Shown: positions 1-64,000 of the stretch, piece after piece
Layout: the number at the start of each line of letters is the position of its first letter
Numbering within the stretch: position 1 is the stretch's first letter
NCBI GenBank assembly: GCA_964291285.2
Contig: OZ219785.1
Coordinates: 352,001 to 416,000 of the forward strand
Source of the DNA: Alphaproteobacteria bacterium
GTDB taxonomy: Bacteria > Pseudomonadota > Alphaproteobacteria > Bin95
Direction of reading: 5' to 3'
Length of the DNA stretch: 64,000 nucleotides
Made by a program: the position numbers and the translations under genes
Notes under the pieces: generated by a model
What the model was told of the DNA's origin: nothing
Databases searched by the model: none
What the model saw: only the letters and a program-made list of their open reading frames with translations

Positions 1-175
1 TGCCGTCGGCGAACTCCACCATCTCGCCCGCCTGCACGCGGTCGAGGCCGTAGACCCGCGCCACGCCGTCGCCGACGGACAGCACCGTGCCGACTTCGGC
101 GACATCGGCTTCGTCGCCGAAATTGGCGATCTCGTTCTTGAGGATCGCGGAGATTTCGGAGGCGTCGATATTCAT
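1..175 (-). CDS. atpA: F0F1 ATP synthase subunit alpha, 5' part (runs off window)
   Basis: Manual translation [44 protein letters not shown]; directly downstream of atpH. Confidence 0.95.
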
Positions 176-181
176 GTCCCC

Positions 182-739
182 TCAAGCTCCTTTCATGGAG
201 AGTTCGAGCCGGCGCAGCCGGGAGCCGAGCGAGCTGTCGAAAAGCCGCGAACCGAGCCTGACGACCAGTCCGCCGAGAATGTCGGGATCGACCCTGAGGT
301 CGATGGAAACCCTGCCGCCCGCGACGGCGCCGAGCGCCGATTCCAGCGAGCGGAGCTGTGCGTCGTCGAGCGCGTGCGCCACGGTGACTTCGGCCGTCAC
401 CTCGCCCCGGCGCGCGGCCAGCACGGCGAGGAACCGCTCGGCGATGGCCTGGAGCGCGAACAGCCGGCCGTGGCGCGCGACGACGCCGATGAAATTGCGG
501 GTGAGGTCCGAGAAGCCGGCCCGCTCCGCCACGGCCTGCATGGCGCGCGCGCGGTCCTCGCGGGCGATCAGCGGCGAGCGCGCGACATGAGTGAGCTCCG
601 GGCTTCCCTCCAGCAGCGCCTTCAGCGCCTCCAGGTCTTCCGCGACCCGGTCGAGCGCCTTGTTTTCCTCGGCCAGTTCCAGCAGGGCGGTCGCATAGCG
701 CCCGGCGAGTGCGGAAACGGGTCCTGCCTGAGAAGCCAC
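182..739 (-). CDS. atpH: F0F1 ATP synthase subunit delta
   Basis: GTG start at 739; AGRYATALLELA...ILGGLVVRLGSRLFDSSL OSCP/delta motifs. Confidence 0.93.
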   Translation of the reverse strand: MASQAGPVSALAGRYATALLELAEENKALDRVAEDLEALKALLEGSPELTHVARSPLIAREDRARAMQAVAERAGFSDLTRNFIGVVARHGRLFALQAIAERFLAVLAARRGEVTAEVTVAHALDDAQLRSLESALGAVAGGRVSIDLRVDPDILGGLVVRLGSRLFDSSLGSRLRRLELSMKGA

Positions 740-977
740 GAGATGATGTCCCCGAAATGCGTGCCGCTTCCGATCCGCCGCCGGACCGGGCGCAACGGGC
801 GCGGGCCCGGGAGCGCCGCGCGGGCCTCCTGCTATCACAGCGCCCGCCGGAGCCGCAACCGAACCCCCCGCGACATATTGGCAAGGCGGCGCGAATATGG
901 TGTCTATGTGGTGTTGAATTCGGACGCTGCCGGCCTTACCTTGCGCGCACCGGATCGAACCCCGGAAGGAGGCCGCG

Positions 978-1244
978 ATGGAAGTCGCCATACGCGAGGC
1001 GAAAGCCCGCCTCTCCGAACTGGTTGCCGCCGCCGGGAACGGCGAGCGCGTCGTCATCACGAAGCACGGGCGCCCGGCGGCCGAACTGGTCGCCTGCAAG
1101 CCGCGCGGCGGCATCGATTTCGACAAGCTGGACAAGATACGGGAACGCCTCGGCATCGTCGGGGACGGGGAGCCCTGGCCGGAAAAATGGAACGACCCCG
1201 CCTTCAGCCGGCAGGTGCTGGGGCTGGAGGACGAGGACGGGTAA
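978..1244 (+). CDS. Type II TA antitoxin, Phd/YefM family
   Basis: IREAKARLSELV...GERVVITKHGRPAAELV; AGGAGG RBS; upstream of PIN gene. Confidence 0.9.
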   Translation: MEVAIREAKARLSELVAAAGNGERVVITKHGRPAAELVACKPRGGIDFDKLDKIRERLGIVGDGEPWPEKWNDPAFSRQVLGLEDEDG

Positions 1245-1248
1245 CGGG

Positions 1249-1656
1249 GTGCGGATTCTCCTCGACACCCACTGGCTCTACGATTTCATGGAGGCTCCGG
1301 GGAAACTGCCGGCAACCGCGCGGCGATTTCTGGTCGACCGGAATACGCAGCTGTTTTCGAGCGCCGTATCCATCTGGGAAATGCGGCTCAAGTTCCATGC
1401 CCGCCACCGGGACGGCGCGCGCAAGCGCCGCTTCGACCCGAACGACGTGCTGGCGGCGCTGGAGGACCTGGCCATCCCGGTGCTCGCCATGACCCCGGCC
1501 CACGCCGCGCGGCCGCTCGAAACGCCGCTTCCCCACCGCGACCCGTTCGACGAACTGCTGCTCGTCCAGGCCCAGGAGGAAAGCCTCAGGCTGCTGACCC
1601 GCGACCGGCTTCTCCTCGCCCACCCGCTGGCGGTTTCGGCAGGCGCGGCTGCATAG
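1249..1656 (+). CDS. Type II TA toxin, VapC/PIN family
   Basis: GTG start; RILLDTH...SAVSIWE...HRDPFD...LLTRD PIN acidic motifs. Confidence 0.9.
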   Translation: MRILLDTHWLYDFMEAPGKLPATARRFLVDRNTQLFSSAVSIWEMRLKFHARHRDGARKRRFDPNDVLAALEDLAIPVLAMTPAHAARPLETPLPHRDPFDELLLVQAQEESLRLLTRDRLLLAHPLAVSAGAAA

Positions 1657-1671
1657 CGTAGCGCGGGCCCC

Positions 1672-3834
1672 TCACATGAAGCTGTAGGGGTCCACGTCGA
1701 TCTGGAGGGAGACGCTGGCGGGCAGGCGGACGGAGCCGAGCCAGGCGCGCAGCACGGGTTGCACCACCCGCTCGCGCGGGGCCTTGAGCAGGAGGCGCCA
1801 GCGGTGGCGGCCGCGGAGCAGGGAGAGCGGCGCGGGCGCGGGGCCGAGCACGTCCGCCTCCCCGCCCTGGGGCGCGGCGCGGGCGAGCGCGCGGGCGGCC
1901 GCCTCCACAGCCGTCGCGTCCCGCGAGGCCAGCACCAGCGCCGCCAGCCTGCCGTAAGGCGGCATGCCGGCCGCGCGGCGGCCCTCCCGCTCGGCCTCGA
2001 GGAACGCCTGCCGGTCGCCCGAGGCCAGCGCCTGCATCACCGGGTTCTCCGGCTGCCAGGTCTGCACCAGCACGCGCCCCGGCCGCTCCGCCCGCCCGGC
2101 GCGGCCGGCGACCTGGGTCAGCAATTGGTGGGTGCGCTCGGAGGCGCGCAGGTCGCCGCCGGCAAGGCCGAGATCGCCGTCCACCACGCCGACGGCCGTC
2201 AGCCAGGGGAAATGGTGCCCCTTGGCGGCAAGCTGCGTGCCGATGATGAGGTCGATCTCGCGCGCCTCCACCTTCTCCACGAATTCCGCGGCGGCGCGCG
2301 GCCCGCGCACGCTGTCGCTCGAAAACACGCCGAGCCGCGCCTCTGGGAAGAGCGCCGCCGCCTCCTCGGCGATGCGTTCCACGCCGGGCCCGCAGGCAAT
2401 GAGGCTGTCCTCCGCCCCGCAGGCCGGGCACTCTGCGGGCGGCGGGCCGGCATAGCCGCAATGGTGGCATTGCAGCCGCCCGGCCAGCCTGTGCTCCACC
2501 AGCCAGGCGCTGCAATGGGGGCACTCGATCCGGTGCCCGCAGGCGCGGCAGAGCGTGAGCGGCGCATAGCCCCGCCGGTTGAGGAACAGCAGCGCCTGCT
2601 CGCCGGCATCGAGGGCTGCGCGGAGCGCCGACTCCAGGGGCGCGGCGAGCCACTGCCCGCGCGGCGGCGGGCTCCGGCGCAGGTCGATCAGCGACACTTC
2701 CGGCAGGGCCGCCCGCCTGTAGCGCTCCGCCAGCCTGAGCCGCCGGTATCGCCCGGCGCGGACGTTCTCCTCGCTTTCGAGCGACGGCGTGGCCGAGGCG
2801 AGCACGACCGGCACATCCTCCAGCCGGGCGCGCAGCACGGCCATGTCGCGCGCGTGGTAGGCGACCCCGTCCTCCTGCTTGAAGGCCGGCTCGTGCTCCT
2901 CGTCCACCACGATGGCGCCGAGTTCGGGGAAGGGCAGGAAGAGGGCCGAGCGCGCGCCGACGACCACCCGCGTCCCGCCCTCCGCAACCGCCCGCCAGCC
3001 GGTGCGCCGCTCGCCGGCCGGCAGGTCCGAATGCCAGGCGAGCGGCCGTGCGCCGAACCGCGCCTCGAAGCGCTGCATCCACTGGGCCGTCAGCGCGATC
3101 TCCGGCAGCAGGATGAGCGCCTGCCGGCCCCGCCGGAGCGCGGCCGCGACCGCCTCGAAATAGACCTCCGTCTTGCCCGCCCCGGCGACGCCTTCGAGCA
3201 GCGACACGGAGAAGCCGGCGCCGCCGAGTTCCGCCGCCGCCGCCGCCTGCTCTCCCGTCAGCGCGACGCGCCCGCTGTCCGGGTCGGGCGCAGTGAAGTC
3301 CGGCCCCGGCGGCAGCGCGACCGGCTCGACCGCACCCAGCGCCGCGAGGCCCTTGAGGACGCCCGGCCCGACACCCGTCCTGCGCGCGATTTCGGCCGCG
3401 GTCAGCGCGCCGCCGCCCGCCAGCGCCTCCAGCACGAGCCGGCGCTGGGGCGTCGCGCGCATGGCCGGCGGCGGGATATCGGCCGGCCGCCAGGCGCGGC
3501 GCGGCCTCGGAGGCTCCAGCGCGGCCGGCACGCTCAGCGCCATGCGCAGCACCGAGCCCGGCGGCGAGAGCGTGTAGTTCGCGACCCGCGCGACGAAGCG
3601 GCGGAGCGCGGGTCGCATCGGCGGAATGTCGAAGCGCCGCGCCACGGGCTTCAGGCGCTCCGGCGCGACGCCGCCCGGCCCGTCGTCCCAGACGACGCCG
3701 CGCACAAGGCGCCGTCCGAGCGGCACTTCCACAATGTCGCCGGGCGCGAGCGCCTCGCCGAGATAGTCGTAGGGACCCGGCAGCGGCAGCGGCAGCAGGA
3801 CCGGCACGGTTGTGGCGCGGTTCGGGGCGGACAT
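1672..3834 (-). CDS. priA: Primosomal protein N'
   Basis: [11 protein letters not shown] Walker [15 protein letters not shown], two CxxC-CxxC Zn clusters, IDVDP C-terminus. Confidence 0.95.
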
Positions 3835-3879
3835 GTATAGAGTCATAACCGTTTGCAGCGACGATAAGGGCGGGTTGCC

Positions 3880-4557
3880 ATGAAATTCTTTGTCGATACC
3901 GCCGATCTGGCGGAAATCCGCGACATGGCCGGGGCGGGCATGGTCGACGGCGTCACCACCAACCCCTCGCTGATCGCGAAAAGCGGCCGCCCGCTGCTGG
4001 AGGCGATCGCCGACATCTGTGCCCTTGTGGACGGGCCGGTGAGCGCGGAGGTCACCGCGACCGACCACGACACCATGCTGGCGGAGGGCCGGCGGCTCGC
4101 CGCCATCGCGCCCAATGTGGCGGTCAAGGTGCCGCTCACCGTGGACGGGCTGCGCACCTGCAGGGCGCTTGCCGACGAGGGCGTGACGGTCAATGTCACC
4201 CTCTGCTTCTCGCCCCAGCAGGCCCTGCTGGCGGCGCGGGCGGGCGCGGGCTTCATCTCCCCCTTCGTCGGGCGCCTCGACGATCTCGGCCAGGACGGCA
4301 TCGGGCTCGTGCGCGACATCTGCGAGATCTACCGCGCCTATGACGGCATCGGCACCGAGGTGCTCGCGGCGTCGGTCCGCGGCCCCCTGCATGTGGTCGA
4401 GGCGGCCCGTTGCGGCGCCCATGCGGCCACGGTGCCGCCGCAGACCCTGCGCCAGCTCTACCGCCATCCGCTGACGGATGCGGGGCTCGAAGCCTTCCTC
4501 GCGGACTGGCGCAAGACCGGCCAGTCGATCCTCGGCCTGCCCGAGGCCGCGGACTAG
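3880..4557 (+). CDS. fsa: Transaldolase / fructose-6-phosphate aldolase
   Basis: [36 protein letters not shown]. Confidence 0.92.
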
Positions 4558-4576
4558 CCCGCCCGTGCCCGAACCC

Positions 4577-5245
4577 ATGTCGGACGAGGTCGCCGAATAT
4601 CTCCGGCGCAATCCGGATTTCCTGCGCCGTCATCCCGACCTGCTGACGGTGCTGTCCCCGCCGGGGCGCGACGAGGGCGGCGTGGTGGACCTCCAGCGCG
4701 TCATGGTCGAGCGCGAGCGGCAGAACAACAGCGAACTGCGCGAGGCGTTGCAGGAATTGCTCGAAATCGGGGCGAGCAACCAGTCCGGCATGTCGCGGGT
4801 CCACGATGCGGCGCTCCGCGCGGCGGGCCGGCGGCGGTTCGCGGAGCTTGCCGCCATCGTCGCCGGCGCATGGCCGGATATCCTCGGATGCGACGGGGCG
4901 GCGCTTGCCTTCGAGACGCGCGCCGAGGCGCTGCCGGCCGCGCCGGGTTTCGCGGCGCTCGCGCCGCGCCGGGTGGACACGCTGGTCGGCGAAGGCGATG
5001 CCCGGCTCGAGGGCGGGCTGAAGGGAGGCCCCGCGGACCTCTTCGGCGCGGAGGCGAAAGCGGTGGCGAGCATGGCCCTGCTGCGCCTCGATACCGGGCC
5101 GCGCGGCCCGGCCGGCCTGCTCGCGCTCTCTTCGCGGGACCCGGAGCATTTCCAGACCGGGCAGGGAACCGAATTGCTGGCCTTCCTCGCGCGCATGGTC
5201 TCGGCGCAACTGCCGGCGCTGATCGACCCGCCCGAAGCGCTATGA
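4577..5245 (+). CDS. DUF484 family protein
   Basis: [12 protein letters not shown]...[14 protein letters not shown]; canonical position upstream of xerC. Confidence 0.85.
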
Positions 5246-6144
5246 CGCCGGAGACCGCCAGGCTGCTGGAAGACTGGCGCGGCTGGCTCGCGCATGAGCG
5301 CGGCTTCTCGAGGCACACCGTCTCCGGCTACCGGCGGGACGCGGCCGATTTCGTGGCGTTTCTCGAAGGCTATACCAGCGAACCCGTCTCGCCTGCGGGC
5401 CTGACGAAGATCGAGCCGCGCGACATCCGCGCCTGGCTCGCCGAGCGCGCGCGCGGCGGCATGGGCGCCTCCTCGCGCGCCCGCGGCCTCTCGGCGCTGC
5501 GCAGCTGGCTGCGCTGGCTGGCGCGCCGGGGCGTCGGCGATGCGGCGGCGCTTACCGGCATCCGCACGCCGAAACTGCCGCGCCCGGTGCCCAAGGCGCT
5601 CGCGCGCGACGAGACCGACCGCCTGCTCGCCGCGCCCGGCGAGGAATGGCAGGACCGCCGCGACCTGGCGCTGTTCTCCCTGCTTTACGGCGCCGGGCTC
5701 AGGATCGGCGAGGCGCTCGCGCTCGACGGGCGCGCCTTCGAGGCCGGGGACACGCTGCGCGTCATCGGCAAGGGGCGGAAGGAGCGGGTGGTGCCGCTGC
5801 TGGCGGCGGTCCGCGAGGCGGCGTCCGCCTATCGCAGGACCTGCCCGTTTCCGCTGCTGGCGGAGGGGCCGTTCTTCCTCGGCGCGCGCGGCGGGCGCCT
5901 GCAGGCCGGCGTCGCGCAACTCCGGCTCCGGCGCCTGCGCGCCCGGCTGGACCTGCCCGAAACCGCGACGCCGCACGCGCTCCGCCACAGCTTCGCGACC
6001 CACCTGCTGGGCGCCGGCGCGGACCTCAGGACCATCCAGGAATTGCTGGGGCACGCCTCGCTCGCCACGACGCAACGCTACACATCCGTCGATGTCGCCC
6101 ATCTGGAAAGGGTGTTCCGCGCCGCCCATCCGAGAGCGAGATGA
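5242..6144 (+). CDS. xerC: Tyrosine recombinase XerC
   Basis: YGAGLRIGE, GKGRKER, TPHALRHSFATHLL, LLGHASLATTQRYT; ATGA overlap with DUF484. Confidence 0.92.
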   Translation: MTPETARLLEDWRGWLAHERGFSRHTVSGYRRDAADFVAFLEGYTSEPVSPAGLTKIEPRDIRAWLAERARGGMGASSRARGLSALRSWLRWLARRGVGDAAALTGIRTPKLPRPVPKALARDETDRLLAAPGEEWQDRRDLALFSLLYGAGLRIGEALALDGRAFEAGDTLRVIGKGRKERVVPLLAAVREAASAYRRTCPFPLLAEGPFFLGARGGRLQAGVAQLRLRRLRARLDLPETATPHALRHSFATHLLGAGADLRTIQELLGHASLATTQRYTSVDVAHLERVFRAAHPRAR

Positions 6145-6206
6145 GCATTGGCAAGCAGCTCCTTCTGTTATAGTCCCGCGATTCGACGCTGCCGGAGCGC
6201 CATGCC

Positions 6207-6974
6207 GTGACGATGCCCCTGGTCGGAATTTCGGCCTGTACCAAGACCTTCCACACCTTCCCGGTGCATTCGGTCCATTCCCGTTTCGCCGAGGTCGTGG
6301 TGGAGGTCGTGGGGGCCGCGCCGCTGCTCGTCCCGCCGGTCGGCGAGCATATCGACATTCCGGACCTCGTGTCGCGTTTCGACGGCATCATCACCACCGG
6401 CAGCCCCTCCAATATCCAGCCGCATCTCTACGGCCAGGACACCGATCCCGAGAACACGAATTTCGATCCGGGCCGGGACGCCACCACGCTCCCCATGCTT
6501 CGCGAGGCGGCGCTTCAGGGCGTGCCCGTGCTCGCCATCTGCCGGGGCATCCAGGAGCTGAATGTCGCCTTCGGCGGCACGCTCCACCAGTTCGTCCACA
6601 AGGTGCCGGGCTGCCAGGACCACCGTTCGGTGAAGACCCGCCCGGTGCGCGGGCGGGCCGGGCTCCGCCATGCCGTGACCCTGGCGGAAGGTGGGCTTCT
6701 GCGCCGCATCGCCGGGGGCCGCAGCTTCGAGATGGTGAACTCGCTCCATGCCGAGGGGCTGGACCGGGTTGCCGACGGGTTCATGGTCGAGGCGCTTGCG
6801 CCCGACGGCGTGGTCGAGGCGATTTCGCGCCCGGCCGGCGCCTTCTGCCTCGGCGTCCAGTGGCACCCCGAAACGCTTTACCAGACCAACGCCTTCGCGC
6901 GCGCCATCTTCGCCGCCTTCGGGGATGCGGTGAAAGCCCGCATGATGGGCGCCGGCGCCATCCGGGCGGCATGA
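6207..6974 (+). CDS. Gamma-glutamyl-gamma-aminobutyrate hydrolase family (peptidase C26, PuuD-like)
   Basis: AICRGIQE, VNSLH, GVQWHPE class I glutamine amidotransferase triad. Confidence 0.88.
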   Translation: MTMPLVGISACTKTFHTFPVHSVHSRFAEVVVEVVGAAPLLVPPVGEHIDIPDLVSRFDGIITTGSPSNIQPHLYGQDTDPENTNFDPGRDATTLPMLREAALQGVPVLAICRGIQELNVAFGGTLHQFVHKVPGCQDHRSVKTRPVRGRAGLRHAVTLAEGGLLRRIAGGRSFEMVNSLHAEGLDRVADGFMVEALAPDGVVEAISRPAGAFCLGVQWHPETLYQTNAFARAIFAAFGDAVKARMMGAGAIRAA

Positions 6975-7906
6975 CGGCGGGGGCCGCCCGGCCGCCCTCG
7001 CTTCCCGAACCGTTCGCCGAAAGGCTGGTCGTCGCCGCCGATGACGGCCTTGAGCTCAGCCTCTACCGCCTGCGCGAAGGGAAGGATGGCGCGCCCGCCC
7101 TGCTCTGGGGCCACGCAAACGGCTTCCCGGCCGGCGGCTACGCGCCGCTGCTCCGCCTGCTGGCCCGCGACTTCCGCGTCTATGCCTACGATGCGCGCGG
7201 TCATGGCGGATCCGGCCTGCCCGACGGCGAGCCGGATTTCGACCGCTACGCCGCCGATCTCGATCTCGTCTGCCGGGCGGTCCAGGCGGATGCGGGCGGC
7301 GCGCCGCTCTTCTATGCCTCGCACAGCTTTTGCGGCGTGGCCGGCCTCAGGCTCGCCGGCGTGTTCGGACGCGAGCCGTGGGACGCCTTCACCGCGTTCG
7401 AGCCGCCGATATCCCCGCCCCTCGACCATCCGGCCAGGGACTTCTCGGTGGCGGCGTCGCTGGAACTGTCCGGCATGGCGCGCCGCCGCCGGCCGCGCTG
7501 GGCCGACCCGGAAACCTTCCGGCTGGCGCTCGCCGAACGGGACGCCTATCGCCGCTTCGACGCGGAAGCGCTTGCCGGCCACTGCCGGGGGTCCCTGCAC
7601 CCGACGGATGCGGGCGACTGGCAGCTTGCCTGTCCCGGGCCGCTCGAGGCGCATAACTACGAGGCGGCGCTCGACCCTTCGACCTATGAGGGGCTTGCCC
7701 GCATCGCCCGGCCGGTCACCTTCGTGGCGTCGGTGGACGGCGGCGCAACCGGCAATCCGAGCTGGGCGGCGACCGTGCAGGCCGATTGCGCCGAACGGGT
7801 GCCGAACGGACGGCTTGCGACATTTTCGCACGCCGGCCACCTGGTGCCGTTCGAGGACCCGCCGCGTTGCGCTGCGCAGATATGTCTTATGCTCGCTGAA
7901 GACTGA
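6971..7906 (+). CDS. Alpha/beta fold hydrolase
   Basis: HANGF, YDARGHGGS, SHSFCG nucleophile elbow, GHLVPFEDP; ATGA overlap with upstream gene. Confidence 0.82.
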   Translation: MTAGAARPPSLPEPFAERLVVAADDGLELSLYRLREGKDGAPALLWGHANGFPAGGYAPLLRLLARDFRVYAYDARGHGGSGLPDGEPDFDRYAADLDLVCRAVQADAGGAPLFYASHSFCGVAGLRLAGVFGREPWDAFTAFEPPISPPLDHPARDFSVAASLELSGMARRRRPRWADPETFRLALAERDAYRRFDAEALAGHCRGSLHPTDAGDWQLACPGPLEAHNYEAALDPSTYEGLARIARPVTFVASVDGGATGNPSWAATVQADCAERVPNGRLATFSHAGHLVPFEDPPRCAAQICLMLAED

Positions 7907-7935
7907 ATTTTTTCGGAAAATTTATACTATTGGAC

Positions 7936-7964
7936 TTGTCAGGCGCGACATTCCGTCCTATCTT
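7936..7964 (+). promoter_or_regulatory. Sigma70-type promoter driving candidate sRNA
   Basis: TTGTCA-17 nt-TATCTT (CTTG...CTATCT alphaproteobacterial style). Confidence 0.55.
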
Positions 7965-7966
7965 CT

Positions 7967-8076
7967 GGCGAAAGGCTGCACGCGGCTTTCTCGCCGCCTT
8001 GGGACTCCCCCTCTCGTCCCGCAGTCTTCGACGCCCTGAAGCGCCCGGTCTCCCCCCGACCGGGCGCTTCTCCTTT
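7967..8076 (+). ncRNA. Candidate three-hairpin sRNA with C/U-rich anti-SD loops
   Basis: Stems GAAAGGCTG/CGGCTTTC, GGGAC/GTCCC (loop TCCCCCTCTC), 13-bp GAAGCGCCCGGTC/GACCGGGCGCTTC (loop TCCCCCC) then a pyrimidine tail. Confidence 0.55.
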
Positions 8077-8108
8077 CCGCGGGGCAGGCGGAGCGGTAGG
8101 GTAACGCC

Positions 8109-8759
8109 ATGAGTGAGATTCTCGTCGTCAATCCCAACAGCACCGAGGCCGTGACGGAGGCCATCGACCGGGCGGCGGAGCCCTTCCGCGCCGCCGGCGG
8201 GCCGGAAATCCGGGCGGCGACCAACCGCGCCGGCCCGCCCGGCATCCAGAGCCAGGGCGACGCCGACGGGGTCGTGCCGCATTTGCGCGCGATCGCGGCC
8301 GACAGCGATGCGGACGCGCTTGTGCTCGCCTGCTTTTCGGACCCCGGCCTGCATGTGCTGCGCGAGGACACGGGCAAACCCGTGATCGGCATCGCGGAGG
8401 CCGGCCTGCTGACGGCGCTGACGCTCGGCGAGCGGGTGGGCGTGCTCGCCATCCTCGCGCGCTCGGTGCCGCGGCATTTGCGCTATGTCCGCCAGATGGG
8501 CCTCGATGCGCGCTTCGCCGGAGACCGGCCCGTGGACCTCGAAGTGGTCGAGCTCGCGGACCCGGTCCGCACCCGCGCCCGCCTGCTGGAGACCGGCCGC
8601 GAGCTGCGCGACCGCGACGGCGCCGATGTCCTGGTGCTGGGCTGCGCCGGCATGGCGGACCAGCGCCCGGCGCTCGCCCAGGCGCTCGGCATGCCGGTGG
8701 TCGAACCCGTCCAGGCCGCCATCGGCATGGCCGTCGCCTCCGTCATGCGGGGATGGTGA
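8109..8759 (+). CDS. Asp/Glu/hydantoin racemase family protein
   Basis: ILVVNPNST, LACFSDPG, VLGCAGM two-Cys motifs. Confidence 0.9.
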   Translation: MSEILVVNPNSTEAVTEAIDRAAEPFRAAGGPEIRAATNRAGPPGIQSQGDADGVVPHLRAIAADSDADALVLACFSDPGLHVLREDTGKPVIGIAEAGLLTALTLGERVGVLAILARSVPRHLRYVRQMGLDARFAGDRPVDLEVVELADPVRTRARLLETGRELRDRDGADVLVLGCAGMADQRPALAQALGMPVVEPVQAAIGMAVASVMRGW

Positions 8760-8884
8760 GATAATTCGCACGGCGCCCGCCGGTGCTGGCGCCCCTTCGG
8801 GCCCCCGTGAATCGCGAAGCCCGTCTTCGCCCGTTCGACGCCGCGACCGAACGGCAACGGGCGCGCCGGCCCGTTCGCATCTCC

Positions 8885-9495
8885 CATTTCCACGAAACAT
8901 GAAATATTTCCAATATTTTTGACTTCTGTTCGTGTTTTGATCTTGACATCTGGCGGATTGTGATATGATGGTCCCCAGGGAAGCGGACTCCGGAGCCGCG
9001 TCCCCGGGTGCCGCGCGGCCGAGCGACGCCGGTTTCTGAAAACCCGTGAGAAGCCGACGGGAGACGTGCGTCCTGCGTCTCGCGCGCGCAATCAGGCGCG
9101 CGAACCGCGCCGGCGCCGACACGCGCCCGGGCAGGCGCGGGCGCCCGCGCAGGATACGCGCGGAAAAGGGACCCCCTCCCCGTCGGAGAAGAGAGGAGAG
9201 ACGATGACCGCAACCGACCCCCAACTGGCCGCGATGCCGGCCGAAAAGCTGGCACCCGCCGCAGAGGCCCTTGCCAGCGCCTATGCGGAGGATAGGAGCG
9301 CAGCGCCGGCGGGTGGCAGCGCATGCTCCTCTTCCGCCCGGCGGGGGAGGAGGTCGAAGAGCGGAAAGCCCCATGCCCGAAACGGCTACAGCATATGAAC
9401 CCTGCGCATGCAGAACATGACATCTCATGACATATCGGAACACATGGCGAAGGAGGCCGGGCGCGCCTCATGACAAAACATGACATCCCATGACA
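8885..9495 (+). repeat. Dispersed element copy A (promoter, conserved leader 9059-9170, RBS + 64-aa ORF 9204-9398, CATGACA arrays)
   Basis: Shares GCGCAATCAGGCGCGCGA core and flanks with 23990-24110 and 37455-37577; CATGACA at 9416, 9426, 9469, 9479, 9489. Confidence 0.8.
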
Positions 9496-9579
9496 CGCAG
9501 GGGGTTCCTGCGACCGGGCGGCTTCGCGCGCGCCGCTTGCCAAACCGGGCCGGACGGAGTATCCCGCCGGCCTCGGCGA

Positions 9580-9654
9580 GACCCCATCGTCTAGAGGTTA
9601 GGACACCACCCTTTCAAGGTGGAGACACGGGTTCGATCCCCGTTGGGGTCACCA
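9580..9654 (+). tRNA. tRNA-Glu (anticodon TTC)
   Basis: GACCCCA/TGGGGTC acceptor stem, CCACC-CTTTCAA-GGTGG anticodon arm, GTTCGATC T-loop, encoded CCA; TTGCCA-17-TATCCC promoter upstream. Confidence 0.96.
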
Positions 9655-9688
9655 CGCGGCACACCCCTCGCCAGGAGGCGCAACCCCC

Positions 9689-9910
9689 ATGTCCGAGCGG
9701 ACCCTGTCCATCGAATACTGCGTGGCTTGAAACTACTAGCCGCGCGCCCTCCGTGCGAGGGACATACTGCAGGCGAACACCGGCCTTGCCGTGGAACTGG
9801 TCAAGGGCGGGGGCGGCGTCTTCGAAATCCGGCGGGACGGCGCGACGCTGTTCTCCAAGAAGGCGACGGGGCGCTTCCCCACCGACGAGGAATTGCACGC
9901 GCTGCAATAG
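9689..9910 (+). CDS. SelT/SelW/SelH (Rdx family) selenoprotein, CxxU, with an extra in-frame TAG (recoded or pseudogene)
   Basis: AGGAGG RBS; MSERTLSIEYCVA(TGA)NY(TAG)PRALRARDILQANTGLAVELVKGGGGVFEIRRDGATLFSKKATGRFPTDEELHALQ. Confidence 0.85.
9747..9761 (+). promoter_or_regulatory. Candidate bacterial SECIS hairpin
   Basis: CCCTC-CGTGC-GAGGG; apical loop with GU starts 22 nt after the UGA. Confidence 0.5.
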
Positions 9911-9915
9911 CCCGC

Positions 9916-11334
9916 ATGCGCCGCCCGACATTTCCCGCATGGCTTCTGGCGGCGCTGCTGCTGGCCGCCCAGCCGGCGCATGCCCATGAACCGCGCGCGA
10001 CCGTCCCGGGTTCCGCGGAACAGCTGCGGCTCTCCTTCGCTCCAGTGGTGCGCGCCGTCCGGCCTGCGGTGGTCAACATCTTCACGACCGGGCGCAGGGT
10101 CGAGCGCCGGTCGCCCTTTTCCGGCTTTCCCTTCCTCGACGACCCCTTCTTCCACCGCTTCTTCGATTTCGGCGACCGGCGGCGGCAGCGGGCGCAGAAT
10201 TCGCTCGGCTCCGGCGTGGTCGTCGGCGCGGACGGGCTGATCGTGACCAACCACCACGTCATCGAGAATGCCGGCGCAATCAAGGTCGTGCTCGCCGACC
10301 GGCGCGAGTTTCCGGCAAAGGTCGTGGCTTCCGACGAACGCAGCGACCTCGCCCTCCTCCGGGCCGGGCTCGACGGCGCAACGCTCCGGCCGGCGGTACT
10401 CGGAGACTCGGACGGCCTCGAAGTCGGCGACCTCGTGCTGGCGATCGGCAATCCCTTCGGCGTCGGCCAGACGGTGACCTCCGGCATCGTCTCGGCGCTG
10501 GCGCGCACCGGCCCCTCGGCGCGCGGCCCCGGCTATTTCATCCAGACGGACGCCGCCATCAATCCCGGCAATTCGGGCGGCGCCCTGGTCAATCTGGCCG
10601 GCGAGGTCATCGGCGTGAACACGGCGATCTTCTCCCGCAGCGGCGGCTCGCACGGCGTCGGCTTCGCCATCCCGTCCAACCTCGTGCGGGTCATGGTCGA
10701 GACCGCCCGGAGCGGCGGGCGCGTCGTCCGGCCCTGGCTCGGCATCGAGAGCCAGCCGGTGACGCCCGACCTCGCGGACACGCTCGGCCTTGCCCGGCCG
10801 GGCGGCCTTCTGGTCCGGGCCGTGCGCCCCGACGGGCCGTTCGCGCGCGCCGGCGGGGCGCGGGGCGACGTCATCCTGTCAATAGACGGGCACCCGGTAC
10901 TCGACAGGGCGGCGCTGCGCTTCCGCATGACCACGCTCGGGCCGGGCGGCGAGGCCGAGTTCGGGATCGTCCGGCGGGGCGAGGAGGCGGTGCTCTCCGT
11001 TCCGGTGGAGCTTCCGCCGGAAGTGCCACCGCGCGACCGCAGGCAATTGCGGGGGCCGCATCCGCTCGCCGGCGCCGAAATCGTCAACCTGTCGCCGGCG
11101 GTGATCGAGGAGTTCGCCTTCAGCGGGCCCGGCGCCGGCGTGATGATCGCGGAGGTGGCGCGCGGTTCGCCCGCCCGGCGGCACGGCTTCCGGCCGGGCG
11201 ACCTGCTCCGCAGCATCGACAGGCAGGAGCCGGAGAGCACGGCCGAGGCGGAGGCCATTTTGCGGGCTGGCGAGCGTCCGTGGCGCATTTCGATCTGGCG
11301 CGGCGGGCGTTCGCTGACGACAATCTTCCGATGA
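9916..11334 (+). CDS. DegP/DegQ (Do family) periplasmic serine protease
   Basis: Signal peptide, VTNHHV, IQTDAAINPGNSGG, two PDZ regions. Confidence 0.93.
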   Translation: MRRPTFPAWLLAALLLAAQPAHAHEPRATVPGSAEQLRLSFAPVVRAVRPAVVNIFTTGRRVERRSPFSGFPFLDDPFFHRFFDFGDRRRQRAQNSLGSGVVVGADGLIVTNHHVIENAGAIKVVLADRREFPAKVVASDERSDLALLRAGLDGATLRPAVLGDSDGLEVGDLVLAIGNPFGVGQTVTSGIVSALARTGPSARGPGYFIQTDAAINPGNSGGALVNLAGEVIGVNTAIFSRSGGSHGVGFAIPSNLVRVMVETARSGGRVVRPWLGIESQPVTPDLADTLGLARPGGLLVRAVRPDGPFARAGGARGDVILSIDGHPVLDRAALRFRMTTLGPGGEAEFGIVRRGEEAVLSVPVELPPEVPPRDRRQLRGPHPLAGAEIVNLSPAVIEEFAFSGPGAGVMIAEVARGSPARRHGFRPGDLLRSIDRQEPESTAEAEAILRAGERPWRISIWRGGRSLTTIFR

Positions 11335-12620
11335 CCGACTCGCTGTTCCAGGCCGCAGGGCTCGCGGACGAGGCGCCCCGCCCGCTCGCCGACCGGCTGC
11401 GTCCGGCGTCGCTGGGCGAGGTCGTCGGGCAGGACCATGTGCTCGGGCAGGACGGACCGGTGGGGCGGATGCTGGCCGCCGGCAGGCTCGCCTCGCTCGT
11501 CTTCTGGGGGCCGCCCGGCTGCGGCAAGACCACGATCGCGCGCCTGCTGGCGGGCGCCGCGAACCTGCACTTCACCGCGCTCTCGGCCGTCTTTTCGGGC
11601 GTGGCCGACCTGCGCAAGGTCTTCGCCGAGGCCGAGAGCCGGCGCGAGGCCGGCCGGGGCACCATGCTGTTCGTGGACGAGATCCACCGTTTCAACCGCG
11701 CCCAGCAGGACGGGTTCCTGCCCTGGGTCGAGAACGGCACGGTGGTGCTGGTCGGCGCGACCACGGAGAACCCGTCCTTCGAGCTGAACGCGGCGCTGCT
11801 CTCCCGCGTCCAGGTGCTGGTGCTGCGCCGGCTGGACGAGGACGGGCTGGAAACCCTGTTGCAGCGTGCGGAGGCGAGCCTGGGTGCGCCGCTGCCGCTG
11901 GATCGCGGCGCGCGCACGGCGCTCAAGGCGCTGGCGGACGGCGACGGGCGCTACCTGCTCAACCTCGCCGAGGAGGTCGCCGGCGGGCCGGTGCTCGATG
12001 CGGCCGGCCTTGCCCGCGTGGCCCAGCGCCGGGCGCCGGTTTACGACAAGGACCGCGAGGGCCACTACAATCTCATCAGCGCGCTGCACAAGTCGCTGCG
12101 CGGCTCGGACCCGGACGCCGCGCTCTACTGGCTCGCGCGGATGCTCGACGGCGGCGAGGACCCCCGCTACATCGCCCGCCGGCTGGTCCGTTTCGCTTCG
12201 GAGGATGTGGGGCTTGCGGACCCGGCGGCGCTGCCCGCCGCGCTTGCCGGCTGGGAAGCATATGAACGCCTCGGCAGCCCCGAGGGCGAGCTTACGCTGG
12301 CCCAGACGGTGCTGCATCTGGCGACGGCACCGAAGTCGAACGCCGCCTATGCCGCTTTCGGCGAGGCCATGCGCGCCGCGCGGGAGACCGGGTCGCTCAT
12401 GCCGCCGATGCACAGCCTGAACGCGCCCACCCGGCTGATGAAGGACCTGGGCTACGGCGAGGGCTATGCCTACGACCACAATGCCCCGGACGCCTTCGCC
12501 GGCGTCAACTACTTCCCGGACGGCATGGCGCGCCAGCAGTTCTATCGCCCCGAGGGCCGCGGCGCGGAGGCGGACATCGCGGAGCGTCTGGCCGCCTGGG
12601 CCCGGCGGCGGCAGGCGTGA
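11331..12620 (+). CDS. rarA: Replication-associated recombination protein A (RarA/MgsA)
   Basis: PLADRLRP, WGPPGCGKTT, VDEIHRFN, ISALHKSLRGSDPDA. Confidence 0.94.
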   Translation: MTDSLFQAAGLADEAPRPLADRLRPASLGEVVGQDHVLGQDGPVGRMLAAGRLASLVFWGPPGCGKTTIARLLAGAANLHFTALSAVFSGVADLRKVFAEAESRREAGRGTMLFVDEIHRFNRAQQDGFLPWVENGTVVLVGATTENPSFELNAALLSRVQVLVLRRLDEDGLETLLQRAEASLGAPLPLDRGARTALKALADGDGRYLLNLAEEVAGGPVLDAAGLARVAQRRAPVYDKDREGHYNLISALHKSLRGSDPDAALYWLARMLDGGEDPRYIARRLVRFASEDVGLADPAALPAALAGWEAYERLGSPEGELTLAQTVLHLATAPKSNAAYAAFGEAMRAARETGSLMPPMHSLNAPTRLMKDLGYGEGYAYDHNAPDAFAGVNYFPDGMARQQFYRPEGRGAEADIAERLAAWARRRQA

Positions 12621-12994
12621 GCCTCTGGCTGGCGGTCGCCGCCGGCGGGGCGCTGGGGGCGCTCGCGCGCTGGCTCATGGTGGTGCAGGTGACGCGGCTG
12701 CTCGGCGCCGGCTTCCCGGCAGGCACGATGGTCGTCAACGTGCTGGGCTCGCTGGCGATGGGGCTGGTTGCCGCCCTGCTGGCGCAGGGGCTCTCGCTCT
12801 CGGCCGAACTCCGGACCTTCCTCACCGTCGGCTTCCTCGGCGGCTTCACCACCTTCTCCGCCTATTCGCTGGATGCCGTAGGGCTGGCGGAGCGGGGCGA
12901 ATGGGCGGGGGCCGCGTTCTACACCGCGGGCTCGGTCGCGCTCGGCGTACTGGCATTCCTCGCCGGCGCCCGCCTCGCGCGCGTCCTGCTGTGA
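12617..12994 (+). CDS. crcB: Fluoride efflux channel CrcB/FluC
   Basis: GGALGALAR, GTMVVNVLGS, GFLGGFTTFS. Confidence 0.93.
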   Translation: MSLWLAVAAGGALGALARWLMVVQVTRLLGAGFPAGTMVVNVLGSLAMGLVAALLAQGLSLSAELRTFLTVGFLGGFTTFSAYSLDAVGLAERGEWAGAAFYTAGSVALGVLAFLAGARLARVLL

Positions 12995-13953
12995 CAGGCG
13001 TCCGGCTGGAAGAGGTTGCCGCGGACGAAGCCGGCCTGCGGCTGGACCGCTGGGTCGCGCGCCGGCGGCCGGACCTGCCGCAGGGCCGGTTGCAGAAGCT
13101 CCTGCGTACGGGGCAGGTGCGCGTGGACGGGCGGCGCGCCCGCGCCGGCGACCGGCTGGAGGCGGGCGCCGTGGTGCGCCTGCCGCCGTTCGGCCCGCCG
13201 CCGGAGCCCCGGCCGGCGCCGCTGCCCGGCAGGCTGGTGGAGGAAGTGCGCGGCTGGGTGCTGCATCTCGATGAGGCGGTGATCGCGCTCGACAAGCCCG
13301 CCGGCCTCGCCGTTCAGGGCGGCAAGGGCACGGTGCGCCATCTGGATGGCATGCTGGAGGCGCTGCGCTTCGATGCGCCCGAACGCCCGCGTCTCGTCCA
13401 CCGGCTCGACAAGGACACGAGCGGCGTGCTGCTGCTGGCGCGGAGCGCAGCCGATGCGGCGCGGCTGACGGCGGCCTTCCGGGCACGGGAGGCCGAGAAG
13501 CTCTACTGGGCGGTGACCGCCGGCGCGCCGGAGCCGCCTGCCGGGCGCATCGCGCTGCCGCTGGCGAAGCGCGGACGGCCGGGCGGCGAGCGGGTTTCCG
13601 TCGATGATGACGGCAAGCGCGCCGTCACCGACTACGAGACCCTCGCCCGCGCGGGCAAGCGCGCCGCCCGTCTGGCGCTCCGCCCGCAGACCGGGCGCAC
13701 GCACCAGCTCCGCGCGCATCTGGCCGCAATCGGCTGCCCGATCCTGGGCGACGGCAAATATGGCGGCAGAGCGGCCTTCCTGGAGGGCATCGGCCTTGAG
13801 CCGCGCCTGCACCTGCACGCCCGCGCCATCGCGCTGGACCATCCTCGCGGCCGGGGCCGGCTGGAAGTCGAGGCCCCGGCCCCGCGCCTGCTGCGAACCG
13901 CCTTCCGCCTGCTGGGTCTGGAGGTTCAGGGAGATGCCAGCTCCCCGCGGTAA
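12991..13953 (+). CDS. RluA/RluC family pseudouridine synthase
   Basis: S4 domain, DKPAGLAVQGG, VHRLDKDTSG, TGRTHQLR. Confidence 0.92.
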   Translation: MTGVRLEEVAADEAGLRLDRWVARRRPDLPQGRLQKLLRTGQVRVDGRRARAGDRLEAGAVVRLPPFGPPPEPRPAPLPGRLVEEVRGWVLHLDEAVIALDKPAGLAVQGGKGTVRHLDGMLEALRFDAPERPRLVHRLDKDTSGVLLLARSAADAARLTAAFRAREAEKLYWAVTAGAPEPPAGRIALPLAKRGRPGGERVSVDDDGKRAVTDYETLARAGKRAARLALRPQTGRTHQLRAHLAAIGCPILGDGKYGGRAAFLEGIGLEPRLHLHARAIALDHPRGRGRLEVEAPAPRLLRTAFRLLGLEVQGDASSPR

Positions 13954-15325
13954 AGCGCCTCGGTCGCTTCGTCGAAGCAGGTGAAGACGATGCGCGAGAA
14001 GCCCGCGCCGTGGGCGCGCGCGGCGGTAACCGCGATGCCGGCCGCGCGGTCCGGCGGGAAGCCGTAAACGCCGGTTGAGATGGCGGGGAAGGCGATGGAG
14101 CCCAGGCCGTGCTCCCGCGCGAGCGCGAAGCTGTTGCGGTAGCCCGACTTCCGCAACTCGGCTTGAGAATCGACTGATTTGACGGTTTTCCGGCGCGAGA
14201 AGTGTCGGATTTCGGTGCAGTACCTCTCGGGACCGGCTTGTAGTGCCGACCTACCCCCTTGATCGGGCTGGCGAAGATCCGGACGCTGCGCTGATGTTCG
14301 TGCGCTGCAAGAGACGCTTCAAGGACGGCAAGGAGCACCGCTACTGGAGCGTTGTGGAGAACGTCCGGGTCCACGGCGGTCGGGTTGTTCAGCGTCAGGT
14401 GCTCTATCTCGGGGAGATCAACGACAGCCAGCGAGCGGCGTGGTGCCGCTCGATCGAGGTGGTGGAGGGCAAGTCGCGATCACGGCAGATGGCGCTGTTT
14501 CCCGAGGACCGGGAGGCGCCGGCGCTGACTTGCGAAGTGGTGAAGATCGACCTCTCGCAGGTGGCGCTTCACGACCCGCGCCAGTGGGGGGCGTGCTGGC
14601 TGGCGCTGTCCTTGTGGGACCGCCTGGACCTGGACCGCTTCTGGGAAGAGCGGCTGCCGGCGAGCCGGCAAGGCACGCGGTGGCTGGACATCCTGAAGAT
14701 CCAGGTCTGCTACCGGCTGATCGACCCGGGCAGCGAGTGGCGCCTTCACCGTCACTGGTATGAGCACAGCGCGCTTCGCGATCTTCTGGGTGGCGAGCGG
14801 GCGATCGCCGACGACACACTCTATCGCTGTCTCGACAAGCTGCTGGCGCACAAGCAGGGCTTCTTCTCGTTTCTGCGCGACCGCTGGGCGACGCTGTTCG
14901 AGGCGCGCTTCGACGTGCTGCTCTACGACCTGACCTCGACCTACTTCGAGAGCGATCCGCCGTTCGATGACAAGCGCCGCTTCGGCTACAGCCGGGACAA
15001 GCGGCCCGACTGCGTGCAGGTGGTGATCGCCCTGATCGTTACGCCGCAGGGCTTTCCGCTGGCCTATGAGGTGATGCCGGGCAACACCTCCGACGACACC
15101 ACGCTGGCGGCGTTCCTCAAGAAGATCGAGGATCAGTATGGCCGCTCCGAGCGGGTGTGGATCATGGACCGCGGCATCCCCACCGAGGAGACGCTGGCCG
15201 CGATGCGCGAGGGCGAGGCGCCGGTGCGCTACCTGGTGGGCACGCCCAAGGGCCGGCTGACGCGGCTCGAGAAGGTGTTCCTGGGCCTGCCCTGGCAGGA
15301 GGTGCGCCAGTCCGTGACTGTCAAG

Positions 15326-17232
15326 CCCAACTTGAACAGTCGGTGTCGATTTTTGCCGGGCGCGGTTTCGCCAAGTTGTTGAAATGATTGGATAGTGAGG
15401 TGATGATTGGCGCGGGTTGAGAAAAATGTAGTGAAACATTTTTGCTGATTTGGCCTTGTTTTCTTGATTGGTCGATATCGAAGACATACAACGCGGTCAT
15501 GTTCGTGCGCGAAACGACCGCCCGGGGCCACCGCTATCTCTACCTCGTGGAGAGCGTGCGCGAGGGCAAGCGGGTGCGCCAGCGCACGATCCGCGCGCTC
15601 GGCCGCAAGGACGTGTTGCAGGCGAGCGGGGAGCTGGACCGTCTGATCGCGTCCCTGGCGCGCCATTCGGAGCGGTCCGTGGTGCTGGAGGACATGGAGG
15701 CGGGCGCGCTGGCCTGCGTGCGGGTCGGCGGTCCGCTGCTGTTCGGTCGGCTGTGGGATCGGCTGGGCGTGGGCGCTGTCGTGAAGGAGCTTCTGGACGG
15801 TCGCGGCTTCGGGTTCGCCGTCGAGCGGGCGGTGTTTGTGAGCGTTCTGCACCGTCTGTTCGTGTCGGGTTCGGACCGGTCCTGCGAGAAGTGGATGGCC
15901 GACTACGCGATCGAGGGGATCGAGGGGTTGCGGCTTCATCAGCTGTATCGGGCGATGGCCTGGCTCGGGGAGGAGCTGGAGGCGCCGGCGGAAGGCGCGC
16001 TTGCGCCGCGCTGCGTGAAGGACGGGATCGAGGAGCGTCTGTTCGAGCACAGGCGGGACCTGTTCACCGACCTGTCTGTGGTGTTCATGGACACCACGAC
16101 GCTGTCGTTCCACGGCGCGGGCGGCGAGACGCTGGGCGCGCACGGCTACTCGAAGGACCATCGCCCGGACTTGCGCCAGATGGTTCTGGCGGTGGTGCTG
16201 GACGGCGAGGGCCGGCCTGTGTGCACGGAGATGCTGCCGGGCAACACGGCCGACACCAGGGTGCTGCTGCCGATCGTGGACCGTCTTCGGTCACGCTTCG
16301 GGATCGGTCGTGTGTGCGTGGTGGCGGACCGGGGGATGATCTCGGCGGCGACGATAGCGGCGCTGGAAGAGCGGGGGCTGGACTACATCCTGGGCGCGCG
16401 CGAGCGGCGCACGAAGGTGGTCCGCGAGGTGGTGCTGAAGGACACGAAGCCCTTTGTGCCGCTGCTCCTCAAGCGTCCGCGCGGCGAGACGCAGCTGTTC
16501 GTGAAGGAAGTCACGGTGGGCGGCGCGCGCTACATCGTGTGCCGCAACGAGGCGGAGGCACAGAAGGACCGCGCCGACCGGCAGGCCGTGGTGGACGGCC
16601 TCCAGCGCCGCCTTGCGGACGGCGAGAAAGCGCTGATCGGCAACAGCGCCTACCGGCGTTATCTGCGCCGCACGGGCGCGGGCAAGGCGTTCGAGATCGA
16701 CGCCGGCAAGCTCGCCGAGGAGGCCGGCTTCGACGGCATCTTCGTGCTGCGCACCAACGCCGGCATGACGCCGCTCAATGCCGTGCTCCGCTACCGGGAG
16801 CTGCTCACGGTGGAAGACCTGTTCCGCCGGGCGAAGGCCCAGTTGCGCACCCGCCCGATCTACCACTCCTGCGACGCCGCGATCCGCGGCCACGTCTTCT
16901 GCTCCTTCCTCGCGCTCGTCCTCCAGAAGGAACTGGCCGACCGCTGCGCCGCCGCCAACGTCAACGTCGAATGGGACGACCTGATCCGCGATCTCGACCG
17001 CCTGCAAGAGGCCACCATCGAGAAGGACGGCAAGCGCATCACCACCCGCACCCATGTCGAGGGCCAGGTCGGAAAGGTCTTCCAGGCCGTCGGCATCGCG
17101 CTGCCGCCGAACTGGCGCGAACACAAAGCCTGACCGTCCCCAAAATCAACGAAATGTAGTGGGTACACCCGGCGATGCCGGTGTAACTCCCTGTTCTATC
17201 GAATACTTTTAATCGTCACTGTTGAAGTTGGG
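15326..17232 (+). mobile_element. IS1634-family element (inner, intact)
   Basis: TIRs CCCAACTTGAACAGT / ACTGTTGAAGTTGGG; 5-bp duplication TCAAG. Confidence 0.92.
15499..17133 (+). CDS. IS1634-family DDE transposase (544 aa)
   Basis: YLYLVESVREG, FMDTT, GYSKDHRPD, VADRGM, VEDLFR, RPIYH. Confidence 0.92.
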   Translation: MFVRETTARGHRYLYLVESVREGKRVRQRTIRALGRKDVLQASGELDRLIASLARHSERSVVLEDMEAGALACVRVGGPLLFGRLWDRLGVGAVVKELLDGRGFGFAVERAVFVSVLHRLFVSGSDRSCEKWMADYAIEGIEGLRLHQLYRAMAWLGEELEAPAEGALAPRCVKDGIEERLFEHRRDLFTDLSVVFMDTTTLSFHGAGGETLGAHGYSKDHRPDLRQMVLAVVLDGEGRPVCTEMLPGNTADTRVLLPIVDRLRSRFGIGRVCVVADRGMISAATIAALEERGLDYILGARERRTKVVREVVLKDTKPFVPLLLKRPRGETQLFVKEVTVGGARYIVCRNEAEAQKDRADRQAVVDGLQRRLADGEKALIGNSAYRRYLRRTGAGKAFEIDAGKLAEEAGFDGIFVLRTNAGMTPLNAVLRYRELLTVEDLFRRAKAQLRTRPIYHSCDAAIRGHVFCSFLALVLQKELADRCAAANVNVEWDDLIRDLDRLQEATIEKDGKRITTRTHVEGQVGKVFQAVGIALPPNWREHKA

Positions 17233-18343
17233 TCAAGCTTCTGGTCGAGGATGGCGAGCTCTACGTCCTGGTGCGCAGCGAGGGGCGGCAGGTGAAGGAA
17301 CGCGGCATGCGCCGGCGCCGGCTGAAGAGGCTGTGGCGTCGATTGGCCGAGTTGCAAGGGCAGTCGAACAGCCGGGATCAGTTGTTGCTCAAGCTCGGCG
17401 CCGCCAGGAAGGAGGCCGGCCGGGCCTGGAGCCTGGTCGACATCACCGTGCCCGGGACCGACAGCGAACTCGCCGCCAACGGCTTCTCATTCCGCCTGCA
17501 GCGCGACCGGCTGCGCCAGGTCCGCCGCCGCGAGGGCCGTTACCTGCTGCGATCCAACATGGTCGCCGAAGACCCCGCCACGCTGTGGCATCTGTACATG
17601 CAGCTCGTCGAGATCGAGCAGGCGTTCAAGGAACTCAAGCACGACCTCGCGATCCGCCCCATCTTCCATCAGCGCCAAGAGCGCATCGAGGCGCATATCT
17701 TCGTCTCGTTCATCGCCTACTGCCTGCTGGTGACCCTGAAGAACCTCGCCCGGCCGCGCGCCCCGGGCCTCACCCCACGCGCCATCCTTGAGGCCTTCGC
17801 CACCATCCAGATGGTGGACGTCCATCTGCCAACCACCGACGGCCGGCACCTCGTCCTGCCGCGCCACACCCGGCCGAACAAGGAGCACGAGCTACTGCTG
17901 CAACAGCTCGGCATGACCTGGCCGCAGCAACCCGCACCCCGGATCTCCGCCTGACGGCACACGGCGCCGCCTCTCCGTTCGCCGCCTTGTAGTGCCGACC
18001 CTCGGGGAGACGATCAAGGCTATTCAATGAGTTAGCATCCTCATGACCCCCGAGTTGCGGAAGTCGGGGTAGCAGGCGGCAAGCAGCGCATCCTCATCTC
18101 CCGCGCCGCGCCAGACCGGCCCGACGGTGTGGATGACATGGCGCGCCGGCAGCCGGTAGCCGGCGGTGATGCGGGCCTCGCCGGTCGGGCAGCCGCCGAG
18201 CGTGCGGCATTCGGCCAGCAGCTCGGGACCGGCCGCGCGGTGGATGGCCCCGTCCACGCCGCCGCCGCCGAGCAGCGCCTCGTTGGCGGCATTGACGATG
18301 GCGTCCACCTCGAGTGTCGTGATGTCGCCCCGGAACAGTTCGA

Positions 18344-19690
18344 TCATGGCCGGGCCTCCCCTTGTTGCTGCCTTCTCCAGAGCGGGCGCAGCAGCAGCAG
18401 GCCCGGCAGGCAGGCGAGCGCCGTCAGCGCGAAAAAGGCGTTCCAGTCCCCGTCCAGGCTGTCCACGATCCAGCCCGAGGGCGCCGACAGCGCGATCCGG
18501 GCCGATGCCATGAGCGAGGAGAGCAGCGCGAACTGCATCATCGTGTAGGAGATGTTGCAGAGGCTCATGAGATAGGCAAGGAAGGCCGTGGTGCCGAGAC
18601 CGGCGGTGAAGCCTTCCAGCGCGGCCACGCCGGCGAGCCACACGATGTCGCTGCCGGCCTCGTTGAGCGGGATGAAGGCGAGGTTCGAAAGCGCCTGCAG
18701 GATGCCCGCCGCAAGCAGGCCCGGCAGCAGGCCCGCCGCATGGACCAGCATGCCGCCGGCGAAGATGCCCGCGAGCGAAGCGATGAAGCCGCCGGTCTTG
18801 ACCGCCCCCGCGATCTCCGGCTTCGAGAAGCCGAGCTCGACATAGAACGGGATCGCCATGGCGCCGAGCGCGGCGTCGCCGAGTTTGTAGAGCAGGATGA
18901 AGGCCAGCACGGCGCCCCATCCGGGCCGGGCGGCGAACTCAGCGAGCGGGGCGATGACACCGCTTGCGAAGCGCGCGGCAACGGCCCCGCCCCAGGCCGC
19001 TGCCCTGCCGGCGAGCCGGCGCGCTCGCGCGTCGGCCTCCGGGTCCGAGGCGCGGGCCGGCTCGGGCGCAAGCAGCGTGACCGTGACGCCGACGAGGAGC
19101 AGCGCGGCCATGACGGCGTGCGCGCCCGCCCAGCCTAGCGCCTCCGCAAGCAGGAGGCCGCCGGCCGCCGAGACATACATGCCGATGCGGAACCCCTGGA
19201 CGAAGAAGGCCGCGCCGGGGCCGTACTGGCCCTCGTCCAGTATCTCGATGCGGTAGGCGTCGATGACGACGTCCTGGCTCGCCGACGCGAACGCCACCAG
19301 GCAGCCGAGCAGGGCGACCGCCGCGAGGTCGGCGGCCGGATCGGCAAGCCCGAGGCCCACGATCGCCGCCATACAGGTGAAATGGGTCGCCAGCATCCAG
19401 CCCCGGCGCCGGCCGAAGCGGCGCGTCAGCCAAGGCAGCCGGAGGCGGTCGATAACCGGCGCCCACAGGAATTTCAGCCCGTAGATCGCCGTGACGAGCG
19501 AGAACAGGCCGATGCTGGTCAGGTCCACGCCCGACTCGTAGAGCCGCGCGCTCATCACATCGACGGTCAGCATCAGCGGCAGCCCGCTGGAGAAGCCGAG
19601 CGCCAGCATCATGGCGACGCGCCGGCTCCGGAACGCCGCCGCCGCCCGGCGCAGCCGGCCGCGCTGCGATTCGGGTACCGCCGCCGTCAC
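18344..19690 (-). CDS. ampG: AmpG family muropeptide MFS transporter
   Basis: [42 protein letters not shown]. Confidence 0.88.
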
Positions 19691-20994
19691 GGCCGGACTT
19701 CCTCCCGCCGCTGCCGCTTCCAGAGCACGCGCAGCAGTAGCAGGCTCAGGAGACACCCCAGCGTGCCTGACAGGAACAGGCCTTCCCGAAGTCCGCCCAT
19801 GGGCTCCACGAACAAGCTCAATGGGCCGGGATAGAACTGGAAAAGCACTATGACCGAGGAAAACAGCGCGAACTGCGTGGCCGTATAAGAGGGTCTGCAA
19901 AGCCCCATCATGTAGGCCGCAAGGGCCACCGCTCCGAATCCGTCGCCGAACGCTCTGGTCAGCAAAGCGAGACCGTTCCAGACGGACTCGAGCGAGGCCA
20001 AATGGAACGCCAGCAGAGTCGAATTCGACAGTAGAAGCACGCTTCCCGCGACCAACAAGCCCGGCAACGGACCCCGGCTATAGATCACCATCCCTCCGAG
20101 AATTGCCCCAACCAGCGAGACAAAATGAAGGACTGGTTTGTCATGACCGGGGAGTTCCGTGCTGCCCAGGCCGAGCTTGTAGAGCAGGATGAAAGCCAGT
20201 ACCGCGGGCCAGCCCGGACGGATGAAGAACTCCGTCAGCGGGGCGACGAAAACGCGGGAAAACCAGGCGGCAGCAGCGCCGCCCAGCCTGGCGGCCTTGT
20301 CGGAGAGGCGGCGTTCCCGTGCAGCTGTGTCAAGATCCTTCACGCAGGCGGGTTCGGGACCGAGCAGGGCGACAACAATGCCGACCAGCAGCAACGCCGG
20401 CACCGCGACATAGGCAACTGCCCCATCGTATCCGTTATCCGAGGCCGCCACGATCAGGCCCGTCGCCGCCGGGCCGAGGCCTGTCGCGAGTCCGGTAACC
20501 GCATCGCCGGCACCGTACCGGTCTTCTTCCAGTATTTCGATGCGATAGGCGTTGACGACGGCGCTGAGGCAGGACGAGGCAAAGACAACCGGGAACCCGA
20601 AAAGCAGGACGGTCCAGAAGCCGGCCGACGGATGGACAACCCCCAGGACGGGAATCGCCGCCATGCTCGCAACAGTCGTAACCAACATCCAGGATCGGCG
20701 CCGGCCCAAGCGGCTCGCGAGCCAGGGCAGTGGCAGCCTGTCGAGCGCCGGCGCCCAGAAAAAGCTCACGGTGGAAACTGACATCAGTGCGATCCCAACA
20801 AGGGAGGAACTCTCCATTCCGAGATGAGAAAACCGCACAGAAATGTGAAACATCCAGAACAAAGGCACGCCCATGCAGAAGCCGAGCGGCAGCATGAGGG
20901 CGATGTGGGGGTGCCAGAAGGCCCTCGCCGAGCGGAGGAAACCGAGGCGGCGGGCGGGCGGGAGCGCTGCTTCCATTCGGTCGCTTCGCCTCAC
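19687..20994 (-). CDS. Divergent AmpG-like MFS transporter paralog
   Basis: LGFCMGVP, FFWAPALD, GRRRSW, NAYRIEIL, ATQFALFSS; visibly lower GC. Confidence 0.8.
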   Translation of the reverse strand: MRRSDRMEAALPPARRLGFLRSARAFWHPHIALMLPLGFCMGVPLFWMFHISVRFSHLGMESSSLVGIALMSVSTVSFFWAPALDRLPLPWLASRLGRRRSWMLVTTVASMAAIPVLGVVHPSAGFWTVLLFGFPVVFASSCLSAVVNAYRIEILEEDRYGAGDAVTGLATGLGPAATGLIVAASDNGYDGAVAYVAVPALLLVGIVVALLGPEPACVKDLDTAARERRLSDKAARLGGAAAAWFSRVFVAPLTEFFIRPGWPAVLAFILLYKLGLGSTELPGHDKPVLHFVSLVGAILGGMVIYSRGPLPGLLVAGSVLLLSNSTLLAFHLASLESVWNGLALLTRAFGDGFGAVALAAYMMGLCRPSYTATQFALFSSVIVLFQFYPGPLSLFVEPMGGLREGLFLSGTLGCLLSLLLLRVLWKRQRREEVRP

Positions 20995-22655
20995 GCCGGC
21001 GGGGGGATGTCGCCGCCGTCGGCCACGGGATAGACGCGGAGCGGGCGTTCGCGTCCGCGTATCTCGACCAGCCGGGACGGGACGGTGGAGAAATCCGCCC
21101 CGGCGAGGCGCACGACACGCTGCGAGATCACGGCCTGGCAGGCGAACTCCTTGGTCATCGGCTCCAGCCGGCTCGCGACGTTGACCGCATCCCCGATGGC
21201 GGTGACCGAGGTGGCGCGGCTGTAGCCCATCTCGCCGACGATGACCGGGCCGGCATGGAGGCCGACGCCGATGCGCAGCGGCTCGTTCAACTCCTCGCCG
21301 AGCGCGGCGTTGAGTTCGCCCAGCGCCGCCGCCATAGCGCGCACCGCCTCCAGCGCGCTCCGGCAGCCTTCCCGGGGGTCGCCGTCGATGCCGAACAGCG
21401 CCATCACCCCGTCGCCGATGAACTTGTCCACATGGCCGCCCGCCTCCTCGACCGCGCGGCCCATGGCGAGGAAGTAGCGGTTCAGCAGGAACACCACGTC
21501 ATAGGGCAGCTTGTCCTCCGACAGCCTGGTGAAGGCGCGCAGGTCGGCGAACAGGATGGCGATCTCGCGCTCCGCGCCCTGCTGGCTGCCCGTCCGCGCC
21601 CGCGCTTCCGCCGGCCCGGCCGTTGCCGGCAGCAGGGGCATGAGCGTCACGTCGCCCGCGGGAACCGTCTGGCAGGCGAGGCGCACCCGCTCCGGCGCGC
21701 CGATGCGCCCGAGCAGCGCGCGCTCGCCGTCGGCCGGCGGCGGCAGCGCATCGAAGCCCCGCGACACATGCACCCGGCAGGTGGAGCACCGGCCCCTGCC
21801 TCCGCAGACCGAGGCATGGGGAATGCCGGCGGCGCGGCTCACCTCCAGCAGGGTGGCGCCGGGTTCGGCCCGCACCACCCGCCCGTCAGGATAGGTGACG
21901 CGCACCGGGCGCTGCCGCCGGGCCCGAAGCGCGCGGACCAGCCGCCAGGCGACCAGCGCGGCTATCGCCATGCCGGTCATGGTGCTCATCCGTGCCTCGA
22001 TGCCCTGCACCCATTCGACACCCTCGCGTCCGGGGAAACGGATGCCTTCCAGCATGGCGCCGACCCAGCCGGAATCCGCCGCGGCCAGCGCCAGCACGTC
22101 GCGCCCGCCGACCGCGAAGCCCGCAAGCGCCAGCGCCGGCAGCAGCAGCGCGGCTGCGAAGAGGAACGGCAGGGCGCTTCGGTACCATGCCTGGAGACGC
22201 AGCCAGAAATGGATGCCGATACAGCCATGCGTCCAGGCGGCGGCCATCAGCGCGATCTGTTGCCAGGGATCGCTCCATGTCGCCCAGAGGACGAAGGGAT
22301 AGCTCGGGTCCATGCCGAAGCGCAGCGAGAGCCCGAGCGTGCCCAGCATGTGCAGGCAGAGCAGGAAGGGGATCGCGAGGCCCAGAAGCTGCTGCGCCGC
22401 TTCCCAGACCGGCATCTTCAGGTCGCGCTTGCGGAAGAGACGGGCGACCGACAGCGCGCCGTGGACGGCGAAGCTGCCGACCAGCAGCACCGTGCCCGGC
22501 GGGCTGCGCCAGACGCCGGCGAAGACGCGCCGCCCGTCTTCCATCGCCTCCACCGAGGCGAGGCCGAACGTATGGTTCAGCAGATGGCCCGCGACATAGA
22601 CGAACAGGACGACGCCGCTCCAGAGCCGGAGCTGCTGGATCAGGCGGCCGCGCAT
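20991..22655 (-). CDS. Membrane adenylate/guanylate cyclase with 2Fe-2S ferredoxin domain (CyaC-like)
   Basis: His-containing TM region, CGGRGRCSTC...RLACQ, FADLRAFT, DKFIGDG, GDAVNVASRLE. Confidence 0.9.
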   Translation of the reverse strand: MRGRLIQQLRLWSGVVLFVYVAGHLLNHTFGLASVEAMEDGRRVFAGVWRSPPGTVLLVGSFAVHGALSVARLFRKRDLKMPVWEAAQQLLGLAIPFLLCLHMLGTLGLSLRFGMDPSYPFVLWATWSDPWQQIALMAAAWTHGCIGIHFWLRLQAWYRSALPFLFAAALLLPALALAGFAVGGRDVLALAAADSGWVGAMLEGIRFPGREGVEWVQGIEARMSTMTGMAIAALVAWRLVRALRARRQRPVRVTYPDGRVVRAEPGATLLEVSRAAGIPHASVCGGRGRCSTCRVHVSRGFDALPPPADGERALLGRIGAPERVRLACQTVPAGDVTLMPLLPATAGPAEARARTGSQQGAEREIAILFADLRAFTRLSEDKLPYDVVFLLNRYFLAMGRAVEEAGGHVDKFIGDGVMALFGIDGDPREGCRSALEAVRAMAAALGELNAALGEELNEPLRIGVGLHAGPVIVGEMGYSRATSVTAIGDAVNVASRLEPMTKEFACQAVISQRVVRLAGADFSTVPSRLVEIRGRERPLRVYPVADGGDIPPPA

Positions 22656-23659
22656 GGGTTCCCGATGCCCGCGGACGCGGCGGCGGGCAGGCCGGCCAGC
22701 GGCTCGCCGGCCCGCGCTCCCATCTGCTCGATGATCCGGGCGGCTGCAAGGCTCCCCAGCCAGGCGCATTCGGCGAGCGGACGGGACCGCGCATAGGCAT
22801 GCAGGAAGCCCGCGGCATAGAGGTCGCCGGCCCCGGTCGTGTCTGCGAGACGGGCGGGCGGCGCGGCCGGCACCTCCTCGCGCCCGGCGCCGGAAACGAT
22901 GAGCGAGCCTTGCGCGCTCCGCGTAAGCGCCGCCGTTTCGACAATTGCCGAGACCATGTTCGCGGCGTCCCGGAGCCCGGCGGCGCCGGTCAGCGAAACC
23001 ACCTCCTCCTCATTCGCGAACAGGATGTCCACCCGCTCCGCGATCAGTTCGAGGAAGGTCTCCCGGTGCCGGTCCACGCAGAACGGGTCGGAGAGGGTGA
23101 GCGCGACCTTGCGCCCGGCGGTGCGGGCGGCGTCCGCCAGCTTCACCATCGCCGCCTTGGCCGCAGGCGCATCCCACAGATAGCCTTCCAGATAGGTGAC
23201 GGCCGCCTCGGCCGCGGCGGCCTCGTCGATGTCCGCCGGCTCGATCTCGGCGGCGGCGCCAAGCATGGTGAGCATGCTGCGCTCGGCGTCGGGCGTCACG
23301 AAAACCAGGCATCGCCCGGTAGCGGCGCCGGCGGTCGCGGCCGGCGTGTCGAATCGCACGCCGGCCTCGCGGATGTCGCGGCGGAAGGCAGTGCCGGCAT
23401 CGTCGTCCCGCACCCGACCGATATAGCCGGCCCGGGCGCCGAGCGAAGCGAGGCCCGCCGCCGTGTTGGCCGCCGAGCCGCCGGAACGCTCGGCGGCTGG
23501 AACGACCTCGCCGTGAAGCTCTGCGGCGCGGGACCCGCCGATCAGGGTCATCACGCCCTTTTCGACGCCATGATCGGCGAGCCAGGCGTCATCGACACGG
23601 ACCAGCACGTCGAGCATGGCGTTTCCGACGGCAAGCACATCGAGGGAGGCGGCGCTCAT
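22640..23659 (-). CDS. PfkB family kinase (adenosine kinase-like)
   Basis: GGSAANT, YLEGYLWD, FANEEE, DTTGAGDLY. Confidence 0.9.
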   Translation of the reverse strand: MSAASLDVLAVGNAMLDVLVRVDDAWLADHGVEKGVMTLIGGSRAAELHGEVVPAAERSGGSAANTAAGLASLGARAGYIGRVRDDDAGTAFRRDIREAGVRFDTPAATAGAATGRCLVFVTPDAERSMLTMLGAAAEIEPADIDEAAAAEAAVTYLEGYLWDAPAAKAAMVKLADAARTAGRKVALTLSDPFCVDRHRETFLELIAERVDILFANEEEVVSLTGAAGLRDAANMVSAIVETAALTRSAQGSLIVSGAGREEVPAAPPARLADTTGAGDLYAAGFLHAYARSRPLAECAWLGSLAAARIIEQMGARAGEPLAGLPAAASAGIGNPCAAA

Positions 23660-23744
23660 GGCAACTCCGGCGCGCGGGGAACGGCGGCGAGTATAGGGAG
23701 GTCGGCGCCGGAAAGCCCGCCCTGCCTTCCTAAGGGCCGCACCA

Positions 23745-24260
23745 TGTCATGAGATGTCATGGTTTACCGTGAAGGCCTGCGGGACACCACGCGATATGTC
23801 ATGAAATGTCATGTTTTGCATGCGCATCGAGCATGTCCCACGGCTGAATCAGGCATGAGGTGGTCGTTTCGGGCGGAGCGTCCGGGTATTCCATCCCGTT
23901 TCCCGGGTTCTGCATCTTCGGCATCGGCTTCTCCTCTCGATCCATCTTCGTTCCAATGTTCCTGCCGCTGGCTCTTCAAGGCGGCGGGACCCTAATTCGC
24001 GCGTAATGTGCGCGGGCGCCCGCGCCTGCCCGTGCACGTTCCGCGGCGGCGCGAATCGCGCGCCTGATTGCGCCTGCGCGCGCGAGGCCGAACACAGGGC
24101 ACACGTCTCCTGCCCGCTGCCAAGGGTCTCCTGGCACCGGCATGGAAGACGAAGCAGCCTCCGGATGCCGCTTTCTTCCTCCTGTCCCATACTATCATGG
24201 ATTTCCGGGGATTTGCTCTTATCAGAGAAATAATTCTGGATTAGTGAACAAAAACACTTC
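23745..24260 (-). repeat. Dispersed element copy B (leader 23990-24110, RBS + 41-aa ORF 23799-23924, CATGACA arrays)
   Basis: TGTCATG at 23745, 23755, 23797, 23807; GCGCATGCAAAACATGACATTTCATGACATATCG nearly identical to copy A. Confidence 0.78.
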
Positions 24261-24331
24261 CCCGAGCATGAAGCTCCCGCCGGGCTTGCCAGGCCGCCAA
24301 GCGCGGCCGCGCGCTCCGCCGCCGGCGCCGG

Positions 24332-24658
24332 TCAACGGATTTCGATCAGCGTCTCGCCCGCCGCAAGCGCGGCCGCCATGGTTTCCATGCGCGGGGCCAG
24401 CCGCGCCCGGAGCGCGGCATTGGTCGTGTTGCCGAGCCTGAGCCAGACGACCTGGAGCCCCGGCTTCAACCGTGCGCGCTCGGCGAAATCCACGTCCTTG
24501 GACCAGATGACGGCGCCCAGGCGGCGCGCTTCGGCTTCGATCCGCGAGTCGGTGGCGGGACCGATGCTGAGGTCGTTCACATGGTCCGCGGGATAGCCCT
24601 CGGCCGTCAGCCAGCGGGCGAGGCCCGGCGGCAATTGCGCATCGACGAGGAAGCGCAA
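24332..24658 (-). CDS. DUF5615 / VapC45-like PIN toxin
   Basis: MRFLVDAQLP, DHV, D..I, SKDVDF, VVWLRLGN. Confidence 0.85.
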   Translation of the reverse strand: MRFLVDAQLPPGLARWLTAEGYPADHVNDLSIGPATDSRIEAEARRLGAVIWSKDVDFAERARLKPGLQVVWLRLGNTTNAALRARLAPRMETMAAALAAGETLIEIR

Positions 24659-24661
24659 GGA

Positions 24662-25330
24662 TCAGGCGGCGTGGACGATGCGGTGCTCACTGGCGGCGGC
24701 CCCCCAGGCGAGCGCCGCCCTCAGGTCGGCATCCTCCAGATAGGGGTAGTCGGCGAGGATTTCGGCAGGCGCCACCCCCGCCGCCATGAGTTGCAGGATG
24801 TCGGACACGCGCACCCTGGTTCCCCGCACATGCGGCCGCCCCCCGCAAATCTCCGGGTCCACCCGAATGCGTCCCTGGGTCTCCGCCGCTTCGTCCAGCT
24901 CTTCGAGAACTTCCCTCAGAACGCAGATCCGGGCGCCCTGTTTCGGAGCCGAATGGCCGTGAGCCTCCATGAATTGCTGCAGCGCGGCGGCCAGTTCGCT
25001 GCCGCGGCGGCTGTCGGCCGACACGACATGGAACCAGTCCGCAAGGACGCGCTCGGTCTTCCGGCCGTCCCTCTCTCCGGACTCCGCCAGGTAGGCGGCG
25101 GCGGTGTTTTGCGAATAGCCGACATATTTGGAGGGAGCGAAGAGCCACGACCCGTCCCCGGAGCGGACCGCATACCAGGCATTCACCCGTTTCATCCGCC
25201 TCTTCAGTTCCATTCCGAAGAGAGCGTCCCCGATTTCGGTCTGGTAACGCACAATGTTCTCGGCTGCCTGCTCCGGGCTGCCGACCAGCCGGGTCCGGGT
25301 GGTTTCGCTCTCCGCCCGAAAGCGGGACAT
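24662..25330 (-). CDS. DUF433 (VapB45-like) antitoxin fused to an extra N-terminal domain
   Basis: C-terminal DPEICGGRPHVRGTRVRV...EILADYPYL..DLRAAL; start uncertain (25330 or further upstream). Confidence 0.8.
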   Translation of the reverse strand: MSRFRAESETTRTRLVGSPEQAAENIVRYQTEIGDALFGMELKRRMKRVNAWYAVRSGDGSWLFAPSKYVGYSQNTAAAYLAESGERDGRKTERVLADWFHVVSADSRRGSELAAALQQFMEAHGHSAPKQGARICVLREVLEELDEAAETQGRIRVDPEICGGRPHVRGTRVRVSDILQLMAAGVAPAEILADYPYLEDADLRAALAWGAAASEHRIVHAA

Positions 25331-25473
25331 GCTTTCCCGCAGGCTGTGGGGGTCCGACGGCGTATCGCCTAGCATCGGATTTCTCCCTGTTGGGATATTA
25401 CCCCATTTACCTGAAATGAAACCGGCAGTCAAGCCGCGCCGCGAAAATGGTGTCCTGCTATGGGGCCAAGACG

Positions 25474-26892
25474 TCAGTCCACCACCTTGCCAGGGTTCAT
25501 CAGGCCGTCGGGGTCCAGGGCGCGCTTGACGGCCTGCATCATCTCGATCTCCGGGCCGGGCTTGTAGTGGGTGATCTCCTCCACCTTGAGCCGCCCGACG
25601 CCGTGCTCGGCGGAGACGGAGCCGTCCAGCCCATTGACGATATCGTGGACGGCGGCGTTCAGCTCGTCCCAGCGCGCGAGATAGGCCTGCTTGTCGGCGC
25701 CGACGGGCTGGGAGACGTTGTAGTGGATATTGCCGTCGCCGACATGGCCGAAGGGACAGGGCCGGGCGCCCGGAATGGTGCGCTCGACCGCTTCGTCCGC
25801 CGCCTCGATGAAGTCCGCAACCCGGCTCACCGGCACCGAGACGTCGTGCTTGATCGAGCCGCCTTCCGGGATCTGCGCCTCGACCACGGCCTCGCGGATG
25901 CGCCAGAGCGCGTTCGCCTGCGCGCCGCTGTCGGCGATGGTCGCGTCCAGCACCAGCCCGTCCTCGAAGGCCAGTCCCAGCGCCTCCTCGACGATCTCGC
26001 GCAGCCCCGAACCCTCGCGGCCGGCATCGGCGCGCAGCAGCGCATAGTGGGTGTAGGCCCGGCCGAACGGGTCGCGCACGCCCGGCACATGCCTGATGGC
26101 CAGGTCGATGCCGAAGCGCCCGATATACTCGAAGGCGGAAACCTGGTCGCCGGTGGCGGCCCGCAGGCGCGAGAGCAGTTCGATCACATCAGGGATCGAG
26201 CGCAGCGCGGCGAAGGCCGTCACCTCCTCGCGCGGCCGGGGGAAGAGCTTGACGCAGGCCGCGGTCACGATGCCGAGCGTGCCTTCGCCGCCGATGAAGA
26301 GCTGCTTCAGGTCGTAGCCGGTATTGTCCTTGCGCAGGCGCCTGAGGCCGTTCCAGACGCGCCCGTCCGGCAGCACGGCCTCCAGCCCGAGCACCAGCTC
26401 GCGCATATTGCCGTAGCGCAGCGTGTTGATGCCGCCGGCATTGGTGGAGATGTTGCCGCCGACGGTGCAGCTTCCCTCGGCGCCGAGGCTGAGCGGGAAC
26501 AGCCGGTCGGCGTCGGCCGCCGCCGCCTGGACATGCTGGAGAATGCAGCCCGCCTCGACCGTCATGGTGTAGTTGAGCGCGTCCAGTTCCCGGATGCGGT
26601 TCATGCGCCCGAGGCTCACCAGAAGCTGGCTGCCGTCCTCGGCCGGCATGGCCCCGCCGCAAAGCCCGGTATTGCCGCCCTGCGGCACGATGGCGACGCC
26701 TGCTTCCCGGCAAAGCCGGACGACGGCCGCCACCTGCTCGGTCGAGGCCGGCCGGGCGACGAAGGGCGTGCTGCCGCGATAGAGGCCGCGCGGCTCGACC
26801 AGAAGCGGCGCCAGTTCGTCCGGGTCGGCGGAGAGCCCGCGCTCGCCCAGAAGCGCCGTCAGCGGCTCCGCCAATGCCTCGGCCCGTGCCAT
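25474..26892 (-). CDS. FAD-binding oxidoreductase (GlcD/D-2-hydroxyglutarate dehydrogenase-like)
   Basis: PQGGNTGL, GGNISTNAGG, GHVGDGNIH, SAEHGVG, MNPGK. Confidence 0.9.
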   Translation of the reverse strand: MARAEALAEPLTALLGERGLSADPDELAPLLVEPRGLYRGSTPFVARPASTEQVAAVVRLCREAGVAIVPQGGNTGLCGGAMPAEDGSQLLVSLGRMNRIRELDALNYTMTVEAGCILQHVQAAAADADRLFPLSLGAEGSCTVGGNISTNAGGINTLRYGNMRELVLGLEAVLPDGRVWNGLRRLRKDNTGYDLKQLFIGGEGTLGIVTAACVKLFPRPREEVTAFAALRSIPDVIELLSRLRAATGDQVSAFEYIGRFGIDLAIRHVPGVRDPFGRAYTHYALLRADAGREGSGLREIVEEALGLAFEDGLVLDATIADSGAQANALWRIREAVVEAQIPEGGSIKHDVSVPVSRVADFIEAADEAVERTIPGARPCPFGHVGDGNIHYNVSQPVGADKQAYLARWDELNAAVHDIVNGLDGSVSAEHGVGRLKVEEITHYKPGPEIEMMQAVKRALDPDGLMNPGKVVD

Positions 26893-26963
26893 TTCCCGTT
26901 TCCCCTTCAAGCGAATCGGACGCGCTCACATAAGCACCGGCTGCGGCGGCGGCAAGGGCAGTC

Positions 26964-28022
26964 CTATCCCGAAGCTTCAGCCAGCTCCCAGGCGCGTTCG
27001 GCCATGAGCAGGCCGAGGCGGCCGACCTCCTCGGCATTGTCGGAGGCCGCATTGCCGGCGAGGCCGCGGGCGCGCACGCCGTCCAGGATCGAGGCGAAGC
27101 GGAACATGGCGTGGACGTTGTGGACCGGTGTCAGCCCGTCCGGGCGGCCGGCGGCGCGGCGGTAGGTTTCCACGAACTCGTCCTGCTCCGGAATGCCGAG
27201 GGCGCGCCGGTCGAGGTCGCGCACGCCCCAGTATTCGCCCGAGGTGGTGTTGAACAGGATGCAGAGATAGGCGAGGTCGGAAAGCGGGTGGCCGAGCGTC
27301 GCCAGCTCCCAGTCGAACACGGCGACGATGCGCGGTTCGGTGGGGTGGAACATGACGTTGCCGACCCGGAAGTCGCCGTGCGCGACGCGCGTCTCGTCGC
27401 CGTCCGGCATGCGCGGCGGCAGCCAGTCCATCAGCTTGTACATCTCCGGTATCTCGCGCGTCGCCGTCTCCCGGTAATTGCGCGCCCAGCGGTTGAACTG
27501 GCGCTCGAAATAATTGCCGGGCCGCCCGAAATCGCCGAGCCCGACCGCCTCGTGATCAACGGTGTGCAACGCCGCCAGCACCTCGGCGAGCGCGCGGTAC
27601 ATGAGGCGCCGCTCCTCCGGCTCGACGCCCGGCATGGCGCTGTCGGTATAGACGCGGCCCTGCATCCGCTCCATGACGTAGAAGGGCGTGCCGATCACGC
27701 TCTCGTCGTCGGAGTAGAGATATTGCCGTGCCACCGGCACGGCCGTGTCGGCCAGCGCCTTCTGCACCCGGTATTCCCGGTCCACGGCATGCGCCGAGGG
27801 CAGGAGCTCGCCGGGCGGCTTCTTGCGGAGCACATATTCGGCATTGGGCCAGCCCAGCACGAAGGTCGGGTTGGACTGGCCGTAGCCGAACTGGCGCACC
27901 CGGAGCCGGCCTTCCGTGTCCGGCAGCCGGTCCTTGAGCCAGGCTTCGAGCGCCGCCTCGTCGAAACGGTGCGCCTCGCGCACATCGGCGAGCCGCGTGC
28001 CCTCACCCGGATCGATTGCCAT
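26964..28022 (-). CDS. Phosphotransferase family protein (APH / ACAD10-11 N-terminal-like)
   Basis: GQSNPT, SAHAVDREY, HGDFRVGN, DWELATLG. Confidence 0.88.
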   Translation of the reverse strand: MAIDPGEGTRLADVREAHRFDEAALEAWLKDRLPDTEGRLRVRQFGYGQSNPTFVLGWPNAEYVLRKKPPGELLPSAHAVDREYRVQKALADTAVPVARQYLYSDDESVIGTPFYVMERMQGRVYTDSAMPGVEPEERRLMYRALAEVLAALHTVDHEAVGLGDFGRPGNYFERQFNRWARNYRETATREIPEMYKLMDWLPPRMPDGDETRVAHGDFRVGNVMFHPTEPRIVAVFDWELATLGHPLSDLAYLCILFNTTSGEYWGVRDLDRRALGIPEQDEFVETYRRAAGRPDGLTPVHNVHAMFRFASILDGVRARGLAGNAASDNAEEVGRLGLLMAERAWELAEASG

Positions 28023-28158
28023 GGCCGCCCGCTCCCTCCCGATGCGCCCAGCCGGCCACGATAAGGGCCGCCGCCGCCGCCCGCAACGCGGACCCGGCCC
28101 GGTCGCGCGAGCCGCGCGGATGGGGCATGATGGCGGCTCGGGCAGGGAGACAGGACTC

Positions 28159-29097
28159 ATGAAGATTGCAGCGGCGCGCGACTTCCACGACCTCGTCGCC
28201 GAAAGGGCGGCGGCCATCCGGCCAGACATCGAATGGGCGCTCTCGGACGCGAGCGGCGCATGGACTGTTCCGCCCGAAGGCTCGGACATCATCGTCTATG
28301 CGGGCACCGCCTACACGGACAGCTTCGTGGACGACATGCTCTCGATAACGCCGCCGAAATGGGCGCATACGGAAGACGCGGGCATAGACGGGCGCTTCTA
28401 TGACGGCATGCGCGCCAACGGCGTGCCCGTGACGCACAGCCCCGGCGCCAACGCGCCGGAGGTCGCCGAACTCGCCTTCGCCGGCCTCATGTGGGGCGCC
28501 AAGCGGCTCGGCGAACTGCGCGGCCAGCAGAAGGCGCACAAATGGGGCAAGCTCATGCTGCCGGGCCTCAGCGCCACGACCGTGCTCATCGTCGGGCTAG
28601 GCGCCATCGGCAGCCGGGTCGCGCAATACGCCGGGGCGTTCGGCATGACGGTCCACGGTATCAGACGGTCCGCCGAACCGGTGCCCGGCGTGGACCGGCA
28701 AGGCACGATGGCCGACCTGGCGGCATTTCTGCCGGAGGCGGATTTCGTCGTGCTCGCGCTGCCGATCTCGGACGACACGGCCGGCATGATCGATCGCGCG
28801 GCGCTCGCGGCCATGAAGGAGACGGCCGTTCTGGTCAATGTCGGCCGCGGCGGGCTCGTCGATATCGACGCACTCCGGGACGCGCTCGACTCGGGCGCCA
28901 TCGCGTCGGCCTTCCTGGACGTGCTGCCGGTCGAGCCCTGGCCCGCCGACAGCGACCTCTGGGACGTGCCGAACCTGTTCATCACCCCGCATAACGGGTC
29001 GCTCAGCCCCCTCTACGCCGTCCGCGTCGCGGAAATCTGGCTGGAGAACCTGAAGCGCTTCACCGCCGGCGAGCCCCTCCTCCACCGCGCATTCTGA
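28159..29097 (+). CDS. D-2-hydroxyacid dehydrogenase
   Basis: GLGAIG, VNVGRG, LDV..EP, ITPH. Confidence 0.88.
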   Translation: MKIAAARDFHDLVAERAAAIRPDIEWALSDASGAWTVPPEGSDIIVYAGTAYTDSFVDDMLSITPPKWAHTEDAGIDGRFYDGMRANGVPVTHSPGANAPEVAELAFAGLMWGAKRLGELRGQQKAHKWGKLMLPGLSATTVLIVGLGAIGSRVAQYAGAFGMTVHGIRRSAEPVPGVDRQGTMADLAAFLPEADFVVLALPISDDTAGMIDRAALAAMKETAVLVNVGRGGLVDIDALRDALDSGAIASAFLDVLPVEPWPADSDLWDVPNLFITPHNGSLSPLYAVRVAEIWLENLKRFTAGEPLLHRAF

Positions 29098-29109
29098 GGA
29101 CGGCCGCTC

Positions 29110-29514
29110 CTACCAGAAGGGCGTCTCGCTGACCGTGGAGACGTGGGCGGCCACGACCTTCCAGCCGAGGTCCGGGAAGCGCGCCCAGGTCTGGCTCTGC
29201 CGGCCGATGAGGTCCCGGCCACGCACCTTGAACTCCAGGTTGACCACCGCCCAGTCGCGCCCGAGGGTCAGGATTTCGAGCCGCCGGCGCGCTTCCTTGA
29301 TGCCCGGCCCCGACGGGCGGGCGACGCGGTGCGCGTGGATCTCGTCGAAGCCGTAGCCGTTCTCGTGCAGCGCATAGCGGATGGTGTGCGGGCTCTCCCA
29401 GAAGGTCGCGTCCAGCACATCGACATTCTTCGTCTCCAGCGCCGCTTCATAGGCCTCGAAGCGGGCGCGGACCTCCGCCACCACTTCCGGGATATTGGGC
29501 GTCATGTCGGTCAT
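29110..29514 (-). CDS. AtzH/HpxZ-like (DUF3225) protein
   Basis: FEAYEAAL..LDATFW..ENGYG..GRQSQTW..WKVVAAHVS. Confidence 0.85.
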   Translation of the reverse strand: MTDMTPNIPEVVAEVRARFEAYEAALETKNVDVLDATFWESPHTIRYALHENGYGFDEIHAHRVARPSGPGIKEARRRLEILTLGRDWAVVNLEFKVRGRDLIGRQSQTWARFPDLGWKVVAAHVSTVSETPFW

Positions 29515-30683
29515 CGTTCCCTCTCCATAGCCCGCGCGAGCGCAACGAGACTGGCGTCGCTTCCGTGTCCGCCGACAATCGACAGCCCGACCGGCAGGCC
29601 ATCCACCGCCGCGCCCGGCAGGTTGACCTGCGGCACGCCGGTGAGGCCCCCATGGCTCGCCAGCACGGAAATGCGGGTCCTCAGCACTTCCTGTTCCGAG
29701 ATCGAAAGGCCCTTCGGCGGGCCGGGGAAGGGCGTGGTCGGCAGGCAGAGCACCGTACGCGGGGGCAGCAGGTGCACCAGCCGGGCCCGCGCCTCGGCCC
29801 GCAACATCGACGCCCAGAGCCGGTCCGCCTCCGCGATGTCCGCGCCGCGCACGAGGTTGCGGGCGACCGAATACGCCATGCGCGGATTGCGCCGGTCGAG
29901 CCAGTCGCGGAAGGTGAGCCAGGCCTCCCAGGGCTGGAGCGTGCGCTGCGCCTTCGCCCAGGCGGAGAGGCCGGGCGGCGCCATCGTCACCTCCTCCGAT
30001 GCGCCCGCGATCCGGCCGAGACGCTCAACCGCCGGCCGGAGCGCGTCGGCCACCTCCGCATCGGCGAAGCCGAAGGCATCGACGGCAACCAGCAGCCGGT
30101 CCGGCAGCGCCTCCGGAATCGCCTCCTGCAACAGCACGGCCGAGACGCGCGCGAAGGTCTCCGCGTCGCGGGCGAACCAGCCGGCCGTGTCGGAGGCCGG
30201 CGCCTGGGCCATCATGCCCCGGAGGTCGAGCCGGCCCCAGGTCGGGCGGATGCCGTAAAGCCCGCAGAAGCTCGACGGCACGCGGACCGAGCCGCCCGTG
30301 TCGGTGCCGAGCGCCGTGTCGCAGAGGCCCGAAGCGACCGCCGAGGCCGAACCCGAAGAAGAGCCGCCCGGCACCCGGTCCGGCGCCGCCGGGTTGAGGG
30401 GCGTGCCGTAGAAGGCGCTCTCGCCGAGAATGCCGAGCGAGACCTCGTCGGTGACCGTCTTGCCGACGAAGGCCGCACCGGCGTCCAGCAGCGCCTCGAC
30501 GGCCCAGGCGTGGTGTCCGGCGGGGGCATCGGCGCCCGGCCAGTCGGGGTTGCCGCCGCCCGTCGGCAGGCCGGCCACGTCGAACAGGTCCTTCGCGGCG
30601 AAGGTCAGCCCGTCCAGCGGCCCGCCGGCGCGGCCCTCGATCCGGCGCTCCGTGCCCGGAACGAAGGCGCCGCCGTCGGCCAC
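29511..30683 (-). CDS. Amidase (amidase signature family)
   Basis: KDLFDV, PGGSSSGSA, GTDTGGSVRVP. Confidence 0.92.
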   Translation of the reverse strand: MADGGAFVPGTERRIEGRAGGPLDGLTFAAKDLFDVAGLPTGGGNPDWPGADAPAGHHAWAVEALLDAGAAFVGKTVTDEVSLGILGESAFYGTPLNPAAPDRVPGGSSSGSASAVASGLCDTALGTDTGGSVRVPSSFCGLYGIRPTWGRLDLRGMMAQAPASDTAGWFARDAETFARVSAVLLQEAIPEALPDRLLVAVDAFGFADAEVADALRPAVERLGRIAGASEEVTMAPPGLSAWAKAQRTLQPWEAWLTFRDWLDRRNPRMAYSVARNLVRGADIAEADRLWASMLRAEARARLVHLLPPRTVLCLPTTPFPGPPKGLSISEQEVLRTRISVLASHGGLTGVPQVNLPGAAVDGLPVGLSIVGGHGSDASLVALARAMERER

Positions 30684-30686
30684 CGG

Positions 30687-31070
30687 CTAATCCCGCTCGA
30701 TGAGCTGGTAGAGCACGCCGTGGCCGTCGGCCGGGTGGACGAACACCATGCCGGTCGCCTCGATGAGCCGCGCGCCGTTCTCCGCCATCTGCGTCTTCGC
30801 GGCCTCAAGGTCGTCCACGGCAAGCGCCACGAGGTGCAGCCCCTCGCCGTTCTTTTCGAGGCTGCGGGCAATCGCGCCGTCGCCGAGCGGCTCGGCGAGC
30901 TCGATGAAGCGCCCGGAGTCGCCGAGCGGCAGGATCGCGCGCCGGAGCCCCAGATCGGGCTCGTCCTCCGGCGGCGCCTCCGCCTTCAGCCCGAGCTTCG
31001 TTTCGTAGTCCTCGAGGCTCCGGTCGAGGTTCCGGACCCGAACGACGATATGGTCGATCCACTTGTGCAT
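30687..31070 (-). CDS. VOC family protein (methylmalonyl-CoA epimerase-like)
   Basis: IDHI..V.NL, IELAEP, GEGLH, FVHP..HGVLYQLIE. Confidence 0.82.
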   Translation of the reverse strand: MHKWIDHIVVRVRNLDRSLEDYETKLGLKAEAPPEDEPDLGLRRAILPLGDSGRFIELAEPLGDGAIARSLEKNGEGLHLVALAVDDLEAAKTQMAENGARLIEATGMVFVHPADGHGVLYQLIERD

Positions 31071-31190
31071 GGCTTTCGCCTTCCTTACTCGCTGTTTTTC
31101 GCGCCGGCACCGGCGCCAAGATGGAATATTCCGCCCGCCCCGGCGGCCACCGCGAGGCGGGCGATGCGACAATCGGCACAGCCCGGCCCG

Positions 31191-31219
31191 CTTGAAGCGC
31201 GGCGGGCAGGCCGCTATAT
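31191..31219 (+). promoter_or_regulatory. Alphaproteobacterial consensus promoter upstream of DJ-1/PfpI gene
   Basis: CTTGAA-17 nt-CTATAT. Confidence 0.6.
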
Positions 31220-31350
31220 GGATGCCATAAATTTACTCCCGCGCCCATGACTGCATGGCCCGCGACGCCGTTTACGGCGGAACGGGACGGGAGACTTACA
31301 GTCGCGGACAGACGAATGGACCGCGAGGTTGAAGGAAGGAGAACCGCCCC

Positions 31351-31926
31351 ATGTCCGACCAGAAGCGCCTTTCCGGCATGACCGTCGCCGTGCTCGTCGC
31401 CAATGGCTTCGAGGAAATCGTCATGACCGACACCCAGAAGGCGCTGGCTGCCGAGGGCGCCGCGATCCGCATCGTCAGCCATGAGATCGGGCTGGCCAAC
31501 GGTTGGCATGAGGGGACCTGGGGTCACAATTTCTACATCGACACCCGCATTACGGACGCGCTGCCGAGCGACTTCGACGGCCTGCTGGTGCCGGGCGGGG
31601 AGCGCAGCATCGCCGCGCTCAGGGAGAACGCCCACGCCCGCCGCGTGGTCAAGGGCATGATGGAAGCAGGCAAACTCGTCGCCATTGTGGGCGACGCGGT
31701 GGAAATGCTGGTCGCGGCGGAAGCCGCGCGGGGCCGCAAGGTGACGGGCGCCGAGGCGTCGCGCGCCCGCGTCGAGGCGATGGGCGCCGTCTGGTCCGAG
31801 GCGCCGCTCACCGTCGATGGCAATCTGGTCAGCACCGCGAGCTCGGAAGAGCTGGAGGGGCTGATCGCCGCCGTGATCGACAGCCTTGTCGCCGCGCCGG
31901 AAGGCGAGCGCCAGCAGGCCGCCTGA
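31351..31926 (+). CDS. DJ-1/PfpI family protein (catalytic Cys absent)
   Basis: VAVLVANGFE, FDGLLVPGG, VDGNLV; AIVGDA replaces AICHG. Confidence 0.82.
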   Translation: MSDQKRLSGMTVAVLVANGFEEIVMTDTQKALAAEGAAIRIVSHEIGLANGWHEGTWGHNFYIDTRITDALPSDFDGLLVPGGERSIAALRENAHARRVVKGMMEAGKLVAIVGDAVEMLVAAEAARGRKVTGAEASRARVEAMGAVWSEAPLTVDGNLVSTASSEELEGLIAAVIDSLVAAPEGERQQAA

Positions 31927-31961
31927 CGCCCGTTTCCCGGCAAACCGCCCGCCGCCGGGGG

Positions 31962-32429
31962 TCAGAACACGCCCGCTTCGAGCCCGGCGGCGAGCGTCAT
32001 GCCGAGTTCCTCGCAGTCGGCGGCGAACGTCTCCTGCCATTCTCCCCGGCAGAGCACCGGCTCGGCCACCGCGCGCCAGCGCAGGCCCGTCGTAATGGTC
32101 TCGATGGCGCGCCTCGTGCCGGTGCCGTCATGGCCCGCGCGGATGTAGAAACCGAAGGGGCGGCCCTGGGTTTCCTCCAGGCAGGGATAGTAGATGCGGT
32201 CGAAGAAGTCCTTCAGCGCACCGCTCATATAGCCGAGATTCTCCGTCGTCCCGAGCAGCAGCGCATCGGCGGCGAGCACATGGTCCGGCGTCGCGTCGAA
32301 GGGGCTCAGCACCTCCGTTTCGACGCCCTCGATATCGGGATGGCGCGCGCCGGCCGCCGCGGCGTCCCGCAGCCGGAGCGTATTCGGCGAGGGCGCGTGG
32401 GCGACGATCAGCAGGCGGCGGCCGGACAT
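31962..32429 (-). CDS. Flavodoxin family protein
   Basis: HAPSPNT, GTTENLGYMSGALKDFFDR, AGHDGTG. Confidence 0.85.
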   Translation of the reverse strand: MSGRRLLIVAHAPSPNTLRLRDAAAAGARHPDIEGVETEVLSPFDATPDHVLAADALLLGTTENLGYMSGALKDFFDRIYYPCLEETQGRPFGFYIRAGHDGTGTRRAIETITTGLRWRAVAEPVLCRGEWQETFAADCEELGMTLAAGLEAGVF

Positions 32430-33499
32430 GCCTGCTCCAGCAGGAATGGCGCGCCCGAGCCGGCGGCGACGGCGCGGATCTCTTCGAACAGGGTCCCGGT
32501 CATCGGGATGCCGGTCGTGAGCCGTTCGTGGCGCGCGTCATGCTCGGGGTCGCCCGGCACCAGCACCGGCCGGGCCGGGTCGGCCGGCGGCGTCGCCCGC
32601 AGCGCCGCCATCAGCGAGCCCAGATCGCCGGCGAAACGCTCATTGAAGAAGGCGGGGTCGAGCGCGAGGAAGAAATGGCCGACCTCAATGAACCGGCCGG
32701 GCGCGCCCGTAGCCAGGTCGATGCCGCCCACATTCGCGCCGCCGAGCACGCTGGCGAGTATCTCCACCATCATCGCAAGGCCGTAGCCCTTGTGGCTGCC
32801 GAGCGTGCGGCTGCCGCCGAGCGGCGTCAGGCGCTTCGGCTTCGCATTGAAGGCGGCGGCCGCATCGGTCTCGGGCAGGCCGTCCGGGCGCACGGCCCAG
32901 CCTTCCGGCAGCGGCTTGCCGGCCCGGCGCGCGATGTTGACCTTGCCGACCGCGACGGTGCTGGTCGCCATGTCGAGCGAGAACGGGTCGCCCTCGGCCG
33001 GGCTCGCGGCAAACGCGATGGGATTGGTGGAGAAGCGCGGCTCGCGGGCGCCGGTCGGCACCACGGAACGCTGGGTCGTGCCGGTGCAGGCGAAGCCGAT
33101 GAGGCCGCGCCCGGCGGCGATGGTGGAATAGACGCCGGCCGCGCCGAAATGGTTGGAATGGACCACGACCGAAACGCCGAGCCCCGTCGCCGCCGCCTTG
33201 TCGCAGGCCCGTTCCATGGCGAAGCGCGCGGGCGGATGGCCGATGCCGTGGCCCGCATCGACCAGGGTCAGCACCGGCCCCTCGCGCAGCGTGCGGACCT
33301 CTGCCAGCGGGTCGATCCTGCCGTCGCGTCGGCGCTGGTCGTAGGTCGGCAGCATGCCGACGCCGTGGCTGTCTATGCCGCGCAGATCGGCCTCGACCAT
33401 GAGCGCCACGGCGGTCTCGACAGGCTCCGGCCGCATGCCCCAGGCGAGGAACACCGCCCGTATCTGCGCCGCCAGCACGCTGTGCGGAACGGTAATCAT
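32408..33499 (-). CDS. Ldh_2 family oxidoreductase
   Basis: ADLRGIDSHG, SNHFGAAG, TNPIAF, LDMATS, HKGYGLA. Confidence 0.9.
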   Translation of the reverse strand: MITVPHSVLAAQIRAVFLAWGMRPEPVETAVALMVEADLRGIDSHGVGMLPTYDQRRRDGRIDPLAEVRTLREGPVLTLVDAGHGIGHPPARFAMERACDKAAATGLGVSVVVHSNHFGAAGVYSTIAAGRGLIGFACTGTTQRSVVPTGAREPRFSTNPIAFAASPAEGDPFSLDMATSTVAVGKVNIARRAGKPLPEGWAVRPDGLPETDAAAAFNAKPKRLTPLGGSRTLGSHKGYGLAMMVEILASVLGGANVGGIDLATGAPGRFIEVGHFFLALDPAFFNERFAGDLGSLMAALRATPPADPARPVLVPGDPEHDARHERLTTGIPMTGTLFEEIRAVAAGSGAPFLLEQACPAAAC

Positions 33500-34530
33500 G
33501 CATGCTCCAGCAGGAAGGGCGCGCCGGAACGCGTGCAGACGTCGCGCAACTCCTCGAAGAGCGTGCCGGTCATCGGGATGCCGTTGGCCTTGCGCTCGGC
33601 ATGGGCTGCATATTCCGGGTCGCCGGCGACCATGACGGGCTGCGCGGGGTCGGCGGGCGGCGTCGCGCGCAGCATGTCGAGCAGCCGGTCCATGTCGGCC
33701 TCGAAATCCCCCTCCCCGCGCAGGTGCGAGGGATCGACGGCGAAGAAGAAATGCCCGGTCTCGTGGCCGAGGCAGCCGGAGAGCGTCGCGCAGAGGATCT
33801 CCACCATGGCGCCGAGGCCGTAGCCCTTGTGGCCGCCCAGCTCGCGCGTGCCGCCGAGCGGCGTCAACCGCCCGACATCGTGCCCGTGCGGCGCATCCGT
33901 GATCGGCGCGCCGGAACGGTCCACCATCCAGCCTTCCGGCAGCGGCTTGCCGGCGCGGCGCGCGATCGAGACCTTGCCGAACGCGACCGTGCTGGTCGCC
34001 ATGTCCAGCGCGAAGGGCCGGTTCGCCGCGGCCGGGGCGGCGAAGCCGATGGGGTTGGTGCCGAGCGCGGCATCGGCGCCGAACGTCGGGGCCACCTGCT
34101 TGGTCGGCGCATTGGTGAGCGAGAGGCCGACCAGCCCCTCTTCCGCCGCCATGCCGGAATAGTAGCCGGCAGCGCCGTAATGGTTGGAGTTGCGCACCGC
34201 GACCGCCGCCGCGCCCACCTGCCGCGCCTTGTCCATGGCGGTCCGCATGGCGAGCATAGCGGGCGGGTGGCCGAGGCTCCGCCCGGCGTCGATGAGCGCC
34301 AGCGCGCCCGTCTCGCGCTCGATGCGGATGTCGGGCCTCGGCTCGATGCGGCCCTCCTCCTTCGCCTTCTGGTACCAGGGCAGCATGCCGACGCCGTGGC
34401 TGTCGATGCCGGCGAGGTCGGTCTCGACCATGACATGCACGGTCGTCTCGATATGGTCGCGCGCCATGCCCCAGGTCTCGAAGACCGCGGCGATCTGGCG
34501 GCGAAGCAAGGTGTCGTCGATGGTATGCAT
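33496..34530 (-). CDS. Ldh_2 family oxidoreductase (tandem paralog)
   Basis: DLAGIDSHG, SNHYGAAG, GTNPIG, LDMATS, HKGYGLG. Confidence 0.9.
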   Translation of the reverse strand: MHTIDDTLLRRQIAAVFETWGMARDHIETTVHVMVETDLAGIDSHGVGMLPWYQKAKEEGRIEPRPDIRIERETGALALIDAGRSLGHPPAMLAMRTAMDKARQVGAAAVAVRNSNHYGAAGYYSGMAAEEGLVGLSLTNAPTKQVAPTFGADAALGTNPIGFAAPAAANRPFALDMATSTVAFGKVSIARRAGKPLPEGWMVDRSGAPITDAPHGHDVGRLTPLGGTRELGGHKGYGLGAMVEILCATLSGCLGHETGHFFFAVDPSHLRGEGDFEADMDRLLDMLRATPPADPAQPVMVAGDPEYAAHAERKANGIPMTGTLFEELRDVCTRSGAPFLLEHA

Positions 34531-34582
34531 GGCCTCTCCCCCCGCTCCGGCGCATGATAAGCCCGCTTGAGGAGGAAGCGCG

Positions 34583-35032
34583 ATGGCCGAATTCGACACC
34601 CCCGCCGAGGACGCAGACGCGATCCGGGCCTGGTTCGACGAGTGGGGCGCGGAGGTGGCGCGGCGGGATTTCGCCTCCGCGCGCCGGCGCTTCGACCCGG
34701 ATGTGCTCGGCTTCGGCACCTGGATGGACCATGTCGAGGGCCTGGATGCGCTGGAGGCGCGGCAATGGCGCAGCATCTGGCCCGGTATCGAGGATTTCGA
34801 GCACCTGACCGAGGGCCTGCGCTGCATGGTGTCGCCGGACCGGCTGATGGCCTTCGGGATGACGGTGTGGACCTCCACCGGCTTCCACGAGGACGGAACC
34901 GCATACGAACGGCCCGGCCGGACGACGGCGGTCTTCACGCGGGAGAAGCCCGGCGACCCGTGGCGCTGCGTGCACACCCATGTTTCGCTGTTCCGGGATG
35001 TGCCGCAGCGCTCCTGGGGCCGCGGGGCCTGA
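34583..35032 (+). CDS. NTF2/SnoaL-like family protein
   Basis: AGGAGG RBS; FDPDVLGFGT, GRTTAVF, WRCVHTHVS. Confidence 0.8.
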   Translation: MAEFDTPAEDADAIRAWFDEWGAEVARRDFASARRRFDPDVLGFGTWMDHVEGLDALEARQWRSIWPGIEDFEHLTEGLRCMVSPDRLMAFGMTVWTSTGFHEDGTAYERPGRTTAVFTREKPGDPWRCVHTHVSLFRDVPQRSWGRGA

Positions 35033-35045
35033 CGACGGCTGCGGC

Positions 35046-35219
35046 TCAGGCGGGCCGGCCGCGATAAGAGGGGTTCGAGGTCTGCCCGGCGAAACGGGCG
35101 GCGAGGAAGGCCCTGAGCCGGGCGAAGGCGGCGGCGAAGGCCTGGGCCCGCAACTGCCGGCCGCGGGCGACCGCCCGGTCGATTTCGGCTTGGGTGAGGG
35201 TGTAGGGTCTCTGGATCAT
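35046..35219 (-). CDS. Small protein, RSP_7527-like (57 aa)
   Basis: MIQRPYTLTQAEIDRAVARGRQLRAQAFAAAFARLRAFLAARFAGQTSNPSYRGRPA; GGAGACAGGA RBS; divergent from LysR. Confidence 0.65.
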   Translation of the reverse strand: MIQRPYTLTQAEIDRAVARGRQLRAQAFAAAFARLRAFLAARFAGQTSNPSYRGRPA

Positions 35220-35306
35220 CTGTCCTGTCTCCGGGTTCGGATTTCCGTTGACGCCCCATTTATTGCCGCTTTCTTCATTTACAATGAGACGAAAAATGAT
35301 ATGATA

Positions 35307-35323
35307 TTTGCAAATGAAGCAAA
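35307..35323. promoter_or_regulatory. LysR-type binding palindrome (T-N11-A)
   Basis: TTTGC-N7-GCAAA in the AT-rich divergent intergenic region. Confidence 0.6.
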
Positions 35324-35335
35324 GATGAGCGCGCC

Positions 35336-36292
35336 ATGAATTCCCTGAACGCCATTCGCCTGTTCACCGCCTCCGTCGATGCCGGCAGCTTCTCCGAGGT
35401 AGGGCGCCGGCTCGGCATGGCGCCTTCCTCGGTGTCGCGGCAGGTCGCGGCGCTGGAGGACAGCGTGGGCGCCCAGCTCATTCACCGCACCACCCGCAAG
35501 CTCAGCCTGACGGAGGCCGGGCGGCTCTATTTCGAGCGCGTCTCGCGCATCCTGGCGGCGCTCGACGAGGCGTCCGCCGCCGTCTCGCATCTGGAGGAGT
35601 CGCCGCGCGGCGTGCTGCATGTCAACGGACCCACGGCCTTCGGCGTCCGCCATGTCGCCCCGGCGCTCCCGGACTTCCTTGCGCGTTATCCGGAAGTGCG
35701 GATCGAGCTCACGCTCACCGACAATTTCGTGGACCTTCTGGAAGTGGGCGCCGATGTCGCCGTGCGCGTGGGCGAGCTCGAGGACTCGAGCCTGATCGCG
35801 CGCCGGCTCGCGCCCAACCGGCGCGTCCTCTGCGCCAGCCCCGGCTATCTGGCCAAGGCCGGATCGCCGGATCGCCCGCAGGACCTCGCGGACCACAATT
35901 GCCTCGTCTATACGCGCCACCACGGCAGTGTGAACTGGAACCTCGGCGGCCCGGACGGGCTCGCGGAAGTGCGCGTCGGCGGCAATCTGCGCACCAACAA
36001 CACCGAGGCGGTCCATGCCGCGGCGCTCGGCGGGCTCGGCATCGCGCTCCTGCCCTCCTGGCTGGTGGGGCAGGAGGTGCAGTCCGGCCGGCTCGTCGAA
36101 GTGCTGCCCGGCTACCGGGCCGCGCCCGGCGCGCTCGACACCGGCATCCACGCCCTCTACCCCGCCGACCGCCACCTCTCCACCAAGGTCCGCGCCTTCG
36201 TGGATTTCATGGTGGAACGTTTCGGCCCCCGCCCCTACTGGGAGGAGACGCCGGAGGGCAGCGCCGGACCGGATCCCCGGATGGCGCGCTGA
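35336..36292 (+). CDS. LysR family transcriptional regulator
   Basis: GSFSEVGRRL..SSVSRQVAALE..LIHRTTRKLSLTEAG; substrate-binding domain. Confidence 0.94.
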   Translation: MNSLNAIRLFTASVDAGSFSEVGRRLGMAPSSVSRQVAALEDSVGAQLIHRTTRKLSLTEAGRLYFERVSRILAALDEASAAVSHLEESPRGVLHVNGPTAFGVRHVAPALPDFLARYPEVRIELTLTDNFVDLLEVGADVAVRVGELEDSSLIARRLAPNRRVLCASPGYLAKAGSPDRPQDLADHNCLVYTRHHGSVNWNLGGPDGLAEVRVGGNLRTNNTEAVHAAALGGLGIALLPSWLVGQEVQSGRLVEVLPGYRAAPGALDTGIHALYPADRHLSTKVRAFVDFMVERFGPRPYWEETPEGSAGPDPRMAR

Positions 36293-36390
36293 AAACCGCG
36301 CGCCCGCGTCCGGAATCCCGGCCTGGCGAGGGCGGCCCAAGGCCGGCCGCCGCCGCAGGCAGCGCGGCGCGGCCGCGGACACCTGCGGAA

Positions 36391-37715
36391 TGTCATGAAG
36401 TGTCATGTTTTGTCATGGTCGGGGGCGGAACCGGCGTCCTCCGGGCCGGTCCTCCGCTTCTTCCCCTTCTTCTTTTTCTGCTTCTTCCTCCTCGCCGCCG
36501 GTCCGCTCCAATCGTCGTCTTCGTCGCCGCCCCGCTCTTCCCGTTCGAGGCGGCTCTGCCTGCGTTCCTCGACCTCCTCCGGGGCCCAGGGGTCGTAGAT
36601 GTCGTCGTAGCCGTTGCGGCGCTGGTATAGCCAGTCATGTTCGGCGCCGTCGGCCCGGTCGTCGTCGGTGCTGTCCTCGTGGCCGGGCGTGTCGGCGGCG
36701 GCCCACGGGCAGTCTTCGTAGGTCTCCTCCGGCGGGTCGTCGGCCGGCGGCAGGTCGTTTGCCGGCGCGGGCGGGGGGCCGAAGCCGACGGGCAGGCGGG
36801 AGCGCTCCTCGACGGCCGCGGCGAGCCTGCGGGCGGCCTCCTCATGCGCGGCCCCGTCGAAGCCCTCCTGCGCCTCCATCTCCTCGCGCCGCTCGCGGTG
36901 GCGGGCGAGCGCCCTCTCGGCCCGGTCCCGCCCCCGGCGCACGGCGTCTGCGAGCGGTCCGGGTTCGGTGCCGGTCTCCTGCGCCTCGCCCGCCTCGATC
37001 TCGCCGAACTCGTCCTCGTGCGGCAGCGGCCAGAGCCGGGCGCGGTTCGCGCCGGCCGGACTGACAAGCCCGGCGACCTCGGCCTGGAAGCGCAGTACCC
37101 GAAGCATCATGTAAGCCGAGCCGCTGGCGACGGCGGCGTCCCAGGCCTGCTCCGAGCGGGCGAGCAGGATGCGGGCCTCGTCGCGTTCGGTGCGCTTCCA
37201 GGACAGGCGGATGCGGCGCACGCGCTCAACGATGTAGGGCCGCTCCAGCAGGGCGCATCCGGTCTGCCTTGCGGAGCGCTCGGCATAGCCGGCCTGCCTT
37301 GCGGCGTCTGCGGCATTGCCGGAGGCGGTGTAGTGGCGGCAGAAGGCCTCCTGGCGGGTGGAAAGCGCGACGGCGGGGTCGATGACGGGCATGGTGTGCG
37401 GCTCCTTTGGTTCCGCTTCGGTTCGACGGCCATGCCGCCCCGGCATCGGAGCGACCCTTATCCGCGCGTATCCTGCGCGCGCCTGTGCCGGCGCGGGCGG
37501 GTGTCGGCGCCGGCGCGGTTCGCGCGCCTGATTGCGCGGGCGCGAGGCAGGCACAGGACGCACCTCGCCTGTCGGCTGAATCGGGGTCGTTCCGCACCGG
37601 GCCGGCGCGGGCGGGAAGCGGTCCGCGCGGACTTCGCTCACCTCGGACCCATTGTAGCACATTTTCCTAAAATGCAAGTCATGTTCTAGAATTTTTTCAA
37701 AATATGCGAACAAAC
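36391..37715 (-). repeat. Dispersed element copy C (longest; carries terminase-small-subunit-like gene)
   Basis: Leader 37455-37577 matches copies A and B; TGTCATG at 36391, 36401, 36411; TTGCAT-15-TACAAT promoter with extended -10. Confidence 0.8.
36403..37392 (-). CDS. Terminase small subunit-like HTH protein with acidic/basic low-complexity tail (329 aa)
   Basis: LSTRQEAFCRHY..SGNAADAARQAGYAERSARQTGCALLERPYI resembles the Terminase_2 N-terminus; AAGGAG RBS. Confidence 0.75.
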   Translation of the reverse strand: MPVIDPAVALSTRQEAFCRHYTASGNAADAARQAGYAERSARQTGCALLERPYIVERVRRIRLSWKRTERDEARILLARSEQAWDAAVASGSAYMMLRVLRFQAEVAGLVSPAGANRARLWPLPHEDEFGEIEAGEAQETGTEPGPLADAVRRGRDRAERALARHRERREEMEAQEGFDGAAHEEAARRLAAAVEERSRLPVGFGPPPAPANDLPPADDPPEETYEDCPWAAADTPGHEDSTDDDRADGAEHDWLYQRRNGYDDIYDPWAPEEVEERRQSRLEREERGGDEDDDWSGPAARRKKQKKKKGKKRRTGPEDAGSAPDHDKT

Positions 37716-37810
37716 AGTCGGCAAGCCCTCCCGTCTCCCCACCGGCCGCCACCTCTCCACCGAGGTCCGGGCTTTCGTCGATCTGCCGGTCGAACGCTGC
37801 GGTCCCGTCC

Positions 37811-38380
37811 CTACCGGGAAGACCCGCCGAAGGGCGCCGCAGACGCATCCCCGGTGCGTTGAAAGTCGGCCGCCTGCATCCCGTATCTCAGCACTTCCAG
37901 TCCGAAGGCGCGGACGAGGCCGGGGCCGCGTCTCATGCCGAGGCGCTCCAGCACCGCGATGGAGGAGGCGTTTTCCGGCAGGACGAAGGCCGCAATCTCC
38001 GGCAGCGCCAGCCTGTCGAACCCGTATGCCAGCGCGGCGCGCCCGCCTTCGGTCGCATAGCCCCGTCCCTGGACCGCGGGGTCGATCAGGAAGAGGAGCT
38101 CGGTCTCGCCGAACTCCGGCAGGCGCCTAAGGCCCAGATGCCCGACAAGGCGGCCCGAGGCGCGTTCGACGACCGCCCAGGGGCCGTAGCCATCCTGGTT
38201 CCACGCCTCGCGGAACGCCGCAAGCGTCGCATCGGACCGGCGCGCGGCTTCGGCCGCGTCCTCCGTATGGCTCGGCAGGAAGCGCGTCACGCCGGGCTTG
38301 CCCCGTATCGCCCGGTAGGCCGGCCCGTCGCCCTCCTCGAAGGGCCGCAGCAGCAGGCGGCCGGTATCCATCCGGGTCAT
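37811..38380 (-). CDS. GNAT family N-acetyltransferase (RimJ/RimL-like)
   Basis: TGRLLLRP, QGRGYATE, NASSIAVLERLGM. Confidence 0.88.
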   Translation of the reverse strand: MTRMDTGRLLLRPFEEGDGPAYRAIRGKPGVTRFLPSHTEDAAEAARRSDATLAAFREAWNQDGYGPWAVVERASGRLVGHLGLRRLPEFGETELLFLIDPAVQGRGYATEGGRAALAYGFDRLALPEIAAFVLPENASSIAVLERLGMRRGPGLVRAFGLEVLRYGMQAADFQRTGDASAAPFGGSSR

Positions 38381-38399
38381 GCCGCCGTCCTGCCGGCGC

Positions 38400-38927
38400 T
38401 CAGGTCCGCCGCTTGGGCTTGCCGTGGACGTGGGGCGGCAACGGTTCCGGCGGACCGCCGGGGCGGAGCGGGCGGGGGGCGAAGCGGCCGAGGGTCAGCG
38501 CCCGGTCGTACATCACGATGGCGCCCGCCATGGCGACATTGACGCAGAAGGATGTGGGAATTTGCACGACATGGCTGCAGCGCTCCAGCACCGGCCCGGA
38601 GAGCGAGTCGCGCTCGGGACCCAGCACATAGGCCGCGCGGGCCGGATGGCGGAAGCTCGGCAGCGCCACAGCCTCGTCCAGCAGTTCCACGCCCACCAGC
38701 GCGCAGCCGCGCGGCAGCACCATGGCGTCCGCATCGGGAAAGGCATAGAGCGGCACCCGGCCCGGCGCACGGGACGTGTCGCCGCCGCCGCGCCCGGCCC
38801 CCTCGGCATAGCTCGCGCCCACGGTGAACAGGAAACTCGCGCCGAAGGCCTGCGCCGAGCGGAACAGGTTTCCGGCGTTGAGCGGCTTGCTCAGCCCCTC
38901 GACGCCGATGCCGAAATAGCCTTTCAT
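38400..38927 (-). CDS. TrmH/SpoU family RNA methyltransferase
   Basis: NAGNLFRSA, VLGPE, CVNVAMAG SPOUT motifs. Confidence 0.88.
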   Translation of the reverse strand: MKGYFGIGVEGLSKPLNAGNLFRSAQAFGASFLFTVGASYAEGAGRGGGDTSRAPGRVPLYAFPDADAMVLPRGCALVGVELLDEAVALPSFRHPARAAYVLGPERDSLSGPVLERCSHVVQIPTSFCVNVAMAGAIVMYDRALTLGRFAPRPLRPGGPPEPLPPHVHGKPKRRT

Positions 38928-38965
38928 GACGCGGCCGATTCTGGACATGGGAGGCGGGGCTGTCC

Positions 38966-39976
38966 ATGCGCGCGGTGGTCGTGGATGACTGGAAGCCGTT
39001 CGACGAACTCGAAATCCGGGAGATGCCGCCGCCCGAACTCGGGCCGCGGCATGTGCGCATCAGCGGACGCGCCTGCGGCGTCTCCTTCGCCATGTCGCTG
39101 GTGGTGCAGGGCCGTTACCAGCGCCGGCCGCCGCGCCCCTTCGTTCCGGGCAGCGAATATGCGGGCGTCGTCACCGAGGTCGGTGCCGAGGTCACGCGCT
39201 TCCGGCCGGGCGACCGGGTGCTGGCGGTGCTCGACTGGGGGGCGCTGGCGGAGGAGGCCGTCGCGCTGGAGGTGAACACCTTCGCGATCCCGGAAGCCAT
39301 GGAATTCCGCCACGCCATCGCCTTCACCAACTCCTACCACACCTCATATGCCGCGCTTTGCTGGCCGAACATGCTGCGGCTCGCCAAGGGCGAAACGCTG
39401 CTCGTGCACGGCGCGGCGGGCGGCGTCGGCATCGCGGCCGTCGAGATCGGCAAGATCGTCGGTGCGCGCGTCATCGGCACGGCCGGCTCGGAGGAGAAGC
39501 TGGCGGCCGCGCGCCGGCATGGCGCGGACCATGTCATCAACTACCGCGAGGCCGATTTCCGCGAGGAGGTGCTGGCGCTGACCGACGGGCGCGGCGCCGA
39601 TGTCATCTACGACCCGGTCGGCGGCGAGGTGTTCGAGCGCTCGCTGCGCTGCATCGCCTTCGAGGGGCGCATCATGCCGGTCGGCTTCGCCGGCGGCGCG
39701 ATCCAGCAGATCCCGGCCAATATCCTGCTGGTGAAGACGGTGAGCGTGATCGGGCTGAATTTCGGCACCTATGTCGGCTGGAGCCCGAACGACATCCGCT
39801 ACGAGGTCGAGGACCGGATGCGGGCCGGCATGACGCAGCTGTTCGCCTGGTTCGAGGAAGGCCGCCTCAAGCCGCATGTCGAGCAGACCTTCCCGCTGGA
39901 CGGGTTCCGGGACGCGATGGCGGCCGTGCTCGGACGCCGCGCGATCGGCCGGGTCGCCATCGTCATGGGGGCATAG
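38966..39976 (+). CDS. NADPH:quinone oxidoreductase family (MDR)
   Basis: PFVPGSEYAG, VHGAAGGVG, YDPVGG. Confidence 0.9.
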   Translation: MRAVVVDDWKPFDELEIREMPPPELGPRHVRISGRACGVSFAMSLVVQGRYQRRPPRPFVPGSEYAGVVTEVGAEVTRFRPGDRVLAVLDWGALAEEAVALEVNTFAIPEAMEFRHAIAFTNSYHTSYAALCWPNMLRLAKGETLLVHGAAGGVGIAAVEIGKIVGARVIGTAGSEEKLAAARRHGADHVINYREADFREEVLALTDGRGADVIYDPVGGEVFERSLRCIAFEGRIMPVGFAGGAIQQIPANILLVKTVSVIGLNFGTYVGWSPNDIRYEVEDRMRAGMTQLFAWFEEGRLKPHVEQTFPLDGFRDAMAAVLGRRAIGRVAIVMGA

Positions 39977-39978
39977 CG

Positions 39979-41052
39979 GTGGCGCGGACCGGCGTCGTTC
40001 CGGCCGGGCTTCTGGCGCTCCTTCTCGCCGCCTGCTCCGGCGTGGACCGCCCGGGCGTGCCCGCAACCGGGGCCGAGAGGCAGGAGGCGCGCCGCCTGTT
40101 GCAGGCGAGCGCCATTCCCCGGAACAGGCAGCTCGACGAAGCGGGCCAGCACGCCTCGCTCGCGCGCGTCGTCCGCCATATCCGCCCGGCGGCGCATCGC
40201 GTCTGCCAGCGCATGCGGGGCGCGAATTGCAGCGCGATCCTGACACGCAGCCCCATCCGCTCGAGAAGCCGGGAGATCAACGCCCATGTCGATGGCAGCC
40301 ACCGGGTGACGATGAATGCGGGCCTGCTGAGCGCCGCCGGGTCGGACGAGGAAATTGCGGCGGTGCTGGCGCACGAATACGGCCATGTCATCGCCGACCA
40401 TATCGACAAGCGCATGGAGGATGCCGGCGTCGGCGCGCTGGGCGGGCTTCTCGCGGGCACGCTCGTCGGGGCTGCGATCTGCGACCGGTCGGACGGGGAC
40501 TGCCTCGGACGGTCGGCGGAAACTTTCGGGAATCTTGGCATGGGCGTCGGTGCGCTCGCTTATTCGCAGCAGCACGAGCTGGAGGCGGACTACTATTCGG
40601 CGCTCATTCTGGCGGAAGCCGGCGTGCCGCTGGAGGCGGGCGAAAAGATGCTGCTGCGGCTCGCGCGCACCAGGGAGGGCCGGGAAGGCGGCTACGGCCC
40701 GCTCGGCATGGCGATGGCGCGCACGCATCCCGCGAATGACGAGCGCATCGCCCGCTGGATCGCAAACCGGCGCGCGCTCGAATACGCTCTTGCAAAGGGG
40801 CTTTTCACGGATGCCGAACTGGCCGCAGAAGCCAGACGCCTTGCAGCCGACACCGGCATCGACACGCGGTGGGCGAACCCCCGCACCGGACATAGCGGGA
40901 TCGTATCCGTGAAGAAATGGTGGCGCCGGCATGGCGGCGGTGGTGACTGTATTCACTATCATTGGAAGAGCTGGCAGGCAGCGGGACGCGCGGAAACACA
41001 AGGCGAGGAAACGGCCTGCAGACGGGACGGCGGACCGTGGCGGACGGGATAG
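39979..41052 (+). CDS. M48 family metallopeptidase lipoprotein with C-terminal 17-kDa-antigen-like domain
   Basis: LAAC lipobox, INA, AHEYGH, ELEAD, THP...RI; C-terminal WANPRTGHSG...ACR. Confidence 0.8.
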   Translation: MARTGVVPAGLLALLLAACSGVDRPGVPATGAERQEARRLLQASAIPRNRQLDEAGQHASLARVVRHIRPAAHRVCQRMRGANCSAILTRSPIRSRSREINAHVDGSHRVTMNAGLLSAAGSDEEIAAVLAHEYGHVIADHIDKRMEDAGVGALGGLLAGTLVGAAICDRSDGDCLGRSAETFGNLGMGVGALAYSQQHELEADYYSALILAEAGVPLEAGEKMLLRLARTREGREGGYGPLGMAMARTHPANDERIARWIANRRALEYALAKGLFTDAELAAEARRLAADTGIDTRWANPRTGHSGIVSVKKWWRRHGGGGDCIHYHWKSWQAAGRAETQGEETACRRDGGPWRTG

Positions 41053-43964
41053 CCGCAGAGCGCAGAGCCGGCGCCCGGATCGGTGATCCCCGGCTGGCGG
41101 CGCGGCTTCGCGCGGAGATCGAAGGCGAGGTGCTGTTCGATCCGTTCGAGCGCGGGCGCTATGCCACGGACGCCTCGATCTACCAGATAGAGCCTGTCGG
41201 GGTCGTGCGGCCGCGCTCGGCCGCCGATGTCGAGGCGGCCATGGCGATCGCGCGCGAGGAGGGCGTGCCGGTGCTGCCGCGCGGCGGCGGCACCTCGCAG
41301 GCGGGCCAGACCGTCGGCGAGGCGCTGGTGCTCGACTGTTCGGCGCATCTGGACCGCATCCTGGAGGTCGATGCCGGGAGCCGGCGGGCGCGGGTCGAGC
41401 CGGGCGTCGTGCTCGGCCGGCTGAATGCGCGGCTCCGCCGGGACGGCCTCATGTTCCCGATCGATATCTCCACCGCCAGCAGGGCCACACTCGGCGGCAT
41501 GGCGGCGAACAATTCCTGCGGTTCGCGCTCGATCCGCTACGGCAACATGGTCCACAACACCCACGCCGTCGAGGCGATCCTGGCGGACGGCAGCCGCCAC
41601 CGCTTCGCCAATGTACCGGGCAATCTCGGCTCCGGCGGCGGCACGCCCGGCTATATCGACCTCGTGCGCCGGGTGCGCGCCATCGCCGAGCGCGAGCGGG
41701 ACGCCATCGCGCGGGGCTTCCCGGACGTGCTGCGCAAGGTCGGCGGCTACAATCTCGAAAGCGTCGATGCCGCCGGACACAATATGGCCCACCTGCTGGT
41801 GGGCTCAGAGGGCACGCTCGGCTTCTTCACCGCCATAGAGGTCGATCTCCAGCCCGTGCCGCCGCACAGGGTGCTGGGCGTGTGCCACTTTCCGCGCTTC
41901 CGCGACGCCATGGACGCCGTGCCCCGGCTGGTGGCGCTCGGCCCCGATGCGGTCGAGCTGGTGGACCGCACCATCATCGAGCTCGGGCGCGGCATCCAGA
42001 TGTTCCGCGAGACCGTGCATGAGGTCGTGCAGGGACGGCCGGACGCGCTGCTGCTGGTCGAGTTCGCCGGCGAAGACAGTGCGGCGCTGCTCTCCCGGCT
42101 GGAGGCGCTCGACGACGCGATGAGCGACCTCGGCCACCCGGGCGCCGTGGTCCGGGCCGTCGATCCGGCGCTCCAGGCCCGCATCTGGGGCGTGCGCGAG
42201 GCGGGGCTCAACATCGTCATGTCGATGAAGACCGAGGGCAAGCCGGTCTCCTTCATCGAGGACTGCGCCGTGCCGCTGGAGGACCTGGGCGACTTCACCG
42301 ACCGGCTGACGCGCGTCTTCGAGAAACACGGCACGACCGGCACCTGGTACGCCCACGCCTCGGTCGGCCTGCTGCATGTGCGCCCGGTGCTGAACCTGAA
42401 GCAGCCGCAGGGGGCGGCGGCCATGCGCGCCATCGCGGAGGAAGCCTTCGCCATGGTGCGCGAATACAAGGGCAGCCATTCCGGCGAGCATGGCGACGGC
42501 ATCATCCGCTCGGAGTTCCACGAGCGCATGTTCGGGCCGGCACTGGTGCGCGCCTTCGAGGAGGTGAAGGACGCCTTCGACCCCGGAGGCCTCTTCAACC
42601 CCGGCAAGATCGTCCGCCCGCCCCGGATGGACGACCGCGCGCTCTTCCGCTTCAAGCCGGGCTATGCGGCCGCCCCGCTCGCGCCGGCGCTCGACTGGTC
42701 CGAGTGGCCGGGCGGCTTCCTCGGCGCAGCCGAGATGTGCAACAACAACGGCGCCTGCCGGAAGGCCGATCCCGGCGTGATGTGCCCCTCCTTCCGGGCG
42801 ACCGGGCGGGAGCGGGACCTGACGCGCGGGCGCGCCAACACGCTGCGCCTGGCGCTTTCCGGCCAGCTCGGCGCGGATGCGCTCGTCTCCGACGACATGG
42901 CGCGGACCATGGAGCTCTGCGTCGGCTGCAAGGGCTGCCGGCGCGAATGCCCGACCGGGGTGGACATGGCGCGGATGAAGGTCGAGTTCCTGCACCAGTA
43001 CAAGGCCCGGCGGGGCCTGACGCTGAGGGACCGGCTGGTGTCCTCCCTGCCCCATTACGCGCCGTGGCTGGCGCCGCTCGCCCCGCTGCTCAACGCCGCC
43101 GAGCGGGCCCTGCCGCTGCGCGCGCTGCGCGAACGCGCCACCGGCTTCTCCCGGCATCGCCGGCTGCCGGCCTGGCGGCGGGACCGCTTCGACCCGGTCG
43201 AGAGCGGGGAGCCGGCGAACGGGCAGCCGGAGGCCGTGCTGTTCGCCGATTGCTTCAACACCGCCTTCGAGCCGGAGAATGCGCGCGCGGCCGTGGCCGT
43301 GCTGGAGGCGGCAGGCTTCCGCGTGCGCCATCCGCGCGGGGCCGGCGGCGGCCGCCCTCCCTGTTGCGGGCGGAGCTGGCTCGCTGCGGGCCGGGTCGAC
43401 CGGGCGCGGGCCGAGATGCGCCGCTCCGTCGCCATGCTGCTGCCCCATGCCGAGGCCGGCACGCCCATCGTCGGGCTCGAACCGTCCTGCCTGTTCACCT
43501 TCCGCGACGAGCTCCAGGCCGTGCTGCCGGGGCCGGAGAGCGCCCGCGTCGGGGAAAGCGCCGTCATGCTGGAGAGCCTGGTTTCGGAAGGAGAGGCGGC
43601 GGACCGGCTGGCCTCCCGGCTCAAGGCCCTGCCGGAAGGCCGCGCGCTCGTCCATGCCCATTGCCACCGCAAGAGCTTCGACGGGCCGGATGCCGTGCTG
43701 GCCGCGCTCTCGCTGGTGCCGGGGCTGGAGCCGGAGCTGGTCGAGAACTCCTGCTGCGGCATGGCCGGCAGCTTCGGCTATGAGGCCGAGCATTACGAGG
43801 TTTCGATGAAGATGGCCGAGGCGGCGCTGCTGCCGGCCGTGCGGGCCGAGGGGCGGGACACGCTCATCGCCGCCGACGGCACAAGCTGCCGCCACCAGAT
43901 CGCCGACGGCGCCGGCAGGGCGGCCGAACATCCCGCACGCATTCTCGAAAGGGCGCTTGCATGA
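41037..43964 (+). CDS. FAD-binding and (Fe-S)-binding oxidoreductase (YdiJ-like)
   Basis: YATDASIY, PRGGGTSQAGQ, SGEHGDG, CNNNGACRK, CVGCKGCRRECP, CCGMAGSFG. Confidence 0.9.
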   Translation: MADGIAAERRAGARIGDPRLAARLRAEIEGEVLFDPFERGRYATDASIYQIEPVGVVRPRSAADVEAAMAIAREEGVPVLPRGGGTSQAGQTVGEALVLDCSAHLDRILEVDAGSRRARVEPGVVLGRLNARLRRDGLMFPIDISTASRATLGGMAANNSCGSRSIRYGNMVHNTHAVEAILADGSRHRFANVPGNLGSGGGTPGYIDLVRRVRAIAERERDAIARGFPDVLRKVGGYNLESVDAAGHNMAHLLVGSEGTLGFFTAIEVDLQPVPPHRVLGVCHFPRFRDAMDAVPRLVALGPDAVELVDRTIIELGRGIQMFRETVHEVVQGRPDALLLVEFAGEDSAALLSRLEALDDAMSDLGHPGAVVRAVDPALQARIWGVREAGLNIVMSMKTEGKPVSFIEDCAVPLEDLGDFTDRLTRVFEKHGTTGTWYAHASVGLLHVRPVLNLKQPQGAAAMRAIAEEAFAMVREYKGSHSGEHGDGIIRSEFHERMFGPALVRAFEEVKDAFDPGGLFNPGKIVRPPRMDDRALFRFKPGYAAAPLAPALDWSEWPGGFLGAAEMCNNNGACRKADPGVMCPSFRATGRERDLTRGRANTLRLALSGQLGADALVSDDMARTMELCVGCKGCRRECPTGVDMARMKVEFLHQYKARRGLTLRDRLVSSLPHYAPWLAPLAPLLNAAERALPLRALRERATGFSRHRRLPAWRRDRFDPVESGEPANGQPEAVLFADCFNTAFEPENARAAVAVLEAAGFRVRHPRGAGGGRPPCCGRSWLAAGRVDRARAEMRRSVAMLLPHAEAGTPIVGLEPSCLFTFRDELQAVLPGPESARVGESAVMLESLVSEGEAADRLASRLKALPEGRALVHAHCHRKSFDGPDAVLAALSLVPGLEPELVENSCCGMAGSFGYEAEHYEVSMKMAEAALLPAVRAEGRDTLIAADGTSCRHQIADGAGRAAEHPARILERALA

Positions 43965-44605
43965 CCGCAATCCATGTCTGGGGCATCGTCTCCACCCGCG
44001 CGCTCCGCGTCCACTGGACCCTGCAGGAACTCGGCCTGACATACGGGACGACGCCGATCCGCACCCGCACGCCGGAGCAGACGGCGCCCGCCTACCGCGC
44101 CGTCAATCTGCTGCACAAGATCCCGACAATGGAGATCGACGGCGTGCGCTACACCGAGTCCGGCGCCATCGCGCTGGAGCTTGCGGCGCGTTTCCGCGAC
44201 CGGGCGGACCTCTGGCCGGAAGCCGAGCGCGCCCGGGTGCTGGAATGGTGCTTCTACGTGGCGATGGAGCTGGACGCGACCTCGCTCTACGTCATCCGCC
44301 GCCACGGCGACCTTTCGGAAATCTACGGCGAGGCGCCGGTCGCGGTGTCGGGCGCGCGCGAATACTGGCTGAAGCAGGCGGCCAAGGCCGAAGCGGCGCT
44401 CGCCGACGGCCGGCCGTGGCTGCTGGGCGAGGCCTTCTCGGTCGCCGACATCATGCTGGGGTCCTGCCTCGGCTGGGCCGGCCGCCGCGACGTCGCCGTG
44501 CCGCAAGCCCTCCGGGACTACGACGCCCGCCTCCACGCCCGCCCCGGCCGCCAGCGCGCCGAGGAAGCAAACGAAGGCCGGATGGATACGACGGCGGGCG
44601 GGTAG
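43961..44605 (+). CDS. Glutathione S-transferase family protein
   Basis: RALRVHWTLQELGL, KIPT, ESGAI, FSVADI. Confidence 0.88.
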   Translation: MTAIHVWGIVSTRALRVHWTLQELGLTYGTTPIRTRTPEQTAPAYRAVNLLHKIPTMEIDGVRYTESGAIALELAARFRDRADLWPEAERARVLEWCFYVAMELDATSLYVIRRHGDLSEIYGEAPVAVSGAREYWLKQAAKAEAALADGRPWLLGEAFSVADIMLGSCLGWAGRRDVAVPQALRDYDARLHARPGRQRAEEANEGRMDTTAGG

Positions 44606-44645
44606 CGCGCGACAACGGCAACCGGGCTCGCACCGCCCTGCCGCC

Positions 44646-45785
44646 TCACTCCGTCAGGTCGTCCCAGAGTTCGCGGACGCGGGAGAAGAAGCCTTCGGTC
44701 TCGGGGGTCCGGTTCTGGCCGCCGCCTTCCTTCTCGAATTCGCGCAGCAGCTCGGCCTGGCGGCGCGTGAGGTTGACCGGCGTCTCGACCCGGACCGTCA
44801 CCAGCATGTCGCCGCGCTGGCGGGTGTTCAGCACGGTCATGCCCTTGCCGCGCAGCCGGAAGCGGTTGCCGGACTGGGTGCCCGGCGGCAGGTCGATGCG
44901 CGCGCGCCGGCCTTCCACGGTCGGCACTTCGGCCATCCCGCCGAGCGCCGCCGCCGTCATCGATACCGGGACCTCGCAATGGATATGCGGTCCCTCCCGG
45001 TCGAACACCGGATGGTCCTCGACATCGAGGAAGATATAGAGGTCGCCGGGCGGGCCGCCACGCTCGCCGGCTTCACCCTCGCCGGCAAGGCGGATGCGGT
45101 TGCCGGCCTCGACGCCGGCGGGGATGGTGACCGTCAGCGTGCGCGTCCGATGCACCCAGCCCCGGCCCGAGCAGGTCCGGCAAGGGTCGCGCACCGTCTC
45201 TCCCGTGCCCTGGCAGGCCGGGCAGGTGCGCTCCACGGTGAAGAAGCCCTGGCTCGCCCTGATCCGGCCGGTGCCGTTGCAGGTCGAACAGGTGATAGGC
45301 GGCGCACCGCCGGCGGAACCGGTGCCGAAACAGGCCTCGCAGGACACCGTGCCCGGCACCTCGATGGTCGCCTGCTTGCCCTGGAAGGCTTCCTCTAGGG
45401 TGATGCGCATGTTGTAGCGCATGTCTGCGCCCTGGCGCCGCCCGCCGCGTCCCCGCCGCCTTCCGGCGAGGTCGCCGAACATCTCGTCGAAAATGTCGCC
45501 GAAACTGGAGCCGAAGCCGAAATCGAACCCGGGACTGGCGCCGCCGCCCTGCGCACGCTGCGTGAAGGCCTCATGGCCCAGCCGGTCATAGACCTGGCGC
45601 TGCTCCGGGTCCTTCAGGACATCGTAGGCTTCGTTGATCTCCTTGAAGCGCGCCTCGGCGGCACTGTCGTCCGGGTTCCGGTCCGGGTGGTATTCCTTCG
45701 CCAGCCTGCGATAGGCGCGTTTCAGGTCGTCCGCGCTCGCCGTCGGGGACGCGCCCAGGACTTCGTAGAAGTCTCGCCCGGCCAT
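44646..45785 (-). CDS. dnaJ: Chaperone DnaJ
   Basis: HPD J-domain, four CxxCxGxG repeats. Confidence 0.97.
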
Positions 45786-45806
45786 CGGAGCCGCCGCCCG
45801 GCCGGG

Positions 45807-47735
45807 TCAGGCGGAGCGTTTCTGGGCGTCGTCGGTGTCGTCCACTTCCTCGAAATCGGCATCGACCACGCCGTCGTCGCCGCCGCCCGCGCCGGCGTCC
45901 GGGCCGTCCGGCCCGCCGCCCGCCTCTTCCTGCTGCGCGGCATACATGGCCTCGCCGAGCTTCATGGCGGCTGCGGCAAGCGCGGCGGTCTTCTCCTGGA
46001 TCCCGGCGGCGTCCTCGCCGTCCTTGACATCCTTCACCGCCTGGAGCGCCTCCTCGATCGCCGCCTTGTCGTCGGCGCCGATCTTGTCGCCATGCTCCTC
46101 GAGCTGCCGCTCGGTGGTGTGGATCAGGCCCTCGGCCTGGTTGCGCGCCTCGGCGAGCTCGCGGCGGTTGCGGTCCTCTTCCGCATTGGCCTCGGCCTCC
46201 TGCACCATCCGGTCGATCTCGGCATCGGAAAGCCCGCCGGACGCCTCGATGCGGATCGCCTGCTCCTTGCCGGTCGCCTTGTCCTTGGCGGACACATTGA
46301 CGATGCCGTTGGCGTCGATGTCGAACGTCACCTCGACCTGCGGCACGCCGCGCGGCGCGGGCGGGATGCCCACGAGGTCGAACTGGCCGAGCAGCTTGTT
46401 GTCGGCCGCCATTTCGCGTTCGCCCTGCGAGACGCGGATCGTCACCGCATTCTGGTTGTCCTCGGCCGTCGAGAAGGTCTGGCTCTTCTTGGTCGGGATC
46501 GTGGTGTTGCGGTCGATCAGCCGGGTGAACACGCCGCCCAGCGTCTCGATGCCGAGCGACAGCGGCGTCACGTCGAGCAGCAGCACGTCCTTTACGTCGC
46601 CCCTCAGCACACCGGCCTGGATCGCGGCGCCCAGCGCCACCACCTCGTCCGGATTGACGCCGCGATGCGGCTCCCGGCCGAAGAAGGTCTTCACCGTCTC
46701 GATCACCTTGGGCATCCGCGTCATGCCGCCCACCAGCACGACCTCGGAAATGTCGGCGGCGCGCAGGCCCGCATCCTCCAGCGCCTTCCGGCAGGGCCCG
46801 ACGGTGCGCTGGACCAGGTCCTCCACCAACGCCTCCAGCTTGGCGCGCGAAAGCTTGATGTTGAGGTGCTTCGGCCCGGACTGGTCAGCCGTGATGAAGG
46901 GCAGGTTGATCTCGGTCTGCGTGGTGGAACTCAGCTCGATCTTGGCCTTCTCCGCCGCCTCCTTGAGGCGCTGCAGGGCGAGCTTGTCGCCGCGCAGATC
47001 GATTCCCTGTTCCTTGCGGAACTCTTCGGCCAGATATTCGATGATGCGGTTGTCGAAGTCCTCGCCGCCGAGATGGGTGTCGCCATTGGTGGACTTGACC
47101 TCGAAAACGCCGTCGCCGATCTCCAGCACGGAAACGTCGAAGGTGCCGCCGCCGAGGTCATAGACGGCGATGACGCCGCCTTCCTTCTTGTCGAGGCCGT
47201 AGGCGAGCGCGGCCGCGGTCGGCTCGTTGACGATGCGCAGCACCTCCAGGCCGGCGATACGGCCGGCGTCCTTGGTCGCCTGGCGCTGGGAATCGTTGAA
47301 ATAGGCCGGCACGGTAATGACCGCGTCGGTCACCGTCTCGCCGAGAAACGCCTCCGCCGTTTCCTTCATCTTCTGGAGGATGAAGGCGCTGATCTGGCTG
47401 GGCGCGAAGTTCTCCTCGCCGGCCTTCACCCAGGCGTCGCCATTGTCCGCCCTGACCAGCGCGAAGGGCAGGACGCCCTTTTCCTCCTGGATCACCGGGT
47501 CCTGGTAGGTGCGGCCGATCAGGCGCTTGATGCCGAACAGGGTGTTGGCCGGGTTGGTCACCGCCTGGCGCTTGGCGGGCTGGCCGACAAGGCGTTCGCC
47601 GTCCCCGGTCACGGCCACCATGGAAGGCGTGGTCCTCGCGCCCTCGGTGTTCTCGATGACCCTGGGTTCGCTGCCGTCCATCACGGCGACGCAGGAATTG
47701 GTCGTGCCGAGATCGATTCCGATAACCTTGCTCAT
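45807..47735 (-). CDS. dnaK: Chaperone DnaK
   Basis: [27 protein letters not shown]. Confidence 0.98.
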
Positions 47736-47852
47736 GAAGCCCGTCCCTACCCGTGAGGCGAACCCGGACCGCCTGGCGGTGCAGCGCCTGTCCCGGCTCC
47801 CTTCGATGACACTGAAAAATCGGGCCCGCGCCCGACCTCCCGTTGCGCGGGT

Positions 47853-47881
47853 ATATATGGACGCCCCTTTTGCCCTACAAG
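47853..47881 (-). promoter_or_regulatory. RpoH-type heat-shock promoter of dnaK
   Basis: CTTG-17 nt-CCATATAT on the minus strand. Confidence 0.6.
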
Positions 47882-47933
47882 ACCCGGGCGCCTCGCTCGA
47901 GGTGCGGCAAAAAATGCCAATTCAGGCGAAAAA

Positions 47934-48758
47934 ATGACAAAGACCGTCATTTCCGCAAGCTATCGCACGGACATTCCGGCCTTTTACGGCGAATGGTTCG
48001 CCCGCCGCCGCGCCGCCGGTCATGCGCTGGTCCGGAACCCGTGGTCCGGCAGTGTCTACCGGGTGGACCTCCGGCCCGAAGCCGTCGCCGGCTATGTCTT
48101 CTGGACCCGCAATCCCGCCCCCTTCATGCCCGTGCTGGCGGGGCTGGAGCGGCCCTTCGCCGTCCAGTTCACGATCACCGGCTACGGACGCCGGCTCGAG
48201 CCCTCGGTGCCCCGGCCCGAACACGCCGTCGAGGCCGCCCATGCGCTCGCCGCGCTTTACGGCCCCCGATGCGTCGTCTGGCGCTACGACCCGATCCTGT
48301 CGCCCACCCAGGACCATGTCGAGGCCGCCGGACGGCTGGCCGAATCGCTGCGGGGCGCGACCGACGAATGCGTGGTCTCCTTCGCATCCTTCTACCGCAA
48401 GACAACCCGCAACCTGGCGGCGGCCGGCTTCGCCTGGGAGGAACCGGCGCCCGACCGCCGCCTTCCGTTGATCGAAGCGCTGGCGGACGCGGTTTCGCCG
48501 CTCCGCCTCACCGTCTGCGCACAGCCGGAGCTGACCGTAGGCGCGGCCGAGCCGGCGCGCTGCATCGATCCGGCCCGGCTCGGCCTCGGCCCGCTTCCGG
48601 AAAAGGGCAACCGGCCCGGCTGCGCCTGCGCCGCCAGCCGGGACATCGGCGCCTACGACACCTGCCCGCACGGCTGCCTTTACTGCTACGCCAATGCCTC
48701 GCCCCGCGCCGCCCGGCGCCGCTTCAGGGCGCACGACCCCGAAGCGGAGATGCTCTGA
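47934..48758 (+). CDS. DUF1848 domain protein
   Basis: ISASYRTDIPAFY, FWTRNP, WRYDP, DIGAYDTCPHGCLYCYA. Confidence 0.9.
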   Translation: MTKTVISASYRTDIPAFYGEWFARRRAAGHALVRNPWSGSVYRVDLRPEAVAGYVFWTRNPAPFMPVLAGLERPFAVQFTITGYGRRLEPSVPRPEHAVEAAHALAALYGPRCVVWRYDPILSPTQDHVEAAGRLAESLRGATDECVVSFASFYRKTTRNLAAAGFAWEEPAPDRRLPLIEALADAVSPLRLTVCAQPELTVGAAEPARCIDPARLGLGPLPEKGNRPGCACAASRDIGAYDTCPHGCLYCYANASPRAARRRFRAHDPEAEML

Positions 48759-48768
48759 ACGGCCGTCT

Positions 48769-49401
48769 TCACCCCTTCGCGACGGCTTCCAGCATGCCCC
48801 CGACGGCCGTTTCGAACATGGCCGCGGTCAGCCGTCCGGTATTGGTGTTGTAGCGCGAGCAATGGTAGCTGTCGGCGAGCAGCCGGCCGCAGCCGAGCCG
48901 GTGCAGCGCCCCGTGGGCGAACGGCCGGGCGGCGCGCCGCTCGCCGAGCGCGGCAAGCACCGCGTCATGGGCGACGCGCCCGAGCGCCAGCACCGCGCCC
49001 CCGCCGGGCAGAGCTTCGAGTTCGCCCGCAAGGAAGGGACGGCAAGCGGCCACCTCCGCGCCGACGGGCCTGTTCTGCGGCGGGACGCAGCGCACCGCAT
49101 TGACGATGCGGCAGCCGGTGAGCGTGAAGCCGTCTTCGGCATGGCCGCCATAGTTTCCCCGCGCCAGGCCGAACTTCAGCAGCGTCGCGAACAGCAGGTC
49201 GCCGGCATAGTCGCCGGTGAAGGGCCTGCCGGTCCGGTTCGCGCCGCGCAGGCCGGGCGCAAGGCCGACGATCAGCACCTTCACCCCGCGCGGCCCGAAG
49301 CCCGGCACGGGAGCATTGAACCAGCCGGGCTCCGCTTGCCGCCAGTGATGGCGGAACGCCCGGAGGCGTGGACAGAAGGGACAGTCCGGATCAGGCTCCA
49401 T
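48769..49401 (-). CDS. Uracil-DNA glycosylase, family 5 (UdgB-like)
   Basis: CPFCPRL, GLAPGLRGANRTGRPFTGD, SYHCSRYNTNTG. Confidence 0.9.
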   Translation of the reverse strand: MEPDPDCPFCPRLRAFRHHWRQAEPGWFNAPVPGFGPRGVKVLIVGLAPGLRGANRTGRPFTGDYAGDLLFATLLKFGLARGNYGGHAEDGFTLTGCRIVNAVRCVPPQNRPVGAEVAACRPFLAGELEALPGGGAVLALGRVAHDAVLAALGERRAARPFAHGALHRLGCGRLLADSYHCSRYNTNTGRLTAAMFETAVGGMLEAVAKG

Positions 49402-50014
49402 ACTGTTCTTCGACGTCGTCCTGAGCCCCCTCGAAACGCAGGCTCTCCCGCTGGGCGCGGCGCATCTGGGCTGCTTCCCGTTCGTCCTCGTCGCGCATGA
49501 TCGACGGCGCCAGATCGAGCAGATCCATGAAGAAATCGGCCTGCCGGCGCAGGTCGTCGGAGACCATGGGCGGCTGGCTCTTCATCGTGCTGACCACGGT
49601 CACGCGCACGCCGCGCCGCTGCAGCGCCTCCACGAGGCGGCGGAAATCGCCGTCGCCGGAGAACAGCACGATATGCTCCAGATGGTCGGCCATCTCCATG
49701 GCATCGACGGCGAGCTCTATATCCATGTTTCCCTTGATTTTCCGGCGGCCCATGGCGTCGGTGAACTCGCGCGCCGGCTTGGTGACCATGGTGAAGCCGT
49801 TATAATCGAGCCAGTCCACCAGCGGGCGGATCGGCGAATAGTCCTGGTCCTCGATCAGCGCGGTGTAATAGAAGGCGCGGATGAGCCGCCCGCGCTTCGA
49901 GAAGTAGTCGAGCATCCGCTTGTAATCGATATTGATGTTCAGGCCGCGCGCGGCCGCGTAAAGATTCGCGCCGTCGATGAACAGCGCGGTGCGTTCTTCC
50001 ATATAGGTCCGCAT
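49391..50014 (-). CDS. NYN domain protein (LabA/DUF88)
   Basis: FIDGANLY, KGNMDIELAVD, SGDGDF. Confidence 0.92.
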   Translation of the reverse strand: MRTYMEERTALFIDGANLYAAARGLNINIDYKRMLDYFSKRGRLIRAFYYTALIEDQDYSPIRPLVDWLDYNGFTMVTKPAREFTDAMGRRKIKGNMDIELAVDAMEMADHLEHIVLFSGDGDFRRLVEALQRRGVRVTVVSTMKSQPPMVSDDLRRQADFFMDLLDLAPSIMRDEDEREAAQMRRAQRESLRFEGAQDDVEEQYGA

Positions 50015-50119
50015 GGAAAGGCTCCGAAAAAGAGGCGGCCGCCCGAACAGTCGGCGGCCCGACGACATGGTAGGTTCAGCCTAGGGGAGACGCAGCCGCG
50101 CGACAAGGGGCCGCCGGGC

Positions 50120-50614
50120 ATGATTCTCATCGGATTGGGGGCAAACCTGCCGTCGCGGGAGCATGGGCCGCCGCAGGCGACGCTCGCCGCGGCGCTGGAC
50201 GCGCTCGCGGCGCGGGGCGCCAGGACCCTGCGCCGTTCGCCCTGGTACGAGAGCGCGCCCGTGCCGCCGAGCGGCCAGCCCTGGTATGTCAATGCCGTGG
50301 CGGAGGTGGAGAGCCGGCTCTCGCCGGAGGCGCTGCTGGCGGCGCTGCTCGATGTCGAGGCGGGTTTCGGCAGGACCCGGGGCGCCCGCAACGCGCCGCG
50401 CACGGTCGATCTCGACCTCCTGGATCATGGCGGCCTGGTGACGGGGCCGGACGAGAAGCCCGAGCTGCCCCATCCCCGCCTGCACGAGCGCGCCTTCGTG
50501 CTGCTGCCACTGCGCGACATCGCGCCCGGCTGGCGCCATCCGGCCTCGGGCCGGACGGTGGAGGCGCTGATCGGGGCCCTCGGTCCGCCCGGTCCGGTCC
50601 GGCGGCTGCCATGA
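50120..50614 (+). CDS. folK: 2-amino-4-hydroxy-6-hydroxymethyldihydropteridine diphosphokinase
   Basis: IGLGANL, PRTVDLDLL, LPHPRLHERAFVL. Confidence 0.93.
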   Translation: MILIGLGANLPSREHGPPQATLAAALDALAARGARTLRRSPWYESAPVPPSGQPWYVNAVAEVESRLSPEALLAALLDVEAGFGRTRGARNAPRTVDLDLLDHGGLVTGPDEKPELPHPRLHERAFVLLPLRDIAPGWRHPASGRTVEALIGALGPPGPVRRLP

Positions 50615-50805
50615 CGACCGGCCGCGACCCGGCGGCGCGGCCGACGAAAGGCGTTGCCGCGCCTCCGGCATTGGGTTAGAATCGCAGCCTCTTCAGCCCT
50701 CGCCCGCCGCCCGGCGGGAGTTTCGGCCCCTTCCCCTCGCGTTCGAATCTTCCGCCTTTGCGGGCGAGCCGGCTTTCAACATCAACGGATGGACGGTCCG
50801 AGGTC

Positions 50806-52107
<1,302 letters not shown>

Positions 52108-52123
52108 GCGCCGGGAGGCCGCG

Positions 52124-52468
52124 ATGGAGCCCGGACCGGCCGCAATCCGGGGAGAAGACGAACGCCGGGCGGAGCGCGCCCTGCTCCGTCTCGCCGGCCG
52201 CTATATCTGGTGGAAGACGCCGGAAGACGCGGCCCGCTACCCCGACCGCGTGCTGGCCCAGGTGATGGACATCGGCACCTTCGAGGACTGCCGCGCCATG
52301 AGGGCGGCCTTCGGCGACGAGCGGCTCCGCAGCGTCATGCGGTGCGCCGAGCCCGGCTGGTTCCGCGCCCGGAGCTGGGCCTTCTGGCAGGCGGCGCTCG
52401 GCATCGACGCCGGCCCCCGCCCCGTCCGCCGCAAACTCCCGCCCGCCCCCTGGGAACGCAGGGCATGA
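52124..52468 (+). CDS. Putative antitoxin of an AbiEii-type nucleotidyltransferase pair
   Basis: YIWW...RVLAQVMDIGTFED...GWF..RSWAFW pattern recalled from genes upstream of AbiEii toxins. Confidence 0.6.
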   Translation: MEPGPAAIRGEDERRAERALLRLAGRYIWWKTPEDAARYPDRVLAQVMDIGTFEDCRAMRAAFGDERLRSVMRCAEPGWFRARSWAFWQAALGIDAGPRPVRRKLPPAPWERRA

Positions 52469-52512
52469 CCGCCTTCGCGCCGCGCACGGATATCCTGCCC
52501 CCGGCGCATCGG
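52465..52512 (+). pseudogene. Truncated start of an AbiEii-like nucleotidyltransferase toxin
   Basis: ATGA-coupled MTAFAPRTDILPPAHR followed by an abrupt switch to AT-rich non-coding sequence. Confidence 0.5.
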
Positions 52513-52774
52513 TTCTCATTTTCAGGATTTATTTCCATAAAAAGCTTGCAAACGGCCCGAAGCCGCCCTATATTCGGCAGCGTGGCAGGAGCCGAACGCG
52601 AGAGCATGACCTGGACCTGAGACCGGCGGCGGACCGTCCGCCCCGCGCGATGATCGGAACCCGCAAGGGAGACAACCGCACCCGGGGAGTGGACGGGACG
52701 GGTGCGCCCGTCCGCACGAGTCCGGCAAAAAATATCGGGCAGATTGGATACGCCGGCGCGGCAGGCAGCAGGTA

Positions 52775-53194
52775 TCAGCCGCCCTGCGCGCCGGATTTGC
52801 AGTAGCCGCGCCCATCCGGCGGCTGGGGCGCCGTCCGGGGGCGGCGGCCCCGTTTCCGTCTGAAGCCGTGGCGCTTGAGGAAACTCTGCACCGTGCCGTA
52901 GCTGAAGACCAGCCCCCGCTCGCCGAGAGCCGCCCGCAGCGCCTCGATGGGAATGTCCGGGTTCTCCTCCAGCAGGCCGAGGACGGTGTCGCGCTCCTCT
53001 TCTATATACACGGGGCGGCGGTTTCCGCCCGGCCTTTTCGGCCGCGGATGGCCCTGCTCGCGTTCCAGGCGGCGCCAGCGCACGATGCTGGCCAGGCCGA
53101 CATCGAATGTCTCCGCCGCCGCCCTGTAGGTCATGCCTCCCGCCAGGGCTGCAAGCACGCGGGTCCGCAGTTCGACGGGAAGCGCTCTCGCCAT
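52775..53194 (-). CDS. Stand-alone IS630-OrfA-like HTH protein (no DDE domain)
   Basis: ELRTRVLAA..G.TYRAAAETFDVG..SIVRW; PDI...LRAAL..RG..FS..TV..FLKRHG..RK; GGAGG RBS. Confidence 0.72.
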   Translation of the reverse strand: MARALPVELRTRVLAALAGGMTYRAAAETFDVGLASIVRWRRLEREQGHPRPKRPGGNRRPVYIEEERDTVLGLLEENPDIPIEALRAALGERGLVFSYGTVQSFLKRHGFRRKRGRRPRTAPQPPDGRGYCKSGAQGG

Positions 53195-53224
53195 ATCCGC
53201 CGGACCTCCCCGGCCGGCAGGTGG

Positions 53225-53253
53225 AGAATAGAACAAAAAGAGGATATTGTAAA
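53225..53253 (-). promoter_or_regulatory. Promoter with imperfect LexA-like box in the spacer
   Basis: TTTACA-17-TATTCT; GAAC-N7-GGAT at 53231-53245. Confidence 0.5.
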
Positions 53254-53532
53254 TACGACTCTGGCCGGCCGAAACGACCGGCCCCGCAAGAGCTGCCGGA
53301 CGCGGGCGCGTACCCCGTTTCACCGGCTGTCTTGACAACCATCTTGTTGCCAACAAATTCGTTGGGAGTTGTACGATGCTGCGACTCGCGTCAGACATAG
53401 GACCATGCCCCGTCTTTCTCTGCTTCGTCCCCTTGACCAGCCTCCTGGTGCGCGTCGGCTTCTGCAGGACCTGAAGAACGCCTTGGGCGATGATCGGCTC
53501 TCCAGTTTCAAACTTGTCGTCGCGTACGCTAA

Positions 53533-54463
53533 GAGCCTGACCCAAAAAGAGTTGAGCGGTTTCAAGGGATTGTGATTCAGTTCGGTTATGCATCTGAACG
53601 GAGCCACGAATGCCCTGGACCGAAACCGCTCGCCGGGAGTATCGGCGGGACTGCCCACGATATGCAAGCGATCTGACCGACGCTGAGTGGTCTCTGATCG
53701 AGCCCTTCATGCCGTTGCCCTGCCGTATCGGTCGCCCGCGCCAGACCGATCTGCGCGAGGTCGTAAATGCGGTGCTGTATATGGCCACGACCGGTTGTCA
53801 GTGGCGCCAGCTGCCGAAGGACTTTCCGCCGGTCTCGACGGTGCAGCGCTATTTCTACGAGTGGCGCGACAACAGGCTGTGGCAGACGATCCGGTTCCAC
53901 CTGGCCGTGCAGGCGCGCGAACGCGAGGGGCGCGAGGCCCAGCCGAGCGCGGGCGTGATCGACAGCCAGACGGTGAAAACCACGGAGGCAGGCGGGGTTA
54001 GCGGCTATGACGCCGGCAAGAAGGTCAAAGGGCGCAAGCGCCACGCTGTCGTCGACACCATCGGCATGCTCTTCGGCCTCGTCGTACATGCCGCCGACGT
54101 TCAGGACCGCGACGGCGCCCCGGCCGTGCTGAAATCCATCCGCCACGCCTGCCCCTGGCTGCGTCATCTGTTCGCCGATGGCGGATATGCCGGGCCGAAA
54201 CTGCGCGGCGCCCTCGACAGGATCGGCAAGTGGACGCTCGAAATCGTCAAACGCTCCGACACCGCCAACGGCTTCGAAGTCCTCCCCGGACGATGGGTCG
54301 TCGAACGCACCTTCGCATGGCTCGGGCGCTGCCGCAGGCTGGCAAAAGACTGGGAAAAATCCATCGCCTCAAGCGAAGCATGGATCAACATCGCCCATAT
54401 CCGGCTCACAACACGCCGACTCGCAAGGCCTTGAAAAACTTCAGCGAGTTTCGAGTCAGGCTC
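53533..54463 (+). mobile_element. IS5 family (IS1031-like subgroup) element; transposase 53610-54434
   Basis: TIRs GAGCCTGACCC / GAGTCAGGCTC, TAA duplication; YASDLTDAEW, IDSQTVKT, ADGGY, RWVVERTFAW. Confidence 0.93.
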
Positions 54464-55340
54464 TAAGAGCGGGCCATTGCATCGCCTGCGGGAGCAACTC
54501 GTCTTGTGGCGCGGCCTCGGGAAGCGGGCCGAGGCTATACTCGGCATCGATCAACAAGGAACGAGCAGAGAAGCCTTATCGCTCGCGCTGGCTTTGTTCG
54601 ATTCGGTATACGTCACGCAAGCACCCGGCGTCACCTTCCATCCAAAGCTTTACCTGTTCAGGGGCGACTATTTCGCACGTGCGCTAGTTGGCTCTAACAA
54701 CCTTACCGTTGGTGGGACCGAGAAGAACTTCGAAGCCGCTATCGACATCGAACTAGATTTACCGGAAGATGCCGACACTCTCGCCACGTTAGAATCCAGT
54801 TGGACGGAATTGCTTCCATCGTCGTGCCCGGCCACTCGGCTCTTGACTCCCGAGCTTCTCGAAAGGCTTGTCCACGATGGCCTCGTGATTCCCGAGAAGT
54901 CCATGCAGGCAAATGCCGGACAGGATGCGCGGCTGGGGCGAAGTCGGTTAGCGACCCCCACCGGGTTCCACATTCTACCGGAGAGTCCACTGCCCAAAGA
55001 GTTGCTTCCCGCAGAGCTACTGCCAATCAGTGGTACACTCGGGACCGGAACGAGCGTCCGCGGATTCGCTATTCAAATCAAACCACATCGCAACGGCGAG
55101 ATATTCCTCAGCCGCACAGCCGTGTTGCAGAACCCCGACTTCTTCGGATGGCCGTTCACAGGTCAGACCACTCCGAAGAAGCCGGGAAACCCATCCTATC
55201 CCCAACTCGAACCCGATCCCATCGTCAACATCGCCGTGTTCGGCGGCAATCCGACACCCATCCTCATACTCGACTCCTACCCGCTGAACACTGTCCACTA
55301 CGCCCCGAGGAGCGAAATTCGTGTTACAGCATCGCAGTTA

Positions 55341-55472
55341 TACCAACGGTCGTTGATTGGAACCTATAGCAGAGCCTCCCTCCGCAGCTCGCCCCCTGAG
55401 CCGAGGCCTCCTACTGCAAGAGGTAATCTCCGCCGAGAGAGGCTAATCGGTTCTTATCTGTGGCCGGTGGTA
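55341..55472. mobile_element. 132-bp MITE inserted in frame
   Basis: Imperfect 24-bp TIRs TACCAACGGTCGTTGATTGGAACC / GGTTCTTATCTGTGGCCGGTGGTA; TTA duplication. Confidence 0.8.
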
Positions 55473-55648
55473 TTAGTCGGGCTGGTGCCCGACTACTCCG
55501 TCATGATCATGGAGCCATCCGTAACGCCCGGCGTGGCCTACGAGATTACCGTGCATACGCCTACAAGCCCTGAGTACGCTGGATGGGTTGATGCCTGCAA
55601 TCAAACGATGCCGAGCGGCGGCAAAACACCTCGGAAATTCGGTTGGTT

Positions 55649-58600
55649 CTAGCCTTTCTCGAACACGATGATCTGGTTTTTCGTGATCGCATTCCTTATG
55701 TGCTTGAGGTTATCCTTCGTCACGTCAACATCGATTCTCTGTGTATCGCGCAAGCCTACCTGCTCGCCGATACGCCCGATGCTCTCGGTCGTCTCGATAG
55801 AGACCCAACTCCCGCCGGCTTTCGTTCGGCTGTTCCCGACGACATAGAACGCCTTGCCGCCGGGGCGAAGCACCCGCGCGATCTGCTCGAGGTTTCGCTT
55901 CATGTCGACGAAGTAGCGCCAGAGGAGCGCCGCCATGTTCGCGCGACGAAAGCCTACTTCCGACGATAGGTTCGCATGGTAGATGTCCCGTATAGAGGTC
56001 ACCACCTCTGACGGAAGAAGTTCCGTCGCTGCATCTTCCAAAAGAAGGGCTTCGGCTTCTTCCTTGGACCCGCGCCTGATTTCCCGGGAGCCGGTGAGGT
56101 TTTCCTCAATGCCAGCCCGCATCGCCGCAGGCATACCCAATATCGCCAACAACGATAGGCGGTCCGTGTCTATGTACGGCAGGGCAGTCGCATACGGTGG
56201 GCTTGTGATCACGCAGTCTATGCTAGCTGCGCCCAGTCCTAGGCCCTGTGGACGGATTTGATCAAGATGAAGGCAGCGGCGAGTGCGACGAAGGAGCTGA
56301 AGTTTGTGGCGGTCTTTTCGCAGCGCAGGGCGATGCGTTTGAAGCGTTTGAGCTTGCCGACGGCCTGTTCGATGCGCGCCCGTCCTCTGTAGAGCGCGCT
56401 TGCGAAGCGCTTTGGCCTGTTTTTGATGTTCTTCCGGTAGGGAATGACGGTCAGGGCGCCTCTTTTCCGGGCGAGTTGGCGGTTTCCGGCGCTGTCGTAG
56501 CCCTTGTCGGCGACGATGGCGCGGGGCCGGACATCGGGGCCGATGTCCATCAGGGTCTCGAAATGCGGACTGTCGGCAGCCTCGCCGCCGGTCAGGTCGA
56601 AGGCGATCGGCAGGCCGTCGAAATCCGTCTTCAGGTGGATTTTGGTGCTGAAACCGCCCCGCGAGCGTCCAAGCGCCTGACCCTGCTGCCCCCTTTTGCG
56701 CCGGCCGCCGATACATGCGCGCGGGTCACGGTCGAATCGAACATCTGAACCAGGTGCGCCGTGCTGCTCAAATCCGCCAGCGTGGCGAAAAAGTCCTCGA
56801 ACACCCCTGAACGGCTCAGACGGTGAAAACGCCGCCATACCGTATTCCAGTGCCCGAACCGCTCCGGCAGCGCCCGCCAGGTGATGTTGTGAACCGCAAA
56901 GAAGTGCAGCGCCTCCAGAAACAGACGGTCGTCCTTCGCCTTCGCACCCCGCCTCGGAAGGCAAAGCCGGAAAACCTCCAGCGCAACCTCCCAGTCTCCA
57001 TTCGTCATCTTCGTCGACATCAAAGAAACCCCCGAATCGCCGACGCCTCATGATTCAGACAAATCCTCGCACGGGAATCCCTGAACACGCTCCTGAGTCA
57101 ATACGTCCACAGGGCCTAGTGAATCCATCGACTCAGCTGTTCGGGAGTCGCCCTGCATGACCGTCGGCGCCGTCAGACGACCGGGCTGACGGCCAGCGAT
57201 GGACCAATATTTTTGAAGGCGAATATGCTGCTGCTCCAGTCGTTCCTCGAACATTTCCAGAATAGGCGCGTCTGCCAATGGTGACTTCCGTCTACGAATC
57301 CGAAGATCAGTCGGATCTTGATGGGAAACGTCACGGATCAAGCTGCTGACGATTACCTCAAAGAAGTCCACCAATGTCTGCGTTCCCAAGAGGCGAGCTT
57401 GGGCCAGAAGCCAATTCAGCTTGTACAGCACAGGCGGCGGGAACCATCGAAGTAGTTCTTCATGGGTCGCGACTTCGAATTGGTCGAGCGCCTCCGGAAG
57501 AACGCCGCGCCGGTGCGATACGCGATCCATTACCGCCCTTATGGCAAGGTCGACAACGTCTTTGGGTACCGTGAGCACGGCCGTCTTCGCATGTGCAATC
57601 TTGGCGGCCAAGGGGTTGAAGTCACAGCCATAGGCTGTGTATCCGTTCAGCATCCCCTCAAGAAGCGTCGTGCCCGAGCCGCAGTAGGGGTCCAGAACCG
57701 AGCCCCCAACCGGAACGCCGGAGCAGTTCAACAGCGACTTCACCAGCTGTGGATAGAACTTCCCCTTGAACGCATGAATTCCGTGCGTCGCGTACTTCGG
57801 GTCCTTGCGTCTTGCAGGGTCTCCATCGCCGTTCTCTAGCGCTCGCTGCCAAGTCGCTTGAGGGTTGCCGTTGCCATCACCGAGAATATAGTCACGGGTG
57901 AACGTAAGCCGCCGTAGTTGCCACAATGCCGGTTGCCTGAGCGGCAAAACGATGGGCCTTCCGGTTCCGCTCTCGTCGATCGATTGTCCTGTAAGGCTCT
58001 CTATCTCTTGGACCCTTAATTTGTTTTCGTAAGGCCACATCCGATAGGTTGGAGGGTTGAGATACGCTGCAATAGGCTTGTTCGGCTTCCGCATTACCAC
58101 GATCTGCTCGGACCTCGCGCGCCTCGCTGGCTTGGCGAATGACCGCTTTGTGCGATGGATTGGTCGGTCTATAACCCCGATCATATCGAGACCGGCCTCT
58201 TGACCAGCTTCGGCGATCGCGTCCGACGTTGAGAAACTTTCTCCTTTGAAGATTGCATCCCCAACAACAAACACCGCATAGCGCCCTGGCACCAGCACCT
58301 TGGCGCATCCATCCATAGCATGCGCCATGTCATCCCTATACTCATCGAACCCGGTCGCGTTTCTCTGGTGCCGCAAGTGCGATCCGATCTCGATCTTTCC
58401 CAGCGCCTTCGGATCGAAACCAAGCCAGAACAGACGAAATCGGTGATAGAGGTGGTAGTCGGTCGCGTTAGGATACGGCGGTGACGTCACGACCAAATCA
58501 ACACTGTTTTCTCCAACGTCCTTCGGCAGATCGTATCTGCTGTCACCCACCAAATAGTGTGCGTCTGCGAACTGTAGATCTAACGCGGCCTTCTCTAAAC

Positions 58601-59441
58601 GGCGGGAAACAGCCTTGAGTGACTCCAGATATGCCCGCAGTGCGATCGTCGGCGTGAGTGACTTAACAACCGATACGTAACGGGTCTCAGACTCTTGGTT
58701 AGAGATTCGAATAATAACCCGCGACAGCGCAAGGTATGCCGCATCTCGGGCTAAGCCGGCTGTTGTCTGTTCGATCAGGTGTCTGATGAGGCAGAGTTCA
58801 CCGATCACGTAGTCATTGAACCATTTGACTATGTTAGGTATGTCGGGCAAGTACTTGGCATACTGGGACATCAGATGCGTTACCCAATGCCCGCGGTGAG
58901 TGCTAAAATTTATGATGTGTCCGTCTATTGCGGCGCAGAGTTGGTCGATATCCGTACGTACGCTGGTCGCCATGAAGCCAGTCTTCACCCGGCCGATCAA
59001 CGCGGACAGGGGGTTTGCATCGAACGAAATTGCCCTACGCCCCAACCGAACGGCCTCCACGGCCGTTGTTCCGCTCCCGCCGAAAGGATCTAAAACGACA
59101 TCACCTGGCATGGATAGGCGCGCAATGAGGTGAGCAGGAATCTGCGGGATAAATTTGGCCGGATACGGATGAAGGTTGTGCGTCAGGTAACGTGTGTCGT
59201 CCTCCGTGAACGACCAGTCGCGAGACGACAGAGAGCCGAAAACTCTCTCCGGCTCCTGTAGGTCATCGGCATTCTCGATCTCGTGCGGCCTTTGCGGCCC
59301 ATCTTGCGCTTCGCGCGGAAACGCTGTGACCACCTGTTCCTCGAACCAGTCGGTCAGCGTAGTGCCTTGAAGCGACGCCGCCTCTATGATTGCTGACTTC
59401 CTCTCGTCAGAGGTCTCCAGCACGATGCGCGCTCTGCTCAT
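55649..59441 (-). pseudogene. Fused double amino-methyltransferase (two SPPY domains) interrupted by IS5
   Basis: HPYPAKF/DPFGGSGT/VTSPPY and HAFKGKF/DPYCGSGT/ITSPPY; rejoins as MDSLGLGAASIDCVITSPPY, 971 aa. Confidence 0.88.
56243..57115 (-). mobile_element. IS5 family (IS427-like subgroup) element with frameshifted OrfA/OrfB
   Basis: TIRs GCCCTGTGGACG / CGTCCACAGGGC flanked by CTAG; AAAAGGGGG slippery site ~56689-56697; LGRSRGGFSTKIH, ADKGYDS. Confidence 0.92.
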
Positions 59442-59850
59442 ATGCTTCTGATCCAATGTACAATTCTAAAGTAAGATTACTTGCTTTCTACAGTCTGCGC
59501 AAGAATCGGTGCCAAAACACACACGCGGTCCTGTAGCTCCTGCCTGTCTAGCCCTGAGGACTGCCCGACTACGGGGCCTTCGGAGCGGAGCTTGATCCGT
59601 CCTGCAGCCCCGCTTTCCGCTTTTCTCCGGCGGCGCAACATGCTACGGGCTGCGCGAGGCGCGGGGCCGACTTCCCCGGGATCGCGCCGGGGAGCCGTTA
59701 CCGTCTCGGCTGCGGTCCCTCCGTCCCGGCCCGCCGGCCTTGCCATCGCCTCGCGGCGGCTGTAGGGTCCGCCGCCATGAGCCCACGGACCCGTATCTGC
59801 GTTTCACGACGCCGCGCCTGCATGTAGGCGGTCGCGGGCTCATTCACTAG

Positions 59851-60421
59851 GTCCTGTGGACGGATTTGATCAAGATGAAGGCAGCGGCGAGTGCGACGAA
59901 GGAGCTGAAGTTTGTGGCGGTCTTTTCGCAGCGCAGGGCGATGCGTTTGAAGCGTTTGAGCTTGCCGACGGCCTGTTCGATGCGCGCCCGTCCTCTGTAG
60001 AGCGCGCTTGCGAAGCGCTTTGGCCTGTTTTTGATGTTCTTCCGGTAGGGAATGACGGTCAGGGCGCCTCTTTTCCGGGCGAGTTGGCGGTTTCCGGCGC
60101 TGTCATAGCCCTTGTCGGCGACGATGGCGCGGGGCCGGACATCGGGGCCGATGTCCATCAGGGTCTCGAAATGCGGACTGTCGGCTGCCTCGCCGCCGGT
60201 CAGGTCGAAGGCGATCGGCAGGCCGTCGAAATCGGTCTTCAGGTGGATTTTGGTGCTGAAACCGCCCCGCGAGCGTCCAAGCGCCTGACCCTGCTGCCCC
60301 CTTTTGCGCCGGCCGCCGATACATGCGCGCGGGTCACGGTCGAATCGAACATCTGAACCAGGTGCGCCGTGCTGCTCAAATCCGCCAGCGTGGCGAAAAA
60401 GTCCTCGAACACCCCTGAACG
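59851..60421 (-). mobile_element. Truncated second copy of the IS427-like element
   Basis: Near-identical to 56243-56813 with a few SNPs; preceded by CTAG; identity stops at ...ACCCCTGAACG. Confidence 0.9.
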
Positions 60422-60538
60422 CACCGGTGGGTGCTAACTATCTGACGCAGCGTTGTTTTTTCTCCGGAAATGCAGCGGTCGGGGAAGCGGGTCGCAAGGG
60501 CCCGTTCCCCGCCTGCAATCGGAGCCGGGAGAAACGCA

Positions 60539-61663
60539 ATGGCGAAGACTACCCTCACCGAGGCGCGCGTGAAGGCGCTCAAGCCCCGCAGGTCGGTCCG
60601 CGAGGTCCGCGACGGCAGGCTCAGGGGGTTCGGCGTCCGTGTGTTGCCCTCGGGCCGCAAGCAGTTCTTCATCCACTGCCAGCATCGCGGCGAGCGTATC
60701 TGGAAGATCGTCGGCGACGCCGGGTCGATGAGCGTCACGGACGCGCGGGCGGCGGCTGCGGAGATGCTCACCGCCATCAGGCGCGGCGGGGAGGCGCCGC
60801 CTGCGCCGGACGAAACGGTCTTCGAGGCCGTCGCCGAAACCGTGTTCGAGCGCCATGAGCGCCTCTGGAAAGCCGGAACGCTCGCTGTCAACCGCAGCTA
60901 TCTTCGCTGCCGGATCCTGCCGCATTTCGCCGGGCGTCCGGTTGCCGCCATCGACCGGCAGGAGGTAAGGAACTGGTTCGCCCGCCTGCGCGCGGTGCCG
61001 GTGGCGGCCGACCGGTCGATGCCGGTGCTGTCCGTCATCATGAGGGAGGCGGAGGCCATGGGCCTGCGCCCGGAGGGGTCCAACCCCTGCCGGGGCATCC
61101 GCCGCTACCGCCGCAAGGGCCGTGAGCGGTTCCTCCCGGACGAGGAAATCCGCCGCCTGTCCGGGAGGCTCAAGGCGCACGAGGCCCGCTGGCCGCAGCA
61201 TGTCGCCGCCATCCGCCTGCTGCTGCTGACCGGCTGCCGCAAGGGCGAGATCCTCACCCTGCAATGGTCCGACTACCGCGAAGGCCGCCTGTTCCTGCGC
61301 GATTCCAAAACGGGGCCGAGGACCGTCTGGTTGTCGGAGCCGGCCCGGACGGTGCTTGATGGTCTCGAGCGGAAGGGGCGGTGGATATTCCCGGCATCCC
61401 GGGGCGACCGGCCCCGGAGCGGGTGCTGGCTGGACTACTTCTGGCGCAGGGTCCGCGCCGAGGCGCACCTGGAGGACGCCCGCCTTCACGACCTGCGTCA
61501 TACGCATGCGAGCCTTGCCCTCAGGCAGGGCGAGACGGTGCTCGCCATCGGCCGGCTGCTGGGCCACCGCAGGCCGGAAACCACGCTGAAATACACCCAT
61601 GTCGCCGACGCCATGGTGCAGGACGCAGCCGAGACCGTCGGTGCCGCGCTGGAGGCAGGCTGA
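60539..61663 (+). CDS. Tyrosine integrase with N-terminal arm-binding domain
   Basis: GFGVRVLPSGRK; TGCRKGE, SKTG, HDLRH, LLGH, LKY. Confidence 0.92.
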   Translation: MAKTTLTEARVKALKPRRSVREVRDGRLRGFGVRVLPSGRKQFFIHCQHRGERIWKIVGDAGSMSVTDARAAAAEMLTAIRRGGEAPPAPDETVFEAVAETVFERHERLWKAGTLAVNRSYLRCRILPHFAGRPVAAIDRQEVRNWFARLRAVPVAADRSMPVLSVIMREAEAMGLRPEGSNPCRGIRRYRRKGRERFLPDEEIRRLSGRLKAHEARWPQHVAAIRLLLLTGCRKGEILTLQWSDYREGRLFLRDSKTGPRTVWLSEPARTVLDGLERKGRWIFPASRGDRPRSGCWLDYFWRRVRAEAHLEDARLHDLRHTHASLALRQGETVLAIGRLLGHRRPETTLKYTHVADAMVQDAAETVGAALEAG

Positions 61664-62826
61664 TGGCGGGCCGGGAACGGATGAAACTCACCGACGCCGC
61701 CGTCGCCCGTTTCCGCCCCCGCGAGCGGGAATATACGGTCTGGGACACGCGCATCGCCGGCCTTGGCGTCCGGGTGCGGCCCACCGGCGGGCGCAGCTGG
61801 GTGCTGCTGCTCGACAGCGGCGGGCGCACGAAGCGCGTCTCGCTCGGCCCGGTCGGGGTGAAGAGCCTGGAAGAGGTTCGCAGGGAATGCCATGCCCGCA
61901 AGGCGAACCCCGAGCCCGAGGGAAAGACCGTGCGCACGGGGCCGGTCCCGCTGTTCCGGGATTTCGTCGCCGGTCCATGGAAGGAGGCCCATTTCAATGG
62001 CTGCAAGCCCTCGACGCAGAGGACCACCCGGTATCAGCTTGCGGGCCAGCTCCTGCCGGCCTTCGGGGCGAAACCGCTGAACCGCATCGGCGAGGCCGCC
62101 ATCCGGCGCTGGTTCGAGCGATACAGCCGCACCGCGCCGGGCAACGCCAATCTCTGCCTTGCCCGTCTGCGGCAGATTCTCAACTTCGCCCTCGCCTGCG
62201 GCTATATCGAACGCAATCCCGTCGGGCGCATCGCCCCGAACCGCCGCCCCGCATTGACGCGGTTCCTGTCCCGGGAGGAACTCGCACGCCTCCATGCCGC
62301 CCTGGACGCGCAGACCCGGAAGAGCGCGCGGCAGCAGGCCGACATCGTCCGCCTCCTGCTGCTGACCGGCTGCCGCAGAAGCGAGATCACGGGCCTCGGC
62401 TGGTCGGAAGTCCGCGAGGACGGGCTGGCGCTCACCGATGCCAAGACCGGACCGAGGAAGGTCCCGCTCGGCAGCCGGGCCCGGGCCATTCTCGACCGGC
62501 AGCCGCGCGCGGGCAGCGCGTTCGTGTTTCCCTCGCCGTGCGACCCCGCCCGCCCGCGCAGCCCCGACCTGCCGCTCTGGTACCGCGTCAGACGCGAAGC
62601 CGGCATCGGGGATGTCCGCCTTCATGATCTCCGGCATACCATGGCCAGCCATGCGGTGATGAACGGCGTGCCGGTCCCGGTGGTCTCCCGCCTGCTCGGG
62701 CATTCCAGTGCGAGGATGACGCTGCGCTACGCCCATCTCGCCGACCGCGACATCGAAGCCGCCGCGGAACGCGTCGGGCAGGCGATGGCGCGGGCCATGG
62801 CGGACGAACCGGACCAGCGCCGGTGA
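61663..62826 (+). CDS. Second tyrosine integrase with arm-binding domain
   Basis: TGATG coupling; VWDTRIAGLGVRV; TGCRRSE, AKTG, HDLRH, LLGH, LRY. Confidence 0.92.
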   Translation: MAGRERMKLTDAAVARFRPREREYTVWDTRIAGLGVRVRPTGGRSWVLLLDSGGRTKRVSLGPVGVKSLEEVRRECHARKANPEPEGKTVRTGPVPLFRDFVAGPWKEAHFNGCKPSTQRTTRYQLAGQLLPAFGAKPLNRIGEAAIRRWFERYSRTAPGNANLCLARLRQILNFALACGYIERNPVGRIAPNRRPALTRFLSREELARLHAALDAQTRKSARQQADIVRLLLLTGCRRSEITGLGWSEVREDGLALTDAKTGPRKVPLGSRARAILDRQPRAGSAFVFPSPCDPARPRSPDLPLWYRVRREAGIGDVRLHDLRHTMASHAVMNGVPVPVVSRLLGHSSARMTLRYAHLADRDIEAAAERVGQAMARAMADEPDQRR

Positions 62827-62839
62827 CGGGCAAGTTGGC

Positions 62840-64000
62840 TCAGGCGGTCAGGAAGTCCCTGTATTCTTCCATCGTCAGCACGCTGAAATTGTCGGCCGAC
62901 AGCATGTCGAAAGTCACGCCCTCGAGGATGATCTCGCTGCCCTCAAGCATCTTCGACGTGATCCTGACGCCGCCCGCCTCGTAGTCGTCGATGACCTTCA
63001 GGTCGGAGATCTGGAGGAACAGCTGTCCGGGGTTCTCCGGGTCCATCGCCTGCGCCCTGGTCTGGGCCAGGAAGAGGATGGTGTCCTCCTCGACCGAGAA
63101 GTCGGTGATCACATCGGCGCCATCGCCCTGGCGGAATAGGAACCGGTCGGCGCCCCTGCCGCCTTCCAACCGGTCGTCGCCTGTGCCGCCCACGAATTTA
63201 TCGGCGCCGGCGCCACCGGAGAGATAGTCGTCACCCGCTCCGCTGTAGAGCCTGTCATTGCCAGCGCCGCCGTAGAGTTCGTCGGCGCCAGCGCCGCCGA
63301 GGATCGTGTCGTTGCCCTCGCCGCCGTAGAGTTCGTCGTCGCCATCCTGGCCGTAGAGCCTGTCGGCGCCATCGCCGCCGTAGAGTTCGTCGTCGCCTGC
63401 ACCGCCTTCGATCCTGTCGTTGCCCTCCCCGCCGTAGAGTTCGTCGTCGCCCTCTTCGCCGTAGAGCTCGTCGGCGCCATCCTGGCCCCGGAGCAAGTCG
63501 TCGCCATCGCCGCCGAAGAGCCTGTCGGCGCCACTGCCGCCGTAGAGCCTGTCGTTGTGGTCATCGCCGCCGAGGATCGTGTCGTCGCCATCGCCGCCGG
63601 AGAGGTGGTTGGCGCCATCGCCGCCTTCGAGATAGTCGTCGCCTTCGCCGCCGGAGAGCTTGTCGGCGCCCTCGCCGCCGTAGAGCTTGTCGTCGCCATC
63701 GCCGCCGGAGAGCCTGTCGGCGCCCTCTTCGCCGTAGAGCTTGTCGTCGCCCTCCCCGCCGTGGAGCCAGTCGTTGCCCTCGCCGCCTTCGAGATAGTCG
63801 TCGCCTGCGATGCCCTCGATCCTGTCGTTGCCATTCCCGCCGTAGAGCCAGTCGTGACCCCCGCCGCCGTGGAGCTTGTCGTTGCCGTCCCGGCCCCAGA
63901 GCCTGTCGTCGCCATCGCCGCCGAAAAGCCTGTCGTTGCCGTCGTCGCCATACAGCATGTCGTCGCCATCGCCGCCGGAGAGCCTGTCGTCGCCATTCCC
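62840..64000 (-). CDS. RTX/hemolysin-type calcium-binding repeat protein, 3' part
   Basis: Long run of GGxGxDxLx nonapeptides (27-bp repeats), GADVITDF near the C-terminus; start outside window. Confidence 0.92.
   Translation of the reverse strand, partial: GNGDDRLSGGDGDDMLYGDDGNDRLFGGDGDDRLWGRDGNDKLHGGGGHDWLYGGNGNDRIEGIAGDDYLEGGEGNDWLHGGEGDDKLYGEEGADRLSGGDGDDKLYGGEGADKLSGGEGDDYLEGGDGANHLSGGDGDDTILGGDDHNDRLYGGSGADRLFGGDGDDLLRGQDGADELYGEEGDDELYGGEGNDRIEGGAGDDELYGGDGADRLYGQDGDDELYGGEGNDTILGGAGADELYGGAGNDRLYSGAGDDYLSGGAGADKFVGGTGDDRLEGGRGADRFLFRQGDGADVITDFSVEEDTILFLAQTRAQAMDPENPGQLFLQISDLKVIDDYEAGGVRITSKMLEGSEIILEGVTFDMLSADNFSVLTMEEYRDFLTA

Follow-up and report, generated by a model that had tools for sequence, protein, structure and literature searches.

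Three intergenic inserts, A, B and C, in the 64,000-nt window analysed here (Alphaproteobacteria bacterium, GTDB Bin95; GCA_964291285.2, contig OZ219785.1, positions 352,001-416,000) belong to a lineage-specific family of multicopy elements that are small (about 0.4-1.5 kb) and strictly intergenic, and insert C encodes a small-terminase-like (TerS-like) protein. In our view there is about an even chance that this is a new multicopy, probably mobile, element family in which a ring of the TerS-like protein binds the elements' own arrays; DNA binding, transcription and copying of the elements are the steps that we infer. The inserts (A on the + strand, B and C on the - strand) lie where a preliminary description of the window had placed them, with their parts in identical order: a promoter-like box, a GC-rich leader, an RBS, an ORF and CATGACA heptamers that recur exactly every 10 bp. 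The ORF lengths it gave (A 64 aa, B 41 aa, C 329 aa) also hold, and the ORFs of B and C do stop within the repeat array, at the TGA of a heptamer. The full unit runs from an AT-rich 5' end through an extended -10-like box, a leader of ~230-260 nt, the RBS and the ORF to one or two arrays at the 3' end. The features are as follows.

8905-8942, + strand: A, AT-rich 5' end of the element, the start of similarity in an alignment of 16 A-type copies with their flanks
8943-8969, + strand: A, promoter-like box of the extended -10 type (TTGACA 8943-8948, 15-nt spacer, TG 8961-8962, TATGAT 8964-8969)
8975-9008, + strand: A, 5' hairpin at the predicted transcript start (palindrome; compensatory changes)
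9056-9176, + strand: A, conserved GC-rich leader core with the near-invariant block GCGCAATCAGGCGCGCGAACCGCGCCG
9204-9398, + strand: A, 64-aa ORF, a truncated 'MTATDP' remnant, with GGAGAG upstream
9376-9415, + strand: A, conserved pre-array box CCCGAA..CAGNATATG..GCGCATGCAGAA
9416-9432, + strand: A, array 1, two heptamers
9469-9495, + strand: A, array 2, three heptamers, the 3' end of the element
24189-24216, - strand: B, promoter-like box (GCAAAT 24216-24211, TG 24197-24196, TAGTAT 24194-24189)
23925-24182, - strand: B, leader with 5' hairpin and conserved core
23799-23924, - strand: B, 41-aa ORF of the 'MPKT..EYP' family, with its stop within array 1 (the ORF listing begins it 7 codons earlier, giving 48 aa)
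23797-23813, - strand: B, array 1, two heptamers
23745-23761, - strand: B, array 2, two heptamers, the 3' end of the element
37651-37677, - strand: C, promoter-like box (TTGCAT 37677-37672, 15-nt spacer, TG 37659-37658, TACAAT 37656-37651)
37393-37644, - strand: C, leader
36403-37392, - strand: C, 329-aa small-terminase-like protein (P0001), with its stop within the array
36391-36417, - strand: C, array, three heptamers, the 3' end of the element
36153-36280, + strand: left-hand member of the 129-bp direct repeat pair around C; it forms the 3' end of the adjacent gene (LysR-like by eye)
37730-37854, + strand: right, decayed copy of the same repeat, 77.5% identical to the left copy

The 5' end of A at 8905 is further supported by the junction with conserved flank at a sister copy. 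The pre-array box is read in different frames in A and in B, and is thus a non-coding cis block.

The pattern CATGACAN3CATGACA (at most 1 mismatch) occurs 7 times in the window, every time within A, B or C, and 0 times in each of 100 shuffled windows. Across the genome (6.13 Mb, 5 contigs) there are 252 phased heptamer pairs, the spacing of neighbours within heptamer clusters being exactly 10 bp in 252 of 331 cases and 11 bp in only 2. Each array comprises 2-8 units of 7 bp separated by 3-bp spacers, dimensions on which CRISPR was rejected, as CRISPR repeats are about 28-37 bp long with unique spacers of similar length. With three successive heptamers, each of the three frames contains both TGA and ATG, and an ORF that runs into the array therefore always stops there.

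A genome-wide family, which the preliminary description had predicted from three copies, is indeed present: 116 leader matches and 113 phased arrays make up about 100 copies spread over the five contigs, most with their own promoter-like box. The predicted fixed order and orientation are likewise borne out, a same-strand array lying at most 5 kb downstream in 103 of the 116 leader matches. Leader and array can occur apart (19/113 arrays have no leader, 13/116 leaders no array), though they are mostly linked, and the separated parts can be remnants or promoterless modules. The leader is present in 13 of the 16 genomes of the genus, where matches often span query positions 110-245 only, and the triple heptamer in the same 13, compared with 0 of 20 genomes of two sister genera; the reversed pattern, used as a control, gave 0 in every genome of the genus and sister genera. 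A TerS-like gene is found in 12/16 genus genomes. Genome G008 has 7 triple arrays and no TerS-like match, and G009 has 67 with TerS-like fragments only. Most sequencing runs containing the sequence are labelled sponge metagenome.

The N-terminus of the C protein is an SF6/SPP1-type small-terminase (TerS) HTH DNA-binding domain plus the following long helix. Residues 11-74 match Pfam Terminase_2 (E 1.4e-11, 45.6 bits against a cut-off of 26.1), the protein also matches phrog_51, and PDB profiles 2cmp, 4zc3 and 3zqp are matched at E about 2e-6, with 39-40% identity of the HTH domain to 2cmp and 4zc3. Foldseek gives a target TM-score of 0.82 and an rmsd of 0.9-2.1 Å over 50 residues, and 36 phage records, mostly annotated 'terminase small subunit', are matched over an extent of up to residues 10-129. 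In the monomer model the long helix covers residues 52-90; the last two thirds of the protein, where model confidence is low, are a long acidic/basic tail. The 12 Terminase_2 matches in the genome are all element copies, and a dN/dS of 0.24 (28 pairs among 8 full-length paralogues) shows the protein to be under constraint. Protein and array also travel together: at TerS-like loci in other metagenome-assembled genomes the gene strand carries an exact phased pair in 58/80 cases and a relaxed pair in 69/80, the opposite strand a phased pair in 0/80. Homologues at 46-60% identity have (C/A)TGAC(A/G) arrays at the same 10-bp period, and the ARQTG of the third HTH helix is invariant in 26/26 sequences.

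These features suggest how such a protein might act. It would assemble as a small terminase does, with HTH motifs about one DNA turn apart, and the assembled protein would bind the phased heptamers beside its own gene. In small-terminase rings, according to the available text of PMC4737164, adjacent HTH motifs stand about one B-DNA turn apart, a geometry that the one-turn heptamer spacing fits. Specific binding of the heptamer is not a given, since the same paper reports that the DNA-binding domain of SF6, when isolated, binds weakly and without specificity. The protein could possibly also bind the heptamer-like TTGACAT box at A-type promoters.

A promoter, in the form of a TGnTAnnATGG box, had been proposed for each insert. 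The box stands in A, B and C, and its TAnnAT is invariant in 41/41 aligned leaders from several genomes, but as a promoter it is not recovered by a sigma-70 scan, which required a 16-18-nt spacer (the TTGACA-like hexamer here lies 15 nt from the box) and made 0 calls in all three regions; the assignment as a promoter in the three inserts, made from the bases themselves, is weak. The leader is GC-rich and opens with a hairpin, the one leader helix in which compensatory changes are clear (GC/AU in 8 sequences, AU/GC in 10). The RNAalifold covariation term is -0.14, and the leader is kept mainly at the sequence level, with covariation limited to this 5' hairpin. Rfam at the gathering threshold gave a tRNA as sole match in the window and no family for the leader, relaxed searches (E limit 0.1 or 1) returned just chance-level snoRNA and aceE-II matches far under the cut-offs, and in the single RNA run leader depth relative to the flanks is not above that in DNA runs.

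The strong conservation of promoter-like box, SD and leader core would also suit a non-mobile, expanded family of small regulatory genes with a common 5' UTR, in which copies grew by duplication plus gene conversion and the arrays serve as operators or transcription roadblocks for one DNA-binding regulator. This would accommodate the -35-like box of the A-type copies (CTTGACATCT), which equals the array unit (CATGACATCT) at 9 of 10 positions, the mosaic nature of the copies, whose AT-rich 5' part and leader differ in history, and the retention of the B element at the same site in G014, there without array 2 (G006 retains a single heptamer). Given the mosaic copies, gene conversion could explain part of the homogeneity. 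We nevertheless consider such a regulatory family very unlikely, as element orientation shows no consistent relation to the gene downstream (39 same direction, 36 opposite), the short ORFs shift frame among near-identical copies, so that most are not conserved as proteins, triple arrays range from 7 to 129 per genome with none in three genus members, and orthologous sites are filled, empty or occupied by a solo array.

The ORFs fall into subfamilies, and this alters the view of A and B as internally deleted derivatives of C. Neither is such a derivative, both belonging to other ORF subfamilies. The ORF of A is the remnant of a second family, 'MTATDP...', 192-234 aa at full length and with 147 relatives (among the 120 listed only two are named, both 'hypothetical protein'); Pfam has no match for P0002 of this family, and a paralogue gives sub-threshold low-complexity matches alone. 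The ORF of B is one of a third family, 'MPKT..EYPEP..', whose members are 31-41 aa long. Internally deleted C-type ORFs, as had been envisaged, do occur elsewhere (e.g. G000:C2:1068692 and C1:227588), and comparison with G007 shows one copy to be internally deleted in situ. The subfamilies with other ORFs and the many internally deleted copies still keep promoter, leader and arrays, a retention typical of non-autonomous elements needing their cis sites.

The reading as a probably mobile element family draws on comparison of orthologous sites. At the A site, G007 and G009 have no insert, G002 has a solo array, and different elements occupy it in G005 and G015; at the C site, G014 and one contig of run X21 have no insert, and in G014 the 129-bp repeat that flanks C is present only once. 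Some copies are 99% identical. Crude gene calls cover 73.5% of the genome yet include 0 of 75 elements, and elements are located where gene neighbours differ between species. Flank repeats at E<1e-3 accompany 4/75 elements, two of them long (129 and 183 bp), the empty sites used for comparison coming from diverged species. Despite the site polymorphism between species, neither an enzyme nor a junction signature that would account for copying was detected. The elements are probably mobile and probably shape the genome structure of these uncultured bacteria.

As had been observed for the window, no transposase is encoded in the elements, no terminal inverted repeats are common to the element ends, and no fit to IS, REP, integron or CRISPR was found. 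Terminase_2 is the sole Pfam family in C, and where DDE genes stand between leader and array they are IS insertions in their own right; the ends of A, B and C have only GC-rich chance pairs, and no Rfam family fits. The elements could instead be non-autonomous passengers of a conventional recombinase encoded elsewhere, which would use the heptamers as accessory sites, arm-type or end-binding, while the TerS-like protein would serve as an architectural or directionality factor. Three tandem ~10-bp direct repeats do resemble arm-type or Xis/Cox-type sites, a degenerate heptamer-like motif is present at the element 5' end, and at 10 places promoterless modules of 172-197 bp lie between two arrays with cassette-like joins. 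The genome has about 100 tyrosine-recombinase matches, and at the distant locus L087 an integrase gene begins about 250 bp after an array. What makes this improbable to us is that 0/113 arrays lie within 2 kb of a tyrosine-recombinase match, where random placement gives a mean of 5.7, and that the insertion sites compared have no evident common core sequence. The Y1 HUH transposase (PF01797, detected in 6/14 known genomes as positive control) has 0 matches in this genome and one fragment among about 16-17 genus genomes. An IS3-family element that adjoins arrays has its own inverted ends and looks like a guest targeting the array flank; at least one IS family targets the elements with near base-pair precision.

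Homology to bona fide phage TerS raises another alternative, in which the elements are dispersed modules for initiating packaging, each a terS with its pac site, that a pac-type phage left behind or that exploit such a phage. During infection or upon induction, a phage large terminase would be brought by the TerS-like protein to the ~100 chromosomal arrays, and this would divert packaging (as an anti-phage decoy or satellite-like interference) or yield GTA-like high-frequency transfer of host DNA, and the modules would spread between cells by transduction. One cargo ORF is a DNA methylase-HNH fusion, of a type common near phage packaging genes, and the element also turns up in a run with the label viral metagenome, although its element/flank depth ratio there resembles that in ordinary DNA runs. 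The arrays adjoin the 3' end of the TerS-like gene, and the SPP1 pac site contains direct repeats, which in SPP1-like pac sites are at or beside terS (PMC4737164, available text). Set against this, TerL_ATPase and Terminase_6N have 0 matches in the genome, and the sole TerL_nuclease gene (C2:89.8-91.4 kb), adjacent to no element copy, sits in the sole TerL_nuclease/capsid/portal cluster, which is prophage-like and whose TerL is in 4/16 genus genomes versus 13/16 for the elements. Array polarity is weak, 66 agreeing with GC skew and 47 disagreeing, and packaging would explain neither the new insertion sites nor the kept promoter and leader of deletion derivatives. We regard dispersed packaging modules as unlikely. 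Equally doubtful is the bolder notion of a phage packaging-initiation module (late-type promoter, leader, terS, pac-like array) turned self-propagating genomic repeat; if true, it would be the first transposable-element-like family with a small terminase as its only protein, and the ~100 arrays of each genome would make up a network of sites for terminase loading or for recombination, through which infecting phages could be diverted, the chromosome mobilised, or both.

If the reading of a TerS-like ring binding its own arrays holds, a phage-packaging DNA-recognition protein would have become the core component of a multicopy element whose two ends are asymmetric and which has no transposase that can be recognised. 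A limited full-text literature search found no description of such an element or of a repeat family so constructed, the only relevant paper being that on small terminases. Exact heptamers at one per helical turn would offer a clean natural test of how an HTH ring reads DNA, a question that for the SPP1/SF6 pac sites is still open in the available text of PMC4737164.

Among known systems, the ~100 short intergenic copies, the deletion derivatives beside longer 'master' copies, the presence that varies among relatives and the targeting by other IS are shared with MITE/REP-type repeats. Bacterial non-autonomous repeats include MITEs, REP/BIME, Correia and RUP; unlike MITE/REP-type repeats, the elements have no terminal inverted repeats, no transposase in cis or family-matched, and asymmetric ends, with a promoter at one and direct-repeat arrays at the other. 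A variable ORF followed by a conserved recombination-site-like 3' element, and the 10 places where promoterless modules are joined in tandem at arrays, recall integron cassettes, which were rejected because the units are dispersed on 5 contigs, mostly with a promoter-like box, and the 3' element consists of direct heptamers and not of an imperfectly palindromic attC. Phage satellites (PICI, PICMI) may carry their own small terminase that redirects packaging, but are several kb long with integrase and replication genes, whereas the units here are of 0.4-1.5 kb with one ORF and no integrase nearby. The SF6/SPP1 small terminase (G1P, Terminase_2) and its pac site are alike in the HTH, the long helix and the gene-adjacent direct repeats. 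They differ in that here the large terminase, portal and capsid genes are not adjacent, the repeats are exact 7-mers at 10 bp at the gene 3' end, and the protein has a long acidic/basic tail and is present in 8-10 full copies plus fragments per genome.

The three intergenic units A, B and C exist as the preliminary description had them, with colinear parts: in each an AT-rich stretch is followed by box, leader, ORF and heptamers.

Units in the window and their parts in 5' to 3' order
A: 8885-9495, forward strand, intergenic unit
B: 23745-24260, reverse strand, intergenic unit
C: 36391-37715, reverse strand, intergenic unit
Part 1: AT-rich stretch (A, B, C)
Part 2: TTGACA-like hexamer (A, B, C)
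Part 3: spacer of 15 nt (A, B, C)
Part 4: TGnTAnnAT, then GG (A, B, C)
Part 5: GC-rich leader of ~230-260 nt (A, B, C)
Part 6: purine-rich ribosome-binding site (A, B, C)
Part 7: ORF (A, 64 aa; B, 41 aa; C, 329 aa)
Part 8: CATGACA heptamers with a 10-bp period (A, B, C)

The phased pair CATGACAN3CATGACA is found seven times in the window, against none in 100 shuffles. The stop codon of the B and C ORFs is the heptamer's own TGA, and genome-wide 52 of 87 ORFs behind a leader end within a heptamer; as the period of 10 is not divisible by three, three successive heptamers give TGA and ATG in all three frames. Directly 5' of the first array a 40-bp block is kept in A and B in differing reading frames and is therefore a cis element.

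The assembly holding the window (6.13 Mb, 68% G+C, five contigs) contains 901 heptamers and 252 phased pairs. Within heptamer clusters 252 of 331 neighbour spacings are exactly 10 bp and two are 11 bp; the period of 10 rather than 11 bp speaks against reading the arrays as PhoB-type or antisense promoters. A KOPS-like replication polarity was unconvincing, 66 arrays agreeing with GC skew and 47 disagreeing. A two-round nhmmer search of the genome gave 116 leader matches, and 113 arrays have at least one 10-bp pair. Independent occurrence of leader and array, which had been named beforehand as counting against a single unit, is not what most copies show: a same-strand array lies within 5 kb downstream of 103 of the 116 leaders, mostly at 50-1100 bp. 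Remnants consisting of a lone leader or a lone array do exist, 13 leader matches being without an array and 19 arrays without a leader. Ten promoterless modules, each of 172-197 bp, lie between two arrays; they resemble the leader 3' half and carry a ribosome-binding site and an ORF of 12 codons.

The element's putative promoter is assigned from sequence conservation, TAnnAT with TG upstream being present without exception in the 41 aligned leaders; a standard promoter scan called no site at A, B or C, where the TTGACA-like box is spaced by 15 nt. The leader is conserved mainly as sequence. A riboswitch-like leader was rejected, as the consensus fold of the whole leader is weak and covariation is limited to the 5' hairpin, where 19 double-change cells compare with 8.1 in shuffles and almost all come from two base pairs. 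Single-sequence folds of the leader gave z-scores of -1.1, -1.1 and -2.9, and no Rfam family matched the element. Read depth on the leader core of C was compared with its flanks in one metatranscriptome and three other runs, all used as contigs, and exceeded theirs 45-300-fold in the former and ~100-240-fold in the latter. The excess mirrors copy number, which makes it uninformative on transcription.

At least three families can be told apart among the ORFs behind leaders. The C type has 329-336 aa (eight copies of exactly 329 aa and a few variants), with about eight internal-deletion forms in which the first 24-60 codons are joined to the last few. The second, 'MTATDP...', has 192-234 aa, A being a 64-aa remnant of it; no Pfam family matched, and its 147 relatives come, where a source is given, always from metagenome assemblies, with only two named among the 120 matches listed, both 'hypothetical protein'. 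The third, 'MPKT..EYPEP..', has 31-41 aa and includes B. Near-identical A-type copies have ORFs that differ by frameshifts, and most of the short ORFs thus show no conservation at the protein level. At one locus (L123, G000:C3:1311901-1314864, G000 being the genome that holds the window and C1, C2, C3 and C4 contigs of it) the leader is followed by a 400-aa N6_N4 DNA methylase-HNH endonuclease fusion, with an IS1595 insertion ahead of the array.

Occupancy of the three sites differs between genomes. At site A, which is the spacer 5' of tRNA-Glu (9580-9651), G007 and G009 have no element, G002 has a solo heptamer array, and G005 and G015 have different elements. The segment from the upstream gene to A (8760-8880) is homologous to a longer G012/G015 segment resembling a small ORF, and here the element cuts the homology off. 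In G014, site B still has the element, its interior being different and its second array lost; one heptamer is left there in G006, and the neighbours are others in G007. Site C has no element in G014, nor in a contig of sequencing run X21 in which 22 other letters stand between 36254 and 37859, and holds a full element in G010 and an 810-822-bp insert in G006 and G007. For the copy at G000:C3:1047862, the G007 counterpart at that site is longer, indicating that the G000 copy arose by in-place internal deletion. Another sister copy has, across four genomes, three different left neighbours, all breaking at one point. Some copies share 99% identity across 276 nt, and the AT-rich 5' part is of two types, which are not distributed in step with the leader, so that copies are mosaics and gene conversion probably contributes to their likeness. 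No gene call contains any of the 75 complete units, though the calls, made by a crude GC3-based rule of our own with no annotation behind them, cover 73.5% of the genome; no orientation rule relative to the downstream gene emerged (39 same, 36 opposite). Taken together, the sites and copies indicate a dynamic, probably mobile repeat.

C itself is flanked by a 129-bp direct repeat (36153-36280 and 37730-37854, 77.5% identity), a duplication of the neighbouring gene's 3' end that is intact in the inner copy and decayed in the outer; G014 has a single copy at this site. The unit at G000:C3:1213614 is flanked by a similar 183-bp repeat of 90% identity. As these two, C included, are the only cases among 75 elements, a long target duplication was rejected as a general signature.

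The element has no terminal inverted repeats and no transposase of its own; where DDE, IS21, IS110 or IS1595 genes come between a leader and its array, they are separate insertions. A Y1 HUH transposase is absent from the genome, and elsewhere in the genus is represented by one fragment in one genome. None of the 113 arrays has a tyrosine recombinase within 2 kb, despite ~100 matches in the genome. These matches, at 60710-62670 of the window (G000:C1:412710-414670) and ~100 other places, are often adjacent pairs or triplets, which we take to resemble 'recombinase in trio' elements. Element DNA matched a single low-complexity stretch of 47 bp in a phage collection and nothing in a plasmid collection. 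A viral-metagenome-labelled run has the same leader/flank depth ratio as other DNA runs, and so is evidence neither for nor against virus-particle enrichment. The genome has a single head-packaging cluster, which resembles a prophage and occurs sporadically across the genus; a link of the elements to it was rejected for this patchy distribution. This head module (L105, G000:C2:85389-91365) encodes a 527-aa TerL_nuclease protein, a 454-aa Phage_capsid-containing protein and a 371-aa portal-like protein, and its TerL has relatives in 4 of 16 genus genomes.

Other elements do insert at the units. An IS3-family element (L140, G000:C1:689772-691019), in which an OrfA with a helix-turn-helix (HTH) and an OrfB with a DDE core were read by eye, has ends beginning TGGAGTGGGCCCC. 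Of its 34 ends genome-wide, 20 are no more than 25 bp from a heptamer, the usual position being 6 nt past the last one, and the natural sequence 3' of arrays is often TGGAG.GG, so the IS may home to look-alikes of its own ends after arrays. Profile position 269-272 of the leader is a second insertion hot spot within the element: eight leader matches end there (G000 C1:257679, C3:195923, C3:941046, C4:199598, C2:676349, C3:685815, C3:831406 and C3:201388), share the next 19 nt and then enter one of two inserts, one of them an IS encoding a DDE_Tnp_1 transposase of 599 aa.

The 329-aa protein of C (P0001) resembles a phage small terminase (TerS). Residues 11-74 match Pfam Terminase_2 (E 1.4e-11), and the protein also matches phrog_51 'terminase small subunit'. 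With a profile built from 26 homologues, the SF6 small-terminase DNA-binding domain (2cmp, 4zc3) and an SPP1-like protein at full length (3zqp) are recovered at E about 2e-6 to 1e-5. The AlphaFold model (mean pLDDT 66.5), good at residues 10-110 and poor across much of the tail, superposes on 2cmp and 4zc3 with a target TM-score of 0.82. Thirty-six phage records match P0001, the annotation under the match being mostly 'terminase small subunit' and the best match spanning residues 10-129. The 26 homologues, which represent several lineages, are strongly conserved over their first ~125 residues, the ARQTG of the third helix included, and dN/dS among eight paralogues of the genome is 0.24 overall (0.19 for residues 1-125, 0.28 for the remainder); the gene is therefore under selection for function.

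TerS-like gene and array belong together in other genomes also. A scan that took a single genome for each species yielded 118 relatives, from which 80 loci were kept. The leader lies directly upstream of the gene at 53 loci, and a phased heptamer pair lies on the gene strand at 58 (exact) or 69 (relaxed) and on the opposite strand at none; of the 11 loci without a pair, seven are shorter than 2,700 bases and end at or shortly past the gene. Homologues at 46-60% identity are without the long leader, and their downstream (C/A)TGAC(A/G) units retain the 10-bp period. In a distant genome (L091) another short repeat, with translations '..GRNDGRG..', surrounds the TerS-like gene at 700-1350 and 2750-2960 and is probably another interspersed repeat family. 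In a family-level sample, 13 of 16 genomes of the genus have the leader, the same 13 have the triple heptamer (7 to 129 copies each, against 0 of 20 genomes in two sister genera) and 12 have the TerS-like gene. The exceptions are G008, with arrays and no TerS-like gene found, and G009, with 67 triple arrays and gene fragments only in an assembly of 280 contigs.

The preliminary description, of three copies of an unexplained element, thus holds as an observation and extends to a family of ~100 copies present in most genomes of the genus; its interpretation was right in part only. We rate this as a multicopy element of a new kind, with a TerS-like DNA-binding protein and heptamer arrays phased by one helical turn at its core. 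In PMC4737164 the isolated SF6 domain binds DNA weakly and without specificity, so that specific binding of the TerS-like protein to the arrays is something we infer here. The same paper describes small-terminase rings in which neighbouring HTH motifs lie about one full turn of B-DNA apart, letting the DNA wrap the ring (PMC4737164), and a ring of this kind would read heptamers recurring every 10 bp.

Follow-up and report, generated by a model that had tools for sequence, protein, structure and literature searches.

Leader copies in the window

The 64,000-nt stretch of DNA analysed here (the window) comes from an uncultured sponge-associated alphaproteobacterium and holds three copies of a non-coding, GC-rich leader. 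A covariance model of the leader built in this analysis was run on both strands of the window and matched at 8963-9180 on the plus strand (copy A, 168 bits) and at 23980-24195 (copy B, 109.7 bits) and 37445-37657 (copy C, 173.9 bits) on the minus strand. No further strong match was found in the window, and antisense matches had E-values of at least 0.1. A first-pass annotation, made from the letters of the DNA, had picked out these three copies and had placed the block between promoter and ribosome binding site, and both points are borne out, as all three copies have it between a promoter-like site and a Shine-Dalgarno/ATG. The extent and the scale had to be revised: the leader runs about 110 nt further upstream than first noted, to about 8975, and it is a module of a cassette that is repeated about 90 times in the genome.

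Copy A lies on the plus strand. Its AT-rich upstream part covers 8888-8942, near whose left end homology among 18 copies of the same subfamily starts, with a left border that is fuzzy and varies by subfamily; mean pairwise identity in this part is 0.39. The promoter-like site that follows at 8943-8969 is read from the sequence and consists of TTGACA (8943-8948), a 15-nt spacer, TG (8961-8962) and TATGAT (8964-8969). Judging by the position of the -10 hexamer, the leader (5'UTR) would start at 8975, and it extends to 9203. It begins with a 5'-terminal hairpin, H1, at 8978-9004 (GGGAAGCGG / CCGCGTCCC), which was also found as an inverted repeat, and continues with a small hairpin CCCG...CGGG, H3, at 9043-9061, which is present in some subfamilies only and is perfectly paired in type-2-like copies. 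The core domain occupies 9066-9161 and is closed by GTGCG (9066-9070) and CGCGC (9157-9161). It contains the GCAATCAG hairpin at 9080-9103 (stem 9080-9087/9096-9103, loop 9088-9095), also an inverted repeat, and the 25 most conserved nucleotides, GCAATCAG...CGCGCCG, at 9088-9112 (segment identity 0.92-0.94); alternatively, 9095-9100 can pair with 9106-9111. The segment 9195-9398 holds the Shine-Dalgarno, GGAG at 9195, and a type-2 ORF truncated to 64 aa (ATG 9204, stop 9396-9398), and the N-terminus of this ORF matches intact 218-aa copies of the protein P0002 elsewhere. Copy A ends with tails at 9416-9496, with CATGAC at 9416 and 9426 and then at 9469, 9479 and 9489 and TGA in three frames, and here the right border of the cassette is sharp.

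The other two copies are on the minus strand. The leader of copy B (23980-24195) has a -10-like TAGTAT at 24189-24194, H1 at 24144-24179 and the loop at 24064-24071, and is followed at 23746-23924 by a small type-3 ORF of 41 aa, which runs from 23924 to 23799, and by two tails, with CATGAC at 23808/23798 in one and at 23756/23746 in the other. Small ORFs of this MPK...EYP...PE kind occur in at least 8 copies. The promoter-like site and leader of copy C cover 37393-37677, with TTGCAT at 37672-37677, TACAAT at 37651-37656, H1 at 37613-37642, the loop at 37528-37535 and the Shine-Dalgarno at 37400-37408. Copy C carries an intact type-1 ORF, P0001, at 36403-37392, coding for 329 aa with a small-terminase-type HTH at residues 10-60 and the rest helical or disordered; its stop codon lies inside the tail (36392-36417, three CATGAC units 10 bp apart). 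By eye, the translations of the neighbouring ORFs resemble a regulator of the LysR type and an acetyltransferase of the GNAT type, and a 158-bp, 73%-identical duplication is found on both sides of copy C.

A dispersed gene cassette

The GCAATCAG motif is the best-conserved core of an untranslated leader of about 230 nt, and this leader is one module of a dispersed gene cassette of 0.5-1.5 kb. The cassette opens with the AT-rich part, followed by a sigma-70-like promoter whose spacer measures 15 nt and whose -10 is extended. Behind the leader come a Shine-Dalgarno and an ORF, of which there are at least three alternatives, and the cassette closes with three CATGACA units at 10 bp spacing, a tail that provides TGA and ATG in all three frames. 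The ORF codes for the 329-aa HTH protein, a 218-aa acidic protein or a peptide of 31-48 aa, and in most copies it is decayed. Each genome has at least 10 intact type-1 copies. Modules are shuffled among copies, with the leader between promoter and ribosome binding site in every aligned copy. An IS3-family element targets the all-frame stop/start tail.

Searching the 6.1-Mb source genome (G000) for the 25-mer core with up to three mismatches gave 92 matches against 0 for the reversed control pattern, which is far beyond chance, and BLAST found 90 copies of the cassette. The core is present in 13 of 16 other genomes of the genus, at 5-118 copies each, and has no match in 20 genomes of two sister genera; the reversed control gave 0 in all 37 genomes. 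In total there are about 900 leader copies over 13 species or genomes, with similar cassette numbers in most species of the genus. Many cassette matches lie at contig ends, and short-read assemblies of these genomes fragment because of the cassette. Phage and plasmid collections gave no match to the leader, viral contigs gave 0 matches to its core, and a full-text literature search, judged from titles and the openings of abstracts, found no published description of the cassette. The repeat family appears not to have been described before, and the leader is a possible new regulatory RNA.

The promoter recurs well beyond the window. Of the 92 copies, 45 have the pattern TTGnnn-N14-18-TAnnnT (40 of them with TGn), versus 17 of 3000 random windows, and a standard promoter scan that allows spacers of 16-18 only finds 0 sites because the spacer is 15 nt. 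Contigs from the RNA libraries of two studies cover the leader of copy A (8970-9053, 9001-9081, 9091-9174 and 9079-9162), but they represent multi-copy sequence from libraries that possibly contain DNA, and so cannot give the transcript start, RNA ends or levels. The gap in their coverage at 8804-8937, where the AT-rich part is too diverged to align, and the very high depth over the core are neither of them evidence, since such contigs sum many copies.

The many short copies bring in the reading that the leader acts in trans, with the ORF-less cassettes as small-RNA genes whose common core would titrate a protein or base-pair with a target RNA. Of the 84 copies with a downstream tail, at least 35 have the start of that tail less than 260 nt past the core, so that the unit shrinks to about 350 nt and comprises just promoter, leader and tail. 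Orthologous cassettes of three species likewise keep these three modules as their ORF decays. The RNA-library contigs that cover the leader would agree with small-RNA genes, but they are of a kind that cannot show where an RNA ends or how abundant it is. We give this reading little credence, as the short copies retain the Shine-Dalgarno and ATG, as expected of decayed mRNAs, no terminator-like site is found on the sense strand 3' of the leader or tail, and no complementary target was identified.

Structure and conservation of the leader

A scan of the whole window against Rfam 15 returned only a tRNA at 9580-9651, and permissive searches with the leaders of A, B and C, a check that the first-pass annotation had proposed, gave no family at gathering score or with E < 0.05. 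Another of its proposed checks, covariation, gave a divided answer. Among 85 distinct leaders, H1 has 91.4% of its cells paired with double-sided changes in 5 of 9 pairs, and G.U (57) is more frequent in it than A.C (29). This is the only helix with convincing covariation, and it lies outside the block first noted. The GCAATCAG stem is paired in 91.4-91.5% of cells with three isolated double changes, and A.C mismatches (29) are more frequent in it than G.U (18), so that it carries no sense-strand signature; the stem is compatible with the data and barely tested by covariation. The closing helix GTGCG/CGCGC (98.4% paired) is almost invariant, so covariation gives no test of it, and the alternative pairing of the core reaches 95.3% paired cells without a double change. 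H3 pairs in only 62% of cells over all leaders and was ruled out as a 4-bp helix of the whole family.

Several details of the first description hold for individual copies and not for the family. The GCAATCAG stem-loop is intact in A and has one non-standard pair in C, but in B a 4-nt insertion separates the 5' arm from the loop. The outer stem GTCCTGCG/CGCAGGAT is there in A (9070-9077/9148-9155) and C (37552-37559/37470-37477) and absent in B, and with only 71.7% of cells paired in 64 related leaders it is ruled out as a family feature. The loop, which had been called invariant, is not so across the genus, as leaders of genome G011 keep the stem but have GAAAG or GCAGG as the loop, and their downstream partner is replaced as well. 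Nothing points to a ribozyme-like RNA. What stands of the proposed cis-regulatory RNA is a strand-specific, non-coding 5' leader that matches no Rfam family.

The fold of the leader as a whole gives little to go on. Paired cells over the whole structure amount to 81-88%, compared with 80.6-87.3% in shuffles, and RNAalifold on 64 MAFFT-aligned leaders returned only 15 pairs, with an energy of -10 kcal/mol and a covariation term of -0.55. Folded by itself, the leader of copy A does no better than shuffled sequences (z -0.99 sense, -1.22 antisense), and that of copy C has z -2.93. Five CG-rich segments of the leader are mutually complementary, and the fold is therefore not determinable. In another reading the core would have no sequence-specific function, with its uniformity derived from recent master copies and GC-biased gene conversion and its hairpins as by-products of CG-rich sequence. 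Such an origin would fit the folding energy of copy A, the promiscuous CG pairing, the scarcity of covariation outside H1 and the decayed ORFs of most copies. It would also fit the clear signal of concerted evolution in the variable segment of the leader, whose sequence at two orthologous loci is specific to the species, and such evolution could account for part of the conservation.

The pattern of conservation, however, makes an origin without function rather improbable. Over 74 copies, pairwise identity is 0.85-0.94 in the segments flanking the core, compared with 0.50 in the promoter and 0.36 at the start of the ORF, and in these copies promoter, H2 region and ORF alike are down to 0.36-0.50. 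The 25-mer is identical or within three mismatches in hundreds of copies from 13 species whose flanking coding DNA differs by 4-17%, and H1 covaries. At orthologous cassettes in G000, G006 and G007, identity is 0.96/0.96 in the promoter, 0.89/0.97 over H1-H3 and 0.93/0.93 in the core, with the 25-mer unchanged, and 0.92/0.88 in the neutral intergenic flank. Core and promoter have thus changed less than the flank, while the ORF is intact in G007 and internally deleted in G000 and G006.

The position of the core relative to the ORF bears on how it could act. The distance from core to ATG is 93-190 nt with variable inserts, which argues against direct occlusion of the ribosome binding site. An N-terminal coding extension was considered as well, as the leader is in frame with the ORF in A and C, and was rejected since the offsets from core to ATG occur in all three frames.

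Cassette proteins and mobility

The type-1 protein P0001 carries the N-terminal HTH of a small terminase according to Pfam (Terminase_2, E 1.4e-11, residues 11-74), PDB profile matches (TerS DNA-binding domains at E 2e-4, residues 10-58 only) and Foldseek (TM 0.82-0.85 to the SF6 TerS DNA-binding domain). The AF2 model has a pLDDT of about 90 only for residues 10-60, and past the HTH it shows helices at 69-107 and 146-199 with a pLDDT of 40-78. Full-length SF6 TerS matches P0001 with E 3.8e-3, but at an rmsd of 15 A. The protein is all-helical, with the HTH as its only domain and no catalytic domain in Pfam or PHROGs, and it has no pairwise similarity (E 51) to the terS of viral contig L142, the only link being a shared PHROG profile. 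P0002 matched no family in Pfam or PHROGs, and its best ESM Atlas score of 0.83 was uninformative. Four Pfam families of large terminase (PF03237, PF03354, PF04466 and PF05876) have 0 matches in the genome, which is 100% complete.

Species differ in whether a given site holds a cassette. At the site of copy A, G007 has none, G002 and G015 have just a tail and G005 has another cassette, and in one contig from the RNA libraries 8761 is joined to 9516. At the site of copy C, the two flanks meet in G016. Orthologous sites with and without a cassette are thus confirmed for copies A and C. Two further loci considered as clean insertion junctions were rejected, as they proved to be old orthologous copies.

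These differences are relevant to the possibility that the conserved core works as DNA, either as a site for a cassette protein or recombinase or as a hairpin extruded from single-stranded DNA, in the copying, moving or recombining of the cassette. The inverted-repeat scan found the core to be a near-palindrome, and the A.C mismatches in its stem, at least as frequent as G.U, favour neither strand. Nine type-1 copies, spread over 4 contigs, are nearly identical although their flanks are unrelated, and to judge from the shuffled modules and the concerted evolution, copies recombine often with one another. We nonetheless consider a DNA site unlikely. Distant relatives of the type-1 gene in other alphaproteobacterial MAGs (45-58% identity) are also multi-copy and keep the tail, and as they have no GC-rich leader, spread does not depend on it. 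The core lies about 110 nt inside the transcribed region in a constant orientation relative to the promoter, and many copies are old and orthologous across species. The first-pass suggestion of a hairpin recognised by a nicking protein is weakened in particular: the Y1/HUH transposase family PF01797 has 0 matches in the complete source genome and matches in 6 of 14 control genomes, and no terminal inverted repeats join both ends of A or C, the ends being the AT-rich part and the direct CATGACA array. No target-site duplication is seen at the borders of the nine aligned type-1 copies, whose left border is fuzzy.

Proposed role of the leader

The reading that we tentatively prefer, and which falls a little short of probable, is that the leader acts in cis as RNA, as a 5'UTR in which a 5' hairpin gives stability and a core common to all copies docks a factor. 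H1, 1-3 nt from the predicted transcript start, would protect the 5' end. The GC-rich core would consist of the closing stem and of the hairpin with the GCAAUCAG loop, in which the 3' arm has an alternative partner downstream, and may be the site, shared by all copies, at which a single trans-acting factor docks or works a switch. Candidates for this factor are a cassette protein or a host RNA-binding protein, and it would set the RNA lifetime or the translation of all copies jointly.

If the leader is a functional RNA, it would be an uncatalogued motif with about 900 copies in 13 species of an uncultured symbiont genus, which offers many natural variants for the study of structure and function. 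The cassette itself is unusual in having no transposase and no inverted repeats, in its alternative cargo ORFs and in its old orthologous copies that lose the ORF and keep promoter and leader. Whether it is selfish, domesticated or defensive bears on how symbiont genomes are shaped.

Comparison with known systems

The Correia elements of Neisseria are promoter-bearing dispersed intergenic repeats, or MITEs. The cassette resembles repeats of this type in its high copy number within one lineage, its own promoter, presumed co-transcription with neighbours and many internal deletions, and in the broken short-read assemblies with many matches at contig ends. It differs in lacking terminal inverted repeats and a visible target duplication, in its size of 0.5-1.5 kb with a long structured leader, ribosome binding site and alternative ORFs, in a right end that is a phased direct repeat rather than an inverted one, and in that many copies are stably orthologous.

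With phage small terminases and their pac/cos sites (SPP1/SF6 G1P; PDB 2cmp, 3zqq, 4zc3) the cassette shares the HTH DNA-binding domain of the type-1 protein and a phased repeat array at the gene end. Viral contigs also carry three CATGACA units at 10-bp phase, with the array 0.1-1.3 kb from terminase genes in 4 of 10. However, only residues ~10-60 match, there is no full-length relative in any phage, the genome has no large terminase of the four Pfam families, and the genes lie outside a phage module in at least 10 intact type-1 copies per genome. We know of no regulator with a binding-site array at 10-bp phase like that of the CATGACA tail. Satellites that encode TerS (SaPI/PICI type) redirect packaging and are islands of about 10-15 kb with integrase and replication genes, present in one or few copies. 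The cassette is like them in that its terS-like gene lies outside a phage and has expression signals of its own, and unlike them in its 1.4-kb size, its dozens of copies and the lack of an integrase.

As a long shot, the cassettes could be a new class of modules dispersed in the chromosome, made of a terS-like gene plus a phased repeat and common to several sponge-associated alphaproteobacterial lineages, to which a shared structured leader RNA was added in this genus. One trans-acting factor might then switch the output of some ninety promoters with the GCAAUCAG core as a master riboregulatory handle, and the modules might be decoy packaging-initiation sites against phages or seeds for host-DNA packaging and transduction.

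The leader itself has the 5'UTR location, multi-hairpin look and conserved loop of the curated cis-regulatory families of Rfam 15, but in its three copies it matches none of them. The closest parallel for its 5' end is the ompA leader, a 5'-terminal stabiliser hairpin of a bacterial mRNA. H1, the sole covarying helix, similarly starts 8 nt past the -10 hexamer at the predicted 5' end, and unlike the ompA-type stabilisers it is followed by a further GC-rich domain of about 200 nt with an almost invariant 25-nt core.

Leader copies in the window and the cassette they belong to

The first-pass annotation had described three homologous stretches of about 110 nt, and these prove to be real, with an extent closer to 215 nt. 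We built a covariance model from 64 related leaders, and it finds exactly three strong matches in the window, namely copy A on the + strand (8963-9180, 168 bits), copy B on the - strand (23980-24195, 109.7 bits) and copy C on the - strand (37445-37657, 173.9 bits), with matches on the opposite strand at E-values of 0.1 or more. The order of modules around these leaders is constant in our alignments: an AT-rich upstream part, a promoter-like site, the GC-rich leader of about 230 nt, an SD and ATG, a variable ORF and a CATGACA tail. When copy A was compared by BLAST with its own genome (G000; 6.1 Mb in 5 contigs, 68% G+C, 100% complete), the leader was found in 90 copies and a 3' block in 52. 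The 25-nt core, the most conserved piece of the leader, occurs 92 times with up to 3 mismatches, 46 times per strand, and a reversed control pattern 0 times. We regard it as secure that the motif forms the core of the 5'UTR in a high-copy cassette, the majority of whose members are frameshifted or internally deleted.

Neighbouring CATGAC motifs lie at an exact 10-bp spacing in 275 cases. Because 10 equals 1 modulo 3, three tail units provide every frame with a TGA and an ATG, so predicted ORFs of any frame stop within the tail; in copy A the TGAs at 9471, 9481 and 9491 fall one per frame. In copy B about 85 bp separate the tail from the start of the next gene. A simple two-unit pattern identifies 108 tail clusters in the genome, 90 with a same-strand leader at most 5 kb upstream and 18 alone; of the clusters with a single pair, a few have probably arisen by chance. 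For at least 35 of the 84 copies followed by a tail, the core and the tail start are less than 260 nt apart. Such short copies could make an RNA that acts in trans, a reading that we consider unlikely.

The promoter-like site consists of TTGACA or TTGCAT, a 15-nt spacer, and then TGn with a TATGAT-like element. This pattern is present in 45 of the 92 copies versus 17 of 3000 random windows, and most other copies carry near variants when inspected by eye; a standard scan that covered spacers of 16-18 only gave 0 sites. From this pattern we infer a putative promoter upstream of the leader. Metatranscriptome contigs from two studies cover the leader (8970-9053, 9001-9081, 9091-9174 and 9079-9162), though DNA may be present in the libraries and these contigs are uninformative on transcript starts, strand and level.

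Genes carried by the cassette

Three ORF types were found. The type-1 ORF of copy C (36403-37392, - strand) encodes P0001, a protein of 329 aa whose one recognisable feature is a small-terminase-type HTH (residues ~10-60). It matches Pfam Terminase_2 (E 1.4e-11), PHROG 51 and TerS DNA-binding domains in the PDB, and Foldseek aligns its model with the SF6 domain at a TM of 0.82-0.85. The AF2 model is confident at the HTH only and elsewhere helical or disordered (mean pLDDT 60). Ten type-1 copies in the genome run without stops over at least 298 residues, and the many invariant columns among 25 type-1 homologues indicate that intact copies are under constraint. None of four Pfam families of large terminase searched, and no Y1 transposase, is found in G000; it has at least 10 intact terS-like genes, and in this respect these HTH proteins are orphans.

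The type-2 protein, P0002, is acidic, has 218 aa and about 5 intact copies, and was assigned to no family in Pfam, PHROG and ESM Atlas comparisons; copy A retains a truncated type-2 ORF of 64 aa. Type-3 ORFs of 31-48 aa occur in copy B (23799-23924, - strand) and at least 7 other G000 cassettes. The peptide starts with MPK, has EYP...PE inside and is conserved across copies with variation, and may be a real micro-protein.

Structure and conservation of the leader

The leader is non-coding, as comparison of the core-to-ATG region across copies shows, and it matches no Rfam family. Thermodynamics by itself says little about its structure (folding z of -0.99 sense and -1.22 antisense for copy A, -2.93 for copy C). 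The 5'-terminal hairpin H1 (8978-9004) has 90-91% of cells paired, 4-5 of its 9 pairs double-changed, and 57 G.U versus 29 A.C. The GCAATCAG hairpin that had been proposed is found in copy A (loop 9088-9095 between arms 9080-9087 and 9096-9103); copy C has one non-standard pair, and in copy B 4 additional bases separate the 5' arm from the loop. Its stem has 91.5% of cells paired, three isolated double changes, and 29 A.C versus 18 G.U. Its 3' arm can instead pair with a downstream CGCGCC, and this alternative reaches 95.3% of cells paired with 0 double changes; a nearly invariant closing stem reaches 98.4%, also with 0, and the small hairpin H3 (CCCG...CGGG) 62%. The outer stem of the first-pass annotation is found in A and C, with 71.7% of cells paired across related leaders. 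Five CG-rich segments are mutually pairable, so this comparison cannot settle the core fold.

The genome G011 retains the stem with a GAAAG or GCAGG loop and a replaced alternative partner. This variant favours the hairpin, and the loop once called invariant is thus not so genus-wide. The same genome has 104 tail matches versus 5 core matches, and at its loci L090-L095 the GAAAG/GCAGG-loop leader, without the AACCGCGCCGGCGCC segment, lies upstream of 5 of 5 type-1 genes examined.

We tentatively favour, at somewhat under even chances, a leader that acts in cis as RNA. H1 would stabilise the 5' end of the transcript, and the core would be a docking or switching site for a factor, common to all copies. 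A core that works as a DNA-level site is, in our view, unlikely.

Among 74 copies selected for the exact loop, whose loop identity of 1.0 is by construction, pairwise identity is 0.85-0.94 in the loop flanks, 0.50 in the promoter and 0.36 at the ORF start. Orthologous cassettes occur at two loci in G000, G006 and G007, one adjoining an ffh-like gene (identified by eye from its N-terminal translation). At the latter, identity of G000 to G006 and G007, respectively, is 0.96 and 0.94 in the coding flank, 0.92 and 0.88 in the intergenic flank, 0.96 and 0.96 in the promoter, 0.89 and 0.97 in H1-H3, 0.93 and 0.93 in the core (25-mer unchanged), 0.69 and 0.69 in the variable segment and 0.81 and 0.84 in the 3' leader. 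The type-2 ORF there is intact in G007 and internally deleted in G000 and G006, so promoter, leader and tail outlast ORF loss. At both loci each species has its own form of the variable segment, which signals gene conversion between copies and weakens the argument from selection. Conservation of the core through hitch-hiking with gene conversion is quite improbable in our judgement.

Mobility and distribution

Copy A lies between a racemase-like gene and a tRNA gene; in G007 this site is empty, in G002 and G015 it holds a tail alone and in G005 a different cassette, and an RNA-library contig links 8761 directly to 9516. The flanks of copy C adjoin each other in G016, and type-1 copies of near-identical sequence have unrelated flanks and are spread over four contigs. 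Such differences in flanks and sites are evidence for movement of the cassette. Inverted terminal repeats were not found at cassette ends, target duplication was not evident at the borders of aligned copies, and Pfam and AF2 (on P0001) gave no transposase-like cargo; together with the missing Y1 enzyme and large terminase (four families), this is evidence against a classical transposon.

The racemase-tRNA spacer in which copy A lies (8762-9579; tRNA at 9580-9651) is a hot spot, ranging from 30 bp to ~1 kb across 11 related genomes with different content in nearly all. On either side of copy C lies a segment from the 3' end of a LysR-type gene (36172-36317 and 37737-37887), duplicated in direct orientation over 158 bp at 73% identity. 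G016 has this segment once, adjoining a GNAT-type gene, so the cassette may have entered through a recombination event that produced the duplication. At L012 (C1:~939,200 of G000), ~330 bp are missing from the 3' part of the upstream gene relative to G006 and G007, and the deletion ends at the left border of the cassette.

The leader core is present in 13 of 16 other genomes of the genus (5-118 matches each) and in 0 of 20 from two sister genera, which make up the remainder of the sampled order; the CATGACA tail occurs in the same 13 and in none of the 20. The type-1 protein is found in 12 of 16 and 0 of 20, and the type-2 protein, searched within the genus, in 14 of 16, two being weak partial matches. 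The leader is absent from G001, G003 and G013, each 100% complete. Many leader matches lie at extreme contig ends in the fragmented assemblies G002, G004-G006, G009 and G014, so the repeat family is among the main reasons why these assemblies break. Related loci occur in uncultured Alphaproteobacteria MAGs such as 'Rhodospirillaceae bacterium Spongia_Bin9', and pieces at least 99% alike in an RNA library labelled sponge metagenome. Remoter type-1 relatives in other such MAGs (45-58% identity) are likewise multi-copy, with a TGAC-based, 10-bp-phased tail and a short, AT-rich 5'UTR without the GC-rich leader, which makes gene plus tail the older unit and the leader a genus-specific acquisition. 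Full-text literature searches, judged from listings and abstract openings, gave no account of the element.

Neighbours of the tail

Three CATGACA units phased at 10 bp also occur in ten viral contigs of IMG/VR (loci including L139-L142). Four of the ten have terminase genes 0.1-1.3 kb from the array, and the others have a ParB-like or integrase gene beside it; at L142 the array precedes, by 232 bp, a terS whose PHROG (51) is the best match of P0001. Genome-wide in G000, 18 of 34 matches resembling IS3-family ends (beginning TGGAGTGGGCCCC) have a CATGAC tail at most 45 nt upstream, for example at C1:691020 and C2:1256607, and in a distant MAG (L111) this end likewise comes after a tail. The IS3-family element seems to target the tail, much as REP sequences serve as targets of some insertion sequences (PMC1525189).

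Follow-up and report, generated by a model that had tools for sequence, protein, structure and literature searches.

A SelW-like selenoprotein gene that very probably carries a recent nonsense mutation three codons past its selenocysteine codon

Selenoproteins of the CXXU SelW-like type form a long-known bacterial family, which outnumbered every other selenoprotein family in the Sargasso Sea data (PMC1088965). Its members (PF10262; TIGR02174) are proteins of about 70-75 residues with an N-terminal CxxU, a thioredoxin-like fold and a presumed thiol/selenol redox function, and in their genes the UGA is followed by a small hairpin with a G in the apical loop; the bacterial SECIS element is described in PMC1088965 as a stem-loop close to the 3' side of the UGA whose small apical loop includes a G. 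Loss of selenoproteins in bacteria, SelW-like ones included, is also a described pattern (PMC1794560, Table 4). That work deduces losses from genes missing in sister genomes, and its main text nowhere uses the word "pseudogene". Finally, a delta-proteobacterial symbiont of Olavius algarvensis uses UGA for selenocysteine (Sec) and UAG for pyrrolysine (Pyl), that is, both stops can be recoded in one organism (PMC1976440).

The gene reported here shares the length, the CxxU motif, the UGA-hairpin arrangement and the presumed function of the SelW-like family; what sets this copy apart is the premature TAG at its codon 17, because of which it probably yields no protein. The case looks like a selenoprotein loss of the kind described in PMC1794560, caught early; it differs in that the genome retains the gene and has an otherwise intact Sec trait that is in use. 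Unlike the Olavius algarvensis symbiont, this genome has no Pyl system as judged from PylS and PylD models and from ARAGORN.

Direct translation of positions 9689-9910 (plus strand) of the window (the whole stretch of DNA that was analysed, 64,000 nucleotides) gives a frame of 73 codons plus a stop, which reads MSERTLSIEYCVA, an internal stop, NY, a second internal stop, PRALRARDILQANTGLAVELVKGGGGVFEIRRDGATLFSKKATGRFPTDEELHALQ and the terminal stop, its N-terminal part thus being MSERTLSIEYCVA-TGA-NY-TAG-PRA. The original prediction had described this frame as led by a ribosome-binding site, 73 codons long and absent from the list of open reading frames, and all three points (the AGGAGG, the codon count and the missing entry) were seen again; the frame is absent from that list, which holds frames of at least 40 aa, because it is interrupted. 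The second in-frame stop three codons past the UGA, also part of that prediction, was found at 9737-9739. The features of the gene and its neighbors are as follows.

9580..9654, plus strand: tRNA-Glu(UUC), directly 5' of the SelW-like gene (ARAGORN; Rfam tRNA, 68.1 bits)
9673..9678, plus strand: Shine-Dalgarno-like AGGAGG, 10 bases 5' of the SelW-like ATG (direct reading)
9689..9910, plus strand: Rdx/SelW-like selenoprotein gene (predicted), 73 codons before the terminal TAG, with an interrupting stop at codon 17 in this genome
9689, plus strand: ATG start codon of the SelW-like gene (direct reading)
9719..9730, plus strand: CxxU redox motif, TGC GTG GCT TGA, read as Cys11-Val-Ala-Sec14 (direct reading)
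9719-9721, plus strand: Cys codon TGC, Cys11 (direct reading)
9728-9730, plus strand: TGA, codon 14 (predicted Sec), first internal stop of the SelW-like frame
9737..9739, plus strand: premature TAG, codon 17, with T at 9737 for the G of the presumed ancestral GAG (Glu)
9908-9910, plus strand: terminal TAG of the SelW-like gene (direct reading)
9916..11334, plus strand: Do/DegP-family serine endopeptidase gene (TIGR02037, 428 bits vs. a cut-off of 416.2)

The ATG of the Do/DegP-family gene lies 5 bases past the stop of the SelW-like gene, and therefore the two are probably co-transcribed; a RarA-like ATPase gene comes next after the protease gene. On the other side, a tRNA-Glu(UUC) gene adjoins the SelW-like orthologue in 13 of 16 same-genus loci as well. 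The intergenic stretch 5' of the tRNA (9400-9510) is a member of a dispersed repeat family, with 113 blastn matches in this genome (some of 87-97% identity across about 90 bases) and a summed contig depth in the thousands in the three public sequencing runs (X1-X3) that are used below.

With TGA read as C and TAG as X, the frame matches the Pfam Rdx model PF10262 over residues 6-70 (E 1.1e-15; 58 bits vs. a cut-off of 22.6), which is far above chance, and the NCBIfam model TIGR02174 (CXXU_selWTH) with 50 bits (cut-off 34.2); that is, the curated cut-offs of both families are passed. The score against a narrower equivalog, NF041051 (SelTWH_Campy), was 80.6 bits and under the cut-off of 88. The CxxU motif near the N-terminus is common to this gene and the 24 orthologues viewed, and the frame is, the Sec codon aside, interrupted by the TAG at codon 17, where orthologues have Glu or Lys. 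These matches place the gene within the known bacterial family of SelW-like (Rdx) selenoproteins, as an ordinary member.

A six-frame search of 60 relatives found a SelW-like orthologue in 36; 35 of these carry a single TGA, located at the matching position, and the remaining one has no stop there. Within the genus, the gene is under purifying selection (mean pN 0.057 vs. pS 0.244; 136 pairs among 17 sequences, codons 14 and 17 excluded). The genome from which the window was taken (G000; 6.13 Mb in 5 contigs, 68% G+C) encodes selA (535 bits) adjoining selB (436 bits) on contig 3, selD (277 bits) and a tRNA-SeC(tca) detected by ARAGORN, with all three protein genes above curated cut-offs and without internal stops, and hence the check for Sec machinery suggested in the original prediction came back positive for selA, selB, selD and tRNA-Sec alike. 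The selD match (L002, G000:C2:1357981-1358862) sits in an open frame of 747 residues vs. a model of 311 positions, which suggests a fusion with another domain.

A composition-based scan of the genome for coding frames interrupted by TGA, followed by NCBIfam searches on ten candidates, found family models spanning the TGA in eight of them. These are four UGSC-family genes (L273, L277, L279 and L280), two of which exceed the cut-off (127.9 and 140.1 vs. 125 bits); an AhpD-related CFYUT gene (L274, AhpD_rel_CFYUT; 458 bits vs. a cut-off of 175, with the model running across the TGA); and two PrdB/GrdB-like genes (L272, L281) and one glutaredoxin-like UxxC gene (L278), all under cut-off. NCBIfam gave no match for L275, a candidate with a WUPYC motif, and L276 was rejected as a TGA-containing gene, being two separate genes. 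This leaves nine candidate selenoprotein genes outside the window, each with an in-frame TGA located at a redox motif; three of them exceed NCBIfam cut-offs. Gene finders would probably truncate such genes. The model for Sec-containing formate dehydrogenase (TIGR01553) had 14 matches in this genome, none above cut-off and none with an internal stop. On the strength of these gene models, Sec decoding is used elsewhere in this genome.

The element expected to direct Sec insertion was found at the following positions.

9728..9762, plus strand: UGA-plus-SECIS core of 35 bases, conserved at the nucleotide level including synonymous sites
9747..9761, plus strand: predicted SECIS apical hairpin, stem CCCUC (9747-9751) / GAGGG (9757-9761), loop CGUGC (9752-9756), RNAalifold consensus

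The predicted hairpin has a 5-bp stem that starts 16 bases past the UGA and a small apical loop with a G in it, as described for bacterial SECIS elements. The 35-base core is the same in all 16 same-genus orthologues save for codon 17 and one CCC for CCG. To view the hairpin in a wide range of sequences, we turned the core into a degenerate search pattern, with codon 17 free and all four combinations allowed at one variable stem pair, and it matched 211 loci in public contigs (109 from genomes and 102 from metagenomes). From 164 distinct sequences, an alignment of 95 was made (the window plus 94 loci differing by at least 8 bases), on which RNAalifold returned only the CCCUC-CGUGC-GAGGG hairpin, with 100% of cells paired. 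The variable pair, 9750-9758, is UA in 71 and GC in 24 sequences and broken in none of the 95, and its pair score was reached by none of 500 shuffles; the other four stem pairs are fixed by the search pattern and carry no covariation information. In one locus obtained from the protein search (L036), a second stem pair is likewise altered on both sides. The change at 9750-9758 exchanges Leu and Arg at codon 21 on one side and is synonymous (Arg AGG/CGG) on the other, a pattern that matches the prediction for RNA constraint. The hairpin with a GU-containing loop that the original prediction had seen downstream of the UGA is thus present, with a pair that covaries.

An Rfam scan of 9000-10500 (E up to 1) matched no SECIS family, the tRNA being the sole convincing match. 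Single-sequence prediction (z -2.35) indicated that GCGUGGCU (9720-9727) is able to pair with AGCCGCGC (9738-9745), with the UGA in the loop, and these bases are shared with the 14 same-genus orthologues that have GTG GCT and CCG CGC there. We do not regard this lower helix as conserved in the SECIS, since only 54.9% of cells are paired across the 95 loci.

Because the family models, the conservation of the UGA, the covariation in the hairpin and the complete Sec machinery agree, the frame is called a SelW/Rdx selenoprotein gene of the CxxU type, as originally predicted, and the UGA at codon 14 is, by these comparative lines of evidence, a real Sec codon.

Codon 17 presents a different picture. 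Among the 16 same-genus orthologues it is GAG in 14, GAA in one and AAG in one, and it is GAG or GAA in the seven further relatives viewed; six loci (L038-L043) of 30 were left out of this letter view, each having one TGA and no TAG. A TAG within the SelW-like gene was found in none of the 36 matching relatives. Across the 211 pattern-matched loci, codon 17 encodes Glu in 193 (GAG 103, GAA 90), Leu in 10, Lys in 5, and Arg, Ala and Gly in one each, and is a stop in none. Since all same-genus orthologues have a sense codon and none of the 211 loci a stop, we read the TAG as GAG with a G-to-T change at 9737 and, on the genomes and loci compared, as private to this genome. The TAG falls in the spacer that separates the UGA from the hairpin and leaves both intact. 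Codon 17 aside, comparison of the gene with its nearest orthologue gives 3 synonymous changes and 1 non-synonymous change, and hence the lesion is recent. The bases C at 9718, C at 9767 and C at 9778 also set this strain apart from its nearest relatives. The search for orthologues that had been proposed in order to see whether the TAG is conserved therefore speaks against recoding, all close orthologues having a sense codon; of the origins considered originally for the UAG, a recent nonsense mutation one change from GAG stands, a second recoding event is unsupported, and a sequencing error is the less likely account.

The reading that we favor, and regard as very probable, is that this is a SelW-like gene with a recent nonsense mutation (GAG to TAG), a very young pseudogene rather than a doubly recoded gene. 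In the relatives, SelB and the Sec-tRNA(UCA) would read UGA14 as Sec, directed by the hairpin 16 bases downstream, to make a CxxU redox protein of 73 residues. In this genome, a single G-to-T transversion at 9737 would have turned Glu17 (GAG) into UAG, so that ribosomes inserting Sec would meet an amber stop three codons on, where RF1 would release a 16-residue peptide without the whole fold; ribosomes failing to insert Sec would stop at codon 14, and no Rdx domain would be made either way. We infer termination at UAG17 and hence loss of function of the gene. Early termination might also lower coupled translation of the protease gene 5 bases past the normal stop, which is speculation on our part. 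The start, the ribosome-binding site, the CxxU motif, the SECIS and the remaining codons are all intact, with no decay besides the TAG, which fits a recent event and also a gene that is still used.

It is possible, although we consider it unlikely, that the T at 9737 arose as an artefact of sequencing or assembly, or that a minority variant prevailed in the consensus, the gene itself being intact with GAG. The raw-read check that the original prediction had proposed was carried out on contigs, namely those of the three public runs that contain the greater part of the stretch (X1-X3; three samples of one study under one organism label, hence not fully independent, and one run maybe the assembly's own source), compared over 9400-10200; of the low-share runs X4-X23, only X12 entered the comparison. 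In each run, a 1023-base contig matches 9607-10200 (594 bases) with no differences and with T at 9737, at depths of 150.6 (X1), 152.4 (X2) and 429.1 (X3); the presence of the T on the main contig of three runs disfavors a one-off assembly error. A fourth run, under another organism label, has a 563-base contig of about 91% identity with G at 9737. What speaks for an artefact is that the change is of a single base, that the genome is scored as 4.77% contaminated, so that mixed material is possible, and that a further short piece with G at 9737 is found in all three runs (depth 62.5, 56 and 400.8 in X1, X2 and X3, respectively). There is also a third piece covering 9737 in X1-X3, with depths of about 38, 43 and 58 by subtraction, for which the base letter is not displayed.

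Depth-bin arithmetic places the G piece and the third piece exactly on the 9728-9762 core that is conserved across species, and their depths track those of two diverged contigs that bear a tRNA-Glu (58.9, 53.7 and 335.7 for the one; 30.1, 37.3 and 58.9 for the other). The G piece does not stem from another copy of the core within this genome, in which blastn detects no such copy and no other match longer than 16 bases. Because the G piece is confined to 9728-9762 and its depth follows that of a diverged contig, it is most likely the conserved core of other organisms in the same samples. In a 31-mer de Bruijn graph, an allelic SNP branch spans about 61 bases, whereas the G piece has 35, which argues against the artefact as well. 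A minor G allele may nevertheless exist in this strain, because contigs drop minor variants. That is, the check on contigs returned the T on the main contig of each run, together with the short G piece.

If the TAG is real, it might still be leaky, with near-cognate readthrough giving some full-length selenoprotein and the allele being a hypomorph rather than a null; we hold this to be quite improbable. The undamaged remainder of the gene, the presence of only 3 synonymous and 1 non-synonymous change vs. the nearest orthologue outside codon 17, and the recurrence of the T allele in three samples of one study would all suit such leakiness, but RF1 is present, a suppressor tRNA was not found among the tRNAs of this genome, and a stop at codon 17 is tolerated by no other of the 211 loci. 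Further, Sec insertion is itself inefficient, and therefore very little protein would come through two such steps in succession.

No sign was found that UAG is decoded in this genome. RF1 is present (492.6 bits vs. 423), and TAG terminates 2095 of the 8201 open reading frames of at least 300 codons, as well as the SelW-like gene itself, which agrees with the original view that a global reassignment of TAG is unlikely. Decoding of UAG as Pyl needs pylS, pylBCD and a tRNA-Pyl(CUA); the best PylS match in this genome has 25.5 bits (cut-off 178), the best PylD match 22.1 bits (cut-off 150), and none of the 56 tRNAs listed by ARAGORN has a CUA anticodon. The same list has, in addition to the usual tRNA-Cys(GCA), a tRNA-Cys with anticodon ACA, and three copies each of tRNA-Ser(CGA) and tRNA-Arg(CCT), and the tmRNA (tag ANDNEVALAA) is asterisked in the output, which we take to denote the permuted, two-piece form.

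A first genome-wide count of coding-like frames interrupted by a stop gave 374 for TAG, 178 for TGA and 37 for TAA. The apparent excess of TAG was rejected, since by base composition most of these frames run antisense to real genes; after a sense-frame filter, 81 TAG, 121 TGA and 12 TAA interrupted frames were left (a crude scan, with no homology check), and the 81 TAG cases look like same-frame neighboring genes or repeats. Three identical elements (G000:C2:503094, C2:266268 and C5:59015, minus strand) have frames of 278 and 1015 codons split by a single in-frame TAG (QRPRF-TAG-IVAGRRP), and a different unit of 35 + 35 codons (AYAFVSATV-TAG-VAVEPGAT) is present at least five times in this genome; both are probably mobile or repeated elements.

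Translation of UAG17 through context-dependent readthrough near the SelB-bound SECIS, or through an unrecognised suppressor, is something to which we give very little credence; if true, one 73-residue protein would involve two stop recodings within four codons, and the readthrough would be the reason for the retention of the allele in three samples. Least credible of all is a programmed second recoding, with UAG as pyrrolysine or read by a dedicated suppressor and two recoded stops within four codons, as it has in its favor only the intact rest of the frame and the position of the UAG beside a recoding signal, and against it the failure to find PylS, PylD or a CUA tRNA, the presence of RF1, the lack of TAG at this codon in the 36 relatives and the 211 loci, the common use of TAG as a stop in this genome and at the end of this very gene, and a crude scan that left only same-frame neighbors and repeats once antisense frames were removed.

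We return, therefore, to the recent nonsense mutation as the preferred reading, which has little importance beyond annotation. Gene finders miss the SelW-like gene because of its UGA, and it would best be annotated as a pseudogene of the SelW-like selenoprotein type, or as intact should the T be an error; the 35-base UGA-plus-hairpin core is a handy exact-match probe for the SelW-like genes of this clade. The gene would be a clean example of a selenoprotein loss that has gone no further than one mutation, while the genome otherwise continues to use selenocysteine.

Follow-up and report, generated by a model that had tools for sequence, protein, structure and literature searches.

A multicopy small-terminase-like gene ending in phased CATGACA heptamers in Alphaproteobacteria

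Few dispersed repeats in bacteria have, to our knowledge, a known protein partner, the main example being REP sequences with RAYT. Phage satellites of the SaPI/PICI type bring a small terminase of their own within 5–20 kb of DNA that also carries integrase, replication and regulatory genes, and they are found once per genome. REP/BIME sequences are described as intergenic mosaic repeats that number more than 100 per genome and are associated with a single protein family (PMC3333891, PMC2817692) and as sites at which IS elements insert (PMC1525189). The pac site of phage P1 is described in PMC10028697 as direct repeats (HEX4 and HEX3) that lie inside pacA and are bound by packaging proteins, and the SPP1 pac region, in the description of PMC4737164, has repeats in or near its gene, as does the element studied here.

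Within a 64-kb stretch of DNA (the whole of the sequence analysed, hereafter the window) we examined an ORF of 329 aa on the minus strand (36403..37392) that runs into three CATGACA heptamers with an exact 10-bp period (36391..36417, minus strand; heptamers at 36391-36397, 36401-36407 and 36411-36417). The first-pass annotation had described the gene as ending in phased repeats, and this holds: the stop codon TGA falls within the second heptamer, the final codons (..PDHDKT*) come from the array and, as read off the sequence, three repeats put TGA (and ATG) into all three frames. We lean, by a little, towards a lineage-specific family of intergenic repeats, dispersed through the genome, of which this gene is the coding member. 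If borne out, the element would be a second, unrelated repeat–protein pairing, in which a phage-type DNA-recognition domain, with no catalytic part visible, is matched with a 7-bp word occurring once per DNA turn. REP/BIME units are palindromic whereas the units here are direct heptamers with a 10-bp period, and RAYT has a Y1 domain whereas the element protein has an HTH without HUH or Y1 and is itself multicopy. Like SaPI/PICI satellites, the element encodes a TerS-like protein outside a phage, and would share SOS-linked induction if its LexA box works, but it is about 1.3 kb long, has a single ORF and occurs in tens to hundreds of copies. In having non-autonomous derivatives with both ends retained, the element recalls IS/MITE families, from which it differs in showing neither terminal inverted repeats nor an encoded transposase. 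A full-text literature search by topic, on small terminases and repeats in sponge symbionts, found no published account.

The annotated N-terminal motif (LSTRQEAFCRHY..GNAADAARQAGY..SARQTG), acidic low-complexity sequence through the middle and the C-terminal part, and the RRKKQKKKKGKKRR tail are all present in the translated ORF. A small-terminase-type HTH at about residues 11-74 leads into long helices (residues 52-106), and a conserved core extends as far as residue ~200; the acidic C-terminal part varies between homologs, which do not keep the basic tail. The Pfam profile Terminase_2, against which a search had been suggested, matches residues 11-74 (E 1.4e-11, 45.6 bits, cut-off 26.1), spanning profile positions 2-65 of 141 only. 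PHROG 51 (terminase small subunit) also matches the protein (E 1.1e-12), a profile of 24 homologs found the SF6 G1P DNA-binding domain in the PDB (E 2e-6), and two homologs bear the NCBI name 'terminase small subunit'. In an AF2 model, pLDDT is 79-93 over residues 11-100 and helices are confident at residues 52-90 and 93-106, with low confidence past residue 110. Its top Foldseek matches were SF6 small terminase structures (3zqq, 4zc3): the DNA-binding domain aligned to 4ZC3 with a TM of 0.85 (rmsd 1.6 Å, 39% identity, 56 columns), whereas full-length 3zqq_C aligned over 125 columns at a TM of only 0.38. DSSP assigned helices only and no strands of a C-terminal beta-barrel, in a model of low confidence past residue 110. 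The HTH is the sole Pfam match and the model is all-helical and otherwise disordered, with no catalytic domain; the homolog search, which is weak evidence on this point, found no longer fused forms of residues 1-205. The annotated likeness to small terminases is thus borne out for the N-terminal HTH by Pfam, the PDB profile and Foldseek, and nothing beyond the HTH was matched. Residues 55-205 fall with unnamed viral clusters in the Protein Atlas (score 0.91), one of them with 11% Terminase_2, which we regard as a lead only.

The nearest characterised protein is therefore G1P of SPP1/SF6 (Terminase_2; PDB 3ZQQ, 4ZC3, 2CMP), which the element protein resembles in its N-terminal HTH; long helices follow, placed as at the start of the oligomerisation domain in G1P. 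It differs from G1P in having over twice the length, an acidic disordered tail and no predicted beta barrel, and its gene is multicopy and chromosomal, has no adjoining large terminase, and is found in Alphaproteobacteria MAGs, not phage genomes. Small terminases of this type form rings of 8–11 subunits through a central helical domain. In small-terminase rings, adjacent HTH motifs are placed about one B-DNA turn apart in the Discussion of PMC4737164, a spacing that matches the 10-bp period of the arrays. We give slightly better than even chances to a protein that binds the phased heptamers ending its own element, probably as an oligomer with its HTHs one DNA turn apart. The heptamers would then serve as a cis-acting site for maintenance or spread of the element, and the step in which DNA is copied or moved would not be encoded in the element but supplied by the host, another mobile element or a phage. 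By analogy, the behaviour of the closest solved relative counts against binding of the arrays, as the SF6 DNA-binding domain is described in PMC4737164 as binding DNA weakly, with no sequence preference and little effect of repeat boxes. The same account of non-specific binding weakens the premise of the first-pass annotation that small terminases of the SPP1 type read repeat boxes. Element and protein nevertheless form a clean, testable protein–site pair.

The window contains 14 CATGACA words where 3.5 would be expected, a count reached in none of 100 shuffles, and the phased pair CATGACA-N3-CATGACA occurs seven times against 0.15 expected. Across the whole genome the heptamer count is 901, with 50 in the reversed control; there are 122 arrays, with 252 of 325 within-array spacings exactly 10 bp. 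Bipartite 2+3 arrays are common in the genome. Arrays that often hold 2+3 heptamers and overlap the gene end are reminiscent of P1 pac; P1, however, carries a single pac site in each phage genome, its hexamers are Dam-methylated and it has a partner, PacB, whereas here there are about 120 arrays in a bacterial genome and no partner gene. By eye, short GC hairpins were seen only between the halves of some arrays. Array midpoints are mostly intergenic, with 34 of 122 lying in gene calls, themselves crude and approximate, against about 99 for random positions.

The element is present many times in its own genome. Protein-level searches gave 18 matches, comprising 10 that cover at least 298 of the 329 residues and eight N-terminal fragments. 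Eight copies have 329 codons, all intact, and these paralogs share 93–97% nucleotide identity while each has its own flanks; dN/dS among them is 0.25, and purifying selection is acting on the element copies. The ten near-full copies have common 1.3-kb limits, and copy-to-copy homology (at least 93% identity) stops 0–4 nt past the last heptamer in 12 of 15 pairs. The gene had been called an orphan, which is right in that it has no phage neighbours and wrong in that it is one of these ten near-full copies. Since gene and array belong to a multicopy dispersed element, the best fit among the annotation's proposals is its alternative one, a mobilisation or regulatory protein of the element. That the ORFs might instead be leftover terS genes of decayed prophages, with the repeats a coincidence, is extremely improbable and already contradicted by the multicopy and selection data. 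The NCBI names and the phage-like HTH would suit such remnants; the shared 1.3-kb limits of ten copies, the lack of any other phage gene by the window copy, the intact ORFs with their dN/dS, and arrays that are far above chance and conserved across species would not.

A further ~110 shorter, ORF-less derivatives in the genome keep the leader and the arrays, and the leader lies upstream on the same strand for 94 of 122 arrays. Derivatives retain the 5′ and 3′ modules while their interiors are unrelated or deleted. The window contains two. One (8890..9495, plus strand) comprises an AT-rich 5′ region, a leader (9052-9170), a decayed small ORF and arrays at 9416-9432 and 9469-9495, and sits just upstream of tRNA-Glu (9580-9654); the other (23745..24260, minus strand) has a leader at 23982-24119 and arrays at 23797-23813 and 23745-23761. 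We considered the arrays at 9416-9495 and 23745-23813 as inverted ends of one 14-kb transposon and rejected this, because each array set is part of its own short unit with its own leader.

Read in gene sense, a full unit of about 1.3 kb passes from an AT-rich promoter-like region through a GC-rich leader of about 250 nt and a LexA-type box with the ribosome-binding site to the ORF, and closes in a sharp 3′ end of CATGACA heptamers, one per helical turn. The AT-rich 5′ region (37640..37713, minus strand) has promoter-like hexamers (TTGCAT at 37677-37672 and TGnTACAAT ending at 37651); a consensus scan for promoters and terminators made no call anywhere in the element, this region included. The 5′ limit of copy-to-copy homology is ragged and lies inside this region, and a MAFFT alignment of 156 upstream regions had too many gaps for the 5′ end to be placed. 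The conserved GC-rich leader (37447..37577, minus strand) is common to the short derivatives; the segment has 94 blastn hits in the genome, and its core CGCAATCAGGCGCGCG occurs 156 times with up to two mismatches. Folding of the leader as RNA gave z = -2.1. In a local RNAalifold analysis of 65 distinct copies, two short helices emerged in which G-U changes were one-sided and two-sided compensatory changes almost absent (one of the 65 sequences, at one pair), a result neither for nor against a structured RNA. Rfam returned a chance snoRNA match only over 36200-37900 (E up to 1).

Directly before the Shine-Dalgarno sequence AAGGAG, 18–32 nt upstream of the ATG, is a GAAC-N7-GAAC box (GAACCGAAGCGGAAC; 37410..37424, minus strand), a candidate LexA (SOS) operator. 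The LexA motif of Caulobacter is of this type according to Table 1 of PMC9578287, and a perfect box lies upstream of the genome's own lexA. The box was found by eye in all ten copies of the genome and stands at the same position in 17 of 23 homologous loci, the exact form being missing from the other six; genome-wide the motif shows modest enrichment (111 against 69 for the control). On these grounds the element is probably under SOS control, and we give about even chances to the fuller scheme in which LexA would repress expression and DNA damage would release it. The distance of about 230 nt between the promoter-like region and the box downstream of it, in this genus, counts against the SOS part.

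The association between gene and array extends well beyond this genome. In 30 of 36 homologous loci, phased heptamers either overlap the stop codon or come after it, and at distant loci (45–60% identity) a same-strand array is present in 15 of 15 and an opposite-strand array in none. These distant homologs are from other uncultured Alphaproteobacteria MAGs, one record being named from a sponge. ORF and array stay next to each other in homologs as distant as 45% identity, across six or more genome lineages, whereas the leader is not conserved. Among 37 genomes of the order, the 13 gene-positive ones have 139–384 phased pairs each, and of the 24 gene-negative ones 23 have 0–6 and one (G008) has 48 with no detectable gene; genomes of one genus are kin, hence these counts are not independent. 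Five outside genomes with distant homologs have 87–163 phased pairs, against 0–1 in controls. Taken as sequence comparison, this gives strong comparative support to a functional link between gene and array. The arrays of G008, together with the location of most arrays in ORF-less units, indicate that arrays can persist without the gene in cis.

Such persistence would also be expected if the arrays and leader formed a MITE-like or BIME-like family whose movement or upkeep depends on another factor, for instance a host protein or a transposase from a different locus, with the ORF a cargo in a minority of units that does not act on the arrays. We regard this as unlikely. In its favour, besides the ~110 ORF-less units and G008, 22 of the 192 termini of an IS3-family element lie exactly 6 nt away from a heptamer, similar to the use of REP/BIME sequences as IS targets, so other mobile-element machinery does recognise the arrays; the ORF also lacks a catalytic domain and, on the weak evidence above, fused longer forms. 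Against it are the adjacency of ORF and array across lineages in which the leader is not conserved, the background level of arrays in 23 of 24 gene-negative genomes, and the purifying selection on the ORF in all eight intact copies. The Y1/RAYT transposase profile PF01797 had no matches in the genome (the control was positive in 6 of 14 genomes), and the only transposases recurring near arrays, IS3-like and IS1634-like, look like separate insertions.

Filled and empty sites could be compared between genomes. The site of one copy (C4:533089) is an empty spacer of 19–54 bp in three other genomes (G009, G002, G021), and the tRNA-Glu site of the first short derivative is empty in G007, whereas in G002 it is occupied by a lone array of three heptamers. 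At the locus of the window copy, the LysR and GNAT genes of relatives flank a different gene, about 250 codons long; the junction is therefore unreadable and the locus does not represent a clean insertion. In alignments inspected by eye, the insert ends had no terminal inverted repeats, an AT-rich 5′ region facing direct heptamers at the 3′ side. Two filled-versus-empty comparisons showed extra unique DNA in the inserts and at most 2–3 shared bases at the junction, and neither a clear target duplication nor a crisp 5′ end was found at the sites compared. With these features absent and extra unique DNA present at two sites, classical transposition is not established; gene conversion could be the source of part of the copy-to-copy similarity.

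Units present or absent at orthologous sites also bear on whether the protein is a phage-derived host transcription factor or nucleoid-associated protein for which the arrays are chromosomal operators. An HTH protein, intergenic arrays, gene–array co-occurrence and purifying selection are what such a regulator would lead one to expect, but we hold it to be very improbable, given also the eight intact paralogs, 93–97% identical, in separate flanks, the patchiness of the gene within the genus (13 of 17 genomes) and its absence from two sister genera. The arrays, moreover, mark where units end on the 3′ side, and relative to the following gene their orientation is not clearly biased (70 co-oriented versus 52).

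As the first-pass annotation had noted, phage genes are not found nearby: no large terminase, portal or capsid gene occurs in the 64-kb window, and the neighbours at 30–44 kb appear by eye to be ordinary metabolic and regulatory genes. The annotation had further proposed a dispersed packaging-initiation factor, of GTA or transduction-hijacking kind, and a search for large terminases and GTA loci elsewhere. That search went against it. PF03237 and PF03354 match nothing in the whole genome (a Caulobacter control was positive for PF03237), PF05065 and PF04860 each match one island only, on another contig, and the genome's single large terminase, which is found in only five of 17 genomes of the genus, is in a sporadic phage-like island, also on another contig (contig 2, about 83–92 kb). 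There was no RcGTA-type conserved head–tail cluster with a large terminase across the lineage, nor a conserved large terminase or viral homolog accompanying the element; IMG/VR held no close homolog, with three remote matches at 34% identity to the HTH only. A working small terminase that, upon SOS or phage induction, binds the arrays, with these acting as pac sites, and brings in a large terminase is quite unlikely. In such a system the large terminase would be resident or come from an infecting phage, host DNA and element would be packaged from about 120 entry points, and the element would be a minimal satellite or transduction-hijacking element. The TerS-type HTH and helices, the array period that equals the HTH spacing in TerS rings as given in PMC4737164, the two repeat groups that P1 pac likewise has in pacA in the description of PMC10028697 (many arrays here being 2+3), the sharp 3′ boundary at the last heptamer, the SOS-type box, and the position of the nearest element copy about 13 kb from the only large terminase would all be consistent with packaging. 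They are set against a large terminase in 5 of 17 genus genomes but the element gene in 13, the profile and IMG/VR results above, a Pfam match confined to the first 65 of 141 positions with no C-terminal barrel strands in the model, and the multiplication of copies within the genome, which packaging itself does not explain. If true, packaging would bear on gene transfer inside sponge microbiomes, and the element may offer a route for the reuse of phage packaging parts outside phages.

A bolder version, which we consider decidedly improbable, is a ~1.3-kb 'pac cassette', a selfish, SOS-controlled small-terminase-like binder with its own recognition array. The ~120 arrays would make a co-resident or infecting pac-type phage or phage-like island a vehicle that packages host DNA from the arrays; by this route the cassette would pass from one sponge symbiont to another, making the arrays hot spots for transduction and recombination. 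Such an element would be the smallest phage satellite known, and would generate generalised transduction as a built-in property. In four DNA runs, one of them labelled a viral metagenome, the contigs were fragmented at the element, with summed contig depth in one run (X1) of ~126,000 at the leader core against ~430 in the flanks, and the virome-run contigs held only diverged pieces of the element and lacked the left flank (36250-36357). As contigs cannot reveal DNA ends, these data are silent on packaging.

Returning to the repeat family, the element could serve as a marker of genome expansion in this sponge-symbiont lineage. Array-rich genomes are 3.5–6.1 Mb in size, and four gene-free genomes are 3.4–3.9 Mb.

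The terminase-like gene spans 329 codons in an open frame on the minus strand (window 36403-37392), encoding an N-terminal part that reads ...LSTRQEAFCRHYTASGNAADAARQAGYAERSARQTGCALLERP..., then an acidic, proline-rich stretch and the tail ARRKKQKKKKGKKRR...PDHDKT. Its final codons and stop fall within three minus-strand CATGACA heptamers (36411-36417, 36401-36407 and 36391-36397) at exact 10-bp spacing; the motif, acidic low-complexity part, tail and phased repeats described in the first-pass annotation were all seen here. CATGACA repeats are above chance in the window, with 14 occurrences versus 3.5 expected (14 was reached in 0 of 100 shuffles) and seven phased pairs, two heptamers at a 10-bp period, versus 0.15 expected. 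The neighbours, read by eye from translations, look ordinary and include a LysR-type regulator, acetyltransferase-like and dehydrogenase-like genes and a large FAD/Fe-S oxidase-like ORF. The earlier description of an "orphan" gene therefore fits its surroundings, but not a single gene, since the same genome (6.1 Mb in five contigs, 68% G+C) holds 18 matches to the protein. Across the element from the LysR-type gene, window 37737-37887 resembles the 3' end of that gene at 36160-36317 (73% identity). In three related genomes (G006, G007, G012) the LysR and acetyltransferase genes are instead separated by an unrelated ORF of ~250 codons, hence this locus has undergone rearrangement rather than a simple insertion.

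The protein is predicted to be a small-terminase-type DNA binder. Its sole Pfam match was Terminase_2 (E 1.4e-11, above the curated cut-off), spanning residues 11-74, or profile positions 2-65 of 141, so the suspected similarity to this profile is present in the N-terminal helix-turn-helix (HTH) part only. PHROGs placed the same part in terminase small subunit families, and a 24-homolog profile searched against the PDB matched the SF6 G1P DNA-binding domain (E 2e-6). An AlphaFold2 model made from the 24-homolog alignment is confident over residues 11-100, with an HTH (12-49), a long helix (52-90) and a further helix (93-106), followed by two helical hairpins at moderate confidence; the remainder is disordered and no beta strands were modelled. 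The top Foldseek matches of the model were to the SF6 small terminase, closely for the DNA-binding domain (4zc3, TM 0.85, rmsd 1.6 Å, 39% identity) and loosely, over 125 aligned columns, for the full-length protein (3zqq). Neither Pfam nor the model gave any sign of a C-terminal barrel or catalytic domain. Across homologs the first ~200 residues are strongly conserved, with 57 invariant columns, and variation is concentrated in the C-terminal third, basic tail included. In a distant clade (L072, L074, L081, L083, L087 and relatives) phased heptamer pairs also occur inside the coding region, ~600-650 nt into the ORF, where they encode in-frame repeated ..(T/N)(E/N)PD(I/N)SLH.. peptides, hence the variable C-terminal part seems to have grown by array read-through.

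Of the 18 matches in this genome, ten are near full length (≥298 of 329 residues, 82-100% identity); the other eight are confined to the N-terminal part. All eight 329-codon copies are intact, with a mean dN of 0.024, a mean dS of 0.094 and a ratio of 0.25 that is alike in N-terminal and C-terminal parts. The repeated DNA unit runs from the heptamers (36391) to ~37678-37713; at over 100 other sites, similarity is limited to ~130 bp in the upstream leader (37447-37577). CATGACA occurs 901 times in the genome, versus 50 for the reversed control word, and forms 122 arrays of at least two heptamers, with exact 10-bp periodicity in 252 of 325 within-array spacings. The leader lies upstream on the same strand in 94 of the 122 arrays, at 90 to ~2250 bp, clustering at ~1030-1090 bp in ORF-bearing units. 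What units have in common is a 5' module, made up of the AT-rich region and the leader, together with the 3' arrays; interiors hold the terminase-like ORF, deletion remnants of it or other short sequence. Two short units lie in the window, one directly before tRNA-Glu (~8890-9495, plus strand) and one at ~24260-23745 (minus strand). In unit pairs of at least 93% identity, homology stops 0-4 nt past the last heptamer in 12 of 15 cases (11, 11 and 54 nt in the others), and the 5' limit in alignments is ragged, around the promoter-like region.

The arrays are frequently bipartite (2+3), the halves being parted by a short GC-rich hairpin-like spacer seen by eye. Read from the sequence, three heptamers at a 10-bp period supply TGA and ATG in all three frames, hence unrelated ORFs in units end in ..HD(K/I)(T/S)*. 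The arrays tend to lie outside genes: by a crude home-made gene call, 34 of 122 array midpoints fell within predicted genes, versus ~99 at random (minimum 86 in 200 draws), and the downstream gene was co-oriented in 70 cases and opposed in 52. Many short units, including window 9205-9396 and its paralogues, contain a small ORF with a common start (MTATDPQLAAMPAERLAPAA...), preceded by a good Shine-Dalgarno. This ORF is decayed, frameshifts breaking most copies, and may be what is left of a second cargo gene in the family. The leader core CGCAATCAGGCGCGCG (within 37447-37577) is found at 156 places genome-wide with up to two mismatches, outnumbering the clustered arrays, and in one sequencing run (X1) its summed contig depth was ~290 times that of unique flanks. 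It had no Rfam family match, and covariation neither favours nor disfavours a structured RNA.

Among 8,000 candidates scored, 340 proteins were homologous at E ≤1e-3, and two of 120 homologs listed bore the name "terminase small subunit". Species-representative genomes gave 118 homologous loci, 80 of which were kept, several copies per genome, and all 80 come from MAGs of uncultured Alphaproteobacteria or Rhodospirillaceae, one of which takes its name from a sponge (Spongia); runs containing element DNA include sponge metagenomes by their labels. The family is confined to a few uncultured alphaproteobacterial lineages, with labels pointing to sponges. Of 36 loci read, 30 have phased heptamers that cover the stop codon or come directly after it, the exceptions being two disrupted copies (L061, L079), L041, L073, and L076 and L077, with arrays ~105 and 280 nt further on. 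In distant loci (45-60% identity), whose leader is short and quite different, a phased pair lies on the gene strand in 15 of 15 and on the other strand in none. Within the genus (17 genomes) the gene is found in precisely the 13 array-rich genomes, with 103-319 exact phased pairs, and in none of the other four (G003, 0; G023, 0; G001, 1; G008, 23; controls 0). In the order (37 genomes, three genera) only these 13 carry the gene (0 of 10 in each of two sister genera), and a relaxed pattern gave 139-384 pairs in them, 0-6 in 23 of 24 others and 48 in G008. Five genomes of other lineages with distant homologs hold 87-163 pairs (controls 0-1). Although these genomes are kin and their counts not independent, such a pattern over at least six lineages is difficult to account for without a functional tie between gene and arrays. 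The four gene-free genomes are among the smallest (3.4-3.9 Mb) and array-rich ones are as large as 5-6 Mb; in this lineage, genome expansion and repeat load may go together.

Units turn over at orthologous sites. The site of one full copy (C4:533089-534376, on contig 4 near 532900-534560) is a 19-54 bp spacer in three relatives (G009, G002, G021), contains the element in G006 and holds other, toxin-antitoxin-like inserts in G005 and G012. By eye, these two-gene inserts are a nucleotidyltransferase/HEPN-like pair in G005 (L116) and a HicAB-like pair in G012 (L123); the spacer, filled differently in different species, is a hot spot for mobile DNA of several kinds. The site upstream of tRNA-Glu is empty in G007, a solo three-heptamer array in G002 and a whole short unit in the window. 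Inserts at both sites include extra DNA absent from every other copy; no inverted ends were seen at the junctions, shared bases numbered at most 2-3, and no clean transposition signature was found at these two filled/empty sites.

The window copy has a GAAC-N7-GAAC box at 37410-37424, 18-32 nt upstream of its ATG. The box is present by eye in all ten copies of this genome and in 17 of 23 homologous loci of both clades, always adjoining the ribosome-binding site; across 143 kb of these loci, all but one of 18 boxes are at that position. Read on the other strand it equals the Caulobacter SOS box, GTTCN7GTTC, as listed in Table 1 of PMC9578287. The genome's own lexA has a perfect box ~60-70 nt upstream and its recA a 7-of-8 version (by eye), and genome-wide enrichment is modest (111 versus 69 for the reversed control). 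With moderate confidence, we infer LexA control of the terminase-like gene. The box directly follows a promoter-like -10 in the distant clade and lies ~230 nt downstream of the promoter-like region in this genus.

A bold minority reading, raised in the first-pass annotation, is that the protein acts as a dispersed packaging factor. Adjacent HTH motifs in small-terminase rings lie about one B-DNA turn apart, and DNA may wrap the ring (PMC4737164), a spacing that favours the idea, as does the P1 pac site, likewise grouped short repeats, seven hexamers in two groups inside pacA (PMC10028697). PMC4737164 also describes weak, non-specific binding by the SF6 DNA-binding domain, with repeat boxes mattering little. 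PF03237 and PF03354 detect no terminase in the genome, and its sole large terminase (PHROG 9, E 1e-48), of a type found in five of 17 genus genomes, once merely as a fragment, lies on contig 2 in a small phage-like island (~83,000-92,400; L109 11333-18390, minus strand) with a D5-type primase C-terminus, capsid/prohead protease and portal, and with no recognised small terminase gene beside it. IMG/VR likewise gave only three matches, HTH-only at 34% identity. One element copy lies ~13 kb from the island terminase, a few-percent coincidence for ten copies in 6.1 Mb. The proposed search for TerL or GTA loci elsewhere thus yielded one TerL but no conserved head cluster, and membership of a GTA was rejected for want of the latter.

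The initial observation was hence confirmed and extended, its interpretation supported only in part: the element is a new variety of dispersed repeat-plus-protein system on a phage small-terminase DNA-binding domain. It is closest in working to REP/BIME, being a dispersed repeat family with a dedicated protein and used as an IS target. REP/BIME-RAYT membership was rejected, however, as the repeats here are direct, the protein is of the HTH type and the genome has no Y1 transposase. A classical IS or MITE (no terminal inverted repeats, no transposase) and a phage satellite (one ORF, 1.3 kb) were also rejected.

In E. coli, IS1397 targets REP units, and an abundant IS3-family element here seems to target the heptamer arrays in a similar way. 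A 13-nt end motif matches 192 of its termini in the genome, and one IS end lies exactly 6 nt after a CATGAC heptamer at 22 of these and 7 nt at two more; examples outside the window are on contig 2 near 1256575-1256640 and 1109840-1109910. Arrays also repeatedly have IS1634-like transposase genes nearby (17 ORFs no more than 2.5 kb away). Several families of interspersed repeats abound in this genome, and a second abundant repeat, starting GGTGGAGAGGACGG, occurs at 238 places, often after arrays (11 within 16 nt).
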